Virus record (IMG/VR): IMGVR_UViG_3300003973_000003 | Coordinates: 1 to 45,338 of that record | Source of the DNA: a virus | Length of the DNA stretch: 45,338 nucleotides | Direction: 5' to 3' (one strand) | In this document: positions 1-45,338 of the stretch, piece after piece | Layout of the letters: each line of letters starts with the position of its first letter | Numbering within the stretch: position 1 is the stretch's first letter | Notes under the pieces: model-generated | What the model was told of the DNA's origin: nothing | The model's database searches: none | What the model saw: only the letters and a program-made list of their open reading frames with translations | Program-made: the position numbers and the translations under genes

Positions 1-1
1 C

Positions 2-619
<618 letters not shown>

Positions 620-640
620 TAGTTTGATCGCGGTTTAATT

Positions 641-666
641 AATGGGGCTTCGGCCCCATTTTCGTT
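641..666 (+). terminator. Rho-independent terminator or attenuator after the SSB-like gene
   Basis: aatggggc-ttcg-gccccatt stem with a UUCG loop, followed by a ttttcgtt tract. Confidence 0.65.
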
Positions 667-676
667 AGGGTGAATA

Positions 677-1546
677 ATGGATATCAATGAACAAGCATCT
701 TTAAGTTTGATTGCGACTCGTATTAAGGCTGACGTTGACGCAATGGCTATCGCCCGGTATGCAGACGACCATCGCACGCACTTAGGTGCTTCGACAATCG
801 CCGAAGACTGTTTGAATTACCAATGGCTTACGTTCCGTTGGGCCGACAAGGAAGATTTGTCAGGACGCATGTACCGGCTGTTTCAACGCGGCCATCGTGA
901 GGAACCTATCGTTGTTGACTATCTCGAACATATCGGTTTTAAAGTTAGCACTGTTGACCCTGAAACGGGTATGCAATGGCGGGTTAGCGGCGTCAACGGG
1001 CATTACGGCGGCTCTTTGGATGGCATCGCAACTATGCCCACAAGTTACGGCTTCGGCGATCTTCGCGTCCTGTTGGAAGTCAAAACTAACGCTACAGGGT
1101 TGTCGTTCACGAAGTTGACGAACGACGGCGTAAAGATGCAGAAACCGACGCATTACGGTCAACAGTGTGCATATGGTTTCGAAAAGGGACTCACTCATTC
1201 GCTGTACGTGAACACGAATAAGAACGACGACGACATGCATATCGAAATCATTAAACTCGATTGGGAGTTAGGAAAGCGATTGCGCGAAAAAGCCGAACGT
1301 GTAATCAATTCGCAGGAACCGCTTGGCAAGATCGCAAAGTCATCGACACACAAACTTTGTAAGTATTGCAAGTTCGTACCTGTATGTCATGACGGTAAGA
1401 AGCCTGAAAAGTCTTGTCGTTCGTGCGTCAGTGCGCGGCCTGTCGAAAATAAAGAATGGTATTGCGACAAGTGGAATGCTATAATCCCGAACAAAGACGC
1501 TATCAAGTCGGGCTGTGATAGCTGGAACGCAATCATTAACGGGTAA
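677..1546 (+). CDS. PD-(D/E)XK exonuclease, Cas4/RecB-like, with a Cys cluster
   Basis: 289 aa. GSLDGIAT...LLEVKT gives the D...ExK core. C-X2-C-X5-C (CKYCKFVPVC) plus an N-terminal Cys (AEDCLNY) matches Cas4/AddB Fe-S nucleases. There is an extra CRSC...C...C tail. SD AGGGTG lies upstream. Confidence 0.8.
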   Translation: MDINEQASLSLIATRIKADVDAMAIARYADDHRTHLGASTIAEDCLNYQWLTFRWADKEDLSGRMYRLFQRGHREEPIVVDYLEHIGFKVSTVDPETGMQWRVSGVNGHYGGSLDGIATMPTSYGFGDLRVLLEVKTNATGLSFTKLTNDGVKMQKPTHYGQQCAYGFEKGLTHSLYVNTNKNDDDMHIEIIKLDWELGKRLREKAERVINSQEPLGKIAKSSTHKLCKYCKFVPVCHDGKKPEKSCRSCVSARPVENKEWYCDKWNAIIPNKDAIKSGCDSWNAIING

Positions 1547-1549
1547 AAC

Positions 1550-3205
1550 ATGGATTTACGCTGGTATCAGAACGGGGCTGTCGATTCGTTCTTTAACTTC
1601 CTCTGTACGAAAGAAGACCCTAGGGAAAACCCGCTTGCGGCACTCCCGACGGGTACGGGTAAGTCTCCTGTTCAGGCCGGTTTCATCAAAAGGGTTATCG
1701 AAGAATGGTCTAACCAGCGTTTCATGTGCCTGACTCACGTAAAAGAGTTAGTTGACCAAAACTCCCGAACCCTACGTCGGATGATGCCTAACGCACCTAT
1801 CGGCATTCATTCGGCAGGTTTGAAACAAAAGGATTTCGCGCAGCCTATTATATTCGGAGGTGCTGGATCGGTCGTTAAAAACATAGACATGTTCGGGCGT
1901 CGTGATATCTGCTTCGTTGACGAATGCCACATGATAGGCGGGGCGGATACCAAGACCTACGCCGCCATCATTGCAGGACTTCGCCGCAACAATCCTAAAA
2001 TTAGGTTCCTGGGGTTGACCGCTACGCCGTACCGTATGAAACAGGGTATGATTACCGACGGGGGCGACCCGTTCACCGAAATATGCTACGACATGACTAG
2101 CATGGAATCATTCAACCGTTTGTTGAATGAGGGTTTCATAGCCCCGTTGGTCGCACAACCAACGTCAGTAACTTACGACGTAAGTAGTGTTAGCGTGAGT
2201 GGCGGTGAGTTCAATAAAAGCGCATTGCAATCGCAGGTCGATAACGACATGCTTAATAGGGCGTGCGTCGAAGAAATGGTTGAACGGGCGCATAATCGCC
2301 ACTGCTGGCTAGTGTTTGCATCCGGTATCGACCATGCCGAACATATCGCCGAAATGCTGCAAGAGTACGGAATCAACGCGATGGCCGTACATTCAAAGCT
2401 TGACAGCGGCGAACGTGACAGACGGATTGCGTTGTTCAAGACGGGTAAGATTCGATGCCTTGTCAACAACGGCGTATTGACAACAGGATTCGACCATCCA
2501 CCAGTGGATTTTATCGGTATGATGCGTCCGACGTTATCGCCCGGTCTGTGGGTTCAAATGTTAGGCCGTGGTACACGAATCTATGATTGGTGGACTGAAT
2601 CGCTTTACATACCGGGCTTCGACTACACTAAATATAACTGCCTTGTGTTAGACTTCGCTGGTAACACGCAACGCCTGGGGCCGATCAACGATCCCAAAGT
2701 TCCGCGCAAAAAGGGACTGGGCGGCGGCGACATGCCGATTCGAGTATGCGACCGCTGTAAGACATATAACCACGCTTCGGCGCGATACTGTGGCGGTAGT
2801 CCTACCCCGTCGTTCGCCGGATGCGGATTAGAGTTCACGTTCGAAAGTAAACTGGAAGACACCAGCAGCACGGCCCCGTTGATTGCGAACTATGAAGCCC
2901 CGACGGTTGCATACTTTGACGTTCGAAAGGTAACGTATCAACTACACAGAAAAGACGGGTCGCCCGACTCAATGCGTGTATCGTATTACTGTGGGGAGCG
3001 AAAGCCGTTCGAAGTCTGGATTGCATTAGAAAGTACAAGAGGTAAACACGTAGCATCGCAATGGTGGAAACAGGCCGACGGGGATCGAGTCCCGCAAACA
3101 ACAGCCGAAGCGTTAGAGCGCGCTCCGTATATTAGGACGCCAAAGCGCCTTAGAGTTCAAACAAACTTAACCTATCCGAAAGTGTTGAATTATGAATACG
3201 AATAG
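1550..3205 (+). CDS. SF2 DNA helicase (DEAD/DEAH, ResIII-like) with a C-terminal zinc ribbon
   Basis: 551 aa. Motifs: LPTGTGKS (Walker A), VDECH (motif II), LTATP (III), QMLGRGTR (VI), CDRCKTYNHASARYCGG...GCG. Confidence 0.9.
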   Translation: MDLRWYQNGAVDSFFNFLCTKEDPRENPLAALPTGTGKSPVQAGFIKRVIEEWSNQRFMCLTHVKELVDQNSRTLRRMMPNAPIGIHSAGLKQKDFAQPIIFGGAGSVVKNIDMFGRRDICFVDECHMIGGADTKTYAAIIAGLRRNNPKIRFLGLTATPYRMKQGMITDGGDPFTEICYDMTSMESFNRLLNEGFIAPLVAQPTSVTYDVSSVSVSGGEFNKSALQSQVDNDMLNRACVEEMVERAHNRHCWLVFASGIDHAEHIAEMLQEYGINAMAVHSKLDSGERDRRIALFKTGKIRCLVNNGVLTTGFDHPPVDFIGMMRPTLSPGLWVQMLGRGTRIYDWWTESLYIPGFDYTKYNCLVLDFAGNTQRLGPINDPKVPRKKGLGGGDMPIRVCDRCKTYNHASARYCGGSPTPSFAGCGLEFTFESKLEDTSSTAPLIANYEAPTVAYFDVRKVTYQLHRKDGSPDSMRVSYYCGERKPFEVWIALESTRGKHVASQWWKQADGDRVPQTTAEALERAPYIRTPKRLRVQTNLTYPKVLNYEYE

Positions 3206-3440
3206 TCTTGTCCAACTTGGGGTTTCCAAAGAAAGGGCGGAATTGATGGTTTCCGTTCAAATGTCGTTTCAGCGCGACTTAATGCGGCGCGGTAATTGGC
3301 AGTCGTGTTTGAACTGTCTGAACTTCGCTCCAGGCAACGGTAAGAGTGTGGGGCCGAAATGTGAGGTTGCCGGGGTACTCCCGCCACCTGACGTAATCGT
3401 GTTCGGTTGCGAGAAACACGAAGACGACATTCCATTTTAG
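3192..3440 (+). CDS. Small zinc-ribbon protein ending in EDDIPF (SSB C-terminal-tip-like)
   Basis: 82 aa. CLNC...KCEV...GCEKH gives four Cys. The C-terminus ...KHEDDIPF resembles the proteobacterial SSB tip DDDIPF. The ORF overlaps the helicase stop by 14 nt. Confidence 0.6.
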   Translation: MNTNSLVQLGVSKERAELMVSVQMSFQRDLMRRGNWQSCLNCLNFAPGNGKSVGPKCEVAGVLPPPDVIVFGCEKHEDDIPF

Positions 3441-3448
3441 AGGTAATT

Positions 3449-4468
3449 ATGGCTACTAAAAATGTAGGGCGTTCACGTGCTGTATCTAAAAAGAACGCAA
3501 TTGCCGCGCCGGGTTTGGTTGCGGCCTTGGCGTTTGTAAGTGTTGCACAACGCGCAAAGGGTCTAACGTTTCAAACTCACGTACGCATGCAACGGGGTCA
3601 ACTTTTGGCGTGTGACGGGCTTGTTACGGCTGGCCACCCAATCGAGGAAAATTTAGATGCATGCCCACAATCGGCCGTGTTCGCGGTCGCACTTAGCAAG
3701 TGTGTTGACACGTTGACGCTTACGGTCGGCGACGATTCGAAAGTCCACGTTGCATCCGGCAAATTCAAGGCTAAGATTCCTTGCGCTAACCAGGAAGAAA
3801 TGCAAGAGTGTCGTCCAGACCCTAACGTTCACGCTATAGGTGAGGGTTTCCGCGAATCCCTGGCCGCTGCCGCAATGCTGGCATCCGAAGGGGCAACGGA
3901 CTTAGTTTGCGGAAGCGTACTTGTGACGGCAAATACTGTAATCGGGACGAATCGTTTCACCATGATCGAGCATTGGCATGGTATGCGTCTTCCCGATTGT
4001 GGAATGGTAGTGCCGAAAGCCAGTTGCGTAGCTCTTGGTAAAATCGTCGGAACGCTGGTAGGGTTCGGTTATAACCACGAAGCGAAAACATGTACGTTCT
4101 GGTTTGAAAACGGTTCGTGGCTCAAAACTCAATTGATGGAAAACAAGTGGCCGAACACTACGAAAATGCTTGAGTCGGCGCATGAAGCATGGCCAGTCCC
4201 TGACGACCTGTTCGAAGGTGTTCGCTCAATCATGGCCATAGGCGACGATGACATTATCCGTTTCGAACCAAGTATGATAAGATGCGGGGGCGCTAGTAGC
4301 GAAGGGACGTATGAAGTTGAAACCGGAATCGACGGCCGCGCTTTGAACGGGAAATATCTTATCGCCCTGGCCAAGTACATCGAAACGTTCGACTATATGT
4401 CAGACCACTTAAAAGCGACATTCCGTGGCGCGAATTGCCGGGGGCTGATCGCAGCATACAAGGCGTAA
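3449..4468 (+). CDS. Putative sliding clamp (DnaN beta-like)
   Basis: 339 aa from ATG 3449, with SD agagg 8 nt upstream. Patterns such as VASGKFKAKIPCANQEEM and MVVPKASCVALGKIV resemble DnaN. The gene sits between the helicase and the polymerase. Confidence 0.55.
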   Translation: MATKNVGRSRAVSKKNAIAAPGLVAALAFVSVAQRAKGLTFQTHVRMQRGQLLACDGLVTAGHPIEENLDACPQSAVFAVALSKCVDTLTLTVGDDSKVHVASGKFKAKIPCANQEEMQECRPDPNVHAIGEGFRESLAAAAMLASEGATDLVCGSVLVTANTVIGTNRFTMIEHWHGMRLPDCGMVVPKASCVALGKIVGTLVGFGYNHEAKTCTFWFENGSWLKTQLMENKWPNTTKMLESAHEAWPVPDDLFEGVRSIMAIGDDDIIRFEPSMIRCGGASSEGTYEVETGIDGRALNGKYLIALAKYIETFDYMSDHLKATFRGANCRGLIAAYKA

Positions 4469-4469
4469 C

Positions 4470-6596
4470 ATGTTCTTTACAGACGAACAATTAGCCCGCA
4501 ACCCACGGGCTAAACAGAAACTAGCGAAAGCAGATTTCGTACCTAAGAAGCTGAAATATTTTGATACGGTTGAAATACCGTATCAAGAGTTCAGCGATAT
4601 GACACTGCTTTCGGTTCGCGGTTGTACTCTTATCTACGATATCGAGTGCTACCCTAACTATTTCCTAGCCGCGTTCAAGTGTCCGAAAACCCGATTGGTA
4701 GTCACGTTCGAGCGTTCGCCCGATGCCGACTTTGATCGGGACAAACTCGTATGGGTACTTAACAACTTTGAGTTGGTAGGTTTCAATACCCGTAAGTACG
4801 ATGAATTAATGGCGTGGCTTGCTGTTTGGGGTTCGACCAATGAACAGCTAAAGTACGCATCCGATACCCTTATTACCGTTGACGGAATGTCAGGCCCGAA
4901 GCTGGCTAAGGAAATGGGGGTAAAGATTCCGAAGACGAATCAAATCGATTTGATCGAGGTCGCCCCTCTTCGCGCCTCACTCAAGACGTATGCGGGCCGT
5001 ATGCACGCGCCGCGTATGCAAGACTTGCCGTACGATCCGGCGTTCCCGTTAAGTCGCGCCCAGGCCCGCGTAGTGCGTTTCTACTGTATCAATGACCTAG
5101 ACAATACCATTCTGCTGTGGAAAGACCTGTTACCGCATCTTAGATTGCGCGTCCAGCTTTCCGAAGAGTACGGCCAGGATTTGCGGTCACGTTCCGATGC
5201 GCAGATTGCCGAACACGTATTGACGGCCGAATGCGAAAAGATTAACGGCTACTTTGCGAAGCGTCCGATTATCAAGCCGGGTACGTGTTACAAGTATCAA
5301 CCTCCCCCGTTTATTCAGTTCGCAACACCGGAATTGCAAGCGATTTTCCGAAACATATGTGAAGCCGATTTCGTCATATCCGAAAAGGGTCAACCGAAAT
5401 GTTCGTACCTCAAGGGTTTGAAAGTACGTATCGGCGCAAGCGTGTACAAAATGGGCGTGGGCGGTCTGCATAGTAGTGAAAAGGCTACGGTACACTACGC
5501 CCGCGACGGATGGTTGTTAATTGATCGTGACGTAGCCAGTTACTATCCAGCTATCATTTTGAACAACGGTTTCTTCCCTAAGCATCTTAAAGAAACGTTC
5601 CTGCAAGTGTACCGCAGTATTGTAGATCGTCGCTTGCGTGCTAAAGGATTAATGAAGTCGTCCGACTTGTCGGTAGCCGAAACGAACGCGATCATTTCTG
5701 AGTCGCTAAAGATTACGATTAACGGGTCATTCGGAAAGCTTGGTTCGAAATGGTCGGCTCTGTATTCTCCCGACTTGTTAATTCAGGTAACTTTGACCGG
5801 CCAGCTTGCCTTGCTTATGTTAATCGAAGCCCTGCATAATGTGGGCATCAATACTGTATCGGCCAACACTGACGGTATTGTGATTAAGGTTCACGAAAGC
5901 GCGTACGACGAACTTAATCGCATCGTAGGTCTTTGGGAAAAACATACCAAGTTCGAAACCGAAGAAACGCAATATTCAGCAGTATTTAGCCGTGACGTTA
6001 ACAACTATATGGCTATTAAAAAGTACTACGATAAGAAGGTGAAACAATGGACGACAACATATCCCGAATTGAACCATAAAGGGGTGCCGTTCAAAACGTC
6101 CGATAAGGTTAAAGGTAAGGGGGTATTCGGCGAAACGACATTGAAGAAACAACCCACCAATGAGATATGCGCAAAGGCGGTTGCCGAATTTCTGCTTAAC
6201 GGGACGAGCATTGCCCACACTATCCAGGCATGCAAGGCTTTGTCCGATTTCATCACCGTTAAGAGCGTCAAAGGCGGGGCCGAAAAAGACGGGTGGTATC
6301 TAGGTAAGGCGATCCGATGGTATTACGGTCGCGGTATGCGGGGTACTATTAATTACGTTAAGAACGGCAATACGGTAGGTAATTCGGAAGGTGCGACACC
6401 GTGTATGGATTTACCGGAAGTATTCCCAAGTGACGTTGATTACGATTGGTACATCAATAACGCCGAAGGTATGCTAAAGTCGATGGGGTATTATGGTGTA
6501 GCCAAAGAAGCCACCGCGTTCGATCTGTTTACAAGTGCTAATGTGGAAGACGAACACGAAGAGGAAGACGAAGAGGAAGAATCTTTAGAGTGGTAA
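4470..6596 (+). CDS. DNA polymerase, family-B-like, with a 3'-5' exonuclease domain and an acidic C-terminal tail
   Basis: 708 aa. Exo motifs: YDIECYPNYF, FNTRKYDELM, YCINDLD. Polymerase motifs: DVASYYPAII (DxxSLYPS-like), KITINGSFGKLG, SANTDGIVI (DTD-like). The C-terminus reads AFDLFTSANVEDEHEEEDEEEESLEW. Confidence 0.9.
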   Translation: MFFTDEQLARNPRAKQKLAKADFVPKKLKYFDTVEIPYQEFSDMTLLSVRGCTLIYDIECYPNYFLAAFKCPKTRLVVTFERSPDADFDRDKLVWVLNNFELVGFNTRKYDELMAWLAVWGSTNEQLKYASDTLITVDGMSGPKLAKEMGVKIPKTNQIDLIEVAPLRASLKTYAGRMHAPRMQDLPYDPAFPLSRAQARVVRFYCINDLDNTILLWKDLLPHLRLRVQLSEEYGQDLRSRSDAQIAEHVLTAECEKINGYFAKRPIIKPGTCYKYQPPPFIQFATPELQAIFRNICEADFVISEKGQPKCSYLKGLKVRIGASVYKMGVGGLHSSEKATVHYARDGWLLIDRDVASYYPAIILNNGFFPKHLKETFLQVYRSIVDRRLRAKGLMKSSDLSVAETNAIISESLKITINGSFGKLGSKWSALYSPDLLIQVTLTGQLALLMLIEALHNVGINTVSANTDGIVIKVHESAYDELNRIVGLWEKHTKFETEETQYSAVFSRDVNNYMAIKKYYDKKVKQWTTTYPELNHKGVPFKTSDKVKGKGVFGETTLKKQPTNEICAKAVAEFLLNGTSIAHTIQACKALSDFITVKSVKGGAEKDGWYLGKAIRWYYGRGMRGTINYVKNGNTVGNSEGATPCMDLPEVFPSDVDYDWYINNAEGMLKSMGYYGVAKEATAFDLFTSANVEDEHEEEDEEEESLEW

Positions 6597-6600
6597 AGAA

Positions 6601-6627
6601 AAGCCCGGTTAGAACCGGGCTTTTTTG
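6601..6627. terminator. Bidirectional rho-independent terminator between the convergent polymerase and tail-fibre genes
   Basis: aaaagcccggt-taga-accgggcttttt: a GC-rich stem flanked by an A-run and a T-run. Confidence 0.85.
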
Positions 6628-8784
6628 TTACTTAGCTTCCAGGGCGGCAAGTCTCTTTTCAATCTCAAGTTGTCGGCGTCGCAAACCTGCCGCTATGAAC
6701 AGCGACAACTGTTCGTATCGAAGCGAATAACGGTCGCCAGCTTCACGGGTAAGACGTTTTGTTGCTGGTGAGCCTTCGATGCCTGGGGAGCCGGGGATAG
6801 CTGCCGAAATCAACACCCCGCGTTCATTGTATTCGGCCGGTCGCGCTGCCGTAGCTGGTACGGCTACGATTTCAGGGGAAGTATAATATTCGTCGCCCCA
6901 TTTGTCGTAACAAACCATACCGTACATCATCGGCGATAGTCCGTTCGCTTGCATGATTTCAATTACTTTCTGAACAGTAACCCCGACATGCAAACGGGCG
7001 CTGTCCCCTTCGGCCGCGACTTTATCGAGCCAACGGAACGTGCCTATTTCGTCGGATATCGCAATTGCGGCTTTAATTTCGGCGTCGTTCAGTTTTTCGA
7101 CTTTGGTTTTAAACCTTGAATCGGACGTAAGGATAGTACCGTTAACCGCGTATACGCTTTTCCAACGCGACCATGACGCACCTAAGTAAACTTGATCGTC
7201 ATCGTTACCCCTGAATATCGAAGTTGCACCTTCGTACGTCGCTACTATTACGGCGTGACATGCCGACGAGTTACCAGAGCCGAATAACGTTGACGTACCC
7301 TGTTGCCATATTCCGCCGAACCCGCCTTGATCTTGCAGCACCACACCACCACCGTACGAACCACCTGCAACCAAGGATGCCTTGTCTTGCCATCCTGCCG
7401 CGAACGGGTTGAATACATTGGATGATGAGCCGAGTTGGTTAAAGTTCTGTTTCACAGTAAACTGCGAACTGGACGCACGCATTGCAAACGGGCCTTGGGG
7501 TTGATTATCGACAAATAGCGTCAAACCGTCACCAGTCCAGCCAACGTTTAACTTGTTAGTCCCTTGGCCTGTCCCGCCTCCCTGTTGTACTGGAGTCCAT
7601 CCTAATACATCCTGCTTTGCTGCGAACTTAGCGGCCATCCCTCGAATATTGTTTGCGACAAGTTCGCCGGGTATTTCAACCTTGCGAGTCCCGTAAAAGG
7701 CAACAACATGTGTCGTTTCGCCGGTCTGTTCGTCAGAAGCGTACAGCGATAGCGATTGGGCTTCCTTGTATAGCGGAGTCGCGGCCCCTGCGCTATCATC
7801 GCCGCCGAGTGTTTTCCATCGCCATTGACCCCTAAAGTTGATCCCGGCACGGCCAGCAACACCGAATCCCGCCGCCGTTATCTGAGTTGTCGAGTTATCG
7901 ACACTTTGCAGCATTGATCCGAATTGCAGGGTAGCCCCGGCCGTAACTGACGCAGCACTGATTATCGACCCCGACGAAGCGAACCCTCCCGCATTTAACA
8001 ATATCGACTGATCGCCAGCACCGACCCTATATTCACGAACAGCCTGTTTCGCTGTAGCTGGTAACGTCCATCCGTTCGGCATTTCGACAACAGGACTTTT
8101 CACCCATATTGCCGTGTATAGAAACACAGTCGGCGTCGAATACGCCGCTAACTGGATATATACTTTATTTGTCGCTAAGTCGATTGCAACAGCAGGTTGC
8201 CTAAGCTTGTTACCTATAGAATAAGTACCAAGTTTGATTTCGCCGTTATTATCGCAAGCGAAATCGATATAAGTTGTACTCGTACTAGGCGTGATCGGCG
8301 CTCCCGTGTTATGACCGTAATCAACGCAACCCTGTACTATGATACTTCCGCGCTGGCCACCAGCTACAGCAAGCGTTGCGATATGAACCCAACGAGCCTC
8401 ACCGCCGACTTGTCCCACAGCCGAACTTGCGAAACACGCACCGTAAATAATGCTGTCGCTGATGAACGGGCTGTTGGTTTCAACTTGCCCTGTTATCTTC
8501 CCGCCAGCCTTGTCTAACTTGAGGTTGAGCGCTTGACTGTTCGCGGTAAGCGCGGCGATTGTTGCGTCGCTGAGTGGTTTTTCTTTATCGCTTGTATTAT
8601 TAACGCGGTCAAGCCCAATAATCGCAACAGATACACTAAGGTTCGTACGGTTAATTCGAAGCTGCGCGGGGGTCGTAGAATACACCTCTTCGATTTTCGC
8701 GTTGTTAAGTGAAACAAAGTTATTATCAACTTCGTCATACGATAAAATATCGCCCTTATTACGCCGTAATGTTATAGCTGCCAT
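6628..8784 (-). CDS. Tail fibre/spike with a C-terminal intramolecular chaperone (peptidase S74-like) domain
   Basis: 718 aa. The N-terminus LSYDEVDNNFVSL and GLDRVNNTSDKEKPLSDATIAAL are typical fibre motifs. The C-terminus reads SDSRFKTKVEKLNDAEIKAAIAI...FRW...LHVGVTVQKVIEIM...YDKW, an S74 auto-cleaving chaperone pattern. Confidence 0.85.
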   Translation of the reverse strand: MAAITLRRNKGDILSYDEVDNNFVSLNNAKIEEVYSTTPAQLRINRTNLSVSVAIIGLDRVNNTSDKEKPLSDATIAALTANSQALNLKLDKAGGKITGQVETNSPFISDSIIYGACFASSAVGQVGGEARWVHIATLAVAGGQRGSIIVQGCVDYGHNTGAPITPSTSTTYIDFACDNNGEIKLGTYSIGNKLRQPAVAIDLATNKVYIQLAAYSTPTVFLYTAIWVKSPVVEMPNGWTLPATAKQAVREYRVGAGDQSILLNAGGFASSGSIISAASVTAGATLQFGSMLQSVDNSTTQITAAGFGVAGRAGINFRGQWRWKTLGGDDSAGAATPLYKEAQSLSLYASDEQTGETTHVVAFYGTRKVEIPGELVANNIRGMAAKFAAKQDVLGWTPVQQGGGTGQGTNKLNVGWTGDGLTLFVDNQPQGPFAMRASSSQFTVKQNFNQLGSSSNVFNPFAAGWQDKASLVAGGSYGGGVVLQDQGGFGGIWQQGTSTLFGSGNSSACHAVIVATYEGATSIFRGNDDDQVYLGASWSRWKSVYAVNGTILTSDSRFKTKVEKLNDAEIKAAIAISDEIGTFRWLDKVAAEGDSARLHVGVTVQKVIEIMQANGLSPMMYGMVCYDKWGDEYYTSPEIVAVPATAARPAEYNERGVLISAAIPGSPGIEGSPATKRLTREAGDRYSLRYEQLSLFIAAGLRRRQLEIEKRLAALEAK

Positions 8785-8792
8785 AACTTTCC

Positions 8793-9533
8793 CTATGTAA
8801 AATTGGTAACGTCAATTACCATGTATTTAAACTGATATTGTTGTGTTCTCTTATGTTTCAACCCCGCTGCCGTATTTATATACATATAGTCATTCGTCCA
8901 CATGTACGCGACTTCGGAAGCGTTGGCGGATGCAACCATGAAATCGAAGTTGATCGAGCCGCTTTGAGGATCGCCGCCAGGGTCGCCAGATTGAAACCCC
9001 GCGTACCAACATAGTATAGACGGAACGACGGCAACGCGCACCCCCGGATATTGCCGTTTTCGTCCCCCTACTCCAGTTGTTTCATATATCGGGTCGTCGC
9101 CTGGGATATCCGTAATCAACCCTTCGAAATAATCAATGACCCTCATATACGGACGGGCCGACCCGAATATAACTTGATTTTGGGCGTTTCTAATCTCAAG
9201 GCCGAACGTTGTAGTAACTGACACTTTCGGCTTAGTGAACACGTAGTATGTCAAAGTGAACGGCGTTGTTGACATTGACAACACTTCGATAGTGTGCGTG
9301 TTTCCAGAGCGCCGATATGTTACTGCCGCCTTTATGTGAGACTCGAATGCTATGATTGGATATTCGGGGTTATCTACGATGATCGTACCCGCAAGACGAT
9401 ACGGGCGGGCCTGTTCGTTGACAATACGATCTACCGAAAGTGTACCTATGCGTGTGCATTCGAGGTTCATAAACGTATCGTCAATTTGTATAGATCGGTC
9501 TGCTGCGTTATCGACCTGGAAATACTTAGCCAT
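8793..9533 (-). CDS. Hypothetical tail-associated protein
   Basis: 246 aa from the internal ATG (MAKYFQVDN...). Its start overlaps the upstream stop (TAATG). It lies between the J-like gene and the fibre gene. Confidence 0.6.
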   Translation of the reverse strand: MAKYFQVDNAADRSIQIDDTFMNLECTRIGTLSVDRIVNEQARPYRLAGTIIVDNPEYPIIAFESHIKAAVTYRRSGNTHTIEVLSMSTTPFTLTYYVFTKPKVSVTTTFGLEIRNAQNQVIFGSARPYMRVIDYFEGLITDIPGDDPIYETTGVGGRKRQYPGVRVAVVPSILCWYAGFQSGDPGGDPQSGSINFDFMVASANASEVAYMWTNDYMYINTAAGLKHKRTQQYQFKYMVIDVTNFT

Positions 9534-9826
9534 TAATAAATCCCATATGTCAATTCTGCCGCAATGGTTCCATCGGCAAGAGGTGGTGGCGACCATACAA
9601 TCGAGTTGCCCACAATAGACACTCGGCATATTTCCAGCGTGGTATCGAACGCGCTACTATAGCCGTTTGTTACCGTTATCCAGGGACGACCGTTAGCGAA
9701 TCCAGGGATGCTAACCGAACCCGCATTCGGGCCGAAGGTTAGCGTCCCTAATATGCGGCAAAACTTATCAGTAATGCCGCATATCTTTAATCCACGGGCG
9801 TCGAAAACTTCTAACCCTTGTGGCAT
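9533..9826 (-). CDS. Hypothetical tail-associated protein
   Basis: 97-aa ORF translationally coupled to the neighbouring tail genes. Confidence 0.55.
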   Translation of the reverse strand: MPQGLEVFDARGLKICGITDKFCRILGTLTFGPNAGSVSIPGFANGRPWITVTNGYSSAFDTTLEICRVSIVGNSIVWSPPPLADGTIAAELTYGIY

Positions 9827-9836
9827 GTTTTACCCT

Positions 9837-12800
9837 TTAGAAAATACCCATGCGTACCCGCATTACGCCGTTGCCGTCGAATACCGTGATAAGCCGGTCT
9901 GTTATTGTCAGATACCCGTCGCCGTTGTTTGCGCCGGTCATCGTCATTGTACCCGCTTTATCGAGCTTCCATCGCGGTTGATTGTTGGCCCCTAGTGCTG
10001 ACGCCTCAATAGTGTTACCGATTTTGGCGTTCACGATTGAACCGTCCTGTATGATTGCCGAATTCATGAACACTTGGCCACCTTGAACAATGAACGGGAA
10101 TCGACTACTGTTCGGGGTGTTCGGGTCAATGATCGCAACACGGGACGCCGCCAACAGTATTTGAGATTCAATCGTAGTGCCGCTAGTGTTTTCTACACCA
10201 ACACCGATACCGGCCAAGTAATGCCGACCGTCAACAGTTAGTTGCGTTTTAATGGTGTACATTGCTGCGAGTTCGCTTACCAACGCTTCGACTTCGGCAC
10301 TAGCCCCGCCGCCGCTATTGATCTTTTCAACAAGTTCGTGGAACAGTTGCGTTTCTTTAATTTTGCCGGTAAGCGTGTCGAGAATCTTAGCTGCATCTGC
10401 GCTTGCTGTTCCAGCTATGGCAAGACCGTTGTTAAAATACGGGCCAGGACGTCCGGCCTTATCGATTACACGCGCCCAATAGTAGACAACCTCACTTGCC
10501 GACCTGTTCGTATGAACGTAATTGTCGGCAGGATACGGCAATTGAACGAGGCGTAACGCGTTGGTCAGGCTATTTGACGCTGACGCATAGATTTCGATGT
10601 TTTCGGCCATCGTCTGCGCACCGTCGGCGTACGTCCAGCGCAACCCGATTGCGAACAGTTCGGACGACGGGACGAAGGTTGCGAGGCGACATGTGGGCAA
10701 CGTCGTAGCCCTGATTTCGCCATGCCATGTCGCCCACGGCCCAGGTGTTCGCCCTACGCCCCGAACCCGCACCGACCACATACCGGGCGACATGTTCGAA
10801 GTGAGCGACGGTTCGCCGTTTGTACCAAGTGCGGCCCATCCGTCCGAACCATCAAGGCGGATTTCAAAATCGTAATAGATCGCCCCGATAGCGGGACTGG
10901 CTACAATATTCTGTACACCCATTTCGAATGTATCGAACACTTGAACAGTCGCAACGATTGGGGCGGTCGGGATCGTCGGCAAGTTCGATTCAGGCCCAGG
11001 CGGCGGCACGTTACCGCCGTATTCCGCACTGTGTACACTGTCTGCGTAATTGATACATGTAATGTTCACCATTCCGTCACTGGTAGGCGTCGCTGACGTA
11101 ATAAGAGCAAGGATACCTTGTCGGTCAGTAGGGCCGCATTGATATGTCGTGTAATCTTCCCGAATACCGTCGGATATGGAGATAGTTGCAAGTACTGCCG
11201 CCGATTCGTCAATCCGTGCGCCCCATTCGTTTTTGTCCGAACTTAACGACGTCGCCGCCACCATTCGGAACGGCCCTAACGAGCTACCGTTCTTTTTACG
11301 GAACGCTATTACATGCGACTGGCCGTCAGTGAACGGGATAGGTTCAGTAGTTCTAAGCACCCCTGTTGTTTTATCAAGAGACAACACGCGACCGAAGTAC
11401 CCCCATTGCGGTACGTCGTGTGAAATACGGGTGAGGCTGTTATAGTACGGAACCAAACCGGCGCTATGTGTTTGGAACGAAATGTTACGGCGACGGTCGC
11501 GGTTAGCAGCGGCCATGCTGATACCTTCGCGCCATGCTTGCTTGCGGTCGGTACAGCCTTGTAACGTGACGTTGTACGGCTTTAGTTCTGTCGAACCGGG
11601 TAAGACACATTTGATTGTTGCAGGTTCCCATGTTTCACCGTCGATGTATTCCATTACGATATGGTCGGGGGTATCCATGTCGTCAAAGTTATACACAGCA
11701 CGGAACGAGTCTGCAATCATGTTCGAAGGCTGGAACATCGATTCGGGAATAGTCTTGGCTTCGTCACGAACGAAGTCGATAACACCGGCGTAATAAATCG
11801 GAGTTGCGCGACCTACTCGGAGAATTCTAGTGAGTGCGTCCCAGAATTGAATCGTTGTATCAAACACCCCGTTAAAGCCGTCATCACGAGTTGCCCACAC
11901 TTGAGCCAGGGTCGCCAGGGCTTGAATATTGAAACGGTCGGTTGTCAAACCACGGCCGTATACTGGGTTACGGATAGCGTCCGCCGCGATCCACGCGGGG
12001 TTGTCAGATTCGATCAAGCCCGACCATCCGTTCACGGCGTCCCATTTCTGAACTAACCCGGTTGACACGACAGAGAATTTACGCGCTGTTGTGGAATTCA
12101 GAACGTTCGTTGCTTTCATCATTACAGCTATCATCGTTACGTTCGGATACGTAACGTTGCTTGTGACGTACCCGCGCATCGCAAGCCATTGCGTCATTTC
12201 AACGGTGGTATCGTTAGCCGCTTCGGGCGAAACACGACGACCCTGTACCCGGTAACGGGCTTCGGGTACGCTGACTTTGTAAGACTTGTATTGCGGCGTC
12301 GGCGTCGCCATGCTGACGGTATCGCGCAACAGGGTTTTCCACGCGCCGATAGGGCTACCCAGTACGTCGATTTCTTGGTATTCGAATTCGAACGTAACCG
12401 AGTGCGTTTTAGTATTCCCGTTCTTTTCGTCAATGGTGCGCAACCCTTGCGGGAAACAAATATCAAGGCCGATAAAGTTCGTCGTGGAACCTGCGGCCGA
12501 TACGTTGAACGGGCCTAGTGTAGTGAATGACGGACTATTCGGGCCGTACATGGTCAAGTTCTGAACACCCGATGACGTTATCACGTTATCGGGGAATAAC
12601 GTAACTTTGCCACCCGGACGAATGATTTCTGTCTTAGCTTCCGCGAAATCGGCAATGTTTGTTCCATCAACGTAAATGTTCTTTACTGTTGCTTCGCCTA
12701 GAGTAAGCGCGAACAACTGGTACAGGTACTGTTCGTTACCTTGATATTCGGTGTACGGTTGACTAGCCAAGTCGGGGAACGTACGCATTGTTCCATAAAC

Positions 12801-13298
12801 ACGCGGGATCGCTTCCATTAACCGGGCGTTGTTGCCTTGCGCGCCCAGTGAATAAGTGGGGCTGGCCCGGTCACGGTCATTATCCGGCCCTGTAGGTTTC
12901 GGAACCATGTTACCAATTACGGTCAACCCGACGTACGCGGCGGCACCAACGGCAGCAGCAGCGACCAGGGACAGACCGAACGTGAAATATGCCATGACGG
13001 CAACCAGGATCGCACCTAGAATCGTCCCGATGTTCGAACCGCCACCCTTCGGCAGATACACAATCTGAATCAACGATCCGTCGGGCGTAACCGTAGGCCA
13101 GTCTTTTTCGAGAACGTACACACCGTCAATAGTAACGACGAACGGTATCTTACGTTTCGGGAAATCGAACGCGGTCGGCGCTTCGGTAGTAAGACCGCAT
13201 TCTGCGACAAGCTCCCATACCGTCATCGGTTCGACTTCGCGTTTCTCTTCGTCAAGATGAATTCGGAACGGGTTTGTGTGTATGACTAAATTATTCAT
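9837..13298 (-). CDS. Tail tip / host specificity protein (lambda gpJ-like) with an N-terminal gpI-like segment
   Basis: 1153 aa, in the position after the K-like gene. The N-terminal ~120 aa carry GGGSNIGTILGAILVAVMAYFTFGLSLVAAAAVGAAAYVGL (gpI-like Gly run plus TM), followed by a large J-like body. Confidence 0.8.
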   Translation of the reverse strand: MNNLVIHTNPFRIHLDEEKREVEPMTVWELVAECGLTTEAPTAFDFPKRKIPFVVTIDGVYVLEKDWPTVTPDGSLIQIVYLPKGGGSNIGTILGAILVAVMAYFTFGLSLVAAAAVGAAAYVGLTVIGNMVPKPTGPDNDRDRASPTYSLGAQGNNARLMEAIPRVYGTMRTFPDLASQPYTEYQGNEQYLYQLFALTLGEATVKNIYVDGTNIADFAEAKTEIIRPGGKVTLFPDNVITSSGVQNLTMYGPNSPSFTTLGPFNVSAAGSTTNFIGLDICFPQGLRTIDEKNGNTKTHSVTFEFEYQEIDVLGSPIGAWKTLLRDTVSMATPTPQYKSYKVSVPEARYRVQGRRVSPEAANDTTVEMTQWLAMRGYVTSNVTYPNVTMIAVMMKATNVLNSTTARKFSVVSTGLVQKWDAVNGWSGLIESDNPAWIAADAIRNPVYGRGLTTDRFNIQALATLAQVWATRDDGFNGVFDTTIQFWDALTRILRVGRATPIYYAGVIDFVRDEAKTIPESMFQPSNMIADSFRAVYNFDDMDTPDHIVMEYIDGETWEPATIKCVLPGSTELKPYNVTLQGCTDRKQAWREGISMAAANRDRRRNISFQTHSAGLVPYYNSLTRISHDVPQWGYFGRVLSLDKTTGVLRTTEPIPFTDGQSHVIAFRKKNGSSLGPFRMVAATSLSSDKNEWGARIDESAAVLATISISDGIREDYTTYQCGPTDRQGILALITSATPTSDGMVNITCINYADSVHSAEYGGNVPPPGPESNLPTIPTAPIVATVQVFDTFEMGVQNIVASPAIGAIYYDFEIRLDGSDGWAALGTNGEPSLTSNMSPGMWSVRVRGVGRTPGPWATWHGEIRATTLPTCRLATFVPSSELFAIGLRWTYADGAQTMAENIEIYASASNSLTNALRLVQLPYPADNYVHTNRSASEVVYYWARVIDKAGRPGPYFNNGLAIAGTASADAAKILDTLTGKIKETQLFHELVEKINSGGGASAEVEALVSELAAMYTIKTQLTVDGRHYLAGIGVGVENTSGTTIESQILLAASRVAIIDPNTPNSSRFPFIVQGGQVFMNSAIIQDGSIVNAKIGNTIEASALGANNQPRWKLDKAGTMTMTGANNGDGYLTITDRLITVFDGNGVMRVRMGIF

Positions 13299-13681
13299 TA
13301 TTTCAACCTATAATATTTTGCGTTACTGAACCCGATGGCACGTAGTCTGCTGCCGTTTGTCCATATGACCCCGACACCTTCCAGGGCGTGAAGTACCCCG
13401 CCATGAACGTAGATGCCCACATGCGGGGCTGTCCCTCCCCTTAGCAGAACGGCGTCGCCGTCTACGGGGTCAATGACGTTACACCAATCACCGCCCCTTA
13501 ACTTCATTCGAAACAGTTCTGCGCACTCTTCGGGGCATTCGATATCAACGACCGGCATTGAAACGTTGAAATACTTTCGTTCCACATGAACCAATAAGCC
13601 CCAACAGTTAAAACTATTGGGGCCGAGTGCGCCGTTTTCGTACGGAATACCGACATATTCGGCTACGTCTTCGGGCGTCAT
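13298..13681 (-). CDS. NlpC/P60-family tail protein (lambda gpK-like)
   Basis: 127 aa. Catalytic-type Cys in FNCWGLL and His in APHVGIYV. The start overlaps the L-like stop and the stop overlaps the J-like start. Confidence 0.8.
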   Translation of the reverse strand: MTPEDVAEYVGIPYENGALGPNSFNCWGLLVHVERKYFNVSMPVVDIECPEECAELFRMKLRGGDWCNVIDPVDGDAVLLRGGTAPHVGIYVHGGVLHALEGVGVIWTNGSRLRAIGFSNAKYYRLK

Positions 13682-14208
13682 CGCACCAGTCCAGGGAACG
13701 TTGACGGAAGATACTTGACAGCGGGGAACGGCCAGTTGTGAACATCGGACAGCGTTGCACTTGCCGTAACCTGCATGTTCGAAGCTTCCGCGCTCGTTAT
13801 TGTCATATTTATTACCGGCAGTAATTGCGGTTCGGTCGGATCGCTTTCAAGGTACGGGCGGTAAATCATCTGGATATTGCTACGGTCGGCGATAGCCAGT
13901 TCGAGGTAACGCGTGATTTCGCGGCTTACGTTCGCAATCGTAAGTTGCATTGTCGGTACGTCGCCTTCCTTGAACCCGGCTTGTGTCATTTCGAACGGGA
14001 TTGCGTAGAACGTGACATACTCGTTCGGGTTCATTGGCGCAGTACCTTCTAGGCGGGCGCGGAAGTCTTCGAACGACCGAACCATTCGTACGGCAGTCCG
14101 TCGCCCAAATTCGTCAACAAATTTCGGATGGTGTAGTTCAATCGTATCCATCACGATTTCAGTTACGTTAGCCGACGCGTACGCTTCGGCCAGTGCTTGT
14201 TTCATCAT
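13678..14208 (-). CDS. Minor tail protein (lambda gpL position, DUF1833-like)
   Basis: 176 aa with synteny TMP-M-L-K-(I)J. The N-terminus reads ...VTEIVMDTIELHHPKF. Confidence 0.65.
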   Translation of the reverse strand: MMKQALAEAYASANVTEIVMDTIELHHPKFVDEFGRRTAVRMVRSFEDFRARLEGTAPMNPNEYVTFYAIPFEMTQAGFKEGDVPTMQLTIANVSREITRYLELAIADRSNIQMIYRPYLESDPTEPQLLPVINMTITSAEASNMQVTASATLSDVHNWPFPAVKYLPSTFPGLVR

Positions 14209-14216
14209 ATAAACCC

Positions 14217-15032
14217 CTATTCATAGTAACCAACGTAACCGGGTAGCACGTATCCGGCCGCGACATAATCATTGATAACGACACTGTGTTCAATGAATTC
14301 AGTAAGATTATATATCGGTTTGTCGCTAGTCTCCAATGAAAGCTGCGCCCTGAACCACGACGACAGAGAATCAATGCGGGGTTGTCCCGCGAACCGAGTT
14401 CGAACTAGGGTTCGGCCCTGGCCATTCTCGAACGGGAATAGAAAAGTCGAATTTCCACCGTACGTCGTGTTGTCGTAAAAGTTCCTGAATTCACCGAACT
14501 GTTGTAGACTCAAGATTACGCTACCGCTGAACGGGGTGACGTCATCGTGAAAACGCTTACGCATCTGCGGGACGCCTTCAAGTTCCGAAGTGATTATTCC
14601 CGACCGGCTAGTATACGAATAATCGTCGCGCTCCAATGTGGGCAGCGTGATAGGCCATACTGGAATCGTGTTAGGTTGCGCCGCTGGTGCGTTGACCAGT
14701 GTTTCGACTGTAATAGACACGTTCCACATGTTACCCCTTCGGACGACTGCGATTTCGCCGCTAGTCAGTCTACATACGGTAGGGAATCCTATAATGGGAA
14801 CCGTGAACGCTTCGCCAGTCCTGAACACTTGATACTCAAACCACGCTTCGAACAGGCGCAGTTGTTCGTCATCGAGTAGCCATGCCAACTTCATGCCAAA
14901 CGGGGTTTTGCCATAAACGCGGCGGTTCAACATGTGGCCGTCATCCATTCTAGGATTCTTACGCTTTAAAGCGGGGCCAGCGTTGAACCCCTCGCGTTGC
15001 ACTGGTGGCAACGTTGAGGGGAACACTTTCAT
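14217..15032 (-). CDS. Minor/distal tail protein (gpM position); appears to be two tandem related halves
   Basis: 271 aa immediately after the TMP. Both halves share a pattern of the form ...L..Q...F..(W/F)(F/Y)......G...F..P... Confidence 0.6.
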   Translation of the reverse strand: MKVFPSTLPPVQREGFNAGPALKRKNPRMDDGHMLNRRVYGKTPFGMKLAWLLDDEQLRLFEAWFEYQVFRTGEAFTVPIIGFPTVCRLTSGEIAVVRRGNMWNVSITVETLVNAPAAQPNTIPVWPITLPTLERDDYSYTSRSGIITSELEGVPQMRKRFHDDVTPFSGSVILSLQQFGEFRNFYDNTTYGGNSTFLFPFENGQGRTLVRTRFAGQPRIDSLSSWFRAQLSLETSDKPIYNLTEFIEHSVVINDYVAAGYVLPGYVGYYE

Positions 15033-15034
15033 AA

Positions 15035-18000
15035 TTATCGTCCAGTCTTTGCGGTAAGTCCGAATGCACCTTTAGTTGCACCGTGTAATGCACCACGGCC
15101 CGACTGCATTCGTCCTGCAAGTGCGTTTTCAATCGAATCGATTGTAACTACGATATCCATGTTTCCATTTTCGTCTGTAGTTTCTTCGCGTCGAATTTCA
15201 GTTCCGCTTGCGTTATTGATGATATTGACGGTCACATTTGCGCCGCCACCCATGCCCACATTAGCCGCTGTCGAACTTCCGGGGCGATACGTCCCGTTAT
15301 TCATCGCTTCCAATACAGGGCGATACTTGCGCGTTGCGTCGGCGTCACTTACGAATTCTTGACCGTGAACCACGCCCGCAACGTCGCTGCGTCCGCCGTT
15401 GCCAGTGTACCCGCCCTGTTCGAATCCAGCAACACCGGCCAGGGCCATACCCGATGTTAGGGCCGTCGTTGCCGTAATACCAGCCATCGCTGGAACCGAG
15501 TTGCCACCGAAGGACGCCAGGGAAACCAGCGCTGCCGGGGTCGCCCATGCTGCCGCCGTGGTGGCCGCTGCTGCTACTGACATGCCCGTTTGTGCCGCCA
15601 TTGCAGTAGCCCCTGCTGTCGTACCCATCGCAGCGTTAAGGGCGTATTGGATACCCAGTTTAATGAGTGCCGAAATAAGACCCGAAACGATTTGTTGGGA
15701 CAAGTTAGCCATTGCTTCCGACAGGCTGTCGCCGTACACGATAGCTTTACCCATACTGTCGGCAAACCCGTCGGTAAACGTCGTAAAGAAATCGCCGAAC
15801 GAGTTCGTAAGTCCAATCATGACGCCTTCATAGCCCGCCGTAATCCGACCGAGTGACGACGTAATCATGTCTTCGAAACCAGCCGTACCCATCGCCAATT
15901 TCAGGTTAGAGAAATCGACCGCAAGTTTCTGCATGGCGATTCCGTACTGTTCACCGTTCATTTTACCGGACGCCAGCAGTTGATTGTACGCTTGCTGTTT
16001 AGCCAGTAGTTCCGTCTGCTTACCTGCCGTCGTAGCGTAATGATCGTTAAGTACCGCCTGAACGTTAGTCGCCTGTTGCAGCAACGCCAGCTTTTCGCGC
16101 ATTGCGTTGTTTTCTGCCGTCGTCAGGCTTTCACCTTTGGCGCGCAGTTCGTTTTGCTTTTGCATTACGGCGCGTTCGATTTCCTGCTGCGGGCCTACGA
16201 AACCTAACAGCTTTAACTGTTCGTCTGTTTCGCGGTTGAACGAACGTAACGTATCGGTAGCGTCTAACCGCGCCTCCGTCAGTTTACGTACGAATTGTTC
16301 GGCCTTTACTTGCGTAATTGCACCTTCGGACGTAAGGCGGTTCACGGCTTCCATCGCCGACCAGTAGTCGCGCATTGGGCCTAATGCTTCTTCGTACAAT
16401 GCGTCATACTGACGCTGAACAACTTTACCGTTTTCAAGATCGGCTATCTTGCTGCGGATAGTTGCGGCTTCGTCTTCGGTAAGCTTGATCTTCTTTTGAG
16501 CCAGCGCGATTTGTATGTTGTCGAACTGCTGGTCAATCGTGCGGACTGTCGAAAGTTTGAACAAGTTTGCGGTTTGACTGTCGAGTTCGCCGTTTATCTT
16601 AGCCAACACCATAGCTCGCTTTTCGGCTAATTTGACGGCCTTTTCGTCAATAGCTGTTGACTGTTGCGTGACACCTTCGCCGCGAAGTTCGCCGGGGCCA
16701 GTGTTGATACCGACACGGTTAACAGCCATGTCGCGGGCGCGTTTCATGAATGCGTCGGCGGCGTCGCCGATGTAGTCTTTCTGGAACGCTTTAGAGAATT
16801 CGCCCGCAATTTCCGACGCCATGCTGCTGACGCCCTTACTTACGTCCATGCGCGGAAGTTCGAGCGTTACGCTATCGAGCGACTTTGTAAGAGCGTCCGC
16901 CATTTTCGGCGCTAAGTTTGACGCCATACTTGCGATACCACGCAAACCCCATTGCCACGAGTTGACTAGCGTTTCTACGGCACTGGCCCCGAAGTTTACG
17001 ATTTGCGCGAAAACGTCGTTCATCAATGTAGGCAACAATTCCCAGTATTTCAGAATAGCGGCGTTACCTCCGACAAAGAACGCGATAATTCGATTCGTGT
17101 TTGCTTTTGCTGCCGACACGATTACGCCGAAGATATCGCGGAAACGTTCGCCGAAACCGTCCGTCTTACTGTTGATAAAGTCGATTGTAGTGTTCCATGC
17201 GTTCGAAATAAACGACGACGTTTCGCGGAACCCGTCGCCGATATACGACAGCGCGGCGCGGCCGTAATCTTTCAACGTTACGAAACCGTCGGCCGACATT
17301 TTAACTTCGTCGCCGAACGTAGCTATAAGCGCGGTCGCTGTGGTAATGCCCACAATTAACAGCCCGATTGGGTTCGTCGCCAGGGCCAACGACATTCCCA
17401 TGACTGCGCGGGTCGCTGCCGTCATCATCGTTATGAACGCGGGGCCATATGCCACCACCAACAGCGAACCGGCCACCGATGCGGCGACGCCCAACGTGTC
17501 GAAGTTCTTAGCCATCCATCGAACGCCGTTCGAAATCATCGCCATGAAGCCGACTGACTTATCGAGTTCACCAATCCATTTCGTGAAACCGTTGTTCATG
17601 ATTTCAAACGTCTGTGCCAGCGTGAACGTCATTTTCTGATACTTGGCGTCGATATCGGAAGCGCTACGTTCGAATGCGAGGCGAATTTCTTCGGCTGTGA
17701 TCTTGCCTTGAGAAGACAGGGCTTTGAGTTCGCCCCGTGTTTTACCCATACTCTTTGCGATCATGTCAGCGACAACAGGTAAGTTTTCCATAATCGAGCG
17801 GAATTCATCACCTTGCAGACGGCCCGAACCGAAAGCTTGACCCAGTTGCAGAACACCACTTGCGGCTTCCATCGTGGTAGCACCGGAAATAACCGTTGCC
17901 TTGTTCAGAGTTTCAACCAGACGTAACGTTTCTTCCTGGCCCTTACCCATTTGCATCATTGCGTTATCAAACTTTTGGAACGCGCCGGTAGTAGCCGTTA

Positions 18001-18946
18001 CGGACTGCCCCGTTTTGTTTGACAGTTCGAACATTTCTTCGGTAAGACGATTCACGGCCTGTTGATCGACAGCCACGTTTCGCAGTTTGTTTTGCATTAC
18101 CGTATACGCGTCTGCTGTTTTAAGAATCCCTTCGGTTCCCATTGCTGTCCCGACAGTAAGCGCCAACGCCTTAGCGTACGCCATGATCGAAGTTGACGCG
18201 TTCGCCGCCGAATTCCCAACACGGTTTTGCGCTTCCGCCAATTGCAGCGCAGCCAAACGCGCCCGGTCTGCCGCTGCCGCCGCATTCTGAGTCTGTACCG
18301 CCGTTCGCTGTTGTTCTGTCGCAAGGCGTTGTTGTGCTGTCGTCAAGTCAACGGTGGCTTTCTGCGCCCGTGTTTGCGCTTCGGCCAATTTTTGCTGCGC
18401 TGTTAAGGCGTTGGTCTGTGCCATCTGCTGCTGGACAACGGCCGTCGCCGCCTGAGTCATGGCCTGGGTAGTGCGCTGTTGCTCCGTGGCGAGGCGCTGT
18501 GCGGCCGTGGCGGCGTTATTTTGGGCGGTCGTAAGGTTAGCCATACCCTGCGCCGTTTTAATGACTGCCTGGGCCGCTGCCTGTTGCGCGACGATCAATT
18601 GCTGCTGAGTCGCCAGCAATTTCGTCTGTGCGATACTCGCCTGGGCTTGTGCTGCTGCAAGTTTCGCGGCAGCGATTGCGGCCTGATTCGCCGTCTGGTT
18701 GAGAATGACGTTTTGTTGATTTGTCTGAATCTGAACAGTGTTAAGCTGTTGCGAGATACGAACGATGTTCGTCATTTGCTGCGCCAACAGATTCAGACCG
18801 TTACCGTTGAGCGTAGCTAACTTTTGCTTTAGTTTCTCGATATCACCGTGCGCAGTTTTAGCCGCGTTGCCGATTGCATTAAGCTTTACCGAAATGTTCG
18901 GGTCTACCTTGTCGGCGACGATAATACCAATGCGTTCATCTGCCAT
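15035..18946 (-). CDS. Tape measure protein
   Basis: 1303 aa. The N-terminus is an A/Q-rich coiled coil (QRLATEQQRT occurs twice). The core motif reads GDEFRSIMENLPVVADMIAKSMGKTRGELKALSSQGKITAEEI. TM-like segments and a Gly-rich C-terminus follow. Confidence 0.95.
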   Translation of the reverse strand: MADERIGIIVADKVDPNISVKLNAIGNAAKTAHGDIEKLKQKLATLNGNGLNLLAQQMTNIVRISQQLNTVQIQTNQQNVILNQTANQAAIAAAKLAAAQAQASIAQTKLLATQQQLIVAQQAAAQAVIKTAQGMANLTTAQNNAATAAQRLATEQQRTTQAMTQAATAVVQQQMAQTNALTAQQKLAEAQTRAQKATVDLTTAQQRLATEQQRTAVQTQNAAAAADRARLAALQLAEAQNRVGNSAANASTSIMAYAKALALTVGTAMGTEGILKTADAYTVMQNKLRNVAVDQQAVNRLTEEMFELSNKTGQSVTATTGAFQKFDNAMMQMGKGQEETLRLVETLNKATVISGATTMEAASGVLQLGQAFGSGRLQGDEFRSIMENLPVVADMIAKSMGKTRGELKALSSQGKITAEEIRLAFERSASDIDAKYQKMTFTLAQTFEIMNNGFTKWIGELDKSVGFMAMISNGVRWMAKNFDTLGVAASVAGSLLVVAYGPAFITMMTAATRAVMGMSLALATNPIGLLIVGITTATALIATFGDEVKMSADGFVTLKDYGRAALSYIGDGFRETSSFISNAWNTTIDFINSKTDGFGERFRDIFGVIVSAAKANTNRIIAFFVGGNAAILKYWELLPTLMNDVFAQIVNFGASAVETLVNSWQWGLRGIASMASNLAPKMADALTKSLDSVTLELPRMDVSKGVSSMASEIAGEFSKAFQKDYIGDAADAFMKRARDMAVNRVGINTGPGELRGEGVTQQSTAIDEKAVKLAEKRAMVLAKINGELDSQTANLFKLSTVRTIDQQFDNIQIALAQKKIKLTEDEAATIRSKIADLENGKVVQRQYDALYEEALGPMRDYWSAMEAVNRLTSEGAITQVKAEQFVRKLTEARLDATDTLRSFNRETDEQLKLLGFVGPQQEIERAVMQKQNELRAKGESLTTAENNAMREKLALLQQATNVQAVLNDHYATTAGKQTELLAKQQAYNQLLASGKMNGEQYGIAMQKLAVDFSNLKLAMGTAGFEDMITSSLGRITAGYEGVMIGLTNSFGDFFTTFTDGFADSMGKAIVYGDSLSEAMANLSQQIVSGLISALIKLGIQYALNAAMGTTAGATAMAAQTGMSVAAAATTAAAWATPAALVSLASFGGNSVPAMAGITATTALTSGMALAGVAGFEQGGYTGNGGRSDVAGVVHGQEFVSDADATRKYRPVLEAMNNGTYRPGSSTAANVGMGGGANVTVNIINNASGTEIRREETTDENGNMDIVVTIDSIENALAGRMQSGRGALHGATKGAFGLTAKTGR

Positions 18947-18956
18947 TAGTTCACCT

Positions 18957-19388
18957 CTATAAGTTTAATTTATACGTAGCCACTTTATTACGGCCCCGCA
19001 TTGCGGCCCTTTCTACAAAGCCAGCTGGTTCCTGCTTAGAACTTCCGTTGTTCAAGTCTCGGATATACGGGGCGTTATTCCCGATATAGACCAGTTGCCC
19101 CGGACGTTTCATTGCAAGGGCCGCTTGTGCTGCCGCCAGGGTTGCAGCCCGTGACGCCGTTGCAGTGTATCCGAAATAACCCGGAACCCTGGCCCCAATG
19201 TCATTATATGCCGGAACCCCGATAGAAACTATCCAGTTCGATAACGCCTTTGTCGTATCGACCGGAGTCACCATTGTTAATTCAGCTTCTACGAATGCAG
19301 AAACAGAAACAGCGACTTTATTAGCCGCTGTCTCAATACGCTTCGGCATGTCGTCGGCCCATTTAGCCAAGTCCATAAGCGATTTCAT
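18957..19388 (-). CDS. HK97 gp10-like neck/tail-completion family protein
   Basis: 143 aa. TPVDTTKALSNWIV resembles the PVDTGxLRxSI motif, and the later NNAPYIRDLNNG resembles YAxxVExG. ATGA overlap with the upstream ORF. Confidence 0.5.
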   Translation of the reverse strand: MKSLMDLAKWADDMPKRIETAANKVAVSVSAFVEAELTMVTPVDTTKALSNWIVSIGVPAYNDIGARVPGYFGYTATASRAATLAAAQAALAMKRPGQLVYIGNNAPYIRDLNNGSSKQEPAGFVERAAMRGRNKVATYKLNL

Positions 19389-19747
19389 TTTCTAGTTTTC
19401 CATTTCTGTTCTCGTGCTTCGGTTTTAGAATCTTTCTGTCTAGCTTCCGCTAACCTGTCGCAGTGTACTTTGTCGATAGCACGCACGAAGTAAATTACCT
19501 CTTCTGTCTGCCGTTCGCTGAAACAGTATCGTTCGGCGTAATCTTCGATTTGCGAAAGCTTTATTCGAGTCACCGTGTCCACATGTGTTCGTTCGCCGTC
19601 CAGATCGAAAAAAGCCCCCAAATATAAATCTAAACCTAAGATCAATTCGGGGGCTATGTATTTTTCAGGTACTGGTTCGCGTGCATTTACATACTGGCTA
19701 ATCATCTTTTCGGCAATAGGGGCGACCTCTTGCCGAAACGTGAACAC
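19385..19747 (-). CDS. T-part of the tail assembly chaperone; expressed as a G-T fusion by a -1 frameshift
   Basis: The ORF has no ATG at its 5' end (the ORF-track start is GTG) and no SD. It is in the -1 frame relative to 19753..20187 and is entered from the slippery heptamer. Confidence 0.7.
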   Translation of the reverse strand: MFTFRQEVAPIAEKMISQYVNAREPVPEKYIAPELILGLDLYLGAFFDLDGERTHVDTVTRIKLSQIEDYAERYCFSERQTEEVIYFVRAIDKVHCDRLAEARQKDSKTEAREQKWKTRK

Positions 19748-19752
19748 GGCGA

Positions 19753-20187
19753 TTAGTTTTTTGCTTCGGCTTCCAGGCGGTCGATGCGGTAGTTGTCAGC
19801 GGTGGCGACGACCTGTTGCCATTCCATGTACAGGTCGGGCAGCGCCGTCACCAACGTGTAAACGTTTTCGGGCGTGCAGTCGATGTAGCCCGTGTCCGAG
19901 ATGACGCCCGTAACGTCCGATTTCGGCATGTTGGCCCAGCCCATCACCAGATGCGAACAGAATACACGCTTGAAGATTTCTTCCTGTTTGGCCGGTTTGA
20001 TTTGGCCCAACGGGTTGCGGTGAGGGGCGGTCGCTTCTTCCAGGGCTTTCGAGTACGCCTTGTTCGACTTCGACATGCGGGACAGCGTGACGGTACAAAC
20101 AGTGCCGTCCGGGTTCGTGAACAGTTCCAGCGTGATACCGCTGTTTTCTTTGACCGACGACGTTTCGTATTGTTTGCGCAGTGACAT
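19753..20187 (-). CDS. Tail assembly chaperone (lambda gpG analogue)
   Basis: 144 aa from ATG 20187 with SD AGGAG 8 nt upstream. It lies between the major tail gene and the TMP and ends in the slippery site. Confidence 0.8.
   Translation of the reverse strand: MSLRKQYETSSVKENSGITLELFTNPDGTVCTVTLSRMSKSNKAYSKALEEATAPHRNPLGQIKPAKQEEIFKRVFCSHLVMGWANMPKSDVTGVISDTGYIDCTPENVYTLVTALPDLYMEWQQVVATADNYRIDRLEAEAKN
19756..19762 (-). promoter_or_regulatory. Programmed -1 ribosomal frameshift slippery heptamer A_AAA_AAC
   Basis: The minus strand reads GCA AAA AAC TAA. The X_XXY_YYZ pattern is in the correct zero frame directly before the stop, and the -1 frame reads AAA AAA CTA ATC GCC GTG TTC... into ORF 19385..19747. 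Confidence 0.75.
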
Positions 20188-20210
20188 GTTGTAACTCCTA
20201 ATGTGGGTAT

Positions 20211-20234
20211 AAGAAAAAGGGGCCGAAACCCCTT
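20211..20234 (-). terminator. Rho-independent terminator/attenuator after the major tail gene
   Basis: Minus strand caaGGGGTttcgGCCCCtttttctt, with a UUCG-type loop and a U-run. Confidence 0.7.
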
Positions 20235-20255
20235 GTTTGTGTTTCAAGCCGTATA

Positions 20256-21806
20256 TTAACCCGGCATTGCTACGTTTGGCAAGTACGGAAAGAATTCAGC
20301 CAAAAGAGTGTTGCCGAACTTCGACTGTACTGCGTTCGTGTCCAGCGGGATCGTGATCGGGCTGTCCTTTTCGACAGTGATACGCCCGCCGCCAAGTGCG
20401 ATCAAAGGCATGTCGTATACCAAACCTTTGTTGCGCGCCGCTGCGATCATGTACATGTCAGCGTCAGCGTTTGCGCCGACAGCTTTCGTCGCTTCGACGT
20501 TGGTAAAGTACGCTGTTACGCTGCCCGATACTTCGAAGTCGCCCGACGTAGTGTCGAACGAACCTTTTACCCCCAACGCCTTGTTTTGCGTGGTGTTGTT
20601 GTTGATAACAATCGACGCTTCCGATACAAACGCGAACAGCGGTTTCGGGAACGCGTCGGAGTTGTCCGTAACCGACATGCGGATTTGATACAAGTCGGTC
20701 GATGTGTTGATCGCATCTTCGCCCAACGATGCGATACGCTGGCCGGGTTTCAGACCTTGCAACCCCGTACGGACTTCCGTATCGCACGCAACGAACGACA
20801 TGTCACAGTTGAGCTTGTCGGTCTGCGGAACGTTGATGGTCAGTTCGTTGGCCACGGCACCGATAAGGTATTCGGATTGAACCCCGGCTTGATCCTGGCC
20901 TAACGTGCGTTCAAGTTGGTACGACCGACGCTTGATCAGTTCGGGACTTTCTTCGTTGCGAACAACCGAACCCCAATACAGTTCGACGGATTTGCCGACG
21001 CCCGTATCGGACACTGGAACGAGCATCGTTGTTTTATCGAAAACCAACGTGTTCGAAGTGATTGTGGCGACGCGTGCGTACCCTTTGAACGAAGCGAACG
21101 CCGACGTAGCGTTATCGCCACCGATGAAAATCCATTGTCCAGGGATAAGGCCGATGGATGGCATTACCGCGTCTTTCGACGTCAGGACAGGGATACCGCT
21201 GGCGTTCGTCAGGGCCAGATCGCCCGCACCGAAGACGATACCGACCGTTTCGATTTTGGCCGCTTCGGGCGGTGCCGCTTCAATCACCAGGGGCGACGAT
21301 ACAACCAGTTCAGTAGCGGTCGAGCTTACGACGACCTTGCGGCCGTTGTTGGCTGGACTTGCGAAGCCCGACGCGTAGACGATAGCGCCCTGCGCAAAGC
21401 GAGTCAGACCCGATGCGGCTGAATACTTATCGCCGACCGACGTAGCCCCGGTAATGACCGTCTTAGTACCGTTGACCGGGGCGGTACTTGCTTGCTGGCG
21501 AATGTCAGCGAAACAGAAACCTTGCATCAAACGTTTCGTATTGTTGAACGTTACGTCGCTGGTGAAACCGCCCGACGCGTCAATGTCGGTAATCGTACCT
21601 TTGCGACGCTGACGCGACTGGCTGATCGGCGCACGAACAGTAGACGAATAGTCAGCGCCGAAATCTGCGTAACTGTCCGGTTCCTGGGCGTACCACTTCG
21701 CGTCTGCACCGTTGACGCCAGGAAGCATCTTTAAGCATTCCTCTTCCGCAATCGACAGACCCGTAACGTTCGAGTCAATCTTGTTAATGCCACATGGATC
21801 GGCCAT
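20256..21806 (-). CDS. Major tail (tube) protein
   Basis: 516 aa. It lies after the tail terminator and before the chaperones. Codon usage looks like a highly expressed gene, and a terminator follows. Confidence 0.7.
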   Translation of the reverse strand: MADPCGINKIDSNVTGLSIAEEECLKMLPGVNGADAKWYAQEPDSYADFGADYSSTVRAPISQSRQRRKGTITDIDASGGFTSDVTFNNTKRLMQGFCFADIRQQASTAPVNGTKTVITGATSVGDKYSAASGLTRFAQGAIVYASGFASPANNGRKVVVSSTATELVVSSPLVIEAAPPEAAKIETVGIVFGAGDLALTNASGIPVLTSKDAVMPSIGLIPGQWIFIGGDNATSAFASFKGYARVATITSNTLVFDKTTMLVPVSDTGVGKSVELYWGSVVRNEESPELIKRRSYQLERTLGQDQAGVQSEYLIGAVANELTINVPQTDKLNCDMSFVACDTEVRTGLQGLKPGQRIASLGEDAINTSTDLYQIRMSVTDNSDAFPKPLFAFVSEASIVINNNTTQNKALGVKGSFDTTSGDFEVSGSVTAYFTNVEATKAVGANADADMYMIAAARNKGLVYDMPLIALGGGRITVEKDSPITIPLDTNAVQSKFGNTLLAEFFPYLPNVAMPG

Positions 21807-21811
21807 TATTA

Positions 21812-22270
21812 CTACTCCTTATTTGTTTCGTCGTATTGGAATTCGGTTACGACATTCAACCGATAAAACATGTCTTCTTGCGGCAATTCATTTATTCGGC
21901 TGTTGCGATATACTATCGCGCATTCCGATTGCCAATTTCTGAATTCGGCCTGTATTGCTTGCGCAATTGCTTCGCCACTTTCGATTATTTCGTCGTCGCC
22001 TTTAGGCATGAATATCTGAACGACCAATAACCCGCTGACAGTATAACGCCTTTGACCCGGTTTGCCCACATTAGTACTAAGGGTTGTTTGTTCCGTGTCG
22101 GCCGTGTGAATGGTGGCGCGCAGCCAAAGAATGTTTGACGGCTTATAGGGTTCCATCAAGCCCTGATAATAGAGCGCCGGTACAACGGGGCGTCGGGCAG
22201 GGTTCGAATCGTTAACCTTAGTAATTCGCCCGTACATTTCGTCCCGCGCTTCGTTACGTGTAGCACTCAT
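21812..22270 (-). CDS. Tail terminator (DUF4128 / gpU-like)
   Basis: 152 aa. The pattern ILWLRATIHTADTEQTTLS...RRYTVSGLLVVQIFMPKGDD is typical of the family. It lies immediately upstream of the major tail gene. Confidence 0.65.
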   Translation of the reverse strand: MSATRNEARDEMYGRITKVNDSNPARRPVVPALYYQGLMEPYKPSNILWLRATIHTADTEQTTLSTNVGKPGQRRYTVSGLLVVQIFMPKGDDEIIESGEAIAQAIQAEFRNWQSECAIVYRNSRINELPQEDMFYRLNVVTEFQYDETNKE

Positions 22271-22653
22271 TCTACAAGTTCCATTTCATAGAGTAACGCC
22301 CCTTCGTCATTCGGTTCAATCGGATCAATACTGACTATCCGAAACGCCGAACCGTTCTTTCGAGTAATAACGTCTTTGAGCGATGGTTTAAACGGGACTG
22401 GCGGCATATACGCCAACGTCGTTCCGGTTTCAACGTCCGAGTTTTTCATCAATCGCGCCATCCGGCGAACCGAACCGCCTATAGGGATGAATGCAATTTT
22501 CGGCGTGTACGTTGTCGCACTCGTCCCGCCAGGAAGCCAGGGCTTGCTAGGGTCTTTGGGTACGGTTGCGCCAACACTGAGATACGACACTGTTTCGCCG
22601 TATTTCGCAATGAGGCGCAGCGCTGACGCTTTCTGTCTGTCGTAGACTCCCAT
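22267..22653 (-). CDS. Head-tail joining / head closure protein
   Basis: 128 aa from the internal ATG 22653, 1 nt after the upstream stop. Assigned by synteny between the adaptor and the tail terminator. Confidence 0.55.
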   Translation of the reverse strand: MGVYDRQKASALRLIAKYGETVSYLSVGATVPKDPSKPWLPGGTSATTYTPKIAFIPIGGSVRRMARLMKNSDVETGTTLAYMPPVPFKPSLKDVITRKNGSAFRIVSIDPIEPNDEGALLYEMELVE

Positions 22654-22654
22654 A

Positions 22655-23173
22655 CTAAGCCCGTACCGTACGGATACCAGCGCCCGCGCAGGGACACACA
22701 TCGAACAACAATGCAAGCGCCAAATTCACGGCGCTGATAACAGGCGGCGAATACGTCACCCAGTTACCGACGGCGTATTCGGTATCAATCGGGCCAATCT
22801 TTTCGCGCTTGATATCCGGCCCCGACTTACTCGGAAACAAAGCCCCGCCGTCTGCAACGAACAACGCCGCGTGCATTTGCGCAGCTTTGAGCTTCGGCGG
22901 TATCTTGTCAGTCGGATACGGCTTGTCGAAATACACGACGCCCGTACGTGGCCAACAGAACGATTGTGTTTCGGGGCTAGTACGGCGACCAGGAAACTTA
23001 CATTCGAACGTGTCGAGGAACATGGCCGACATGGTTAACATCGGAATCAAAGCGTCGTCACTTGTGGGCAAGACAGACCCGTACAACGCCGCAAACGCAC
23101 GAAGTTCGGCAACGCTAACATAACTGTTAGCGTTCGGAACGCCGCTACCGTCTTCGATGATGATAGCGGCCAT
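22655..23173 (-). CDS. Head-tail adaptor (gp6-like / DnaT-like connector)
   Basis: 172 aa. MAAIIIEDGSGVPNANSYVSVAELRAFAALYG... is the typical N-terminus of this connector family. Confidence 0.65.
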   Translation of the reverse strand: MAAIIIEDGSGVPNANSYVSVAELRAFAALYGSVLPTSDDALIPMLTMSAMFLDTFECKFPGRRTSPETQSFCWPRTGVVYFDKPYPTDKIPPKLKAAQMHAALFVADGGALFPSKSGPDIKREKIGPIDTEYAVGNWVTYSPPVISAVNLALALLFDVCPCAGAGIRTVRA

Positions 23174-23175
23174 GG

Positions 23176-23670
23176 TTAAACGACCGCTTCGTTTAATTTG
23201 AACGCCGTTATAGCCCCATTTACAATAGTTGGCACTATTGTAAATGTGACCGCTTGGGAATCGTTGATCGATACGGGCATCATGAATTGCTGTTGGTCTT
23301 TCAGCGTCCCGATTGTCCCGTCGAACTTAACTAATAAATCGCCATCGAATTTCCCGTCAGCCACAGCGATACCAGGGGCCGGAACACCGCTACCGAAATC
23401 CACTCGTACGGTTTCGCCGTCCGTTACCAACGTACTACCGTCAGGAACTGAAACACCTTCCCATACCGGAAAATCGATATGGGACTGAGGTATAGCCCCC
23501 GCCACGTACGCAGCCGGTTCGGGCTTCCCTTGGTACGACGCGGCGTGAGTATTGGAGCGAATCAGTACAGTGTATTCCCCGTTTTTGATTGCATCGAACG
23601 CAGACTGTTCGGAAACAGTCATACGCGAACCTTCGATAAAGAATAGGATTTTTTGTGCGGTCTGATTCAT
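23176..23670 (-). CDS. Hypothetical head-associated protein
   Basis: 164-aa ORF in the head module, coupled to neighbouring genes. Confidence 0.6.
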   Translation of the reverse strand: MNQTAQKILFFIEGSRMTVSEQSAFDAIKNGEYTVLIRSNTHAASYQGKPEPAAYVAGAIPQSHIDFPVWEGVSVPDGSTLVTDGETVRVDFGSGVPAPGIAVADGKFDGDLLVKFDGTIGTLKDQQQFMMPVSINDSQAVTFTIVPTIVNGAITAFKLNEAVV

Positions 23671-23671
23671 C

Positions 23672-24109
23672 TTATGCCTTTCCAGGTGCCCATACTGCGG
23701 CGGGTTTCTCGTCGGCGACTGCTGCGGGTTTCGAGTCCGTCCATTCGGCAGGAACCTTTTTAGGCTTTGCCGTTTTGGCTTCTTTCACGACAGGTTTCGC
23801 CGTTTGGTCAGCCTTGACTACTGGCGGGGCAACGTCGTCCAGCTTATGCTGTTCGCTGGTGTTGCTGAATGTTTCGTACTCTTCCAGGCGCGACGATGCG
23901 AACGCTTCGACAGCTTCGGTAGCGGTAGGGAAGCTGGCGTACGCTGTCGGCACTTGGCCCGCAACACCGTCGCACACTTCGGGAATATCGTAATCGCCGA
24001 CGAAACGGGCGTTACGGTAACGAACAGGTACGCCGATTGCTTCAACTTCGGCGATTTCATCCGAAGACAGAACGGGGCCACCCATGAAGAAAATGATAAC
24101 CGGATGCAT
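23672..24109 (-). CDS. Hypothetical head-associated protein with an A/P/K-rich C-terminal half
   Basis: 145 aa with SD AAAGGAAACATCATG. It follows the capsid terminator. The tail reads ...PPVVKADQTAKPVVKEAKTAKPKKVPAEW... Confidence 0.6.
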   Translation of the reverse strand: MHPVIIFFMGGPVLSSDEIAEVEAIGVPVRYRNARFVGDYDIPEVCDGVAGQVPTAYASFPTATEAVEAFASSRLEEYETFSNTSEQHKLDDVAPPVVKADQTAKPVVKEAKTAKPKKVPAEWTDSKPAAVADEKPAAVWAPGKA

Positions 24110-24135
24110 GATGTTTCCTTTTATTAACGTTGTCG

Positions 24136-24159
24136 TGAAAACAGGGCTTGCGCCCTGTT
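24136..24159 (-). terminator. Rho-independent terminator/attenuator after the major capsid gene
   Basis: Minus strand AACAGGGC-gcaa-GCCCTGTT followed by TTTC. Confidence 0.7.
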
Positions 24160-24178
24160 CGTGATTATGCCGTGTTGT

Positions 24179-25165
24179 TTATGCTGACGTTTTCAGCAAG
24201 ACCCCGGCCAAGTCTTTGTGGCTGGTTGCCGTGCGATCCCAGTTCGCCGACGCCATGATCGCCGCGTCGTTCGGTGACTTGCCGCCCGTAACCTTGTCCC
24301 AGGCGAAACCTTGAATGCCGAGGTTGTACGTCCATTCGGCTTGCCAGTAGCGCAGGATGTTTTCGCGGCCGGTCTTTTCTTCCGACGCGGTATCCCAGTC
24401 GTTGTTTTGACCGACGTAGATCGCTTGCGTGCTCAGGCCGAGGGTATAGTACGCATCGATATCGCCACCGACCGTAGTATTCATCAGCGACGGCGAATCG
24501 GTAACGATAAACACGCGACCAAAGCCGTCACTGTAGATATTCACCGTACCGAACACGAACAGGCGTTGCAAGTTGTTCACGGCGTTCAGGTACATCGTGG
24601 TCAGCGGGCCGGAATGCATGACCCATACGCGGATAGCGTTTTGACGGTCGCCGAACTTACCAGCGGCGCGAACCAAGTTACCCAGGTTCATGAGTTTATC
24701 TTCGGCAACAGCCGAACCCGTTACGTCGGTATAGACTTTCGGTTGCGACGCCAGGGCCGAAACGCACGCGCCCAAAGCGGTATTCAGCATGTCGGCCAGC
24801 ATATCCGGCGCCAGTTGCTGCGCCAGGACGGCGGCGGCTTCTTCCGGGTTGCGCTGAATCCACGTCCATTGCGAAGGTTGCATTTCGATTTGTGGCGTAC
24901 CGGCCGCGACTTTCACCGACGTATCGACCAGATGTTCGAACGTTTTGGTATTGATGTTGCCTTGCGTGTAGACGTTGCGGCGACGCACCAAATCTGCGAT
25001 TTTCGCGTAGAACACGGTATCGCTGAAATCGCCCAGGTGAGCCGACGAACGCAGCGTAATCGTACCCTGCGACGCTTCGTTGAACAGGTTGATTTGTTGA
25101 TCGAGAATTTCCGTAGTCGCTGTGTACAGAAATTCGTTGTATACTTTCAATTCGGCCAAAGCCAT
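24179..25165 (-). CDS. Major capsid protein (HK97-fold family)
   Basis: 328 aa. It lies after the scaffold gene, shows strongly biased G/C-ending codons, and is followed by a terminator. Confidence 0.85.
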   Translation of the reverse strand: MALAELKVYNEFLYTATTEILDQQINLFNEASQGTITLRSSAHLGDFSDTVFYAKIADLVRRRNVYTQGNINTKTFEHLVDTSVKVAAGTPQIEMQPSQWTWIQRNPEEAAAVLAQQLAPDMLADMLNTALGACVSALASQPKVYTDVTGSAVAEDKLMNLGNLVRAAGKFGDRQNAIRVWVMHSGPLTTMYLNAVNNLQRLFVFGTVNIYSDGFGRVFIVTDSPSLMNTTVGGDIDAYYTLGLSTQAIYVGQNNDWDTASEEKTGRENILRYWQAEWTYNLGIQGFAWDKVTGGKSPNDAAIMASANWDRTATSHKDLAGVLLKTSA

Positions 25166-25196
25166 GATTGTGTTCCTTTCAGGTTAAGTAATGCTA

Positions 25197-25877
25197 TTAC
25201 TGTGCTTCGCGTGCTGCAACGCGGGCTTTGATTTCGGCAACCAGCGACGCCGGTTTCATCGTGGCCAGCTTTGCTTCTTCGTTCACTTGCGTTTGTTGTT
25301 GCTGTTGCTGCTGTTGCTGTTCGCCGCCAGTGCGGGTTTGACCGCCACCCGTTGCGCGACTTCCGCGAATGATAGCACGAAATTCAGGGTTTGCCGCGAT
25401 TTCGGTTTGCAGTTCGGCAATCGTCAGTTTCGATGGCTTGCCGTCTGCGCCCAGGACTTTGGTAGATGGTGTTTCCGAGTCGATATCGGCCTGCAAACGG
25501 GCCTTGATAACCGGAATCAACAGCGTCGGCGAATCGCTGATCGCACTCGCCATCGTGCGGGCAACGTTGTCAACCAGCGACGAACGAGCAAAGGACGACA
25601 GGCGGTCAACCGTTGCTGCACTGGCGCGACCGGCTTCGGCCAGGGCGGTAGTGTGCGTTTCGTTCAGGTCGGCGATTTGCGACGTAAGCGTGCGTACTTG
25701 AGCTTCGGCCGTTTTACGCGCCTGAACTTCGTTGTCTTTCGAGCGACGCAGGGCGGTAGTGTCTTCCACGCCTTCGAGCGACAGTTCGAAGGAATCGCCG
25801 ACTTGTGCGTATTCGGCTTGCAGTTCAGGGGCCAACTTTGCGTAAGTTGCTCCGTCGATTTTTACTTTGAGTGCCAT
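25197..25877 (-). CDS. Scaffolding protein
   Basis: 226 aa, alpha-helical and charged. It lies between the MuF-like and capsid genes and contains a run of 10 Gln. Confidence 0.75.
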   Translation of the reverse strand: MALKVKIDGATYAKLAPELQAEYAQVGDSFELSLEGVEDTTALRRSKDNEVQARKTAEAQVRTLTSQIADLNETHTTALAEAGRASAATVDRLSSFARSSLVDNVARTMASAISDSPTLLIPVIKARLQADIDSETPSTKVLGADGKPSKLTIAELQTEIAANPEFRAIIRGSRATGGGQTRTGGEQQQQQQQQQTQVNEEAKLATMKPASLVAEIKARVAAREAQ

Positions 25878-25888
25878 GTTTAATACTC

Positions 25889-26992
25889 CTATTGTGACAA
25901 GATGGTTTCGATTACGAATTCGTAATCGTTTACGGGCAATTCTGTTTCGGCGGTAAATCCTTCGATTTCGTCAGCGACCGCCTTACCGCTGATAATCTTT
26001 GCTGCAATGGATGTTGAGAACACCATAGCTAAAACCTTTTCAGGCTGACGCTTGGCCCAATTGTACAACGTTTCGTTGAAACTGTCATCACCAACGAACG
26101 GTTCGATATGCGACCTGCATCGAATGTGGGCAGGTGGTAACGGCCCGTTACCGTATTCGTAGACCGTCCCGTTAAGCTTACGACACGTATGTGTCGTACG
26201 CGTGTCCATGATCGAAATCCAGATATACCGATCAAAGTATGCAGATTGAACAGCCGCCGTTGTCTGCATTGCTACCTGTTGAACGACTGTCGCCATGACT
26301 GCGGCGCTTGCGTTACGCCGCGTGTGCATCGCACCGTCTTGGTAACGGGCTTCTTTCGTGCCGATAATTCGGTCTATCGTTTCGGCCACAGTCCACGAGT
26401 TAGCGTACGCTTGCTTAATGATCGACTCGATTGCATACTGAGACTGAATCGACAACCCCTCGATCATTTCGGCGATGGTCATGCCGTTTGCGGGAATGAT
26501 GGCGTGATAGACAGATGCCCACATTCTCGCGTCACCCGCTTCCGATTTCCGTAGACTGAGCCAGCCGAACAGCGTCGTATTGTCTTCTTCGGCTTCGACT
26601 TCCGATAGGACGCTATCCGCGTATTCGTCGTCAGGAATGACAACCTTATTTGTGGCCGTGTTGAACTGGATAGCATACGACGCGTAAATTCGTTTCGCCA
26701 TGCGTTTCGATTGGTTCGTGAAATCTTCCATGTCTGCGATGACAATTGCGACATGTTGATTCCACAGACGCAATTGATTCTTGCGCATCTGCGACACGAA
26801 GTTTTTAAGTTCTGTCTTAGTCATTCCGTCCATTGTCTTGTAAGGAATGTTGACCAACAGTTCTTTAATTTCAGCTTGCCAAATACGTGCGAACGTGGCG
26901 TACTGTGCGTTCTGTCCTGCGCGAATCTGTTCGACAAACAGTTGCTGTCGAACTAAGATATCGCGCAATCGTTTTGCTTTGATTGCGCTCAT
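25889..26992 (-). CDS. Head morphogenesis / minor capsid protein (Mu F / SPP1 gp7 family)
   Basis: 367 aa. Signature HTCRKLNGTVYEYGNGPLPPAHIRCRSHIEP. It lies directly after the portal gene. Confidence 0.85.
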   Translation of the reverse strand: MSAIKAKRLRDILVRQQLFVEQIRAGQNAQYATFARIWQAEIKELLVNIPYKTMDGMTKTELKNFVSQMRKNQLRLWNQHVAIVIADMEDFTNQSKRMAKRIYASYAIQFNTATNKVVIPDDEYADSVLSEVEAEEDNTTLFGWLSLRKSEAGDARMWASVYHAIIPANGMTIAEMIEGLSIQSQYAIESIIKQAYANSWTVAETIDRIIGTKEARYQDGAMHTRRNASAAVMATVVQQVAMQTTAAVQSAYFDRYIWISIMDTRTTHTCRKLNGTVYEYGNGPLPPAHIRCRSHIEPFVGDDSFNETLYNWAKRQPEKVLAMVFSTSIAAKIISGKAVADEIEGFTAETELPVNDYEFVIETILSQ

Positions 26993-26997
26993 TCTTC

Positions 26998-28524
26998 TTA
27001 GCCTTTAGGTTTCGGTGGTGGTATTTTAGCATCCGGGTTATTCAAACCCAAAGCTTTATTTTCGTCTACCATCTTTTTAAGGCTGTCCGCCTGTTCGTTG
27101 TCGATTTCCTCTTTCGCCGCGTCGTCGTCTTCCGTGGCAATACCTGACTTACGTAACAGAGCGCGGGCTTCCTTCCATGTAATCATACCGCCTTGCCATT
27201 CGGCCATAAGTTGTTTACGGGCTTCCGGCGACATTTTCGTAATGTCGAAATCGGTGTTAAGCTTGTACTTGATTTCACCGGGTTCGATACCCATGAACTT
27301 TGCGCACCAGTTGAGCGCCCATTCGATCATCGCTGTTACGTTGTTGGCGGTCGATGCCAGGAACGACGTTTCGCTAGTTTCTTCGTGCTGCGCTTCGGTT
27401 GCAGTCTTTCGACTTCCGACCGACAGTTCGACAAATTTAGCTCCAATCGCTATCATTAATGTTTCTTTCTGATCCATCGCCTCTTTAGCCATCGTGTTCG
27501 GCGAAGCTTGCAGCAGTTGCGCAGTACCCCCGGACGGAAGCATGATGCCGCCAGTCGAACCCGAATTGATCTTACCTTTCATAACGTCGTCAACCCAACT
27601 TTTATCGAGTCCTGCAACGACGTACGTAGGTTGACCGAGAATATACGTAGCTTCTTCGTAGTCGGCGCTGTTCCGGTAATGTGCCAAGTTGATAACGCAC
27701 ATATCGGCCATCGGAGGGTTATCTACCGCGTCGTCGTTGTTCTCGGAACCGAAGAACATGAACGGGATTTCATCGAAGTTAACCCCGCTTGCGTCTTTCG
27801 GCCAAAACTCCTGATTGAGCGAAAAGTTTTTACTTTTCGGCGGGACTTGCCCCATGTTCCAGGCCGTCGGGACGTTTTCCCGATAGATGGTAATGCGGTA
27901 TTTATTACCGACCAATTCCAGCACACGGAATTGACATGCCGTTTTGATTTCGAACCCGTCGTCGGCCATGGGCCATGTTTCGGCGATTACTACCAGTGAC
28001 AGCAACACTTTAGAGCCACGGGTAATAGTTCGCCAATTAATTACGTTCTGCGGTGCATGTACCGAAATTGTAGGGCGTATCAACCCTTCCGCCTGTTCTC
28101 TCTTTGTTGCGCCGCCTTCCGCAACGTCGGGATAGTCAACCAAAGTACCGCCGCGACCATACGAAAGCGTCATATTAAGCGCACGCTTCGCAGTCTGGAC
28201 AAGACTTACGCCGCCGCCGTTAGCGTCAACTTCGATGATATCCATTGCGTCGGGAATTTCCGATACGGGGTCACGGGCGAACACTTGACCGCTCAGGCCG
28301 TTGAGCGTACGACGTACAACGTTCACGAATACGGCCCGTCGCAGGTACTGTTTGTACCGAACACGGTTTTCCTCGCTCTTATCCGTTTCGTTAGGCATCG
28401 GCAGATATTCGGTGCGACGGGCCTTTACCGCGTCTTCACCAATGAGGCAATCGGTAATCTGTTTGTAGCGCTCAGATACGGCCGACAGTTCCGGCCGCAC
28501 GAATGTTACTTTCGGGCTTGACAT
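26998..28524 (-). CDS. Portal protein
   Basis: 508 aa, directly after the large terminase. The N-terminus ...ERYKQITDCLIGEDAVKARRTEYLPMPN... looks like the DUF4055-type portal family. Confidence 0.85.
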   Translation of the reverse strand: MSSPKVTFVRPELSAVSERYKQITDCLIGEDAVKARRTEYLPMPNETDKSEENRVRYKQYLRRAVFVNVVRRTLNGLSGQVFARDPVSEIPDAMDIIEVDANGGGVSLVQTAKRALNMTLSYGRGGTLVDYPDVAEGGATKREQAEGLIRPTISVHAPQNVINWRTITRGSKVLLSLVVIAETWPMADDGFEIKTACQFRVLELVGNKYRITIYRENVPTAWNMGQVPPKSKNFSLNQEFWPKDASGVNFDEIPFMFFGSENNDDAVDNPPMADMCVINLAHYRNSADYEEATYILGQPTYVVAGLDKSWVDDVMKGKINSGSTGGIMLPSGGTAQLLQASPNTMAKEAMDQKETLMIAIGAKFVELSVGSRKTATEAQHEETSETSFLASTANNVTAMIEWALNWCAKFMGIEPGEIKYKLNTDFDITKMSPEARKQLMAEWQGGMITWKEARALLRKSGIATEDDDAAKEEIDNEQADSLKKMVDENKALGLNNPDAKIPPPKPKG

Positions 28525-28534
28525 TTCGTTACTC

Positions 28535-30130
28535 CTATGTTGGTTTTACAAGTTTGATCTTAGTTGCCCTGCGGTTGTTACCAGCCAACACACGGTAACG
28601 GGTTTCGTCATAAATGTGGTCTTCGGCTGTTTGGTCTACATTTTCCATGTCTTTCGGGTCGCGTGTCAAGTTAGGTAGGATAGCGATAGAAGCCCTACAG
28701 CAGTCCATCCAGTAAATCCCCGGCCCTTCGCCTTCTACAGATGCCGTCATGCGTTCGCGTATCAGTTCCAGGCCAATAGCGCGGCTTCCAGATGACTTGT
28801 CACTTTTCAGCCATTTAATACCAACGTCGGACATTCGTTTCTCTGTCGTTTCGATTTCGCTATCGTTGACGTTTCGAATCTGGTTATCCGCTGGCCCCGC
28901 GTGCGGTTGTGTACGTATCCAGCCTTTAGCCATCAAAGCAATTTCGATATCCCGAATACCTTCGGCGATACGCTTCGCTCCGTATTTCAAGCCCTTGTTC
29001 GTGCCGATTTCTTCGGTCAAATACCATTCCCATAATCGAATAAGCGTTCCTGGCGGCGGACAGAACACGGAACCGTCAGGCATAATTGCCTCTTCGCCGT
29101 TCGCTTCCGCCCACCAGCCGACCGATGCGGGGGCCGTCGAACCCCAGTCGAACGAACGGTCGATACGCCACCCTTCGGGGATAACGAACCTCTTAACAAC
29201 GTGTACTTGCGGGAACCACACATCATCGAACGCACCACCGGCAACAATGTTCCAATCACCCATAAGCCATGCCTTACGACGGTTTTCGTCCTTTTCGGCG
29301 TTAAGTTCGGCGACGTATTTCGGCGAAAGGTAAATGTTTTCAACGTACGATCCGAAGATTGCGACTTGCGTAATGTCGATTTGAACGTCCTCTTGTGTTC
29401 CAGGGTCGAACACAACTTGACTCTTTCGGACTACCGTACCGTAAGGGGCTGGATCGATAAATCGATTTTTAACCCATCCGTGACCTGGGCCGTACGGGTT
29501 ACATGTGCTGAATACTTCTAGCGGAATCTCACGCATCGGTTGACGTATTGCGTGTTTGTGATTTCGTTGTACGCGTACCATCTGGCCATACTGACGGTAT
29601 ATTTCGCCGTCAATAAACGGGGCGTTTTTAGCTACGGTAAACGAACTTCGGTTAGTTGACATCATCATGTCATACAGGGTACTTGTGGGGTACTTGGTTA
29701 ATTCGTTCCAGCCTAAATATGCAAACTCTTGACCGTGATAATCCCAATAGTCGGCCTCTGTTTTAACTACTCGGAATAGTAATTCTTCGCCAGTCTTCCA
29801 CACCCATTTAAGCGCGGACGTACCGGCATGGAACTTTGCACCATCACCGAACGCGTTGAACCAACGTTTCGATTTCGAAATCAAGTCATCTAAGTTTTTA
29901 TATTCACGGTCGAAGATAACGCCACGCCAGAACGGGCCGTATCCGATGCCCACATTACGGCGGTATCGCATTAGCTGCGTGTCGGTCTTACCGGGGCCGC
30001 GTGCGCCAGTGTACAACGTGTGATCGGCCCGCGACGCCAGGGCGAATTCTTGCGATGTTCCGGGGATAGGTTCCCAAACGACATTTGCGTTTTCAGGCGT
30101 CCATATCTTCTTTTCGGGTACAAAGATCAT
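28535..30130 (-). CDS. terL: Terminase large subunit
   Basis: 531 aa. Walker A TGARGPGKT, and a C-terminal nuclease-type region with conserved acidic residues. Portal lies downstream. Confidence 0.9.
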   Translation of the reverse strand: MIFVPEKKIWTPENANVVWEPIPGTSQEFALASRADHTLYTGARGPGKTDTQLMRYRRNVGIGYGPFWRGVIFDREYKNLDDLISKSKRWFNAFGDGAKFHAGTSALKWVWKTGEELLFRVVKTEADYWDYHGQEFAYLGWNELTKYPTSTLYDMMMSTNRSSFTVAKNAPFIDGEIYRQYGQMVRVQRNHKHAIRQPMREIPLEVFSTCNPYGPGHGWVKNRFIDPAPYGTVVRKSQVVFDPGTQEDVQIDITQVAIFGSYVENIYLSPKYVAELNAEKDENRRKAWLMGDWNIVAGGAFDDVWFPQVHVVKRFVIPEGWRIDRSFDWGSTAPASVGWWAEANGEEAIMPDGSVFCPPPGTLIRLWEWYLTEEIGTNKGLKYGAKRIAEGIRDIEIALMAKGWIRTQPHAGPADNQIRNVNDSEIETTEKRMSDVGIKWLKSDKSSGSRAIGLELIRERMTASVEGEGPGIYWMDCCRASIAILPNLTRDPKDMENVDQTAEDHIYDETRYRVLAGNNRRATKIKLVKPT

Positions 30131-30612
30131 GCCTTATCTTTCGGAGTCTGTTTGGCAACGTGCTTACCACTTGTCAGCCTTTCCTGTTGCTCTTTCATTT
30201 TCTGTTCCCATTCCTTATCTGATCCGTGTTCGCGGACGATCATTACCGACGGAATCACGTTGGCGTCATGTACGGCTGGCGACGGCTTGTCAATGAAGCT
30301 ACGTACTTCGGCATACAGCTTCGCGGCTTTAAGTCTGTCGTCCATACTTGCGGCCGTGTCTTCGGCCATAGTCCACACCAGACGGGCCAAGTCGGCTTTG
30401 TTCGGCAATGTTTCTTCGTTGGCTGATTCCTGACGTAACCGTTCGACTTCCGACAGAACGTATTCGTCCTTCGGGAGCGTTGCGGCCATTGCGGCCATAT
30501 CGGTAGTTGACGCGTCAGCGCCCATAGCGAATTTCGCCGCGCCGAAACGGTCAAGAGGATTTGCAAAAAGAAAAGCCGCAAAAGCGGCTTTATCGTCAAC
30601 GGTGTAAGTCAT
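30127..30612 (-). CDS. Putative terminase small subunit
   Basis: 161 aa with an ATGA overlap with terL. The call rests on position only. Confidence 0.5.
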   Translation of the reverse strand: MTYTVDDKAAFAAFLFANPLDRFGAAKFAMGADASTTDMAAMAATLPKDEYVLSEVERLRQESANEETLPNKADLARLVWTMAEDTAASMDDRLKAAKLYAEVRSFIDKPSPAVHDANVIPSVMIVREHGSDKEWEQKMKEQQERLTSGKHVAKQTPKDKA

Positions 30613-30666
30613 GATCGAAGCCTGTTTATCTGGTACACGAATAATACAACAGACTTCGATTATTTT

Positions 30667-30867
30667 CTATTTAATTGCGACGCATACCGTTTTATGCGCG
30701 ATGTTATGTTCCAGGATTTGCCTCGCTGTTCCTGGCGTTAATACGTCGGCCTTCGAAATGTAAATCGGAGTAGACCAGACGCAACCCGTATCAGTCACGC
30801 GACCAGTCGTCGCGCAACCGGCTAATAACATCATCGTCATCAGCTTTAGATATTTCTGCTTTTGCAT
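30667..30867 (-). CDS. o-spanin (Rz1-like outer-membrane lipoprotein)
   Basis: 66 aa from the internal ATG 30867 with SD AAAGG. The lipobox is MMLLAGC. The gene starts inside the i-spanin gene in another frame and extends beyond it. Confidence 0.8.
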   Translation of the reverse strand: MQKQKYLKLMTMMLLAGCATTGRVTDTGCVWSTPIYISKADVLTPGTARQILEHNIAHKTVCVAIK

Positions 30868-31048
30868 CGCTAACCTTTCTGTTCTGGTTTGCGGTTGCTT
30901 CGGCCAATTCGATATCTTTATTGGCCTTGTCAACCGCGATCTTGTTTTCGGCCTGAACGACCCCGCTGTTCTTTCCGACTTTAAAAACGGCAAACATCGC
31001 CCCGATTACTGCAATGATGCCCACAATAAGCCCTGCGATGGTTTCCAT
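30791..31048 (-). CDS. i-spanin (Rz-like)
   Basis: 85 aa from the internal ATG 31048, which overlaps the endolysin stop (TGATG). The N-terminal TM is ETIAGLIVGIIAVIGAMFAVF, followed by a charged coiled coil. Confidence 0.8.
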   Translation of the reverse strand: METIAGLIVGIIAVIGAMFAVFKVGKNSGVVQAENKIAVDKANKDIELAEATANQNRKVSDAKAEISKADDDDVISRLRDDWSRD

Positions 31049-31485
31049 CAAATCCCCCGCGTGTACGTTGTCGGTTTGCCTTTGGTGAAATGCGCCGTCA
31101 GGATTTCGCACCGTTGTTCGCCTTCGCGCAAACCGATGTGAATCCACGTTTGTTCGTAAATCAGTTGATCGAACACGATACCGGCTTTGATAATGCGTTC
31201 GGCCAATTGAATCGGAGTACAGTTGCGGCAGGTAATATCCGCAGCCAGCCCGAAACGATGAGCCGACTTGTCCGAACCACCCACGGCAGCATTGACAGCA
31301 GGGGATCGGTAGCCGCTGGACACGATAAGCGGCCCGCCAGCAGCTTTGCGCACCTCTTCCAATACCTTCGCCAGCCGCAACAGATTGGATTGAATGGCGG
31401 GCGTCGGCGTGTTGTCCAGGCCGCGACTAACGGCCGTGGCTGAGTAGGTCAGTTCGGCCAGGGTGAAATGGTCTGTAAGTTTCAT
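31048..31485 (-). CDS. Endolysin, peptidase M15 family (L-alanyl-D-glutamate / D-Ala-D-Ala peptidase type)
   Basis: 145 aa. Motifs: FTLAELTYS, SGYRSPAVNAAVGGSDKSAHRFGLAADI. Confidence 0.9.
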   Translation of the reverse strand: MKLTDHFTLAELTYSATAVSRGLDNTPTPAIQSNLLRLAKVLEEVRKAAGGPLIVSSGYRSPAVNAAVGGSDKSAHRFGLAADITCRNCTPIQLAERIIKAGIVFDQLIYEQTWIHIGLREGEQRCEILTAHFTKGKPTTYTRGI

Positions 31486-31487
31486 GG

Positions 31488-31751
31488 TTAGCCTTTCTTA
31501 ATGTTGTTCTGCTTAACGAACCGCGACACCAGGGCTAGGGCCATAATGGACGGGCCGACATACGGCAGGACAGTTGCGGGGATTACGTCCTTCACCTCTT
31601 GCGGCATCGCGGCCCAATGGGAGTATGCGTCAATCGGGAATTCCAGCATGTAATACTGGAACGCGACACCGATAATCGACAGTTGAACCGATAGATATTT
31701 CCAGGCTTGACGCCATTCGGCGATAAGTTCAATCTTTAATTTTTGCAGCAT
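31488..31751 (-). CDS. Putative holin (two TM segments)
   Basis: 87 aa immediately upstream of the endolysin. Hydrophobic segments: LSVQLSIIGVAFQYYML and LPYVGPSIMALALVSRFV. Confidence 0.55.
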   Translation of the reverse strand: MLQKLKIELIAEWRQAWKYLSVQLSIIGVAFQYYMLEFPIDAYSHWAAMPQEVKDVIPATVLPYVGPSIMALALVSRFVKQNNIKKG

Positions 31752-32142
31752 AGTTAATACCCTTTAATTGAAATTCAATGATAGACATTCGGCGATCTAG
31801 TATCGCTTCCTGTCCGTGAATAGATTGCAGCGTGTTATAGCCGAATCCAATAATACCGGCAGCACTCAAGCCCGCCACCGTCGAACAAATCTTCCATATA
31901 AGACTATGTGACGAAACAACGTTGTTCTGCTTATTCATCGCATTCTTAATGGACGATTGCGCCTGAAACAACCGCCCCGCCTGTTCCTGCAATATTTCAA
32001 CGTCCCTTTCAATAAGCGGGATAGCATCGAGCTTGCTGTGTATCCCTCGAATTGATTCGGCTAGACCTTCGCACGTAACTAACAGGCGAGAAACCCGGTC
32101 AACTAGCAATGCGAGTTCAACCGGCGATAGAGTTGGGTTCAT
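31729..32142 (-). CDS. Lysis-cassette membrane protein (single TM; holin/antiholin candidate)
   Basis: 137 aa with TM LIWKICSTVAGLSAAGIIGFGY. It overlaps the next gene by 23 nt, and no obvious SD is present. Confidence 0.5.
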   Translation of the reverse strand: MNPTLSPVELALLVDRVSRLLVTCEGLAESIRGIHSKLDAIPLIERDVEILQEQAGRLFQAQSSIKNAMNKQNNVVSSHSLIWKICSTVAGLSAAGIIGFGYNTLQSIHGQEAILDRRMSIIEFQLKGINYAAKIKD

Positions 32143-32192
32143 AACAATATATCTTAGTTTGGAGTAACCCGAATGGTAACGCGATTCCCCAT

Positions 32193-32228
32193 AAAAGAAA
32201 AGCCCGGAACGAATTAACGTTCCAGGCT
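32193..32228 (-). terminator. Rho-independent terminator after the 224-aa gene
   Basis: Minus strand AGCCUGGAACG-uuaauu-CGUUCCGGGCU followed by UUUCUUUU. Confidence 0.8.
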
Positions 32229-32251
32229 TTAATTACCTAACTGCCGATTTA

Positions 32252-32926
32252 TTATTCGGCTTCGGTATCGGTATCGTCAGCGCCGCCGACAGCGATGCGG
32301 AAGACAGCGCCGCCCTTCATACCGGCGTACTGTTCGCCCCACGGTGCGCCGTCTTCGACGTTGCGGACGATGAACTTGCGATCTTGCGTGGTCATCGGCA
32401 CAATGTTGCCTTTGCGGTTCACGCGGGTTTGGCCTGGGACTTCGGTCGAGAAACGAGCATTGGCGGTCGTGACGGTGGAAGCCATCGACTTCGCAATGTT
32501 TTTGCGGTCTTCGGTTTCAGGCACGAAGAACGACATGCCGATTTCGAGCGCGTCGAACGGGTAGGACGAACCCGGCGAGTTGCGCGGCGCACGGACGGTC
32601 TGCGGGATGGCGATACCCGACACCAGGGCGAACGACGGTTTCACTTTTGCGGCAGGGGCTGGCGTGTTCGGGGCATCGCCGCCAACGTCGGCTTCTTTCG
32701 GTTTCGACGCTTCATGTTCGGCCAGGGCGGCAGTGCCTTTTTCGGTAATGCGAACGGCCGGGTTGCCTTCTTCGTCCTTGAAGTCTGCCGACGGGTTCAC
32801 TTGAACCAGACCGTCTTTTTCCAGCGGTTTAGCCGAAGCGGCCGACACGTTTGCGTAGCCGACGGACGACAGGGAACCGGCAGCGATGATAGCCAGCAAT
32901 GCGAAGTTGATTTCTTTCTTAGCCAT
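32252..32926 (-). CDS. Unknown-function 224-aa protein in its own promoter-terminator unit
   Basis: G/C-ending codon bias like the capsid gene. The N-terminus MAKKEINFALLAIIAAGSLSSVGYANVSAASAKPLEKDGLVQV...VRITEKGTAAL is either signal-peptide-like or winged-helix-like. An A/P/K linker and a C-terminal domain YPFDALEIGMSFFVP...RKFIVRNVEDG follow. Confidence 0.8.
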   Translation of the reverse strand: MAKKEINFALLAIIAAGSLSSVGYANVSAASAKPLEKDGLVQVNPSADFKDEEGNPAVRITEKGTAALAEHEASKPKEADVGGDAPNTPAPAAKVKPSFALVSGIAIPQTVRAPRNSPGSSYPFDALEIGMSFFVPETEDRKNIAKSMASTVTTANARFSTEVPGQTRVNRKGNIVPMTTQDRKFIVRNVEDGAPWGEQYAGMKGGAVFRIAVGGADDTDTEAE

Positions 32927-32994
32927 GATATTTCCAATCTATTTAAGTGTTTCGGTTTAACTACTGGGTTGTGTTGTTCTGTAAGACAAGTGCT

Positions 32995-33022
32995 ATTCTA
33001 CAGCATTCATCCGGTCTTGCAA
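32995..33022 (-). promoter_or_regulatory. Sigma70-like promoter TTGCAA-N16-TAGAAT for the 224-aa gene
   Basis: Minus strand TTGCAAgaccggatgaatgctgTAGAATagc. It shares ctgTAGAATa with the promoter at 39575-39602. Confidence 0.6.
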
Positions 33023-33217
33023 CTACTTTTTAAAACATTTTGATAAATAATCTTCGCCGTCTTCCTCCTTTCTGAAATCTGGCCATGTGCCGTCGCTGAC
33101 TTTGACACAGTAATCGATTTCGTCCTGTACCGCGTCTTCGTAGTCAGCCCAGGATACGATAGCGAAAGCTACCAGGGCGACAGCACATTGCAGTGCGATG
33201 CATGCCGATTTCTTCAT
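33023..33217 (-). CDS. Small secreted or membrane protein
   Basis: 64 aa. The N-terminus MKKSACIALQCAVALVAFAIVSWA is signal-peptide-like. ATGA overlap with the upstream gene. Confidence 0.6.
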   Translation of the reverse strand: MKKSACIALQCAVALVAFAIVSWADYEDAVQDEIDYCVKVSDGTWPDFRKEEDGEDYLSKCFKK

Positions 33218-33429
33218 GGGTTTGCCTTTTCGAATTTAATGTCGGCTTCCAAAGCAGCGATGATTGCCGCGTCGTCTTCGTCGTCCATACTCATAAGGAA
33301 CGATTCCACCTTTTGAGGCGTGTTCATGTGGGCACATTTGACAGGAACCCAGTCGTTCAAGCTGTCGGCGTCGTGCGGGAGCATCACCCTGATTACAACA
33401 CCACTCGGAAGCCTAACATTCGTTTGCAT
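33214..33429 (-). CDS. Hypothetical protein
   Basis: 71-aa ORF, coupled, in the same orientation as the operon. Confidence 0.5.
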   Translation of the reverse strand: MQTNVRLPSGVVIRVMLPHDADSLNDWVPVKCAHMNTPQKVESFLMSMDDEDDAAIIAALEADIKFEKANP

Positions 33430-33461
33430 TTCGGATACTCCGTTTCGTTGATATGGACGTA

Positions 33462-34064
33462 TTATGCCGGATACACTTTAGGGCTGTCAAGATCGATTTC
33501 GAGGTATTCGAGTAAAATATCCCGTGCATGAATCCAGCCGAAGCAAACTACACATGCGTACCCGGCTTCTTTCAGATCGGCAATCATAGTTACCTGTTCG
33601 GGCGAAAGATCGGCCATCGTGCCATTCTTACGTTTCATTTCAATGAACAGACCGCCGTAGATGATACTGTTGAACTGTTTCATGTGAGCCAGGAACAGAT
33701 CAGGAACGCCTTTCTTGACGCCTTCGGCCTTAGCCTGACATGCAGCCTCGATTGATCGTTCACCACCGTTGGGAGTTGCCCACAATCGGCGCAATGCGGG
33801 TGCCAGTCCGTTGCGACTGATAGCATTGGCCCAGGCCATCAACGCCGCCTGTTCGCCGTGTTCTGTCCCTTTTGCGCAAATGTCTTTCGGCAGAATCTTT
33901 CCGCCCGTCCATTCGCCCCTTAGTGCTGCCCGCAGTACATGCGTGGTAACGTCGGTTACGTCGTCCAGGTCTTCGCCGGTCATCATTTCGGCGGCTTGTT
34001 TCTTATCACACGCGACGTACGATTCGGAATTAGGGTGGTATAACAAGTGAGTGTAATTCGGCAT
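33462..34064 (-). CDS. VRR-NUC domain nuclease
   Basis: 200 aa. EHGEQAALMAWAN..., GVKKGVPDLFL, GGLFIEMKRKNGTMADLSPEQ..., LKEAGYACVVCFGW match the PD-(D/E)XK VRR-NUC pattern. Confidence 0.8.
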   Translation of the reverse strand: MPNYTHLLYHPNSESYVACDKKQAAEMMTGEDLDDVTDVTTHVLRAALRGEWTGGKILPKDICAKGTEHGEQAALMAWANAISRNGLAPALRRLWATPNGGERSIEAACQAKAEGVKKGVPDLFLAHMKQFNSIIYGGLFIEMKRKNGTMADLSPEQVTMIADLKEAGYACVVCFGWIHARDILLEYLEIDLDSPKVYPA

Positions 34065-34073
34065 TTCGGCCCC

Positions 34074-34292
34074 TTAGTTGAGTTGTAAATGTGCTTTTCC
34101 TGCTTTCGGATTATACCACACGTTATCCGGCCGTGTCTTCGAACCTATTGGCGCCCATGCGCTCCAGCGAACTTGATTCAAATAATGGCGGCGATTGTGT
34201 CGGCTGTACCAGAATCCATCCGAACCCTTGGCAAACTGTACGCGTTTCCCGCTACCTACGCTATAAATAGGTACTTCTTCGAACTTGGTCAT
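34074..34292 (-). CDS. Hypothetical protein
   Basis: 72 aa with SD AGGGG upstream. Confidence 0.5.
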   Translation of the reverse strand: MTKFEEVPIYSVGSGKRVQFAKGSDGFWYSRHNRRHYLNQVRWSAWAPIGSKTRPDNVWYNPKAGKAHLQLN

Positions 34293-34335
34293 GTGAACCC
34301 CTAATGACTAAACCGGCTTGCGCCGGTTCGGTTGA

Positions 34336-35040
34336 TTATTCGTTAGTGAACGCGGTACGGATCGTTTCGAGCTTGGCCCTGGCCCGCTGTAACGCTTTGG
34401 CGTTAGCAATGCAGTCGGCTTCGGCTTTGCATCGTTTCTTGTACTCTTCGTTCGTGCGCGCCTCTTGGTGCTTTACACTGTGTTCCAGTTGCACGCGAAT
34501 ACCTTCGGACTTTTTCAGCAGCGCAAGTAATTCGTCATGCTTGCGTCGCAGTGCTGCGATTGTTACGTCGCGGCTATCGGCGAAGATATCAGGCCGTTCG
34601 GAGTTTGCTTTTTCCTGTTCATGGTTAACCCATTCGGGGACTGCTTTAGTCGTCACACTTGGCCCCCAGGGGATAGCGTTAGCTTCGGCCAGGGTTTCGG
34701 ACTTAGGCGGCAACGCGAACGCCGGTACGAGCGGGACAGGTTTCTTGCGTTTGATTTCGGTCTTGTACTTAACCTTGTCGGCCATTCGCCGCTCGTCCGC
34801 CAGTAATGGTTTGTTTGCCATGCGAAATACTTCGTTGAAAGCGTTGGCGTCAACAGGTATGTTGCGACCGACAGTCATGTCACGGGTCGTTCCGTTGGTC
34901 GAGCCTAACCACGCATCAATGGCGCGGTGTTTGCCGTTAACGCGAACGTGCATATTGTCGAACTGTTCGAACACTAACCCGGCTTCGTTACACAAGTTGC
35001 GCAAGAAGTTGATTCGCATACCTGCCGTTGCTTTGTTCAT
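34336..35040 (-). CDS. Hypothetical protein with a C-terminal coiled coil
   Basis: 234 aa with protein-like composition. The fully overlapping + strand ORF 34304..35062 is S/L/A/R-rich, as expected for a shadow ORF. Confidence 0.7.
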   Translation of the reverse strand: MNKATAGMRINFLRNLCNEAGLVFEQFDNMHVRVNGKHRAIDAWLGSTNGTTRDMTVGRNIPVDANAFNEVFRMANKPLLADERRMADKVKYKTEIKRKKPVPLVPAFALPPKSETLAEANAIPWGPSVTTKAVPEWVNHEQEKANSERPDIFADSRDVTIAALRRKHDELLALLKKSEGIRVQLEHSVKHQEARTNEEYKKRCKAEADCIANAKALQRARAKLETIRTAFTNE

Positions 35041-35282
35041 TTTGTGCCACCTTTCGATTTAAGAGCTTCGATTCTAACAGAACGTTCAATCGAACGCAAC
35101 ATGTTTGTAGCCTGACGATGAAATTCTGCCGTACGATGCGCTTGCGACGCAACATCGTTCAAGCCTTTCGACTTAATGATCGTGGCCGATTCGTCCAGCT
35201 TTGCGGCGTCACGGGCAAACGCCTTGTACTGGGTATTATGCCAGTCCCGTAATTGTGCGAGGGTCATGTTTCGGCCTACCAT
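35037..35282 (-). CDS. Hypothetical protein
   Basis: 81 aa with an ATGA-type overlap with the downstream gene. Confidence 0.55.
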   Translation of the reverse strand: MVGRNMTLAQLRDWHNTQYKAFARDAAKLDESATIIKSKGLNDVASQAHRTAEFHRQATNMLRSIERSVRIEALKSKGGTK

Positions 35283-35587
35283 ACCGGACGGGCGCGTTCG
35301 CTAATACGAACAAACGTCGCTGCGAATTCGACAGTAACCCGCTTGATTTCGGCGTTAGGATTTGCAGCCATTACGGCGTCACACAACATACGGATACGAA
35401 CGGAACTTTCCGAACCGGGGCTGTTATCCCATTGCGATTTGAGTTTCGCAGCTTCGCTATGGGCTTGACCCAGGCTGTCGCAAAACGCGACGGTGACTGT
35501 TGCGATTACGTATTTCTCGCCGTCCTTTGTCGCTGCCGTGAATTCAGCCAGGACGCCATTACTTACTTTAAATTCAGTCATTACCAC
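35276..35587 (-). CDS. Hypothetical protein
   Basis: 103 aa with SD AGGAG upstream (aataggagtagtggtaATG). Confidence 0.6.
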   Translation of the reverse strand: MVMTEFKVSNGVLAEFTAATKDGEKYVIATVTVAFCDSLGQAHSEAAKLKSQWDNSPGSESSVRIRMLCDAVMAANPNAEIKRVTVEFAATFVRISERARPVW

Positions 35588-35623
35588 TACTCCTATTAGA
35601 TGCCCACATTAGGGCCGGGGTGC

Positions 35624-35842
35624 TTATTGTACCGCGACGAAGCGGCCAGCGCTATCCAGGCAACCGACCGTCACAATGCGGCCTTCGATACGTCCGCTGG
35701 TGAAATCCTGGCCCTTGGTTTCGCATTCAGTCGCGGCCTTGATGATTTCGGCGTTGCTGAGTGCGTACGCTTTGACTACATGGGCTTGCGTGGTGCAGCC
35801 AGCCAGGGTAAAGACGATTGCGGCGATAATGATTCGGTTCAT
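35624..35842 (-). CDS. Small lipoprotein
   Basis: 72 aa from the internal ATG 35842 with SD AGGAG 8 nt upstream. MNRIIIAAIVFTLAGC carries a canonical lipobox. Confidence 0.7.
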   Translation of the reverse strand: MNRIIIAAIVFTLAGCTTQAHVVKAYALSNAEIIKAATECETKGQDFTSGRIEGRIVTVGCLDSAGRFVAVQ

Positions 35843-35908
35843 GTTGTTCACTCCTAATATTGGTTTCGACGCACACAGTATCGCATTGCGTACGCCGAAT
35901 GTCAAACG

Positions 35909-36565
35909 CTATTTACAGAACATACGCAGCCATTTCGGCGTCCACGATGCAGAGTTAACAGCACCCTGAATAAAACAAGTCAACGTGTCGTTAGTATGTT
36001 TCAACGCACCGATTTCAACCGTCATTGCTCCGACGACTCCGTGTTGCGTTGCGTTGTCCGCTTTGAGCATTTCGACTTCGACACGGAGTTTCGCGGCGTT
36101 GGCGTCGGAAGTCTTGCGGGCTTTGGTGAGACTTTCGTTGCGTTCACGTTCTACCATCGCTTCGATGTTAAGCGTTGCGATCTTTTCCGACATAACCCTA
36201 ACCCCTTTCGCCAGCCGTTCAACGTCATTGTGCGACGTTCCCAGGTCAACGCGAAGTTGTTGCAGTTCTGTCGTCATCGCTTCGTTATCCCGAAGCGCCA
36301 AGTTATGCGATTCGGCCATTGCGTCGTAAGCCGCTTGCAGGTTCTCCGTCAACTTACGCTGATTAGTCAGTTCGTTCATGTGTTGCAGGATGACGGGATC
36401 GTGCGGCGGGCTTTCGGTAGTACCTTCGATACCGATTTCTTGACGGTGTTGCTGCAAGAGCGCCGACATTTGCGGCAGCGTGTACATGCCGACCAGATCG
36501 CCGGTATTCGTGCGCTGGCACATCCCATGCGCGTTCATGAGTTTGACTACATGTTGATTGTTCAT
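35909..36565 (-). CDS. Hypothetical coiled-coil protein
   Basis: 218 aa from ATG 36565 (MNNQHVV...) with SD AAAGGGG. Long heptad-like charged helices. Confidence 0.6.
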   Translation of the reverse strand: MNNQHVVKLMNAHGMCQRTNTGDLVGMYTLPQMSALLQQHRQEIGIEGTTESPPHDPVILQHMNELTNQRKLTENLQAAYDAMAESHNLALRDNEAMTTELQQLRVDLGTSHNDVERLAKGVRVMSEKIATLNIEAMVERERNESLTKARKTSDANAAKLRVEVEMLKADNATQHGVVGAMTVEIGALKHTNDTLTCFIQGAVNSASWTPKWLRMFCK

Positions 36566-36578
36566 GCTCGTTACCCCT

Positions 36579-37124
36579 TTATTGAATGACAGCGTAGTGT
36601 ACATTAGCGGCCTTCAATACGTCAAGGTTTTCTTTCGCCGTCAGTATCGTGTGAGTGTTACGCATGTCGTTGAACGTCGATTCGAAATATGCGTCGGCTT
36701 TCTGCAATGCCTTTTCTGCGCCAGCTATTTCCCAGTTACTGAGCATGATTAATACCGGGGTCAGCGGTTCGGCCCAATCGGCGCTTACTGCCGACGCTTG
36801 ATCGAACAGTTCAGGTTTGAACACGGCGTTACTATTATCCACTTCGAAGTCGCCGTACAGCCAGTCATTACGTTGTTTCGGCGACATTGACAACGCCTCG
36901 TTATACACCGACGCAACCTCTTCTTCCGAAAGACCACAGTTGGCGGCGCGAGTTATCTTTGCGATGAACTGTTTTCTTTCGGATTCACCCATAACCTCGA
37001 ATGCTTTGTCGGGGTTAGGTTTCGTCCAGTGTGTATCCCGTTCGTGCGTTACCCCGGCACAAAAGCCGATGGCGAACGCCAGGAAAAAGAAGCCGACAAC
37101 ACAAGCGATGTATGTAATAGTCAT
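36579..37124 (-). CDS. Membrane-anchored hypothetical protein
   Basis: 181 aa from the internal ATG 37124. The N-terminal TM is ITYIACVVGFFFLAFAIGFCAGV. Confidence 0.6.
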   Translation of the reverse strand: MTITYIACVVGFFFLAFAIGFCAGVTHERDTHWTKPNPDKAFEVMGESERKQFIAKITRAANCGLSEEEVASVYNEALSMSPKQRNDWLYGDFEVDNSNAVFKPELFDQASAVSADWAEPLTPVLIMLSNWEIAGAEKALQKADAYFESTFNDMRNTHTILTAKENLDVLKAANVHYAVIQ

Positions 37125-37226
37125 TTGTAATACCCTTTCATTTGAACAGCAAGATAAGAAGGCCGATGACAGCGGCGCTTGCCACACGGAACAGCAAGCG
37201 CATTCCAATTTCTTTGATAAAATCTT

Positions 37227-37457
37227 TCACTCGTAACCCTCACTACGCAACGGTTTAGTTTTCAACCGGCCATTTACGTCAGCCGGTAACGTAATTATAG
37301 CATCTTTCTTAGCCTTTCGGGCCGAACCTTTCTTGCAGTCTAAGTTACAGTAGTCGCCCCATCCTCTTGCTGCGTGGACTTGACGAACCCGGTTTACAGT
37401 GCCGCAGAAACGACACTGCTTTTCAACCATCGACGTTCCGTAAGCCGGTTTCGTCAC
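37227..37457 (-). CDS. Small zinc-ribbon protein
   Basis: 76 aa with CRFC...CNLDC and a basic C-terminus. Confidence 0.55.
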   Translation of the reverse strand: MTKPAYGTSMVEKQCRFCGTVNRVRQVHAARGWGDYCNLDCKKGSARKAKKDAIITLPADVNGRLKTKPLRSEGYE

Positions 37458-37669
37458 GATAATTCGCCGAAACGAATTCGAGCTACGCCATGTATGTCTC
37501 GGATTTCGCTGATCATCCCGTTAGGGTGACGCGATACACCTTTCTCGTGTATCGCCCTGATTTCCTTGCCAGCCGCTTCGTAGACTGCGCATTGCAGCGG
37601 GCCAGCCGTTTCCGGCAGTACGTCGAGGGTGTAGAAGCCGTTAACTACTCGTGCTCTAGGTTTCAGCAT
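37454..37669 (-). CDS. Hypothetical protein
   Basis: 71 aa with an ATGA overlap with the downstream gene. Confidence 0.5.
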   Translation of the reverse strand: MLKPRARVVNGFYTLDVLPETAGPLQCAVYEAAGKEIRAIHEKGVSRHPNGMISEIRDIHGVARIRFGELS

Positions 37670-37679
37670 GACGAACCCC

Positions 37680-37931
37680 TTAAACGAAACGGACGCGGGA
37701 CAGCAGCGGCGACATGGTGGCCTTCGATTCCAGGCGCACGCGGACGCGGTGGACGGATGGTCGGGAACCGGCGAAGTTCGATTTGTCGCTACCGGCCATT
37801 TCCAACACGGGTTTTGTCAGGCCCAGGACGACGCCAGCGCGGACAGTGCCGTTTGCCAGGGTGAATTGGATTGGTTTGCCGGTCAGGGCTTTGATTGCGC
37901 GATAGGCTTTGCGGCGTTGTTGTGCGTTCAT
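37680..37931 (-). CDS. Hypothetical basic protein
   Basis: 83 aa with SD AAGGAA upstream. It is the first gene after the terminator at 37981-38001. Confidence 0.5.
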   Translation of the reverse strand: MNAQQRRKAYRAIKALTGKPIQFTLANGTVRAGVVLGLTKPVLEMAGSDKSNFAGSRPSVHRVRVRLESKATMSPLLSRVRFV

Positions 37932-37980
37932 GGTATTCGTTCCTTAGTTTAGGTGGATAACAGTTCGGTGCTTCTACTGG

Positions 37981-38001
37981 AAAAGCCCCGTCGTGCGGGG
38001 C
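37981..38001 (-). terminator. Rho-independent terminator inside the early leftward operon
   Basis: Minus strand GCCCCG-cacga-CGGGGC followed by UUUUCC. Confidence 0.6.
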
Positions 38002-38007
38002 AGTTTG

Positions 38008-38307
38008 TTACTTTAGTGCGGCTTCGACTTCGCGTATGAATTCGACCATGTATTTCTGGCGGGCTTTACCTCGCAGCGGAACGCCGATGTTGTTTCTACT
38101 ACGAAGAAAGCTGTATTGCCAGAACGTACCATCAGGTTGCTGAACGACGCGCTTAACTTGGTTTCCGTTCGTACCGCTTTCATGCTGCCAAGTCATTTTA
38201 CCGCCGATGGTGAAAATGCTGTATTCGATAACTGAGTCCATTTCGTTCTCGCTTTCGGTGTTTGGTTTCGATGTAGTGATTATGCCTGAGCCAAACACCG
38301 ATTGCAA
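38008..38307 (-). CDS. Hypothetical protein (start uncertain: TTG at 38307 or ATG at 38241)
   Basis: The ORF-track start is a TTG codon 4 nt after the upstream stop. An internal ATG (MDSVIEYS...) has a weak SD. Confidence 0.5.
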   Translation of the reverse strand: MQSVFGSGIITTSKPNTESENEMDSVIEYSIFTIGGKMTWQHESGTNGNQVKRVVQQPDGTFWQYSFLRSRNNIGVPLRGKARQKYMVEFIREVEAALK

Positions 38308-38310
38308 GCA

Positions 38311-38562
38311 CTATTTATCGAACCCCATCATCTGTAACACATGTCCGATTTCGTGGACTTCCAGGCCACAGAGTTCGGCCCTAACCATTTCGGTACGCTG
38401 GTTAGTCAAATATAACGAACCTTCGCTGTAGAAGTTACCGCCCGTACGAACTTCGTCAACGATATGGGTTAGGCCGAAGTGCTTGGCAATTTGCCGTGCG
38501 TAACGCGTCTTACCACTTGCGGCGGGGCCGTACACGAGTACACTTGGTTTACGTTTCGACAT
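38311..38562 (-). CDS. Miniature P-loop protein (Walker A only)
   Basis: 83 aa from ATG 38562 with SD AAAGGAAACATCATG. Walker A: VLVYGPAASGKTRYARQIA. Confidence 0.6.
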   Translation of the reverse strand: MSKRKPSVLVYGPAASGKTRYARQIAKHFGLTHIVDEVRTGGNFYSEGSLYLTNQRTEMVRAELCGLEVHEIGHVLQMMGFDK

Positions 38563-38607
38563 GATGTTTCCTTTCAATGATGCCCACACTAGGCGGGCAG
38601 GGTTGCG

Positions 38608-38784
38608 CTAGATTCGCCAGCTATACACGTACAAGGTCGCTTTGTAGCAGACAGCAACGCCGCGATTGTCACCGTAGCGTTCCAGCGCATGATTAACGAA
38701 CTGGGTTTCGGCGCATTTCTGTGTCTTGACCAACGTAGCAGCGCATGTGTAGCGCAGCACGTTCACATTGACCTGTTTGGCCAT
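38608..38784 (-). CDS. Hypothetical protein
   Basis: 58 aa from the internal ATG 38784 with SD GGAGG. Its start overlaps the upstream stop (TAATG). Confidence 0.5.
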   Translation of the reverse strand: MAKQVNVNVLRYTCAATLVKTQKCAETQFVNHALERYGDNRGVAVCYKATLYVYSWRI

Positions 38785-38981
38785 TATCGACCCTCCCCGC
38801 TGATTTCGCCCAGGCGTTCGGCGATTTCTTTCTGCGCGTCGGCTTCCACCTCGAACCACGAATCGCCATATTGAGGTTTGCAGCCGATGTACGCACACTC
38901 GTTGTTGGCCGCTTGCATTGTTGCGATGCGGGCGTTAGACGCGCTAATCAACGCATACAGGTGTAAGAGTTCGCCGGTCAT
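38784..38981 (-). CDS. Hypothetical protein
   Basis: 65 aa with an ATGA overlap with the upstream gene. Confidence 0.5.
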   Translation of the reverse strand: MTGELLHLYALISASNARIATMQAANNECAYIGCKPQYGDSWFEVEADAQKEIAERLGEISGEGR

Positions 38982-39316
38982 GATGTAGCCCAGTTGCGGT
39001 TGTTGCCCGCTTCCTCTTTCATTACGGCGATGATACCGCGCATCTGTTCAATGCGCTTTTCGAGAATCAGCCAGTCAGCCAGCGTTAGTTGCGGACTATC
39101 CATTACTTCGGACAGTGCGCGGCTAAGATTTTCCGACAGATGGTCGAACAACGGAATGGTAATACCGTCTTCGGCCGTAATCGTACGTTCCGTGATTTCG
39201 ATCTTACCGTCTGTCGGCGGGATACTGAGTAGCGCGGCCACACGTTTGAGCATGGTTCCCTGGTGTTCGAACTGTTGTTCGCAGTTCGCACCGTCTTTCC
39301 ATTTCAAGATGTACAT
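38978..39316 (-). CDS. Hypothetical protein
   Basis: 112-aa ORF in the operon. Confidence 0.55.
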   Translation of the reverse strand: MYILKWKDGANCEQQFEHQGTMLKRVAALLSIPPTDGKIEITERTITAEDGITIPLFDHLSENLSRALSEVMDSPQLTLADWLILEKRIEQMRGIIAVMKEEAGNNRNWATS

Positions 39317-39318
39317 GA

Positions 39319-39540
39319 TTACCCTTTCGTAGCTTCGGTTTCGAGTTTGATAGCTTTGTTCAAGTCCGACAGTTCGATATATTGATCGGCCAGGATTACG
39401 TTAACTGCTGCCCGGATTTCTTCGGCTGTCATATCGGTGAACGTCATTACATTTTCGATGGCGGACAACGCGTTAGCACGTACGATACTGCGGCTTTGCT
39501 GGTGGCGGTATTCGCGCATCGCAATAGTTTCGTTTTTCAT
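39319..39540 (-). CDS. Hypothetical protein
   Basis: 73 aa, the first gene downstream of the promoter at 39575-39602. Confidence 0.55.
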   Translation of the reverse strand: MKNETIAMREYRHQQSRSIVRANALSAIENVMTFTDMTAEEIRAAVNVILADQYIELSDLNKAIKLETEATKG

Positions 39541-39574
39541 GATTCGCTTCCCTGAGTTGTGTTTCGATATAAGT

Positions 39575-39602
39575 ATTCTACAGTAACAACCCAGGAATGC
39601 AA
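39575..39602 (-). promoter_or_regulatory. Sigma70-like promoter TTGCAT-N16-TAGAAT
   Basis: Minus strand TTGCATtcctgggttgttactgTAGAATactt in a 70-bp intergenic gap. Confidence 0.6.
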
Positions 39603-39610
39603 GCGTTATT

Positions 39611-39991
39611 TTAATTGTCGAAAGTTTGCAACGTGGTGAATCGTTTCGCCGGTATGTGTGTTCGCCCGTCGATTAGCGCCCTGGCTATTCGGTGCCAGCC
39701 GTCCATGATATAGCCGTCGGCGTTGACGATGACGGGTTTAGTGATATCCACGCTGCCCACACGAATCGCATGATGCGCGAGACTGTACGGGGTCAGTGCG
39801 TCCAGGCCGAACGGTGTACAGCCGATATGCACACTGCGAACGTCCATGTCGTACACTTCAAGACCTTCGGCGAGTTCGATCAAGCGTTCGACTGTGACCA
39901 TGCCGTTACCGACAGGACAGTGGTAGTAGTTGTTTGCTGGCGTGATTACTTCAAACTCAATCGGCCCCATGTTACGCAGTCGCTTAGACAT
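39611..39991 (-). CDS. ParB/sulfiredoxin-like N-terminal (nuclease) domain protein
   Basis: 126 aa from ATG 39991 (the ORF-track start at 40000 is GTG). GYIMDGWHRIARALIDGRTHIPAKRF matches the DGxHR core of ParB-like domains. Confidence 0.6.
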   Translation of the reverse strand: MSKRLRNMGPIEFEVITPANNYYHCPVGNGMVTVERLIELAEGLEVYDMDVRSVHIGCTPFGLDALTPYSLAHHAIRVGSVDITKPVIVNADGYIMDGWHRIARALIDGRTHIPAKRFTTLQTFDN

Positions 39992-40244
39992 TGTTGTCAC
40001 CTTTCATCGTTAATAATTCATCAAAGTATTCGATCCGTTCCAGGGCGAAAACATCGCTACCCGTACGCATTTCGATAAGTGTTCGCGCTCCAGCGTTGTA
40101 CTCGCCTTCGAATTCTGCATCGCGCTCTAGCATTTCTACTATGCCCACGATATGCGCTACGGGGATCATCGCCCTGAGCCTGAACCCTTCCGCATTCGGG
40201 TCTTCGTTTGCATAGACCCTCATTATTCTAATGAACCCTGCCAT
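39984..40244 (-). CDS. Acidic hypothetical protein, the first gene after the non-coding region
   Basis: 86 aa with SD GAAAGGA 9 nt upstream. Confidence 0.55.
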   Translation of the reverse strand: MAGFIRIMRVYANEDPNAEGFRLRAMIPVAHIVGIVEMLERDAEFEGEYNAGARTLIEMRTGSDVFALERIEYFDELLTMKGDNNV

Positions 40245-40305
40245 GATGTTTCGTCCTTTCTAACCCTGTTGTCGAAGTATAAGAGGGTCGTCAATGGCTT
40301 TTGAG

Positions 40306-40322
40306 TAGCTAAGTGTTTGATT
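40306..40322. repeat. Left arm of the 17-bp inverted repeat (tagctaagtgtttgatt)
   Basis: The reverse complement of 40465-40481 matches at 16 of 17 positions. Confidence 0.85.
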
Positions 40323-40357
40323 TTAATAATATATATATATATATAATATATATAATA
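40320..40357. repeat. 38-bp tract of 100% A/T with (TA)n runs
   Basis: attttaataatatatatatatatataatatatataata. Confidence 0.95.
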
Positions 40358-40439
40358 CTAGATCACTTTCTATTCGGTTCTAGGAGTTCGGCGATAAGCA
40401 TCCCGCAGATCATGGACACTATCCCATTCTCCTAAAACC

Positions 40440-40455
40440 CCTTATATCCTTATAT
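40440..40455. repeat. Tandem 8-mer, two copies (ccttatat)
   Basis: Read directly from the sequence. Confidence 0.85.
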
Positions 40456-40464
40456 TCTGTTTCG

Positions 40465-40481
40465 AATCAATCACTTAGCTA
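40465..40481. repeat. Right arm of the 17-bp inverted repeat (aatcaatcacttagcta)
   Basis: Pairs with 40306-40322. The arms are 142 bp apart. Confidence 0.85.
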
Positions 40482-40501
40482 TTATATTTGCTATTATATT
40501 T
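40478..40501. repeat. Tandem 12-mer, two copies (gctattatattt)
   Basis: Read directly from the sequence. Confidence 0.9.
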
Positions 40502-40502
40502 T

Positions 40503-40520
40503 GTTATACGCGTTATACGC
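40503..40520. repeat. Tandem 9-mer, two copies (gttatacgc)
   Basis: Read directly from the sequence. It abuts the primase stop codon. Confidence 0.9.
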
Positions 40521-40521
40521 G

Positions 40522-42969
40522 CTATCCTATCCCGAAAGCACGCGGAACCGTAATCATGAAACACTTAGCCGAACTGTTAAAACGCGTATGCGCTACCTGG
40601 GGACTGAGTTCGGAAATATCGCCACGTTCGCGGAATGTCTGCAACACGCGCTTGATCGCGTTCGTTGAACCTGCGCGGTCTTTGCGAAACGAGGATATAC
40701 CCTGCAATCGCCGAGACAGATAGCTATACGGAATCACACGTTCCGAATGCATACCCATTGCGACACCGTAACGTTCAACAGTCGAATACGGGGACATGAT
40801 GTACTCTTTGACTACACGCGTTGCGTCAAGTACTTGGTTCACTTCGTCCGAATTCGCGCCAACGCTACCATTGCTGAAACGAGCAAGCATGTTCCCGCAA
40901 TCGGCCCTGACGATGTTGATTGACCAGTGCGCTATTTCTGCTGTGATAACCGGCCTGAGATAGTTGCAGCCTACCGCGATAAGTGCGCCAAGTTTCATCG
41001 CCTTCAAGTGCGCCCGGTTCCACAAGTTCTTTGTCACCTCTTTGGCCATTTCGCCGTTGATCCGGTCGTCGCACTCTTCGTTTAGCTGGTCGTACATGTG
41101 GGCAGCTTCCGCCGTCTGTTCCACCGGAATAGCATCGTTGGCTGAATTGAGCATGATTGAGTGCGAACACAAGTCGCTGACAGCTTGCAGCAGGTTTTCA
41201 TCTGGAACCATCTTTGACGCGTTCTTATTGAGGCGCGGTCGCTTGCCGTGGTATTCGATCACAGTGAAGCGAGGTAACAGACCCTCCGTAATCATACCTT
41301 CGTCAAGACCTTCATAAAAACGTTCGGGCGTCGATTCTCCGAGTAGCGAATAGTTAGGCGAATCAATCACCGTTGTGTTTTTATCCGCGTCCGCGAAAAT
41401 TGACGGTCGAACAACGTCGTCTTTGCCCGATTTGTTGAACAGGTCAAGCATGGTACGCCGCAGTGCGATCTTATGGGGCGGCGCGTTCCGGTCGGTCATT
41501 TCCTGCAAGTAAATGCCGAATTCACCAACGACCGAAACGAACGAGTTTCGCCCTTTCGACATGAACTTAATCAGCGCTTGTGCACTGGCGACCTCTGACG
41601 GCCCTACGAAATCGTAAGCTCCGTTGACGCGGGTATTCACCCTGGCTAACAGTCGTTCAATACCTGACGCCAGGGATTCTTTGCCCGTACCCGTAGGGGC
41701 CAGCAACAGCAGGTACTGGTTAAGACCCGTCGCTGATATGTTGTATGACCGCCCGCACACGCCAGCCATCAAACCAAGGGCGGCAGTTAATGCGACTTCG
41801 GGAACAGGGCGCGGCGCAGCGCGGTAAATGAATTCGGCAATATCGCCGACAAGTCCAGGCGGCTTACTGTACACGTTACCTAAGCCTGTTGTCAGCGATT
41901 CGGGCGCGTCAAAGTCGCCCCCTGTCCCGTCGTCGTGAACGACCGTTACTGTCAAGTGGGCCGGTACGTTGGCGATTGCAATCGGGGGTGTTTGCATGTT
42001 TTCAATCCTTTCTGTGTTTTCCTGGCGGTTACGGGTAGCAGCAATTGCCGCTTCCAATTGGTTACGCATACCGTCGATATCTACCGGCGGCAACATGCGG
42101 TCGAACGACTTGTCAATCATGTAGTTGATATATGACTTCCCGCGAATGCGCGTCATCTTGTTCCGTTCACCCAATGGGGAATTCTGGAACAGGCGCGTAA
42201 TCTGTTCGCGGTTTTGCGTGTAGAACGCAATGATGTTCACGAACGCTAAGTCGGCTTCGGATTGCGACGGCCAACGTCCGCTTTCTCGCCAGTCGCCGGT
42301 AAGTTGGCGAACGGTTTCGGAGTTCGAAGCGTTCCAGCACATATCTATAATTTCTTGGTCGCTTTGGCGTTGCGGGGCGTTACCGTCGTACCCGGTCTTT
42401 TGTGGGCCGCCGCCAAGCTGATTCCAAAGGATTTGAGCGTTGCGCAGTAACAGATCGCTGCCCACAATAGTCCGTCGTCCGTCGTATACGTTGCCTGTCA
42501 TGGTCATGAAACGGGCGTCGCTATACATTTCGATAGACATGCGGCGACGACCATTCGGCAGGTTAATACCTTTCGTAACGATATGCATCCCATTACCCGA
42601 CGGTGAGATTTCAGAATAGCTATCGAAACCTTCGTAGATGCGGCGCTGTGTTTCCATTACGCCGTCCGGGTCGTCATACTTGAACGAGCCGTCGGGGTTG
42701 CGTTCGTACGCGTTGTCCATATCGATAATCATGTACGGGTTGTCTTTGTTCAGAACAATGCCGATGCCGTCACAAAGGTTGTGATTGAAACAGTTAACAG
42801 CTTCGGCAAACGTTCCCCAGGTGCTAGGGTCGTTCACGTTCGCACTCTTACCCGTTTTAGGGTCAAGTGGTACTTTTGTTGCTTTAACGTCCGGGTCTTC
42901 CTGTACTTTTCGCCATATCACCCAATGCGGGTACTCTTTCATTTCGTTAGGGATATTGTCAAAATTCAT
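40522..42969 (-). CDS. Bifunctional primase-polymerase (AEP) fused to a P-loop helicase
   Basis: 815 aa. The N-terminus has HWVIWR, IIDMDNA (DxD), SPSGNGMHIV and ARFMTMTGN. The central Walker A is LLLAPTGTGKES. Confidence 0.85.
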   Translation of the reverse strand: MNFDNIPNEMKEYPHWVIWRKVQEDPDVKATKVPLDPKTGKSANVNDPSTWGTFAEAVNCFNHNLCDGIGIVLNKDNPYMIIDMDNAYERNPDGSFKYDDPDGVMETQRRIYEGFDSYSEISPSGNGMHIVTKGINLPNGRRRMSIEMYSDARFMTMTGNVYDGRRTIVGSDLLLRNAQILWNQLGGGPQKTGYDGNAPQRQSDQEIIDMCWNASNSETVRQLTGDWRESGRWPSQSEADLAFVNIIAFYTQNREQITRLFQNSPLGERNKMTRIRGKSYINYMIDKSFDRMLPPVDIDGMRNQLEAAIAATRNRQENTERIENMQTPPIAIANVPAHLTVTVVHDDGTGGDFDAPESLTTGLGNVYSKPPGLVGDIAEFIYRAAPRPVPEVALTAALGLMAGVCGRSYNISATGLNQYLLLLAPTGTGKESLASGIERLLARVNTRVNGAYDFVGPSEVASAQALIKFMSKGRNSFVSVVGEFGIYLQEMTDRNAPPHKIALRRTMLDLFNKSGKDDVVRPSIFADADKNTTVIDSPNYSLLGESTPERFYEGLDEGMITEGLLPRFTVIEYHGKRPRLNKNASKMVPDENLLQAVSDLCSHSIMLNSANDAIPVEQTAEAAHMYDQLNEECDDRINGEMAKEVTKNLWNRAHLKAMKLGALIAVGCNYLRPVITAEIAHWSINIVRADCGNMLARFSNGSVGANSDEVNQVLDATRVVKEYIMSPYSTVERYGVAMGMHSERVIPYSYLSRRLQGISSFRKDRAGSTNAIKRVLQTFRERGDISELSPQVAHTRFNSSAKCFMITVPRAFGIG

Positions 42970-43166
42970 TGCTTACCTTTAGTCAGATACATATACAAGG
43001 TTTCAACACGGCATACGCCGGGTTCGGCTGAAACACCACGGGAGAATGAATGTAGCCAATGCAACTGTATCCCAGTGTCACGGGCAATCTGTTGCAGCGT
43101 GAGCGAACGCGGCCGGTTAATCAGGGCGTCACGCGTCATGTCACGCCAGGACGTTTGTGTTTGCAT
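42966..43166 (-). CDS. Small HTH DNA-binding protein (Cro/regulator-like)
   Basis: 66 aa. LTLQQIARDTGIQLHWLHSFSRG is an HTH pattern. It is the first gene of the leftward unit and has an ATGA overlap with the primase gene. Confidence 0.65.
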   Translation of the reverse strand: MQTQTSWRDMTRDALINRPRSLTLQQIARDTGIQLHWLHSFSRGVSAEPGVCRVETLYMYLTKGKQ

Positions 43167-43199
43167 GATGGTCTTTCACTACGGAAATATGATGGCACG

Positions 43200-43227
43200 A
43201 TTATACACGTAAAATTTATTCAAACAA
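43200..43227 (-). promoter_or_regulatory. Leftward early promoter TTGTTT-N16-TATAAT
   Basis: Minus strand TTGTTTgaataaattttacgtgTATAATcg, about 27 nt upstream of the HTH gene start. Confidence 0.6.
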
Positions 43228-43238
43228 TAGTAAAATTT
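43209..43238. promoter_or_regulatory. 9-bp direct repeat gtaaaattt, two copies spaced 21 bp apart; candidate operator
   Basis: Copies at 43209-43217 and 43230-43238, inside and between the divergent promoters. Confidence 0.4.
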
Positions 43239-43241
43239 CTC

Positions 43242-43270
43242 TTGACGCGTGGCATTCGTTCCTTCATACT
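43242..43270 (+). promoter_or_regulatory. Rightward early promoter TTGACG-N17-CATACT
   Basis: TTGACGcgtggcattcgttccttCATACT, about 50 nt upstream of ATG 43324. Confidence 0.65.
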
Positions 43271-43323
43271 TCGTTTCGTCAGTACACAAACAACCCCGAA
43301 ACAACTACCCGAAAGGACACACG

Positions 43324-43809
43324 ATGTTTGCACAAGCGAAACCTACCGAGAACATGAAGGCCGACGAACTGGCCGCAACCCTGGCAACCATGTCGCCAGA
43401 TGCATGTTTGAAAGCGTGGCTCGATTCGAAAGAACTGTTGGCCAAAGTGACCGCCTTCGAAAGCGCCCTGCGCGCCCACAACGTCGCCGTTCGTTTCCCT
43501 AACTTGAAAGCGTCCGGTACGCAAAATTGCGAACTGGGTAACGATTACAAACTCAAGTGCGTGACCAAGACCAATTACAATCTCGGAAATGCCGAAGTTG
43601 TCGAAAAAGCGTTGAAAAAGATCGAATCGAAACTCGGCCCCGACCTGGGCGGCGATCTGGCCCGCCGTCTTGTATCGTGGAAACCTTCCCTGAGCTTGAC
43701 CGAGTATAAAGCCCTGGCCGCACCAATCAAAGCCATCATCGACACGGTGTTGACGACTTCGGACGGTAAACCCACCCTCGAACTGATCGAACCGCCAGCA
43801 GCGAAGTAA
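43324..43809 (+). CDS. Hypothetical early protein, the first gene of the rightward unit
   Basis: 161 aa from ATG 43324 with SD GAAAGGA. Strong G/C-ending codon bias. A hairpin follows. Confidence 0.7.
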   Translation: MFAQAKPTENMKADELAATLATMSPDACLKAWLDSKELLAKVTAFESALRAHNVAVRFPNLKASGTQNCELGNDYKLKCVTKTNYNLGNAEVVEKALKKIESKLGPDLGGDLARRLVSWKPSLSLTEYKALAAPIKAIIDTVLTTSDGKPTLELIEPPAAK

Positions 43810-43816
43810 TCAATAC

Positions 43817-43842
43817 GCCCCGGTTGTCACCGGGGCATTCTT
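43817..43842 (+). terminator. Hairpin, a possible attenuator after the first early gene
   Basis: GCCCCGGT-tgtc-ACCGGGGC followed by attctt, which is a weak U-tract. Confidence 0.45.
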
Positions 43843-43855
43843 AGGAGTGTCAACC

Positions 43856-44245
43856 ATGAGTAACAAGCACGACTTGAAAGGTCTGTTGCGTCGCCACAAT
43901 ATCACCGAAAGCGTGAGTAACGCAACGCAAAGCATCGAAAACGCAGTGCGCGAGGAACGCTTAAAAGCACTGGGGCCAATGGGTCGCCTCATGACCATGT
44001 TGCAGAATCCCAGTGTACCGGATGGCGTTAAAGTTGACCTGAAATCGGTCGATTCGTCTGTTCGCGCCCTGTCCGTTCTGCTGGACATGATTTCGGAACA
44101 AATCCCCGAAATCACCGACGCGCTGGAAGTCAAGCACCAGACAGCCAACGCTGGCGAAGAAAGTTTGATCGCCGGTCGCATCCTGTCCCGCTGGAAACAA
44201 ACGGCGAAATTTGTCGAACAGTTGAAACCGGCAAACGGCGGCTGA
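43856..44245 (+). CDS. Hypothetical protein
   Basis: 129 aa from ATG 43856 with SD AGGAG 8 nt upstream (the ORF-track start at 43847 is GTG). Confidence 0.65.
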   Translation: MSNKHDLKGLLRRHNITESVSNATQSIENAVREERLKALGPMGRLMTMLQNPSVPDGVKVDLKSVDSSVRALSVLLDMISEQIPEITDALEVKHQTANAGEESLIAGRILSRWKQTAKFVEQLKPANGG

Positions 44246-44246
44246 T

Positions 44247-44927
44247 ATGAACCAAAAAGACTTGCGCCCCGCTGGAACTTTCGCGCAGAATTACGGCGTG
44301 AAAATGCTGGCGTACGGGCCACCCGGCCAGGGTAAGACGCCCCTGATTAAAACAGCGCCACGCCCCGTCTTGCTGTTCACCGAACCCGGCATGTTGTCAA
44401 TGAAGGGTAGCGATGTACCGGCGTTCGAAGGCAACAACGTGAAACGCATTGACGAATTTTTCGAATGGGTTGAAAAGTCGAATGAGATTCGCAACTTTGA
44501 CACAATCGGGGTTGATTCCGTGTCTAACATGGCCGAAATCTTCCTCGCCGAAGAATTACCTAAGCAGCGTGACCCGCGTAAAGCTTACGGTAACATGTCA
44601 AACTGGGTAATGGCCCACTTGAATATGCTGTACTATATGAAACAGAAACACGCATATTTGATTGCGAAAGAAGCGCGTATTGACACGGGCGAATCTTCCG
44701 GGGTATGCTCTTATTTCCCAGGTAAAGATTTAAGCGTAAAGGTTCCGCATCTTTTCGACCTGATCGCCAGGGTAGCAAAGGCAACCGTACCCGGACAGCC
44801 GATGCCAGTATTAGCAATTCGCTGTGTAGGTAATGTGGTGGAACATGCCCGCGACCGTACCGGCAAATTGAACGAATTGGAACCGCCGAATTTGGCTAAC
44901 CTGTTCAACAAAGCAATGTCGAACTAA
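44247..44927 (+). CDS. Sak4-like RecA-fold ATPase (AAA_24 type ssDNA annealing / recombination protein)
   Basis: 226 aa. VKMLAYGPPGQGKTPL is the Walker A and IGVDSVSNM is Walker B-like. The pairing with a downstream DUF669-type gene is typical. Confidence 0.8.
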   Translation: MNQKDLRPAGTFAQNYGVKMLAYGPPGQGKTPLIKTAPRPVLLFTEPGMLSMKGSDVPAFEGNNVKRIDEFFEWVEKSNEIRNFDTIGVDSVSNMAEIFLAEELPKQRDPRKAYGNMSNWVMAHLNMLYYMKQKHAYLIAKEARIDTGESSGVCSYFPGKDLSVKVPHLFDLIARVAKATVPGQPMPVLAIRCVGNVVEHARDRTGKLNELEPPNLANLFNKAMSN

Positions 44928-44984
44928 ACGGCAACGCCCGCACCGTTCTAATGTGGGCAACCTTACAAATAGATTGGAAATATC

Positions 44985-45338
44985 ATGGCAAAGATGCAAG
45001 CATTCAACCCGGCACAACACAACCCAGTTCAATCGGACGGCAACATGCCTATCGGCAAGTACGTCGTAATGAACATCGGTTCGGATGTTGTCGCGTCCGG
45101 TAGTAACGCCAACTCGGGTCTGGTGAAATACAAGGCGCAAGTCATGACCGGCGACAACAAAGGTCTGAGTGGCGCAATCCGTTTCAACTTGTGGAACGTC
45201 AGCGACAAGGCCCGCGAAATCGCAGAACGCCAATACTCGGCAATGTGCCATGCTATCGGTGTTGTCGGCACCGTACACGATTCCGCGCAATGTCACGGTA
45301 TCGCGTATATGATCGAAGTCGGCCCATCCCGCGACGAA
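44985..45338 (+). CDS. 5' part of an SSB-like ssDNA-binding protein (DUF669-type). The gene continues at 2..619 through the window junction.
   Basis: ATG at 44985 is open to the window end (118 codons: MAKMQAFNPAQHNPVQSDGNMPIGKYVVMNIG...). The last 34 codons are identical to the start of ORF 8..619. The gene sits directly after a Sak4-like ATPase, the usual DUF669 context. Confidence 0.75.
   Translation, partial: MAKMQAFNPAQHNPVQSDGNMPIGKYVVMNIGSDVVASGSNANSGLVKYKAQVMTGDNKGLSGAIRFNLWNVSDKAREIAERQYSAMCHAIGVVGTVHDSAQCHGIAYMIEVGPSRDE
45236..45338. repeat. Second copy of the terminal duplication (identical to 1-103)
   Basis: Direct comparison with bases 1-103. Confidence 0.95.

Follow-up and report, generated by a model that had tools for sequence, protein, structure and literature searches.

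A dispersed octamer, evenly spaced on each strand of a viral genome, as a putative recognition site of the phage primase-helicase

The analysed stretch of DNA, hereafter the window, comprises 45,338 nucleotides of the viral record IMGVR_UViG_3300003973_000003. Among its genes (Table 1) is one for an archaeo-eukaryotic-type (AEP) primase-helicase, in which an N-terminal PrimPol domain and an NrS-1-type helix-bundle domain (HBD) are followed by a DUF3987/D5-like helicase region. Residues 236-291 match the Pfam family PF22763, NrS1-1_pol-like_HBD (37.4 bits, cut-off 27.9), Pfam DUF3987 was also matched, and residues 10-304 match the NrS-1 N300 structures 6k9a, 6a9w and 7rr3 (E=2e-26); the catalytic and HBD residues are conserved, including the R-x-K...Y of the HBD. 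Directly upstream of the primase gene, and overlapping it, lies the gene of a small HTH-like protein, whose position is kept in relatives and whose counterparts in Kakheti25, Loki, Me-ZS1, AH03 and Pfeifenkraut are annotated as HTH or DNA-binding proteins. On the other side of the primase gene, an origin-like region contains a (TA)n tract (40325-40360) and inverted copies of TAGCTAAGTGTTTGATT (40306-40322 and 40465-40481, with a third, partial copy at 40556-40569), which are followed by short direct repeats. It is placed like the NrS-1 iteron cluster, located directly downstream of the NrS-1 primase gene, and although it stands outside the dispersed word set described below, it is probably part of the same replication system.

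Table 1. Octamer sites and associated features of the window
Feature	Position	Strand	Context
TGCCCACA	1035..1042	+ (= TGTGGGCA on −)	within Cas4-like exonuclease gene
TGCCCACA	3662..3669	+	within clamp-like processivity factor gene
TGCCCACA	5840..5847	− (TGTGGGCA on +)	within DNA polymerase gene
TGCCCACA	6212..6219	+	within DNA polymerase gene
TGCCCACA	9607..9614	+	close to start of ORF 8793-9629(−)
TGCCCACA	10692..10699	−	within J-like central tail fibre gene
TGCCCACA	11892..11899	+	within J-like central tail fibre gene
TGCCCACA	13414..13421	+	within ORF 13298-13681(−)
TGCCCACA	14637..14644	−	within ORF 14217-15032(−)
TGCCCACA	15253..15260	+	within tape measure gene
TGCCCACA	17347..17354	+	within tape measure gene
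near-cognate TGTGGGTA (reads on +)	20202..20209	−	good flanks (ctaaTGTGGGTA)
TGCCCACA	22063..22070	+	
TGCCCACA	23063..23070	−	
TGCCCACA	26125..26132	−	within head morphogenesis (MuF-like) gene
TGCCCACA	26516..26523	+	within head morphogenesis (MuF-like) gene
TGCCCACA	29947..29954	+	within terminase large subunit gene
TGCCCACA	31018..31025	+	intergenic
TGCCCACA	33327..33334	−	
TGCCCACA	33777..33784	+	within VRR-NUC/resolvase-like gene
TGCCCACA	35601..35608	+	intergenic or gene boundary
TGCCCACA	38581..38588	+	
TGCCCACA	39754..39761	+	
TGCCCACA	41097..41104	−	within primase-helicase gene
TGCCCACA	42459..42466	+	within primase-helicase gene
TGCCCACA	44952..44959	−	intergenic
origin-like non-coding region	40245..40521	.	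just downstream of primase gene
AEP primase-helicase, 815 aa, proposed reader	40522..42969	−	PHROG 3022, E=2e-230
small HTH-like protein, 66 aa	42966..43166	−	weak PHROG 6223 match

The top over-represented octamer of the window is TGCCCACA/TGTGGGCA, of which an exact search found 25 copies, 17 on the plus and 8 on the minus strand. An earlier note on this DNA had counted at least 24, having overlooked the minus-strand site at 14637; one of its positions, 22073, is really 22063 and all the others are right. Dinucleotide shuffles of the window gave 1.15 expected copies (maximum 4), Markov models of orders 0 to 4 gave 0.5 to 1.5, and codon-order shuffling 4.1, while synonymous-codon shuffling, which keeps every protein, reached a mean of 6.3, inclusive of 3 intergenic sites left untouched by the shuffle, and never exceeded 11 copies in 1000 shuffles. 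The excess is genuine and coding does not drive it: the codon-aware nulls fall short and the sites are not at conserved positions of orthologous proteins, which bears out the earlier view of the DNA word, rather than a peptide, as the target of selection. Independence of frame and of coding orientation was likewise confirmed, as 9 sites lie on the sense strand of a gene, 13 on the antisense strand and 3 are intergenic, with all three frames represented. The flanks are informative. Read in the TGCCCACA orientation, G occupies −2 in 16/25 sites and never −1, +8 is never G, +9 is T or G in 25/25, and A at +10 and G at +11 occur in 13/25 and 14/25, respectively. The longer recurring words reported before were recovered at the same counts, i.e. 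GATGCCCACA seven times (6 on plus, 1 on minus), GAGTTGCCCACA three times, TGCCCACATTAG four times (3 on plus, 1 on minus) and TGCCCACAATCGGC twice.

The most informative property of the word, absent from the earlier note, is its even spacing within each strand, on average approximately 2.7 kb on one and 5.7 kb on the other strand of the window, which is far more regular than chance. Across 11 genomes the same-strand gaps have a coefficient of variation of 0.17-0.52, versus about 0.9 under random placement, major-strand evenness is significant in 11/11 (P<=0.003), and a runs test for alternation between strands has a combined z of 6.8. Sites are much more regular when each strand is taken by itself than when both are pooled, and the function of the word looks strand-specific. 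The strand bias noticed earlier is not significant in the window alone (17:8, p=0.11) but is reproducible when genomes are oriented alike, both across relatives (93:57, p=0.004) and over the 11 genomes (169:100, p=3e-5). Every genome carries the word on both strands, at about 62:38, and this bias keeps its sign in plus- and minus-oriented genes, unlike the GC/AT skew, which flips with gene orientation. Sites on opposite strands are weakly phased, with 23 'minus then plus' pairs closer than 600 bp versus 10 in the reverse order.

The same word, sought in related phages, is the top octamer in eight of them: Eidolon (24 copies), Halfdan (20), Kakheti25 (19), Pavpe01, Pfeifenkraut and AH03 (18 each), phiAxp-1 (14, with 26 of TGTGGGC) and Loki (13, with 20 of the core AATGTGGG). 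Their hosts belong to seven genera (E. coli, Pseudomonas, Acinetobacter, Achromobacter, Xanthomonas, Sphingomonas and Erwinia) and span the alpha-, beta- and gamma-proteobacteria. TGTGGGCA is also the top octamer in most of about 75 metagenomic IMG/VR contigs with a homologous primase (40-49% identical), and about 50 of these, across GC 0.34-0.58, have it at a density of 0.25 per kb or more; a few contigs whose primase is similar show no clear word (L033, L061, L068 and L076/77). In phages that are more remote but share the primase type, sister words take its place, namely TGTGGTCA in PaMx25 (32 copies), TGTGGTTA in Seurat (38) and TGTGGAC in Me-ZS1 (27). A single host may be infected by phages with two words, as with Halfdan (TGTGGGCA) and Seurat (TGTGGTTA) of E. 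coli K-12 or Kakheti25 (TGTGGGCA) and PaMx25 (TGTGGTCA) of P. aeruginosa. The word follows the phage lineage, not the host. Although site positions turn over between relatives, their number and spacing persist.

Word and primase type occur together. BcepB1A and RcMcDreamy, which have the polymerase, Cas4-like exonuclease and helicase in common but a different primase, carry no dispersed word. When the HBD is compared by itself, Me-ZS1 falls with PaMx25 and Seurat, in which the sixth word position is not G, even though its primase otherwise resembles the TGTGGGCA group more closely, and in Loki a very divergent HBD accompanies a shifted word. Among 81 primases, word-profile distance correlated with divergence in each of the three regions of the primase (r 0.43-0.53); the HBD did not stand out in partial Mantel tests on this set, so that the covariation is no better than shared phylogeny.

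NrS-1 PrimPol is dependent on an 8-nt template word, with a preference for 5'-GTGG/GTGA-3', and initiates one base 5' of its site, and the pRN1 primase requires 5'-GTG-3' (PMC8718748, PMC7102993), although the published NrS-1 8-nt site is inconsistent (TTTGGTTA in PMC8718748 versus an oligo containing TTTGACCA in PMC7102993). With moderate confidence, we propose that the phage primase recognises TGTGGGCA on its template and that the word is maintained as an evenly spaced set of priming sites. The reader would be the phage's own primase-helicase; if it resembles NrS-1 PrimPol and pRN1 ORF904 in mechanism, its helix-bundle domain may bind 5'-TGTGGGCA-3' on a single-stranded template. The primer would begin at the invariant T that immediately precedes the GTGG core on its 5' side and be synthesized away from the word, in which case the conserved flank would represent the first primer nucleotides, roughly 5'-A-W-T-A-G. 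Evenly spaced sites on both strands would let discontinuous synthesis be primed everywhere, and since so long a word almost never arises by chance, the genome would be under selection to keep a set on both strands. For forks running in the direction of structural-gene transcription, the lagging-strand template is the richer strand.

Several other explanations have to be weighed. The earlier note had considered two signals of the host, a Chi-like site and a sequence for uptake or architecture. Both Chi and uptake sequences do belong to the over-represented asymmetric octamers, and TGTGGGCA is loosely like a reversed DnaA box (TGTGGATAA). However, a signal gained by host adaptation (host Chi, DNA uptake sequence, DnaA box or KOPS) is contradicted by the host-independence of the word, which is common to phages of seven genera in three proteobacterial classes and differs between the same-host pairs named above; besides, the E. 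coli Chi is GCTGGTGG, and two required positions of the DnaA consensus TTWTNCACA are mismatched. We consider such an origin highly improbable. A Chi-like signal might also be encoded by the phage and attenuate the phage helicase-nuclease (SF2 helicase plus Cas4/RecB-like exonuclease), which would direct phage DNA into Sak4-type recombination and leave word-less host DNA to be degraded. Every word-bearing genome does encode an AAA_24 (Sak4-like) ATPase besides an SF2 helicase and a Cas4-like exonuclease, and an asymmetric word spread evenly over both strands would suit permuted ends. Such a signal is nevertheless quite improbable, as BcepB1A and RcMcDreamy possess homologous exonuclease and helicase genes without the word, and the word family fits known primase specificity and no known Chi; to our knowledge, a phage-encoded Chi reader has no precedent and even spacing is not a feature of Chi sites. 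The sites might instead be sequence-specific single-strand nicks introduced into virion DNA by a phage nickase. In phage tf (46 kb), 14 nicks at 5'-TACT/GTGAC-3' amount to a density similar to that of the word, with a GTG core too (PMC3517423); the window encodes VRR-NUC/resolvase-like and Cas4-like nucleases, and nicks could in principle persist where fragment ends stay unsealed at priming sites, which would be compatible with the priming explanation. In T5, phiKMV-like phages and tf, however, nick sites are all on one strand, a defining distribution that the word, present on both, does not share, and opposite-strand sites 20-55 bp apart (31752/31772 in Loki, 18853/18908 in Seurat) would create fragile points if nicked. 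Nor does any nickase family co-vary with the word, the tf primase-helicase is T7-type DnaB-like and not AEP, and the Loki paper gives normal restriction patterns with nicks unmentioned; we retain this suggestion of the earlier note as an unlikely one.

The earlier proposal of binding sites for a phage protein pointed in the right direction, with the AEP primase-helicase, rather than an HTH or ParB-like protein, as the best-supported reader. The small HTH-like protein is an alternative candidate: its gene is kept directly upstream of the primase gene in all word-bearing genomes examined, and the 'stoperators' of mycobacteriophage L5 illustrate dispersed asymmetric repressor sites. That this or another conserved DNA-binding protein binds the word, for genome organisation, transcription control or protection, seems unlikely to us, given that the sites are mostly intragenic, in both orientations to transcription and in all frames, that their regularity is per strand, that RcMcDreamy has an HTH gene upstream of an unrelated primase but lacks the word, and that these phages show no lysogeny module. 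Rather unlikely, too, is the reading of the word as double-stranded DNA by the same primase-helicase, at dispersed loading or origin-like sites for a hexamer, comparable to the phage P4 alpha protein on its octamer iterons. The C-terminal D5/SF3-type helicase region, the clustered GTG-containing iterons beside the NrS-1 primase gene, the origin-like region at the matching place in the window and the weak opposite-strand phasing are consistent with it. On the other hand, the stronger regularity per strand than pooled favours a strand-specific, single-strand reading, and the origin-like repeats (TAGCTAAGTGTTTGATT) differ in sequence from the word. P4-type iterons are clustered (P4 ori and crr), not dispersed.

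Some points also speak against the priming explanation. In NrS-1, the GTG-containing repeats form a cluster beside the primase gene, as an origin, and are not dispersed. If bare GTGG sufficed, as for NrS-1 PrimPol, the need for a full octamer would not be obvious, and the HTH protein and the C-terminal helicase region co-occur with the word equally well. For Okazaki fragments, the longest gaps would be large, at 4.7 kb on the richer strand and 8.4 kb on the sparser. The near-cognate TGTGGGTA at 20202 falls in the largest minus-orientation gap, between 14637 and 23063.

The window looks like a genome, complete or nearly so, of an undescribed siphophage with a Loki-like layout and a GC content of 51%. 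One arm carries the genes for SSB, a Cas4-like exonuclease, an SF2 helicase, a clamp-like factor and a DNA polymerase, while the other strand carries the tail, head and terminase genes, followed by early genes, a primase-helicase gene and a small HTH gene. The nearest cultured relatives, at 55-63% protein identity, are Halfdan (Escherichia), Pavpe01 (Pseudomonas), Loki and IMEAB3 (Acinetobacter) and phiAxp-1 (Achromobacter). At the nucleotide level nothing in the phage collection matched the window except for 36 bp within the tape measure gene, and none of the IMG/VR primases was more than 49% identical to its primase.

An exact search found 25 copies of the octamer TGCCCACA (read as TGTGGGCA on the opposite strand), 17 on the + and 8 on the − strand, and no other octamer in the window is more strongly over-represented. 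Every null model falls short of this number: 0.5-1.5 copies are expected under Markov models of orders 0-4, 1.15 after dinucleotide shuffling (maximum 4), 4.1 after shuffling of the codon order and 6.3 after synonymous-codon shuffling with every protein kept, where the maximum in 1000 shuffles was 11, the 3 untouched intergenic sites included. The excess described in the earlier note was thus reproduced, as were all of its longer recurring words, and its site coordinates hold apart from one misplaced site and one overlooked copy on the − strand (see the table of coordinates). Three sites are intergenic and 22 of the 25 lie within ORFs (9 sense, 13 antisense), with all three frames used, which agrees with the earlier statement that the word does not depend on the reading frame. 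Read on the other strand, the consensus extends to about C-T-A-W-TGTGGGCA-W-C, with informative flanks. When the window sites were compared with the equivalent residues of orthologues in eight relatives, a site was kept in only about 10 of some 110 comparisons. As the synonymous and codon-order shuffles fall short of the observed count and the positions are not conserved in orthologues, a coding artefact can be ruled out.

Although the positions of the sites turn over, their number and spacing are kept among the relatives. Gaps between sites on the same strand have a coefficient of variation of 0.17-0.52, while random placement gives about 0.9, and the richer strand is significantly even in 11 of 11 genomes (P<=0.003); in Halfdan, for example, its 12 sites are separated by gaps of 2.6-4.5 kb. 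The spacing in the window is about 2.7 kb in the richer and about 5.7 kb in the sparser orientation. The two strands also alternate above expectation (combined runs-test z=6.8). The strand bias claimed in the earlier note is not significant in the window alone (17:8, p=0.11) and emerges over 11 genomes (169:100, p=3e-5); with the genomes oriented alike, TGCCCACA is found at about 62% of the sites on the strand opposite to the structural genes (93:57, p=0.004). A by-product of compositional skew is ruled out, since GC and AT skew change sign with gene orientation, whereas the bias of the word keeps its sign in genes of both orientations. No secondary structure was found at the sites, the minimum free energy of ±40 nt being that of random windows (p=0.33). 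The evenness, the alternation, the global bias and the lack of local structure together point to a strand-specific function at the DNA level, connected with a genome-wide process, e.g. replication.

Related phages, which the earlier note had named for a check, carry the same over-represented word, and it is the top octamer in all eight relatives. Phages at a greater distance that possess the same replication module carry sister words, and all lineage variants fit T-GTGG-N-Y-(A).

Copies of the dispersed word and its sister words in related phages
Phage	Host	Word	Copies	Remark
Halfdan	E. coli	TGCCCACA	20	top octamer
Pavpe01	P. syringae	TGCCCACA	18	top octamer
Loki	Acinetobacter	TGCCCACA	13	top octamer; shifted core CCCACATT, 20 copies
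phiAxp-1	Achromobacter	TGCCCACA	14	top octamer; GCCCACA, 26 copies
Pfeifenkraut	Xanthomonas	TGCCCACA	18	top octamer
Eidolon	Sphingomonas	TGCCCACA	24	top octamer
AH03	Erwinia	TGCCCACA	18	top octamer
Kakheti25	P. aeruginosa	TGCCCACA	19	top octamer
PaMx25	P. aeruginosa	TGTGGTCA	32	sister word
Seurat	E. coli	TGTGGTTA	38	sister word
Microcystis phage Me-ZS1		TGTGGAC	27	sister word

The word follows the phage lineage and not the host. A single word is common to phages of alpha-, beta- and gamma-proteobacterial hosts from seven genera, yet phages of one host differ: on E. coli K-12, Halfdan has TGTGGGCA and Seurat TGTGGTTA, and on P. aeruginosa, Kakheti25 has TGTGGGCA and PaMx25 TGTGGTCA. Host signals, i.e. 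Chi, uptake sequences, DnaA boxes and the like, are excluded by this pattern, and we consider such an origin of the word scarcely conceivable. As to the proposed host Chi-like site, Chi too is an over-represented, asymmetric octamer acting on DNA in an orientation-dependent manner; however, Chi is set by the host RecBCD or AddAB enzyme and differs by host. The suggested uptake or architecture signal fails likewise, as a DNA uptake sequence is a word of the host lineage and the present one is host-independent among the phages compared. TGTGGGCA also departs from the DnaA box TTWTNCACA (reverse TGTGNAWAA) at two required positions.

A candidate reader is encoded in the genome itself. The primase gene product contains the NrS-1 polymerase helix-bundle domain (HBD; Pfam PF22763, above the curated cut-off) and a match to the DUF3987 helicase region. 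Residues 10-304 match the structures of the PrimPol+HBD part (N300) of the NrS-1 enzyme in the PDB (E=2e-26), and the catalytic DxD and SxGxGxH motifs and the R-x-K...Y residues of the HBD are conserved. Phage records with a homologue of N300 number 503. The PrimPol of Nitratiruptor phage NrS-1 needs an 8-nt recognition sequence on its template (PMC7102993); it recognizes 5'-TTTGGTTA-3' and, with higher efficiency, 5'-GTGA/GTGG-3'; the site is bound by the HBD, and synthesis begins with the base immediately 5' of it (PMC8718748). For ORF904 of pRN1, 5'-GTG-3' is required (PMC8718748, PMC7102993). This GTG core of the characterized enzymes is present on the template strand in all lineage variants of the word.

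The word and this type of primase occur together in 11 complete genomes and in about 50 of 75 contigs. The latter come from an IMG/VR scan with a primase alignment, which yielded 80 contigs with primases 40-49% identical; among the roughly 75 of at least 9 kb, about 50 (GC 0.34-0.58) have TGTGGGCA at a density of at least 0.25 per kb. Two control phages, BcepB1A (Burkholderia) and RcMcDreamy, share the polymerase, the Cas4-like exonuclease and the helicase, have primases unrelated or barely related to that of the window, and contain no dispersed over-represented word. The word therefore goes with the primase type and not with the other replication genes, a comparison that has these two negative controls. 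We consider it very unlikely that the word is a Chi-like signal, encoded by the phage, to which the Cas4-like nuclease and the helicase respond.

When only the HBD is compared, Me-ZS1 falls with PaMx25 and Seurat, while over the remainder of its primase it is nearer to the TGTGGGCA group, and in Loki a very divergent HBD is found together with a shifted word. Among 81 primases, however, each of the three primase regions shows about the same correlation with the word profiles, so the Mantel tests, including the partial ones, do not single out the HBD, and attribution to this domain is anecdotal.

Based on these comparisons, we suggest with moderate confidence that TGTGGGCA is the template recognition site of the phage primase and provides evenly spaced priming sites on both strands. 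The primase would recognize the word in the form CTAATGTGGGCAAC on the single-stranded template and presumably prime there. The primer might start next to the word, as the invariant T and the conserved 5' flank fit a defined initiation site, and forks that travel along with the transcription of the structural genes would use the richer strand as lagging-strand template. The likeness to the NrS-1 system lies in the homology over the whole PrimPol+HBD, the same Pfam domain, the unusual length of the word (8 nt) with its GTG(G) core, and initiation just 5' of the site, which fits the invariant T and flank. The differences are that in NrS-1 the PrimPol also acts as the replicative polymerase, whereas the window phage encodes its family-A-like polymerase separately and has a clamp-like factor as well, and that the GTG repeats of NrS-1 are clustered within about 300 bp by its primase gene, whereas the window has about 25 dispersed, even copies on both strands. 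The word can for the same reason not be classed with clustered origin iterons such as those of P4 alpha or the NrS-1 origin. ORF904 is likewise an AEP primase fused to an SF3-type helicase, in which the helix-bundle domain reads the template and the primer begins 5' of the motif and not within it; it is, however, an archaeal plasmid enzyme, and its trinucleotide motif needs no genomic enrichment. Phage T7 also encodes a primase-helicase, gp4, with sites 5'-(G/T)(G/T)GTC-3', in which a 3' portion is recognized without being copied, while the copied portion determines the sequence of the primer (PMC12839067). Unlike the window enzyme, gp4 is of the DnaG/Toprim type. We know of no over-representation or spacing constraint for the T7 sites, because five-base sites are abundant by chance.

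The priming interpretation has to be weighed against several points. The GTG repeats of NrS-1 itself are clustered as an origin, its site is reported inconsistently in the literature, a few of the IMG/VR contigs with a similar primase showed no clear word, and some gaps are long (up to 4.7 kb in the richer and 8.4 kb in the sparser orientation of the window). The same protein could instead read the word in duplex DNA, as loading sites, which we regard as unlikely. Strand-specific nicks, put forward in the earlier note, are an improbable explanation: the nick sites of tf, T5 and phiKMV-like phages do have a short asymmetric consensus, number about 5-14 per genome and are independent of coding, and that of tf, TACT/GTGAC, contains GTG and recurs at a similar density (PMC3517423). 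The known nick sites, however, lie on one strand only (14 of 14 in tf), while the present word, read as sequence, is found on both (17:8 in the window, about 62:38 in the relatives). Nor can tf serve as a link between nicks and priming, as its T7-type primase and one-strand sites mark it as a different system.

The earlier idea of dispersed sites for a phage DNA-binding protein had the right direction, and a protein other than the primase, e.g. the product of the adjacent HTH gene, seems an improbable reader compared with the primase. Mycobacteriophage L5 offers a precedent, its stoperators being some 25-30 scattered asymmetric sites for a protein that the phage itself encodes. They serve a temperate phage as repressor sites, however, and most of them are intergenic and follow the direction of transcription, whereas the window sites are intragenic in both orientations and no lysogeny module was seen in these phages; the word thus does not fit the stoperator type.

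Taking the priming sites and their arrangement together, we tentatively propose, as a possibility we still doubt, that a large clade of siphophages has hard-coded the start points of its lagging strands by means of a primase of long specificity and an evenly spaced lattice of sites. This clade comprises Lokivirus, Septimatrevirus, Queuovirinae and many uncultured relatives. Such a primase would prime essentially only its own phage DNA, the lattice on each strand would be under continuous selection, a map of Okazaki fragments would become readable from the sequence, priming would have a built-in self/non-self restriction, and the same junctions might also persist as physical discontinuities in packaged DNA.

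Primase recognition sites as a kind of element are already known, as is long recognition by an HBD primase in NrS-1. What appears to be new is the genome-wide enrichment, the even spacing per strand, the turnover of positions while their density is kept, and the family of words, each tied to a lineage, throughout a very large clade of phages. In the literature searched, the Loki genome paper included, no description of the word for these phages was found, and searches with the octamer string matched only unrelated primer sequences. If the priming interpretation is true, this would apparently be the first case of priming sites individually visible in a genome sequence, selected for number and even spacing and co-evolving with the phage primase across hundreds of phages. 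The start points of discontinuous synthesis would be predictable from sequence, the direction of replication could be told easily from the richer strand, and the variants GGGCA, GGTCA, GGTTA and GGAC would form a natural series for studies of DNA reading by AEP helix bundles. The word is a strong lineage marker, usable to recognize these phages and contigs, and synonymous recoding or engineering of therapeutic phages like Halfdan, Loki, Kakheti25 or Seurat could unknowingly destroy its sites.

Coordinates of features in the window and in comparison phages
Genome	Feature	Position	Strand	Remark
Window	AEP primase-helicase gene	40522-42969	−	815 aa
Window	small HTH gene	42966-43166	−	directly upstream of primase gene
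Window	octamer copy	22063	+	22073 in the earlier note
Window	octamer copy	14637	−	overlooked in the earlier note
Window	near-cognate TGTGGGTA	20202		within widest gap of sparser orientation
Window	close "− then +" pairs	5840/6212, 26125/26516, 33327/33777	−/+	
Window	origin-like non-coding region	40245-40521		directly downstream of primase gene
Window	(TA)n tract	40325-40360		between inverted TAGCTAAGTGTTTGATT copies
Window	inverted TAGCTAAGTGTTTGATT copies	40306-40322, 40465-40481		
Window	third, partial TAGCTAAGTGTTTGATT copy	40556-40569		just within primase gene
Window	origin-like repeats	40245-40569		source of TATATATA excess
NrS-1	AAGTGTAAC(C) cluster	17062-17370	both	eleven copies
NrS-1	TAACCAAA, complement of TTTGGTTA	17198		inside iteron cluster
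NrS-1	TTTGACCA	three near 17.0-17.6 kb, one at 20.6 kb	one orientation	
Me-ZS1	TTATGAACAG cluster	48324-48936	both	about 10 copies
BcepB1A	CACGGGCGG, GGGCGCACC tandem repeats	36219-36411, 43887-43985		periods 9-21 bp

Sparser-orientation sites tend to lie late between two richer-orientation sites (mean fractional position 0.58, KS p=0.004, for the window and comparison genomes L001-L011). In the same set, 23 pairs less than 600 bp apart run "− then +", against 10 in the reverse order.

Other repeats occur in these genomes. The origin-like region of the window has a repeat different from the dispersed word, and also contains the short direct repeats GCTATTATATTT and GTTATACGCG, each twice; the TATATATA excess in the k-mer tables of the window is due to the origin-like repeats, and a similar excess was seen in contigs L032, L080, L083 and L086. 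In NrS-1, the AAGTGTAAC cluster occupies about 300 bp directly downstream of the primase-polymerase gene and looks like a replication origin. The published 8-nt site is not dispersed in the NrS-1 genome, which has a AAGTGTAACC iteron cluster beside the primase gene instead. This site appears in one paper as an oligonucleotide ending ...CCCGTTTGACCATT, with two genome copies, one per strand (PMC7102993), and in another, differently, as 5'-TTTGGTTA-3' (PMC8718748); TTTGGTTA was found once in the genome and TTTGACCA four times. The nonamers over-represented in BcepB1A are tandem coding repeats inside two ORFs and were therefore ruled out as a dispersed signal. The Me-ZS1 cluster, about 1.4-2 kb from the primase and HTH genes on the circular map, is distinct from the dispersed TGTGGAC and is origin- or operator-like. 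One IMG/VR contig (IMGVR_UViG_3300020045_001964) has 18-19 copies of GCCAGAGC/CCAGAGCC within 22 kb, where 0.5 would be expected, besides 10 copies of TGTGGGCA.

Follow-up and report, generated by a model that had tools for sequence, protein, structure and literature searches.

A probable SSB-type docking tip at the C-terminus of a small Cys4 protein encoded together with a phage RadD-like helicase

The phage genome analysed here (the window, a stretch of 45,338 nucleotides, IMG/VR record IMGVR_UViG_3300003973_000003) encodes an 82-amino-acid protein with four cysteines that very probably represents a helicase-associated small metalloprotein with a functional docking tip of the SSB C-terminal type (SSB-Ct). 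Most likely, this protein is an adaptor of the helicase that provides the docking peptide in trans, with the host partners of SSB as the most plausible recipients. In bacteria, genome maintenance relies on the C-terminal tip of SSB as its central docking code, and the tip has been proposed as a target for antibiotics. In related phage modules, the tip moves between the small protein, the helicase, the sliding clamp and the SSB, and so behaves like a movable docking tag. Our literature search yielded no account of an SSB-type tip borne by a phage protein other than SSB.

Results

The window is a circularly assembled genome, in which the last 103 nucleotides repeat the first 103, and its replication and recombination genes are listed in Table 1. 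Megablast of positions 1-8000 against the phage collection yielded no DNA-level match, so this phage is known at the protein level only. The DUF669-type SSB is 39% identical to gp33 of RcTitan, which itself matches DUF669, and has a Q/N/G-rich disordered tail that ends in DNKPQWAK; the family B DNA polymerase ends in an acidic tail (...EEEDEEEESLEW). The ORF identified as a primase-polymerase implies that the phage has its own primase. No match to a clamp loader was detected with Pfam, PHROGs or NCBIfam in the ORFs of the replication module and ten others, a scan that covered ORFs outside the structural-gene region (about 9-30 kb). Given that the phage possesses its own primase, polymerase and clamp, a need for host factors is not obvious, a consideration against a host-directed role.

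Table 1. Features of the replication and recombination module in the window
Feature	Position	Strand	Remarks
Small Cys4 protein gene	3192..3440	+	82 aa plus stop; PHROG 23504
Putative Cys4 core for a metal or cluster	3306..3410	+	invariant columns; HiPIP-like
Cys codons	C39 3306-3308; C42 3315-3317; C57 3360-3362; C73 3408-3410	+	
C-terminal tip E77-D-D-I-P-F82	3420..3437	+	SSB-Ct-type docking peptide (predicted)
RadD/YejH-like SF2 helicase, 551 aa	1550..3205	+	phrog_16; PDB 6jde; NCBIfam RadD
Sliding-clamp-like processivity factor, 339 aa	3449..4468	+	phrog_947 E=1.3e-46
Family B DNA polymerase, 708 aa	4470..6596	+	phrog_1252 E=1e-203; Pfam DNA_pol_B weak
Primase-polymerase / DUF3987 helicase-like, 814 aa	40522..42969	-	phrog_3022 E=4.8e-230; Pfam NrS1-1 HBD, DUF3987
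Sak4-like ATPase / ssDNA-annealing protein	44247..44927	+	phrog_124 E=8.4e-40; Pfam AAA_24
DUF669-type SSB gene, 289 aa	44985..45338 then 104..619 (3' part within 1..619)	+	phrog_6015
Cas4-domain exonuclease, same module	677..1546	+	phrog_1990 E=9.2e-88

The small ORF, located between the helicase and the clamp-like gene, is a genuine phage gene. Read from its ATG, it yields the product MNTNSLVQLGVSKERAELMVSVQMSFQRDLMRRGNWQSCLNCLNFAPGNGKSVGPKCEVAGVLPPPDVIVFGCEKHEDDIPF, which terminates in HEDDIPF immediately before a TAG stop codon (3438-3440); the position of the ORF, its four cysteines and its EDDIPF end had been reported in a preceding sequence-only reading and are confirmed here from the sequence. 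The reality and conservation of the reading frame, which that reading had left to be checked, are borne out as well. The protein matches phrog_23504 (E=7.6e-15), with residues 20-82 aligned to positions 16-73 of the 73-position profile, so that the end of the profile is reached, and the homologues from Salmonella S1 and Vibrio R29Z match the same family; its function label is 'unknown'. Comparison with the closest gene gave a pN of 0.29 and a pS of 0.78, consistent with a frame that is under purifying selection. When 1.84 billion representatives were searched exhaustively with phmmer, 88 true homologues with mutual identity below 50% emerged. Among the 210 window ORFs of at least 40 amino acids in six frames, the small ORF is the only one with a PF ending.

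The AlphaFold2 model of the small protein has a mean pLDDT of 93.5 and consists of N-terminal helices (residues 3-8 and 13-32), the Cys4 domain and the acidic IPF tip; residues 71-80 are modelled with pLDDT of about 92, and the value falls to 63 for residues 81-82. The protein has no match in Pfam or NCBIfam, no significant match (E below 0.01) in the profile search of PDB sequences, and no Foldseek match against PDB at E below 1, while the only Foldseek matches among viral models were uncharacterised members of its family, the Halfdan protein among them. The Cas8/Cas5-8 protein of Tn6677 (E=0.04) and XPA (E=0.37) were considered as relatives and dismissed as chance matches.

The C-terminal motif is invariant in the strict sense. 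Whether the terminal IPF would persist in homologues had been posed as a check, and all 88 homologues have [IVLT]PF at their own C-terminus, with the stop directly after the Phe, although, because the phmmer query included the tip, weak tip-less homologues could have escaped, Niamh gp49, which ends in DDVPIA, being one candidate. Pro and Phe are each present in 100% of the sequences, Ile at -3 in 86% (Val in 10%) and Asp at -4 in 62%. The caveat of tip-less homologues notwithstanding, the tip is found in all of the approximately 25 matches that score more than 10 bits above the threshold. The invariant columns are C39, C42, C57, P64, P65, C73, P81 and F82, and the distance from the last Cys to the C-terminus is exactly 9 amino acids in 76 of the 88. 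The phages with the invariant IPF infect gamma-, beta- and alpha-proteobacteria and cyanobacteria. The resemblance to bacterial SSB-Ct (MDFDDDIPF in E. coli) pointed out previously holds up: the residues upstream of IPF in the window tip are E-D-D, an acidic run as in the DDD of E. coli, and the stretch from -8 to -3 carries a net negative charge in 78 of the 88 homologues. The residues at -4, -5 and -6 are acidic in 70%, 44% and 53% of the small proteins, respectively. This conservation of only 44-70% is an observation against the mechanism with host partners proposed below.

Comparison of related modules, read from phage GenBank records, reveals the same tip on other carriers. The helicase itself bears it, at the end of a disordered tail, in Queuovirinae, phage 16-3 and Mcat17 (PaMx25 ...DLDDDIPF, Greed ...DYVPF, Vid5 ...DPDVPF, Mcat17 ...IDDMPF, 16-3 ...LDDEVPF), and a terminal PF, preceded by a variable linker of 40-60 amino acids, is present in 118 of the 120 best homologues of the PaMx25 helicase. 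The consensus of the PaMx25-type tail, D-[MLF]-D-D-D-I-P-F, agrees with E. coli SSB-Ct at 8 of 9 positions, and the acidic residues are more strongly conserved in the helicase tails than in the small proteins (95-96% at -4 and -5, 86% at -6). Clamp-borne tips are found in RcTitan (...DDEIPF) and PaMx42 (...SDDIPF), on extensions past the clamp domain; the orthologous window clamp is tip-less and ends in ...LIAAYKA. In Brucella phage Bk, the tip is on the SSB (...DLDDEIPF). These comparative data give strong backing to the proposal of the sequence-only reading that the docking peptide has been transferred to a separate protein. By contrast, the DUF669-type SSBs end in P-x-W-[GA].. and never in PF in all 15 loci where the end was read. 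The window SSB had previously been described as ending in DNKPQWAK without the SSB-Ct tip, which is correct; it is not tip-less, however, but has this conserved P-x-W-[GA] tip of its own. The related modules of H40/1 and Adzire showed no tip in the stretch examined; Mycobacteriophage Rosebush and a Tunturiibacter phage, whose loci also have no tip, were set aside because their helicases are too distant.

The SSB tip of alpha-proteobacteria is LDDEIPF (PMC13490951). The three tail versions from phages of alpha-proteobacteria all have DDE[IV]PF, which matches this host type, whereas both small proteins from such phages do not have the host-type Glu at -4 (Eidolon ...IDVIPF, RHph_Y17 ...GDIPF). 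In the AlphaFold2 model of one tail-bearing helicase, the tail and the tip have pLDDT of 36-37, and docking of the tip in cis onto its own helicase is not predicted. Judging from this and from the drop in pLDDT at the end of the small protein, the tip may be free in both settings.

The gene to which the small gene is tightly linked is that of the RadD-like helicase and not that of the clamp, a feature that the sequence-only reading had missed. The helicase stop overlaps the start of the small ORF by 14 nucleotides in the window, and across different phage groups, 12 of 14 loci show an overlap of 8-50 nucleotides, irrespective of what lies downstream (clamp and PolB, queuosine genes or others). 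Because the genes are translationally coupled, the small protein appears to be made together with the helicase. Judging from sequence comparison, the window helicase is RadD-like but not RadD: similarity to the RadD structure 6jde (E=3e-47) covers residues 3-404, and the NCBIfam RadD model (E=2.9e-71) aligns with residues 1-407 only and gives 240 bits versus an equivalog cut-off of 720. E. coli RadD binds SSB-Ct in a defined pocket, and its ATPase is stimulated by this binding (PMC10238739). The hydrophobic positions of this pocket are kept in the phage protein, and the equivalent of R145 is R152 here and Lys or Arg in most relatives; conservation does not extend to the equivalents of R21 and R49, where Asp, Glu, Gly or Asn is often present.

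The cysteines of the small protein are spaced C-x2-C-x14-C-x15-C, with an aromatic residue or His three positions after the last of them (C+3; H76), and the distance of 15 between the third and the fourth Cys is kept in 78 of the 88 homologues. The protein had been labelled a zinc ribbon, and this label is probably incorrect. A zinc ribbon, by the criteria used here, should have a pair of CxxC (or CxxH) knuckles, placed on beta-hairpins, and match a known zinc-ribbon model; there is only one CxxC here, the other two cysteines being single and 15 residues apart, and neither Pfam nor PDB sequences nor the Foldseek fold search produced a zinc-ribbon match for the protein or its family. Instead, there is a significant resemblance to high-potential iron-sulfur proteins (HiPIP, PF01355). 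In hhalign, the probability of this match is 72% (P=3.3e-5), and the score of 31 was reached by none of 200 column shuffles, for which the null was 10.4±2.5; the alignment puts all four cysteines and the W/H at C4+3 in register with HiPIP. HIPIP is also the top Pfam family in the scan of the 88 members, with weak matches in 5 of them (best E 0.002), although no member reaches the Pfam threshold and the window protein itself has no HiPIP match. The top Foldseek match in PDB is a HiPIP as well, non-significantly, and a HiPIP is among the non-significant matches to PDB sequences. Thus, for the Cys4 domain, a [4Fe-4S] site is a likelier assignment than a zinc ribbon. Being encoded in a phage replication operon and without a leader, the protein is presumably cytoplasmic.

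Proposed role and alternative explanations

We infer that the body of the small protein binds the helicase, that the tip is the docking peptide, and that the receptor is a host protein. The small protein would then be a detachable 'SSB-tip' subunit of the helicase, in which the folded body grips the helicase or the replisome and the free tip enters an SSB-Ct-type pocket, where a hydrophobic hole would receive the Phe and a basic rim would face the carboxylate and the Asp residues. Docking of SSB-Ct in such pockets is well established for many partners (PMC10238739). As the DUF669-type SSB of the window has no IPF tip, we propose that the small protein restores the link in trans, which would connect the recombination and replication intermediates of the phage to SSB-docking proteins, most likely the host chi subunit of the clamp loader, PriA, RecQ, ExoI and RNase HI. 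For this mechanism as a whole, with host partners as the receptor, we consider the chances to be about even. A more elaborate version, to which we assign a lower, speculative standing, is that the jobs of SSB are split, so that the DUF669 protein coats ssDNA and the hub peptide is portable, and that the window carrier is a cytoplasmic HiPIP-like [4Fe-4S] protein whose docking could depend on, or sense, the cluster.

The principal alternative, which appears less likely, is that the receptor is a phage protein, either the RecA-like domain 1 pocket of the RadD-like helicase, with its ATPase stimulated or regulated by the tip, or the Sak4-like ATPase. That RadD, a proven SSB-Ct binder (PMC10238739), is the best solved relative of the helicase, that the hydrophobic pocket positions and R152 are retained, and that the two genes are adjacent and coupled all speak for the helicase as receptor, but the loss of the R21 and R49 equivalents and the absence of predicted cis-docking in the tip-bearing helicase speak against it. 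The Sak4-like protein is a candidate phage-side receptor by analogy: in HK620, Sak4 requires the last six residues (NDYPPF) of its DUF669 SSB (PMC5928155), and a Sak4-like gene is present in the window; however, the separate, conserved P-x-W tip of the module SSBs could serve Sak4. Furthermore, the strictness of IPF across phages of diverse hosts and its identity with the tip of host SSB are explained more easily by a receptor that is constrained by the host.

Recruitment of host partners also has to be weighed against the opposite effect, namely, that the small protein, produced in excess, is a competitive decoy that fills the SSB-Ct pockets of ExoI, RecQ, RecJ partners, PriA and Ung and so blocks host maintenance or anti-phage nucleases. 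The small size of the protein and its host-like tip would suit a decoy, and there is a precedent, a phage SSB-like protein with FDDDIPF that has been proposed to interfere with SbcB in the triggering of DRT10 (bioRxiv 10.64898/2026.04.29.721553). Nevertheless, we regard the decoy as improbable: in related phages, the tip is part of the polypeptide of large working enzymes (helicase, clamp) or of an SSB, which fits tethering better than titration, so the enzyme-fused versions favour recruitment; translational coupling implies roughly stoichiometric synthesis and not an excess; and an invariant Cys4 domain would be unneeded. Least probable is that the IPF is no SSB-type docking peptide at all but either belongs to the structure of the small fold or is a motif for binding the sliding clamp. 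The fixed 9 residues after the last Cys, the confident modelling of residues 71-80 and the frequent proximity of the small gene to a clamp gene speak for such an interpretation, but the same tip terminates long, variable, disordered helicase tails and the clamp itself, and the model loses confidence at precisely the last two residues. Clamp binders have the pattern Q-L-x-L-F, which is not seen in the IPF tip, whereas PolB C-termini bear ends that do resemble a clamp motif (...SASLF, ...ELAFF), and in many phages that encode the small protein, no phage clamp lies close by.

Implications

The presence of the tip on a small metalloprotein, on helicase and clamp tails and on SSB implies that it is separable from ssDNA binding and that the docking code is modular, and non-SSB carriers of the tip are found in many phage lineages. 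These natural 'split' and 'fused' versions make the partners needed by a phage replisome testable in tractable phages, such as Escherichia phage Halfdan. The small proteins and their tips are putative natural ligands, compact in size, for SSB-Ct pockets, and might be of use as probes or inhibitors. The tip on non-SSB carriers is also relevant to recombineering: the portability of such systems between hosts is already limited by SSB-tip compatibility. Finally, if the Cys4 domain binds an Fe-S cluster, a HiPIP-like fold would be working in a replication setting, a new cofactor context.

Comparison with known systems

The closest parallel is E. coli SSB-Ct itself, with which the window tip has in common the location at the extreme C-terminus with a free carboxylate, the invariant Pro-Phe, Ile at -3, acidic residues upstream and the identity of the last five residues. 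In contrast, the window carrier is no SSB with an OB fold, nothing points to ssDNA binding by it, and its tip lies six residues past the folded Cys4 domain, which implies a limited reach, whereas the tip of SSB is on a long flexible linker. SSB-Ct-like tips are present on three phage SSBs, namely, the DUF669 SSB of HK620 (NDYPPF), Bas52_0087 of a BASEL phage (FDDDIPF) and the Bk SSB (DLDDEIPF), which come from modules of the same kind, with a Sak4-like gene plus SSB, and similarly have the tip as a docking peptide; the window SSB, by contrast, lost or never had a PF tip, and the tip is on the separate 82-amino-acid protein. Gp2.5 of phage T7 has an acidic C-terminal tail that ends in Phe and docks onto the polymerase and the helicase. 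Here, too, a phage replication protein has an aromatic residue at the very end of an acidic tail, but gp2.5 is itself the SSB, and its motif is not IPF and is phage-specific rather than host-like.

The body of the small protein shares with HiPIP (PF01355) the pattern C-x-N-C ... C ... G-(W)-C-x-x-[WH]. HiPIP precursors, however, have roughly 120 amino acids with a leader, whereas the window protein begins directly with its N-terminal helices and has an additional N-terminal helix and the acidic tip. With regard to the helicase, E. coli RadD is a documented SSB-Ct binder, and the helicase adjacent to the small gene is RadD-like, but its C-terminal third is unrelated and only one of the three arginines of the pocket is conserved; moreover, E. 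coli RadD is known only as a receiver of the tip, whereas in phages it is the helicase side that bears it.

A conserved small gene with an SSB-like terminus

Between the helicase and clamp-like genes, the sequence-only reading had picked out an 82-aa open reading frame with four cysteines (C39, C42, C57 and C73) and an EDDIPF end resembling the C-terminal tip of bacterial SSB, and this frame is confirmed in the window (see the table). Among the 210 ORFs in the window that encode 40 aa or more, no other ends in Pro-Phe. The encoded protein matches PHROG 23504 ('unknown function') up to the profile end (E=7.6e-15) and was detected by tblastn in 152 of 50,697 phage records, with nearly all alignments among the 120 matches listed reaching residue 82; the hosts of these phages include Xanthomonas, Achromobacter, Pseudomonas, Escherichia, Vibrio, Sphingomonas, Rhizobium, Salmonella, Microcystis and Synechococcus. 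When 1.84 billion cluster representatives were searched exhaustively with phmmer, 89 matched, one of them a low-complexity artefact that was set aside. In all 88 true homologues, the chain stops right after [IVLT]-P-F, with the caveat that a tip-bearing query could miss weak tip-less relatives; the approximately 25 homologues with a margin above 10 bits, which would be detectable even without the tip, all possess it. The invariant columns are C39, C42, C57, P64, P65, C73, P81 and F82, so the terminal Pro-Phe is fixed, and the tail past the last cysteine comprises exactly nine residues in 76 homologues, with the consensus C-x-x-[W/H]-[E/D]-[D/F]-D-I-P-F. The closest relative (57% identity, the same gene order) differs from the window gene mainly at third codon positions (pN 0.29, pS 0.78). 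Judged from this conservation, the small ORF is a real, conserved gene. The family is 'hypothetical' or lacks annotation in all records examined.

Directly 3' of a more distant RadD-like helicase, the Serratia phage Niamh encodes gp49 (L016 6683-7000), which has no match in PHROG or Pfam and ends ...YVCPNWVWDDVPIA. This end recalls the family's C-x-x-W...D-[IV]-P terminus, minus the final Phe, and gp49 may be a relative that has degenerated or diverged.

Positions of the replication-module genes and of tip-bearing proteins (first eight rows, window; the remainder, comparison phages)
Feature	Source	Position	Strand	Remarks
Cas4-domain exonuclease	window	677..1546
Helicase gene, 551 aa	window	1550..3205	+	upstream of small ORF
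Small Cys4 protein gene	window	3192..3440	+	ATG start, 82 codons, ends ...GCEKHEDDIPF, then TAG
Clamp-like gene	window	start ATG 3449		preceded by GAGG; nine bases past small-ORF end
PolB	window	4470..6596		after clamp-like gene
Primase-polymerase, 814 aa	window	40522..42969	-	NrS-1-type helix-bundle domain + DUF3987 helicase-like domain
Sak4-like ATPase	window	44247..44927		phrog_124
SSB-like (DUF669-type) gene, 289 aa	window	44985..45338 plus 104..619		Q/N/G-rich tail, end DNKPQWAK
DUF669-type SSBs	five loci	L001 1944-2762; L002 2072-2881; L007 1204-2022; L009 1445-2287; L010 1691-2524
Clamp with tip	RcTitan	L007 5153-6379		...YYDPDDEIPF; clamp domain stops ~34 residues before end
Clamp with tip	PaMx42	L008 5140-6279		...DDPYSDDIPF; clamp domain stops ~21 residues before end
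RadD-like helicases with tip tails	five loci	L009 3498-5273; L010 3501-5477; L012 5001-6857; L014 4992-6668; L015 4998-6728
Helicase tail with tip	PaMx25			...DLDDDIPF
Helicase tail with tip	Greed			...DPDYVPF
Helicase tail with tip	Vid5			...DPDVPF
Helicase tail with tip	Moraxella phage Mcat17			...IDDMPF
Helicase tail with tip	Rhizobium phage 16-3			...LDDEVPF

Linkage to a RadD-like helicase

The best solved relative of the upstream helicase is E. coli RadD (6jde; E=3e-47, residues 3-404), and the NCBIfam RadD model matches it with E=2.9e-71 and 240 bits, far under the 720-bit equivalog cut-off; by these profile matches, the enzyme is RadD/YejH-like. The small ORF starts 14 nt ahead of the helicase stop codon. 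Of 14 loci representing different phage groups, 12 show an overlap of this kind, by 8-50 nt, a linkage missing from the earlier account. It is kept where clamp and PolB follow (the window, Langgrundblatt1, Halfdan, Suba, Eidolon), where queuosine-pathway genes follow (Baskent_P4_1, Vibrio R29Z, Me-ZS1, Ssp-JY38, RHph_Y17) and where other genes follow (Salmonella S1). Because the overlap persists whatever lies downstream, the constant partner of the small ORF is the helicase, not the clamp. The linkage is breakable, given that in Pa-V (Pseudomonas virus, Iggyvirus; L011 3468-7653) the small-protein gene lies 2.2 kb downstream of the helicase, directly after a QueE-like gene. The wider module of Sak4-like ATPase, SSB, Cas4-domain exonuclease and RadD-like helicase is conserved, and no terminator-like site was found on the + strand of the window between 677 and 6596.

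Halfdan (L002 6221-6523) and Langgrundblatt1 (L001 6232-6582) carry, between the small protein and the clamp, an extra 100-117-aa ORF that is absent from the window, with Cys and His residues clustered at its N-terminus and a conserved segment, ...LLxRSxVGxAKYGVT...LQHALEEALDxANYL. The window PolB has a strongly acidic tail with a terminal aromatic residue (6530..6596, ...EDEHEEEDEEEESLEW); its orthologues end ...ESASLF (RcTitan) and ...GELAFF (PaMx42), which resemble clamp-binding motifs.

Fold and putative cofactor of the Cys4 domain

The AlphaFold2 model of the small protein (88-sequence alignment, mean pLDDT 93.5, dropping to 63 at the final two residues) consists of helices at residues 3-8 and 13-32 followed by a loop-rich Cys4 domain. 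The proposed zinc ribbon is not supported: only one CxxC is present, the other two ligands being lone cysteines 15 residues apart. Foldseek found no resembling PDB structure (E above 7), the nominal, non-significant top match being a high-potential iron-sulfur protein (HiPIP); the viral models that it matched were all uncharacterised members of the family. Other weak signals point the same way: HiPIP 1hpi ranks fifth among the non-significant PDB profile matches (E=0.48), and HIPIP is the commonest Pfam family over the 88 members scanned (5 members, best E=0.002). Profile-profile alignment to HiPIP with hhalign (probability 72%, P=3.3e-5, score 31.0) pairs all four cysteines and the aromatic position three residues past the last one; this score was reached by none of 200 column-shuffled controls (mean 10.4-10.8, sd ~2.4, maximum 24), and the reversed profile scored 15.6. 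Because the score exceeds both sets of controls, a putative HiPIP-like [4Fe-4S] site appears somewhat more likely than zinc. The protein falls below the Pfam HiPIP threshold and, hence, membership in that family is not claimed.

Residues 36-46 (window 3297..3330; W-x-x-C-[LI]-N-C-x-N-[WFY]) give weak Cas8/Cas5-8 profile matches (E=0.04-0.18); the likeness to the type I-F3 transposon-associated Cascade (6pif, 6lnb) is probably due to chance.

The tip on other carriers

RcTitan (Rhodobacter phage) and PaMx42 (Pseudomonas phage) lack the small ORF and carry the tip on a C-terminal extension of the clamp; in other phages, it terminates the RadD-like helicase. A terminal PF is present in 118 of the 120 best database homologues found for the PaMx25 helicase (DIPF 99, EIPF 12), after a non-conserved linker of 40-60 residues, and 30 end in D[F/M]DDDIPF. 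Eight of the nine positions of the E. coli SSB tip, MDFDDDIPF (PMC10238739), are matched by the helicase-tail consensus, D-[M/L/F]-D-D-D-I-P-F. A conserved FDGTAFG strand precedes the disordered, SSB-like helicase tail. Brucella phage Bk has the tip (...DLDDEIPF) on the SSB of its module (phrog_9002, E=5.9e-81), and its helicase is tip-less. The tail versions are built as SSB itself is, with a variable linker joining the folded domain to an invariant tip, an arrangement characteristic of short docking motifs. That a single module family has the tip on four kinds of carrier is a strong argument that it is functional and that the sequence-only reading, with its docking peptide on a separate protein, was essentially right; that reading was also right about the mimicry by the tip.

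The DUF669-type SSBs themselves lack the IPF tip. The window has identical 103 nt at both ends (1..103 = 45236..45338), so it represents a whole phage genome of ~45.2 kb, circularly assembled (or terminally redundant), and the SSB-like gene, previously placed at 2..619, spans the junction and starts at 44985; its DNKPQWAK ending stands. These SSBs have long Q/N/G/P-rich low-complexity tails, and in the 15 loci where they were read they have a conserved, non-acidic P-x-W-[G/A]-x(1-6) ending (for example, KPQWAK, QPAWGQPR, GGPWGQR, TPPWAQPQQ, VPPWQQ, NKPWVRG). This ending has the appearance of another docking tip of a different kind, with the Sak4-like protein as a possible partner. ORFs 195..638 (+) and 379..777 (-) were rejected as by-products of the CAG/CAA-rich repeat encoding the SSB tail.

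Candidate receptors of the tip

Host SSB-interacting proteins would be the favored receptors, a reading to which we give an even chance. The tip has the same sequence as that of the host and does not vary among phages whose hosts are very different, which is also true of bacterial SSB-Ct; the DLDDEIPF of phage Bk equals the alpha-proteobacterial SSB-C8 motif, and all three tail-type tips of alpha-proteobacterial phages have Glu at -4, as in LDDEIPF (PMC13490951), but the small-protein tips of a Sphingomonas phage and a Rhizobium phage break this rule. The window phage has its own priming enzyme, the primase-polymerase. It also encodes a clamp, and none of the window proteins that were scanned matched a clamp loader; the tip might therefore serve to bring in the clamp loader of the host by way of its chi subunit.

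A receptor within the phage, either the RadD-like helicase or the Sak4-like ATPase, is possible but distinctly less probable. E. coli RadD binds SSB-Ct, with stimulation of its ATPase, in a pocket on RecA-like domain 1 that contains R21, R49 and R145 and is lined by T16, L17, F20, L44, L113 and L147 (PMC10238739). A comparison of 17 phage helicases shows retention of the hydrophobic positions and of the counterpart of R145 (window R152), but the counterparts of R21 and R49 are not kept and are often acidic; in the AlphaFold2 model of a tail-bearing helicase (120-sequence alignment), the body is at ~90 pLDDT and residues 569-591, including the tip, at 36-37, with no docking in cis predicted, so the case for the helicase leans negative. 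For Sak4, there is a real precedent, the requirement of HK620 Sak4 for the last six residues (NDYPPF) of the HK620 DUF669 SSB (PMC5928155), but the P-x-W tip of the module SSBs could itself serve this protein. That the small protein is a pure decoy of the host SSB partners, the other role envisaged in the sequence-only reading, seems improbable, being a poor fit both to tips fused onto working enzymes and to stoichiometric, translationally coupled synthesis. Less probable still is that the tip is a structural element or binds the clamp, given that it also occurs on tails that are disordered and at the end of a clamp.

Relationship to known SSB tips

The docking of proteins on SSB-Ct is textbook knowledge. 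Phage SSBs with SSB-Ct-like tips are known as well, namely, those of HK620 (PMC5928155) and Bas52_0087, with FDDDIPF, in the DRT10 study (bioRxiv 10.64898/2026.04.29.721553). Our literature search found no description of an SSB-type tip on the non-SSB carriers, that is, the small Cys4 protein, the RadD-like helicase tails and the clamp tails. Thus, the docking code is known, whereas the relocation of the tip to a dedicated small putative metalloprotein and its mobility among the components of the module appear to be new.

Follow-up and report, generated by a model that had tools for sequence, protein, structure and literature searches.

The ori of Staphylococcus aureus pathogenicity islands (SaPIs) lies immediately downstream of rep. 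Its 6–12 iterons are short, and the AT-rich region at its centre is flanked on either side by two or more iterons, those of one side being opposite in orientation to those of the other (PMC9371898). The SaPI Rep protein (Rep1, Rep2 or PriRep5) loads itself, uses a C-terminal winged-helix domain for binding and needs no ATP to melt the origin; SaPI origins, including that of the SaPI5 protein PriRep5, have been defined experimentally (PMC9371898). In the Sulfolobus plasmid pRN1, the minimal replicon comprises a small repressor gene, orf904, which encodes a primase-polymerase (prim-pol)/helicase, and 166 bp of downstream DNA with a stem-loop origin, which was located there by experiment; similar structures lie 3′ of the prim-pol gene in the Bordetella phages BIP-1 and BPP-1 (PMC4234260). 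The NrS-1 polymerase starts at template 5′-TTTGGTTA-3′ or GTG(A/G), and its proposed origin has two copies of the recognition sequence on opposite strands in the middle of the genome (PMC7102993, PMC8718748).

The locus described here is like the PriRep5 origin in its position and layout. It is a non-coding island (positions 40245–40521) in a window of 45,338 nucleotides, the whole of IMG/VR virus record IMGVR_UViG_3300003973_000003, which corresponds to the ~45-kb genome of a siphophage that is lytic and whose host apparently belongs to the Proteobacteria. An earlier note on this DNA had proposed the island as a candidate replication origin. That proposal is supported by a module conserved in other phages, by iterons that are specific to each initiator lineage, by opposed iteron arms around the least stable DNA and by homology of the adjacent gene product to PriRep5. 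We therefore consider it likely, as a computational assignment, that the island is a phage replication origin of the self-loading initiator-helicase type. Our literature search found no paper describing an origin for Septimatrevirus, Kilunavirus, Lokivirus and the related clade. The island provides a testable origin candidate for the siphophage group that these genera form with the window's unclassified clade; several members of the group infect Pseudomonas, Burkholderia or Stenotrophomonas, and phages of this kind are considered for therapy.

Gene context of the island

Genes in the window are arranged in strand blocks (plus, 1–6596; minus, 6628–43166; plus, 43249 to the end), and the island lies within the minus-strand block, between the stop codon of an 815-aa ORF and the ATG of an 86-aa ORF. 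On the ORF map built here it is the longest non-coding stretch, as had been claimed; a nominally longer gap of 384 bp at 22271–22654 is an artefact of greedy ORF choice. Its reported placement directly downstream of a primase-polymerase/helicase gene also holds, as the island starts at the stop codon of the ORF that encodes the 815-aa protein, the putative initiator (Table 1).

The first gene of the initiator operon encodes a 66-aa HTH-like protein. Homologs of this protein are encoded upstream of the primase gene in all family members, and those of KL1, Kakheti25 and FtMidnight are annotated as 'HTH DNA binding protein'. The operon promoter, TTGTTT-16-TATAAT, is situated in the divergent gap 43167–43248. 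A scan of the island (40245–40521) revealed nothing resembling a terminator, nor any convincing sigma-70 promoter directed towards the downstream gene. Given the operon promoter in 43167–43248 and the lack of a terminator in the island, the origin is probably transcribed through, and the 86-aa gene is probably transcribed by read-through from the upstream operon. Transcription through the origin may help its opening.

The phage also encodes a DNA polymerase, a processivity factor (clamp), a second helicase, a Cas4-like exonuclease and Sak4. The presence of the recombination genes (Sak4 and the Cas4-like exonuclease) suggests that later replication may be origin-independent. A search of the window's genes detected no second candidate initiator.

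The 815-aa protein matches phrog_3022 'DNA primase' with an E value of 2e-230. When a profile of 27 initiator homologs was used as the query in a PDB profile search, SaPI5 PriRep5 (7OLA/7OM0) was recovered with an E value of 7e-51, through the primase domain alone (profile positions 4–245), and the NrS-1 primase-polymerase (N300) with an E value of 4e-40. In an AlphaFold (AF2) model of the protein (mean pLDDT of 76.5), the N-terminus matches the NrS-1 prim-pol and the C-terminal half matches MCM/ORC/Cdc6 weakly (Foldseek E values of 1e-3 to 1e-2, TM of 0.2–0.3). Residues ~745–812 of the model (pLDDT of 85–90) may be read as winged-helix-like from their pattern of helices and strands, and the modelled C-terminal half as a whole weakly resembles an AAA+ module with a C-terminal winged helix, as found in MCM/ORC/Cdc6.

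Architecture of the island

Three tandem repeat pairs had been described in the island. They are present (Table 1), but they are not of three kinds; all belong to a single motif family, RTATAAB. Read on the minus (coding) strand, the tandem pairs give GTATAAC twice, ATATAAT twice and ATATAAG twice. The island contains 9 of the 27 genomic copies of RTATAAB, compared with 0.11 expected from the genome rate (P = 6e-15), and 2,000 dinucleotide-preserving shuffles of the island gave a mean of 1.85 copies and a maximum of 7. These iterons are arranged in opposed arms, with six minus-strand copies at 40441–40518 and three plus-strand copies at 40277–40356, around a centre near 40394. The iteron closest to the initiator gene (40512–40518) is only 3 nt from the stop codon at 40522–40524. 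Either the initiator or the 66-aa HTH protein might bind the iterons.

Table 1. Features of the island and its flanking genes in window coordinates
Feature	Position	Strand	Sequence or remark
First downstream gene, 86 aa	39984–40244	−	No family match
Distal inverted iteron, beyond box 2	40277–40283	+	GTATAAG
Box 2, inverted copy of box 1	40309–40322	+	CTAAGTGTTTGATT
A/T tract, 38 bp, putative DNA unwinding element	40320–40357		Least stable duplex of the genome
Inverted iterons (two) inside the A/T tract	40341–40347, 40350–40356	+	ATATAAT
Spacer, mixed composition	40358–40440		11-bp inverted repeat, 40376–40386 / 40429–40439; two GATC sites
Tandem repeat, two copies	40440–40455		CCTTATAT
Inner iterons (two), gene-proximal arm	40441–40455	−	ATATAAG
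Box 1	40465–40478	−	CTAAGTGATTGATT; reverse complement fits the IHF consensus WATCAANNNNTTR
Tandem repeat, two copies	40478–40501		GCTATTATATTT
Outer iteron array, gene-proximal arm	40481–40518	−	GTATAAC, 40512–40518 and 40503–40509; ATATAAT, 40493–40499 and 40481–40487
Tandem repeat, 2.6 copies	40503–40525		GTTATACGC
Primase-polymerase/helicase, 815 aa, putative self-loading initiator	40522–42969	−	Pfam NrS1-1_pol-like_HBD and DUF3987
Third, degenerate box copy, 3′ end of the initiator gene	40555–40568	−	CTAAGTGTTTCATG; 11/13
HTH-like protein, 66 aa, first gene of the initiator operon	42966–43166	−	Weak match to phrog_6223 'transcriptional repressor'

The 38-bp stretch of 100% A/T that had been noted as a plausible unwinding element was found at the same place. 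In nearest-neighbour calculations, the 40-mer at 40320–40360 has a stability of −32.2 kcal/mol, which is the minimum of the genome (genome mean of −57.8, s.d. of 4.1); the next-lowest 40-bp value outside the island is −41.5 kcal/mol. The A/T tract is the stability minimum of the whole genome at 30, 40, 60 and 100 bp, and the second minimum is the iteron arm.

Two other cues named in the earlier note contribute nothing. The two GATC sites pointed out earlier exist, at 40361 and 40408, but they do not represent an enrichment: the genome has 116 such sites, roughly one every 391 bp, and as a whole contains GATC less often than expected. Cumulative GC skew, which had been suggested as a check, has its minimum near 43–44 kb, away from the island; the curve tracks gene-strand orientation, so the skew cannot locate the origin either way. 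No DnaA box (TTATNCACA, up to one mismatch) was found in a scan of 40245–40521, an absence that suits a self-loading initiator.

A conserved module in related phages

The initiator is ~49% identical to its homologs in Lokivirus (Escherichia coli phage Halfdan), Septimatrevirus (Pseudomonas phage Kakheti25 and many others), Kilunavirus (Burkholderia phage KL1) and many metagenomic contigs; that of one Logan contig, L003, is 72% identical. In ten relatives (primase 40–72% identical), a module of the same organization recurs 0–2 kb downstream of the homologous gene. Its elements follow in the order iterons, box 1, iterons, a spacer of ~80–100 nt, a TTA/TA tract of 30–60 nt and an inverted box 2. 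The module comes straight after the initiator gene in L003, L004, L125, Halfdan, Sphingomonas phage Kimi and Achromobacter phage Axy19; in KL1, Kakheti25, Xanthomonas phage Suba and FtMidnight, small ORFs are inserted between the two, and the module lies 1–2 kb downstream. Some relatives have no recognizable box 1 or box 2.

In six genomes, the start-to-start distance between the boxes is 156, 167, 164, 162, 163 and 169 bp. This narrow range of 156–169 bp indicates that the length of the spacer is constrained; its sequence is not conserved among relatives in a four-genome alignment. That alignment, of the window with L003, L004 and L125, shows conservation only at the iterons, at box 1 and its adjacent iteron, at the A/T tract and at box 2. 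A TTA/TA-rich tract occupies the corresponding position in the relatives compared, and in Axy19 it lies outside the inverted iterons. Nucleotide searches with the island against phage records returned nothing meaningful; the module is conserved in its architecture rather than as alignable sequence. A scan of IMG/VR with an initiator protein pattern found no relatives. The comparison with relatives that the earlier note had advised thus came out in favour of its proposal: the architecture is kept beside a homologous initiator gene in several phage genera.

The iterons themselves vary with the lineage of the initiator, being TATAA(G/C/T) in most members, GTGTTTTCGG in Axy19, which has at least four direct and five inverted copies, and ATTTAAKGG in Kimi. 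Counterparts of the outer array are ATATAA repeats in L003, L125 and L004 and TATAAG/C repeats in Halfdan, KL1, Kakheti25 and Suba. Moreover, L003, L004 and L125 each have an ATATA(A/G)GG copy behind box 1, at the offset seen in the window, and box 2 of Halfdan, KL1, Kakheti25, Suba and L125 is followed by a GTATAA(G/C) copy, in the orientation opposite to that of the window's copy. A constant box combined with lineage-specific iterons would constitute a natural system for studies of initiator specificity, and the lineage-specific iterons could be of use in origin-based vectors or replication-interference tools.

The two inverted boxes

The 17-nt inverted repeat described earlier (40306–40322 and 40465–40481) is 16/17 complementary with 142 nt between its arms, exactly as stated, and the arms prove to be two copies of a box, CTAAGTSNTTGATT. 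Matches to this box at 11 or more of 13 positions occur four times in 45 kb, three of them in or beside the island. One is the degenerate copy in the 3′ end of the initiator gene; the relatives have no copy at this place. Box 1 is invariant across the window, L003, L004 and L125 and is present too in KL1, Suba, Axy19 and FtMidnight. The CTAAGT of box 2 is invariant in the copies of nine genomes and degenerate in FtMidnight.

The reverse complement of the box in its general form, AATCAANCACTTAG, fits the IHF consensus, the elements of which are WATCAANNNNTTR (PMC1874591). The reverse complements of box 1, AATCAATCACTTA, and box 2, AATCAAACACTTA, both match that consensus perfectly, and the A/T tract precedes box 2 as an A/T-rich 5′ flank. 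However, the constraint on the box exceeds the IHF consensus positions, as nine positional copies of box 2 show no variation at C1, G5 and T6 of CTAAGT. Each read on its own strand, box 1 keeps GTG and box 2 has mostly GTC (position 7), which creates a mismatch between the arms in L003, L004, L125 and Suba; no compensatory change between the arms was found among the relatives compared.

An exact-pattern scan of IMG/VR for AGCTAAGTGNTTGATT gave at least 120 matches. Among the dereplicated matches listed, 63% are at sites without any reading frame that stays open over 300 nt. One context of these boxes is beside lineage-specific iterons that adjoin unrelated initiator genes, encoding AEP prim-pols (loci L033, L111 and L005), a PriCT_2+D5_N+DUF5906 protein (L023), a Toprim_3+AAA_25 protein (L028) and a DUF3987 protein (L107). 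A second context is between the stop codon of a gene and the terminator hairpin of that gene, and a third is abutting tRNA 3′ ends, once with an integrase (L096). A control pattern in which GTG was replaced by GGT, a change inside the 'NNNN' of the IHF consensus that leaves this consensus intact, gave 99 matches in IMG/VR, approximately the chance number by a rough estimate, and 8% of them were non-coding compared with 63% for the box. By contrast, a control that altered the 5′ flank alone retained the enrichment (38% non-coding) and the same contexts.

In bacterial genomes, 21 among the 120 matches listed are no more than 40 nt from a tRNA 3′ end, and for most of these the distance is 4–6 nt. 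Diverse tRNAs are involved, and most of the hosts are Proteobacteria; the neighbouring genes are a mixture, with ordinary chromosomal genes as well as an integrase gene and a Rha-like prophage gene. We take this place, 4–6 nt after the tRNA 3′ end, to be that of the core-proximal IHF site in phage att sites (lambda H′). The distribution of the box fits IHF, in that almost all hosts of the tRNA-adjacent boxes and of the phage family belong to the Proteobacteria, and a search of the non-coding DNA around the primase gene in two Gram-positive phage relatives did not find the box.

On balance, we lean slightly towards IHF or an IHF-like factor, over another factor, as the reader of the box. An IHF-type site accounts for the origin and att-like contexts and for the host range; it does not account for the constrained GTG or for the constrained C, G and T of CTAAGT. 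A more speculative view, which we hold only tentatively, is that the core TAAGTGNTTGATT is a specific, previously undescribed cis-element, read by a conserved factor or by IHF with an extended specificity. This core is found beside at least three unrelated types of initiator (AEP prim-pol, PriCT_2+D5_N and Toprim+AAA_25), there always accompanied by lineage-specific iterons, and also 4–6 nt behind tRNA 3′ ends in the chromosomes of Proteobacteria. If this view is correct, the factor would organize origin melting or helicase loading at a fixed geometry of ~160 bp, and TAAGTGNTTGATT would mark a large class of phage and mobile-element origins. Recognition specifically by the prim-pol, by analogy with NrS-1, was downgraded because the box also accompanies Toprim-type and D5-type initiators.

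Several further candidates for the function of the box were rejected. It is unlikely to be a site for the 66-aa HTH protein, as no HTH homolog was found in box-bearing IMG/VR loci, or a −35 element, as there is no conserved −10 element at 16–18 nt (logo and manual counts). It also shows no evident fit to Tus/Ter, a MotA box, a sigma-54 or sigma-32 element or the 16S 3′ end. A literature search for the box sequence returned unrelated PCR primers only. The widespread box motif is a side result of this analysis.

Comparison with described origins and a possible mechanism

As in the SaPI ori, the island is positioned downstream of the initiator gene, the number of iterons (nine) falls in the described range and the arms are opposed. 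The A/T tract of the window differs in being off-centre and in holding two of the three distal inverted iterons. The primase domain of the initiator is homologous to that of PriRep5, whereas its helicase module is of the DUF3987 type, with no demonstrable homology to SaPI Rep. The host and the type of replicon also differ, the window being a lytic siphophage, as does the iteron sequence, and SaPI has no counterpart to the two inverted IHF-like boxes at ~160-bp spacing.

The gene order of pRN1 is that of the window, with orf56–orf904 corresponding to HTH–initiator and the origin following within ~170 bp (PMC4234260). A large inverted repeat or stem-loop belongs to the pRN1 origin, as the 17-bp inverted repeat belongs to the island. 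The orf904 product is an AEP prim-pol/helicase with a C-terminal winged helix, to which the initiator, as modelled, may be likened. However, the pRN1 origin is a stem-loop of ~100 nt without iterons, whereas the island is dominated by iterons and the A/T tract. Moreover, the 'stem' of the window consists of two protein-site-like boxes, the arms of which differ at position 7 in relatives with no compensatory change. The prim-pols of NrS-1 and of the window are homologous, and the window likewise has two inverted boxes, which contain GTG and TTTGATT; these boxes resemble the NrS-1 site only loosely.

The pSC101 origin and the R6K gamma ori combine iterons, an A/T-rich unwinding region and IHF bending in one compact origin, and they rely on host DnaA boxes and on loading of the host DnaB. 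The island, by contrast, has no DnaA box, and the window's initiator carries its own helicase and primase. Replication of the satellite phage P4 uses two separated repeat regions, ori and crr. The P4 alpha primase-helicase binds repeated origin sites by a C-terminal winged-helix domain (PMC4234260). A multifunctional primase-helicase acting at origin repeats is also what is proposed for the window, but the primase of P4 alpha is Toprim-type, not AEP. With the window, the rule seen in SaPI and pRN1 that the origin lies immediately 3′ of the gene for a prim-pol/helicase initiator would be extended to lytic phages of Proteobacteria.

From this anatomy and these likenesses, we infer how binding, melting and priming might proceed and what might bind the boxes. 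The 815-aa initiator would bind the RTATAAB iterons, probably through its C-terminal winged-helix-like region. As the iteron arms are in opposite orientation, two initiator oligomers would assemble on them facing each other. The oligomers would then open the DNA, both between the arms and inside them, at the 38-bp A/T tract, and the primase-polymerase domain of the initiator itself would prime on the exposed strands, after which the DNA polymerase, clamp and helicase of the phage would take over. The inverted CTAAGTSNTTGATT boxes, at their fixed distance of ~160 bp, are most likely the target of a bending protein, host IHF or one like it, which would fold the origin.

Alternative functions of the island

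The island might instead be a transcriptional control region, with the TATAA repeats serving as HTH operators or weak −10 elements and with IHF acting at the boxes to shape a promoter of the small genes downstream. We consider this unlikely. The iteron core does resemble the −10 hexamer TATAAT, so an operator or promoter function remains compatible with the sequence, and weak promoter-like matches are found in the A/T tract on both strands. In addition, the gap directly after the primase gene contains a plain terminator and a sigma-70 promoter in KL1 and in L126, and in KL1, Kakheti25 and Suba a TTGACA that resembles a promoter element comes after the module. However, the gene-proximal iterons end in C or G where a −10 element needs T, and no iteron has a −35 element at a workable distance, the spacing from box to iteron being ~10 nt. 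In the window's island itself, neither a terminator nor a convincing promoter facing the downstream gene was found. The terminator and promoter of KL1 are separate from the module, which indicates that the module is not simply a terminator/promoter pair. Nor would a promoter account for the constant box spacing of 160 bp, for arms that oppose each other or for so extreme an A/T tract. It is possible that control and origin functions overlap, as many origins also serve in autoregulation.

An IHF-dependent recombination or packaging site (att-like or cos/pac-like) would agree with the fit of the box to the IHF consensus and with the bacterial boxes 4–6 nt after tRNA 3′ ends, which are sometimes near integrase or prophage genes. 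Such a site is nevertheless very improbable here, as no integrase was detected among the genes of the window, the terminase genes are 10 kb away (28535–30612) and the box in unrelated phage contigs adjoins primase/helicase genes and lineage-specific iterons.

We attach still smaller weight, at the level of the highly improbable, to a structured non-coding RNA in which the inverted repeat would form a long-range stem. Folding of the island does surpass that of shuffled sequences (z = −4.3 on the minus strand and −4.6 on the plus strand), but both strands fold equally well, as an inverted repeat that acts at the DNA level should. Furthermore, no Rfam covariance model matched 39500–41200 at E ≤ 1, the interior of the 'stem-loop' is not conserved, and the GTG/GTC mismatch between the boxes in four relatives is accompanied by no compensatory change. 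A relic miniature inverted-repeat mobile element (MITE) inserted downstream of the primase gene can be virtually dismissed, as the only feature recalling one, the 17-bp terminal inverted repeats that bracket 142 bp, is found once per genome, in a syntenic position and with a conserved internal order across genera whose flanking protein is 40–50% identical, and as the iterons reach outside the inverted repeat and no target-site duplication was apparent when the flanks were read. A promoter, a small RNA and a MITE relic had all been named as alternatives by the earlier note; each is either unsupported or contradicted, with promoter activity possible as an overlapping function.

Related arrangements in more distant phages

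A replication origin 3′ of the initiator gene, the function that we favour for the island, may also exist outside the Proteobacteria phages. The box was not found near the prim-pol gene in the more distant phages IMEAB3, PaMx25, JenP2, PSA and MLC-A. In the Gram-positive relatives, a gap of ~290 bp directly after the primase gene contains dyad iterons around an AT-rich centre, and on these sequence grounds the same rule of a 3′ origin would reach phages of Listeria and Lactobacillus. The gap of the Listeria phage PSA has the iterons AAGGTGGAGGGTTTG and CAACTATCCACC, and that of the Lactobacillus phage MLC-A has three copies of TGTGACGGATG, then the AT-rich centre and then five copies of CATCCGTCACA.

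Distribution of the box

Among the matches listed, the exact form of the box, AGCTAAGTGNTTGATT, is widespread as a non-coding motif across unrelated phage contigs (IMG/VR loci L005–L124). Lineage-specific iterons typically flank it at these loci, with primase/helicase genes of differing families found within approximately 40–300 nt. In the IMG/VR matches listed, the non-coding share was 63% for the box versus 8% for a control with GTG changed to GGT, which lacks the enrichment. A subset of the phage contigs has the box between an intrinsic-terminator hairpin and the apparent 3′ end of a gene in convergent orientation. It would thus fall in a 3′ untranslated trailer there, a placement that is difficult to square with a role at origins alone.

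Proteobacterial chromosomes also carry the box: there it follows diverse tRNA genes at a distance of 4–6 nt from their 3′ ends, and a terminator hairpin sometimes comes after it. Some of the genes surrounding these copies belong to prophages or encode an integrase, and others are ordinary chromosomal genes. At four Bacteroidota loci (L414, L385, L398 and L450), a terminator-like hairpin (AGCTAAGT...ACTTAGCTTTTTT) located 3′ of tRNA-Leu or of other genes has the same 16-mer as one of its arms; here the sequence seems to be put to a different, probably unrelated use.

Features listed by locus and position
Feature	Locus	Position	Remark
Exact box	L023	5594–5609	
Exact box	L028	10952–10967	
Exact box	L033	10146–10161	
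Exact box	L111	3304–3319	
Exact box	L107		
Box between gene 3′ end and terminator hairpin	IMG/VR L034, L069, L074, L068, L020, L052, L062, L087		
tRNA-adjacent box	L373, L391, L396, L400, L408, L421, L429, L430, L437, L442, L448, L457, L463, L471, L473		
Third, degenerate box copy CTAAGTGTTTCATG	Window	40555–40568	Minus strand; within last 50 nt of primase/helicase coding sequence
11-bp inverted repeat GGTTCTAGGAG / CTCCTAAAACC	Window	40376–40386 and 40429–40439	In island spacer
Post-prim-pol gap, Listeria phage PSA	L133	8271–8559	
Post-prim-pol gap, Lactobacillus phage MLC-A	L134	8298–8593	
Tandem repeats in first ORF	Window	209–589	(CAG)n, CAACAG, GGCAACAAC, 21-nt unit

Variation in and around the module

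Two further repeats were noted in and near the island. The degenerate box copy has the orientation of box 1, and no equivalent was seen at the same place in relatives. The inverted repeat in the spacer is not conserved in the aligned phages L003, L004 or L125.

In Burkholderia phage KL1 (L002 6310–7805), three small ORFs displace the module by 1.1 kb, and nothing but a terminator and a sigma-70 promoter occupies the gap directly after the primase gene. Within the spacer of this phage is the tandem repeat TTAAAAGTCCTATTGA x2.5, and one additional CACTTAGC is located just ahead of the upstream terminator.

Gaps of approximately 290 bp lie directly 3′ of the distantly related prim-pol genes of the Gram-positive phages PSA and MLC-A. 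Both contain dyad iterons flanking an AT-rich centre and are candidate origins; the box is absent from both gaps.

Other features of the window

GATC is under-represented across the whole window (116 sites versus 163 ± 11 in dinucleotide-preserving shuffles), which suggests avoidance of a host GATC-specific restriction or methylation system. The first ORF (8–619, plus strand) contains several short tandem repeats that are in frame, implying a Gln/Asn/Gly-rich low-complexity segment in its encoded protein. In the tail-gene region, two minus-strand ORFs (22267–22716 and 22655–23173) overlap by approximately 60 nt. Possible explanations are a programmed-frameshift chaperone pair and a mis-set start codon.
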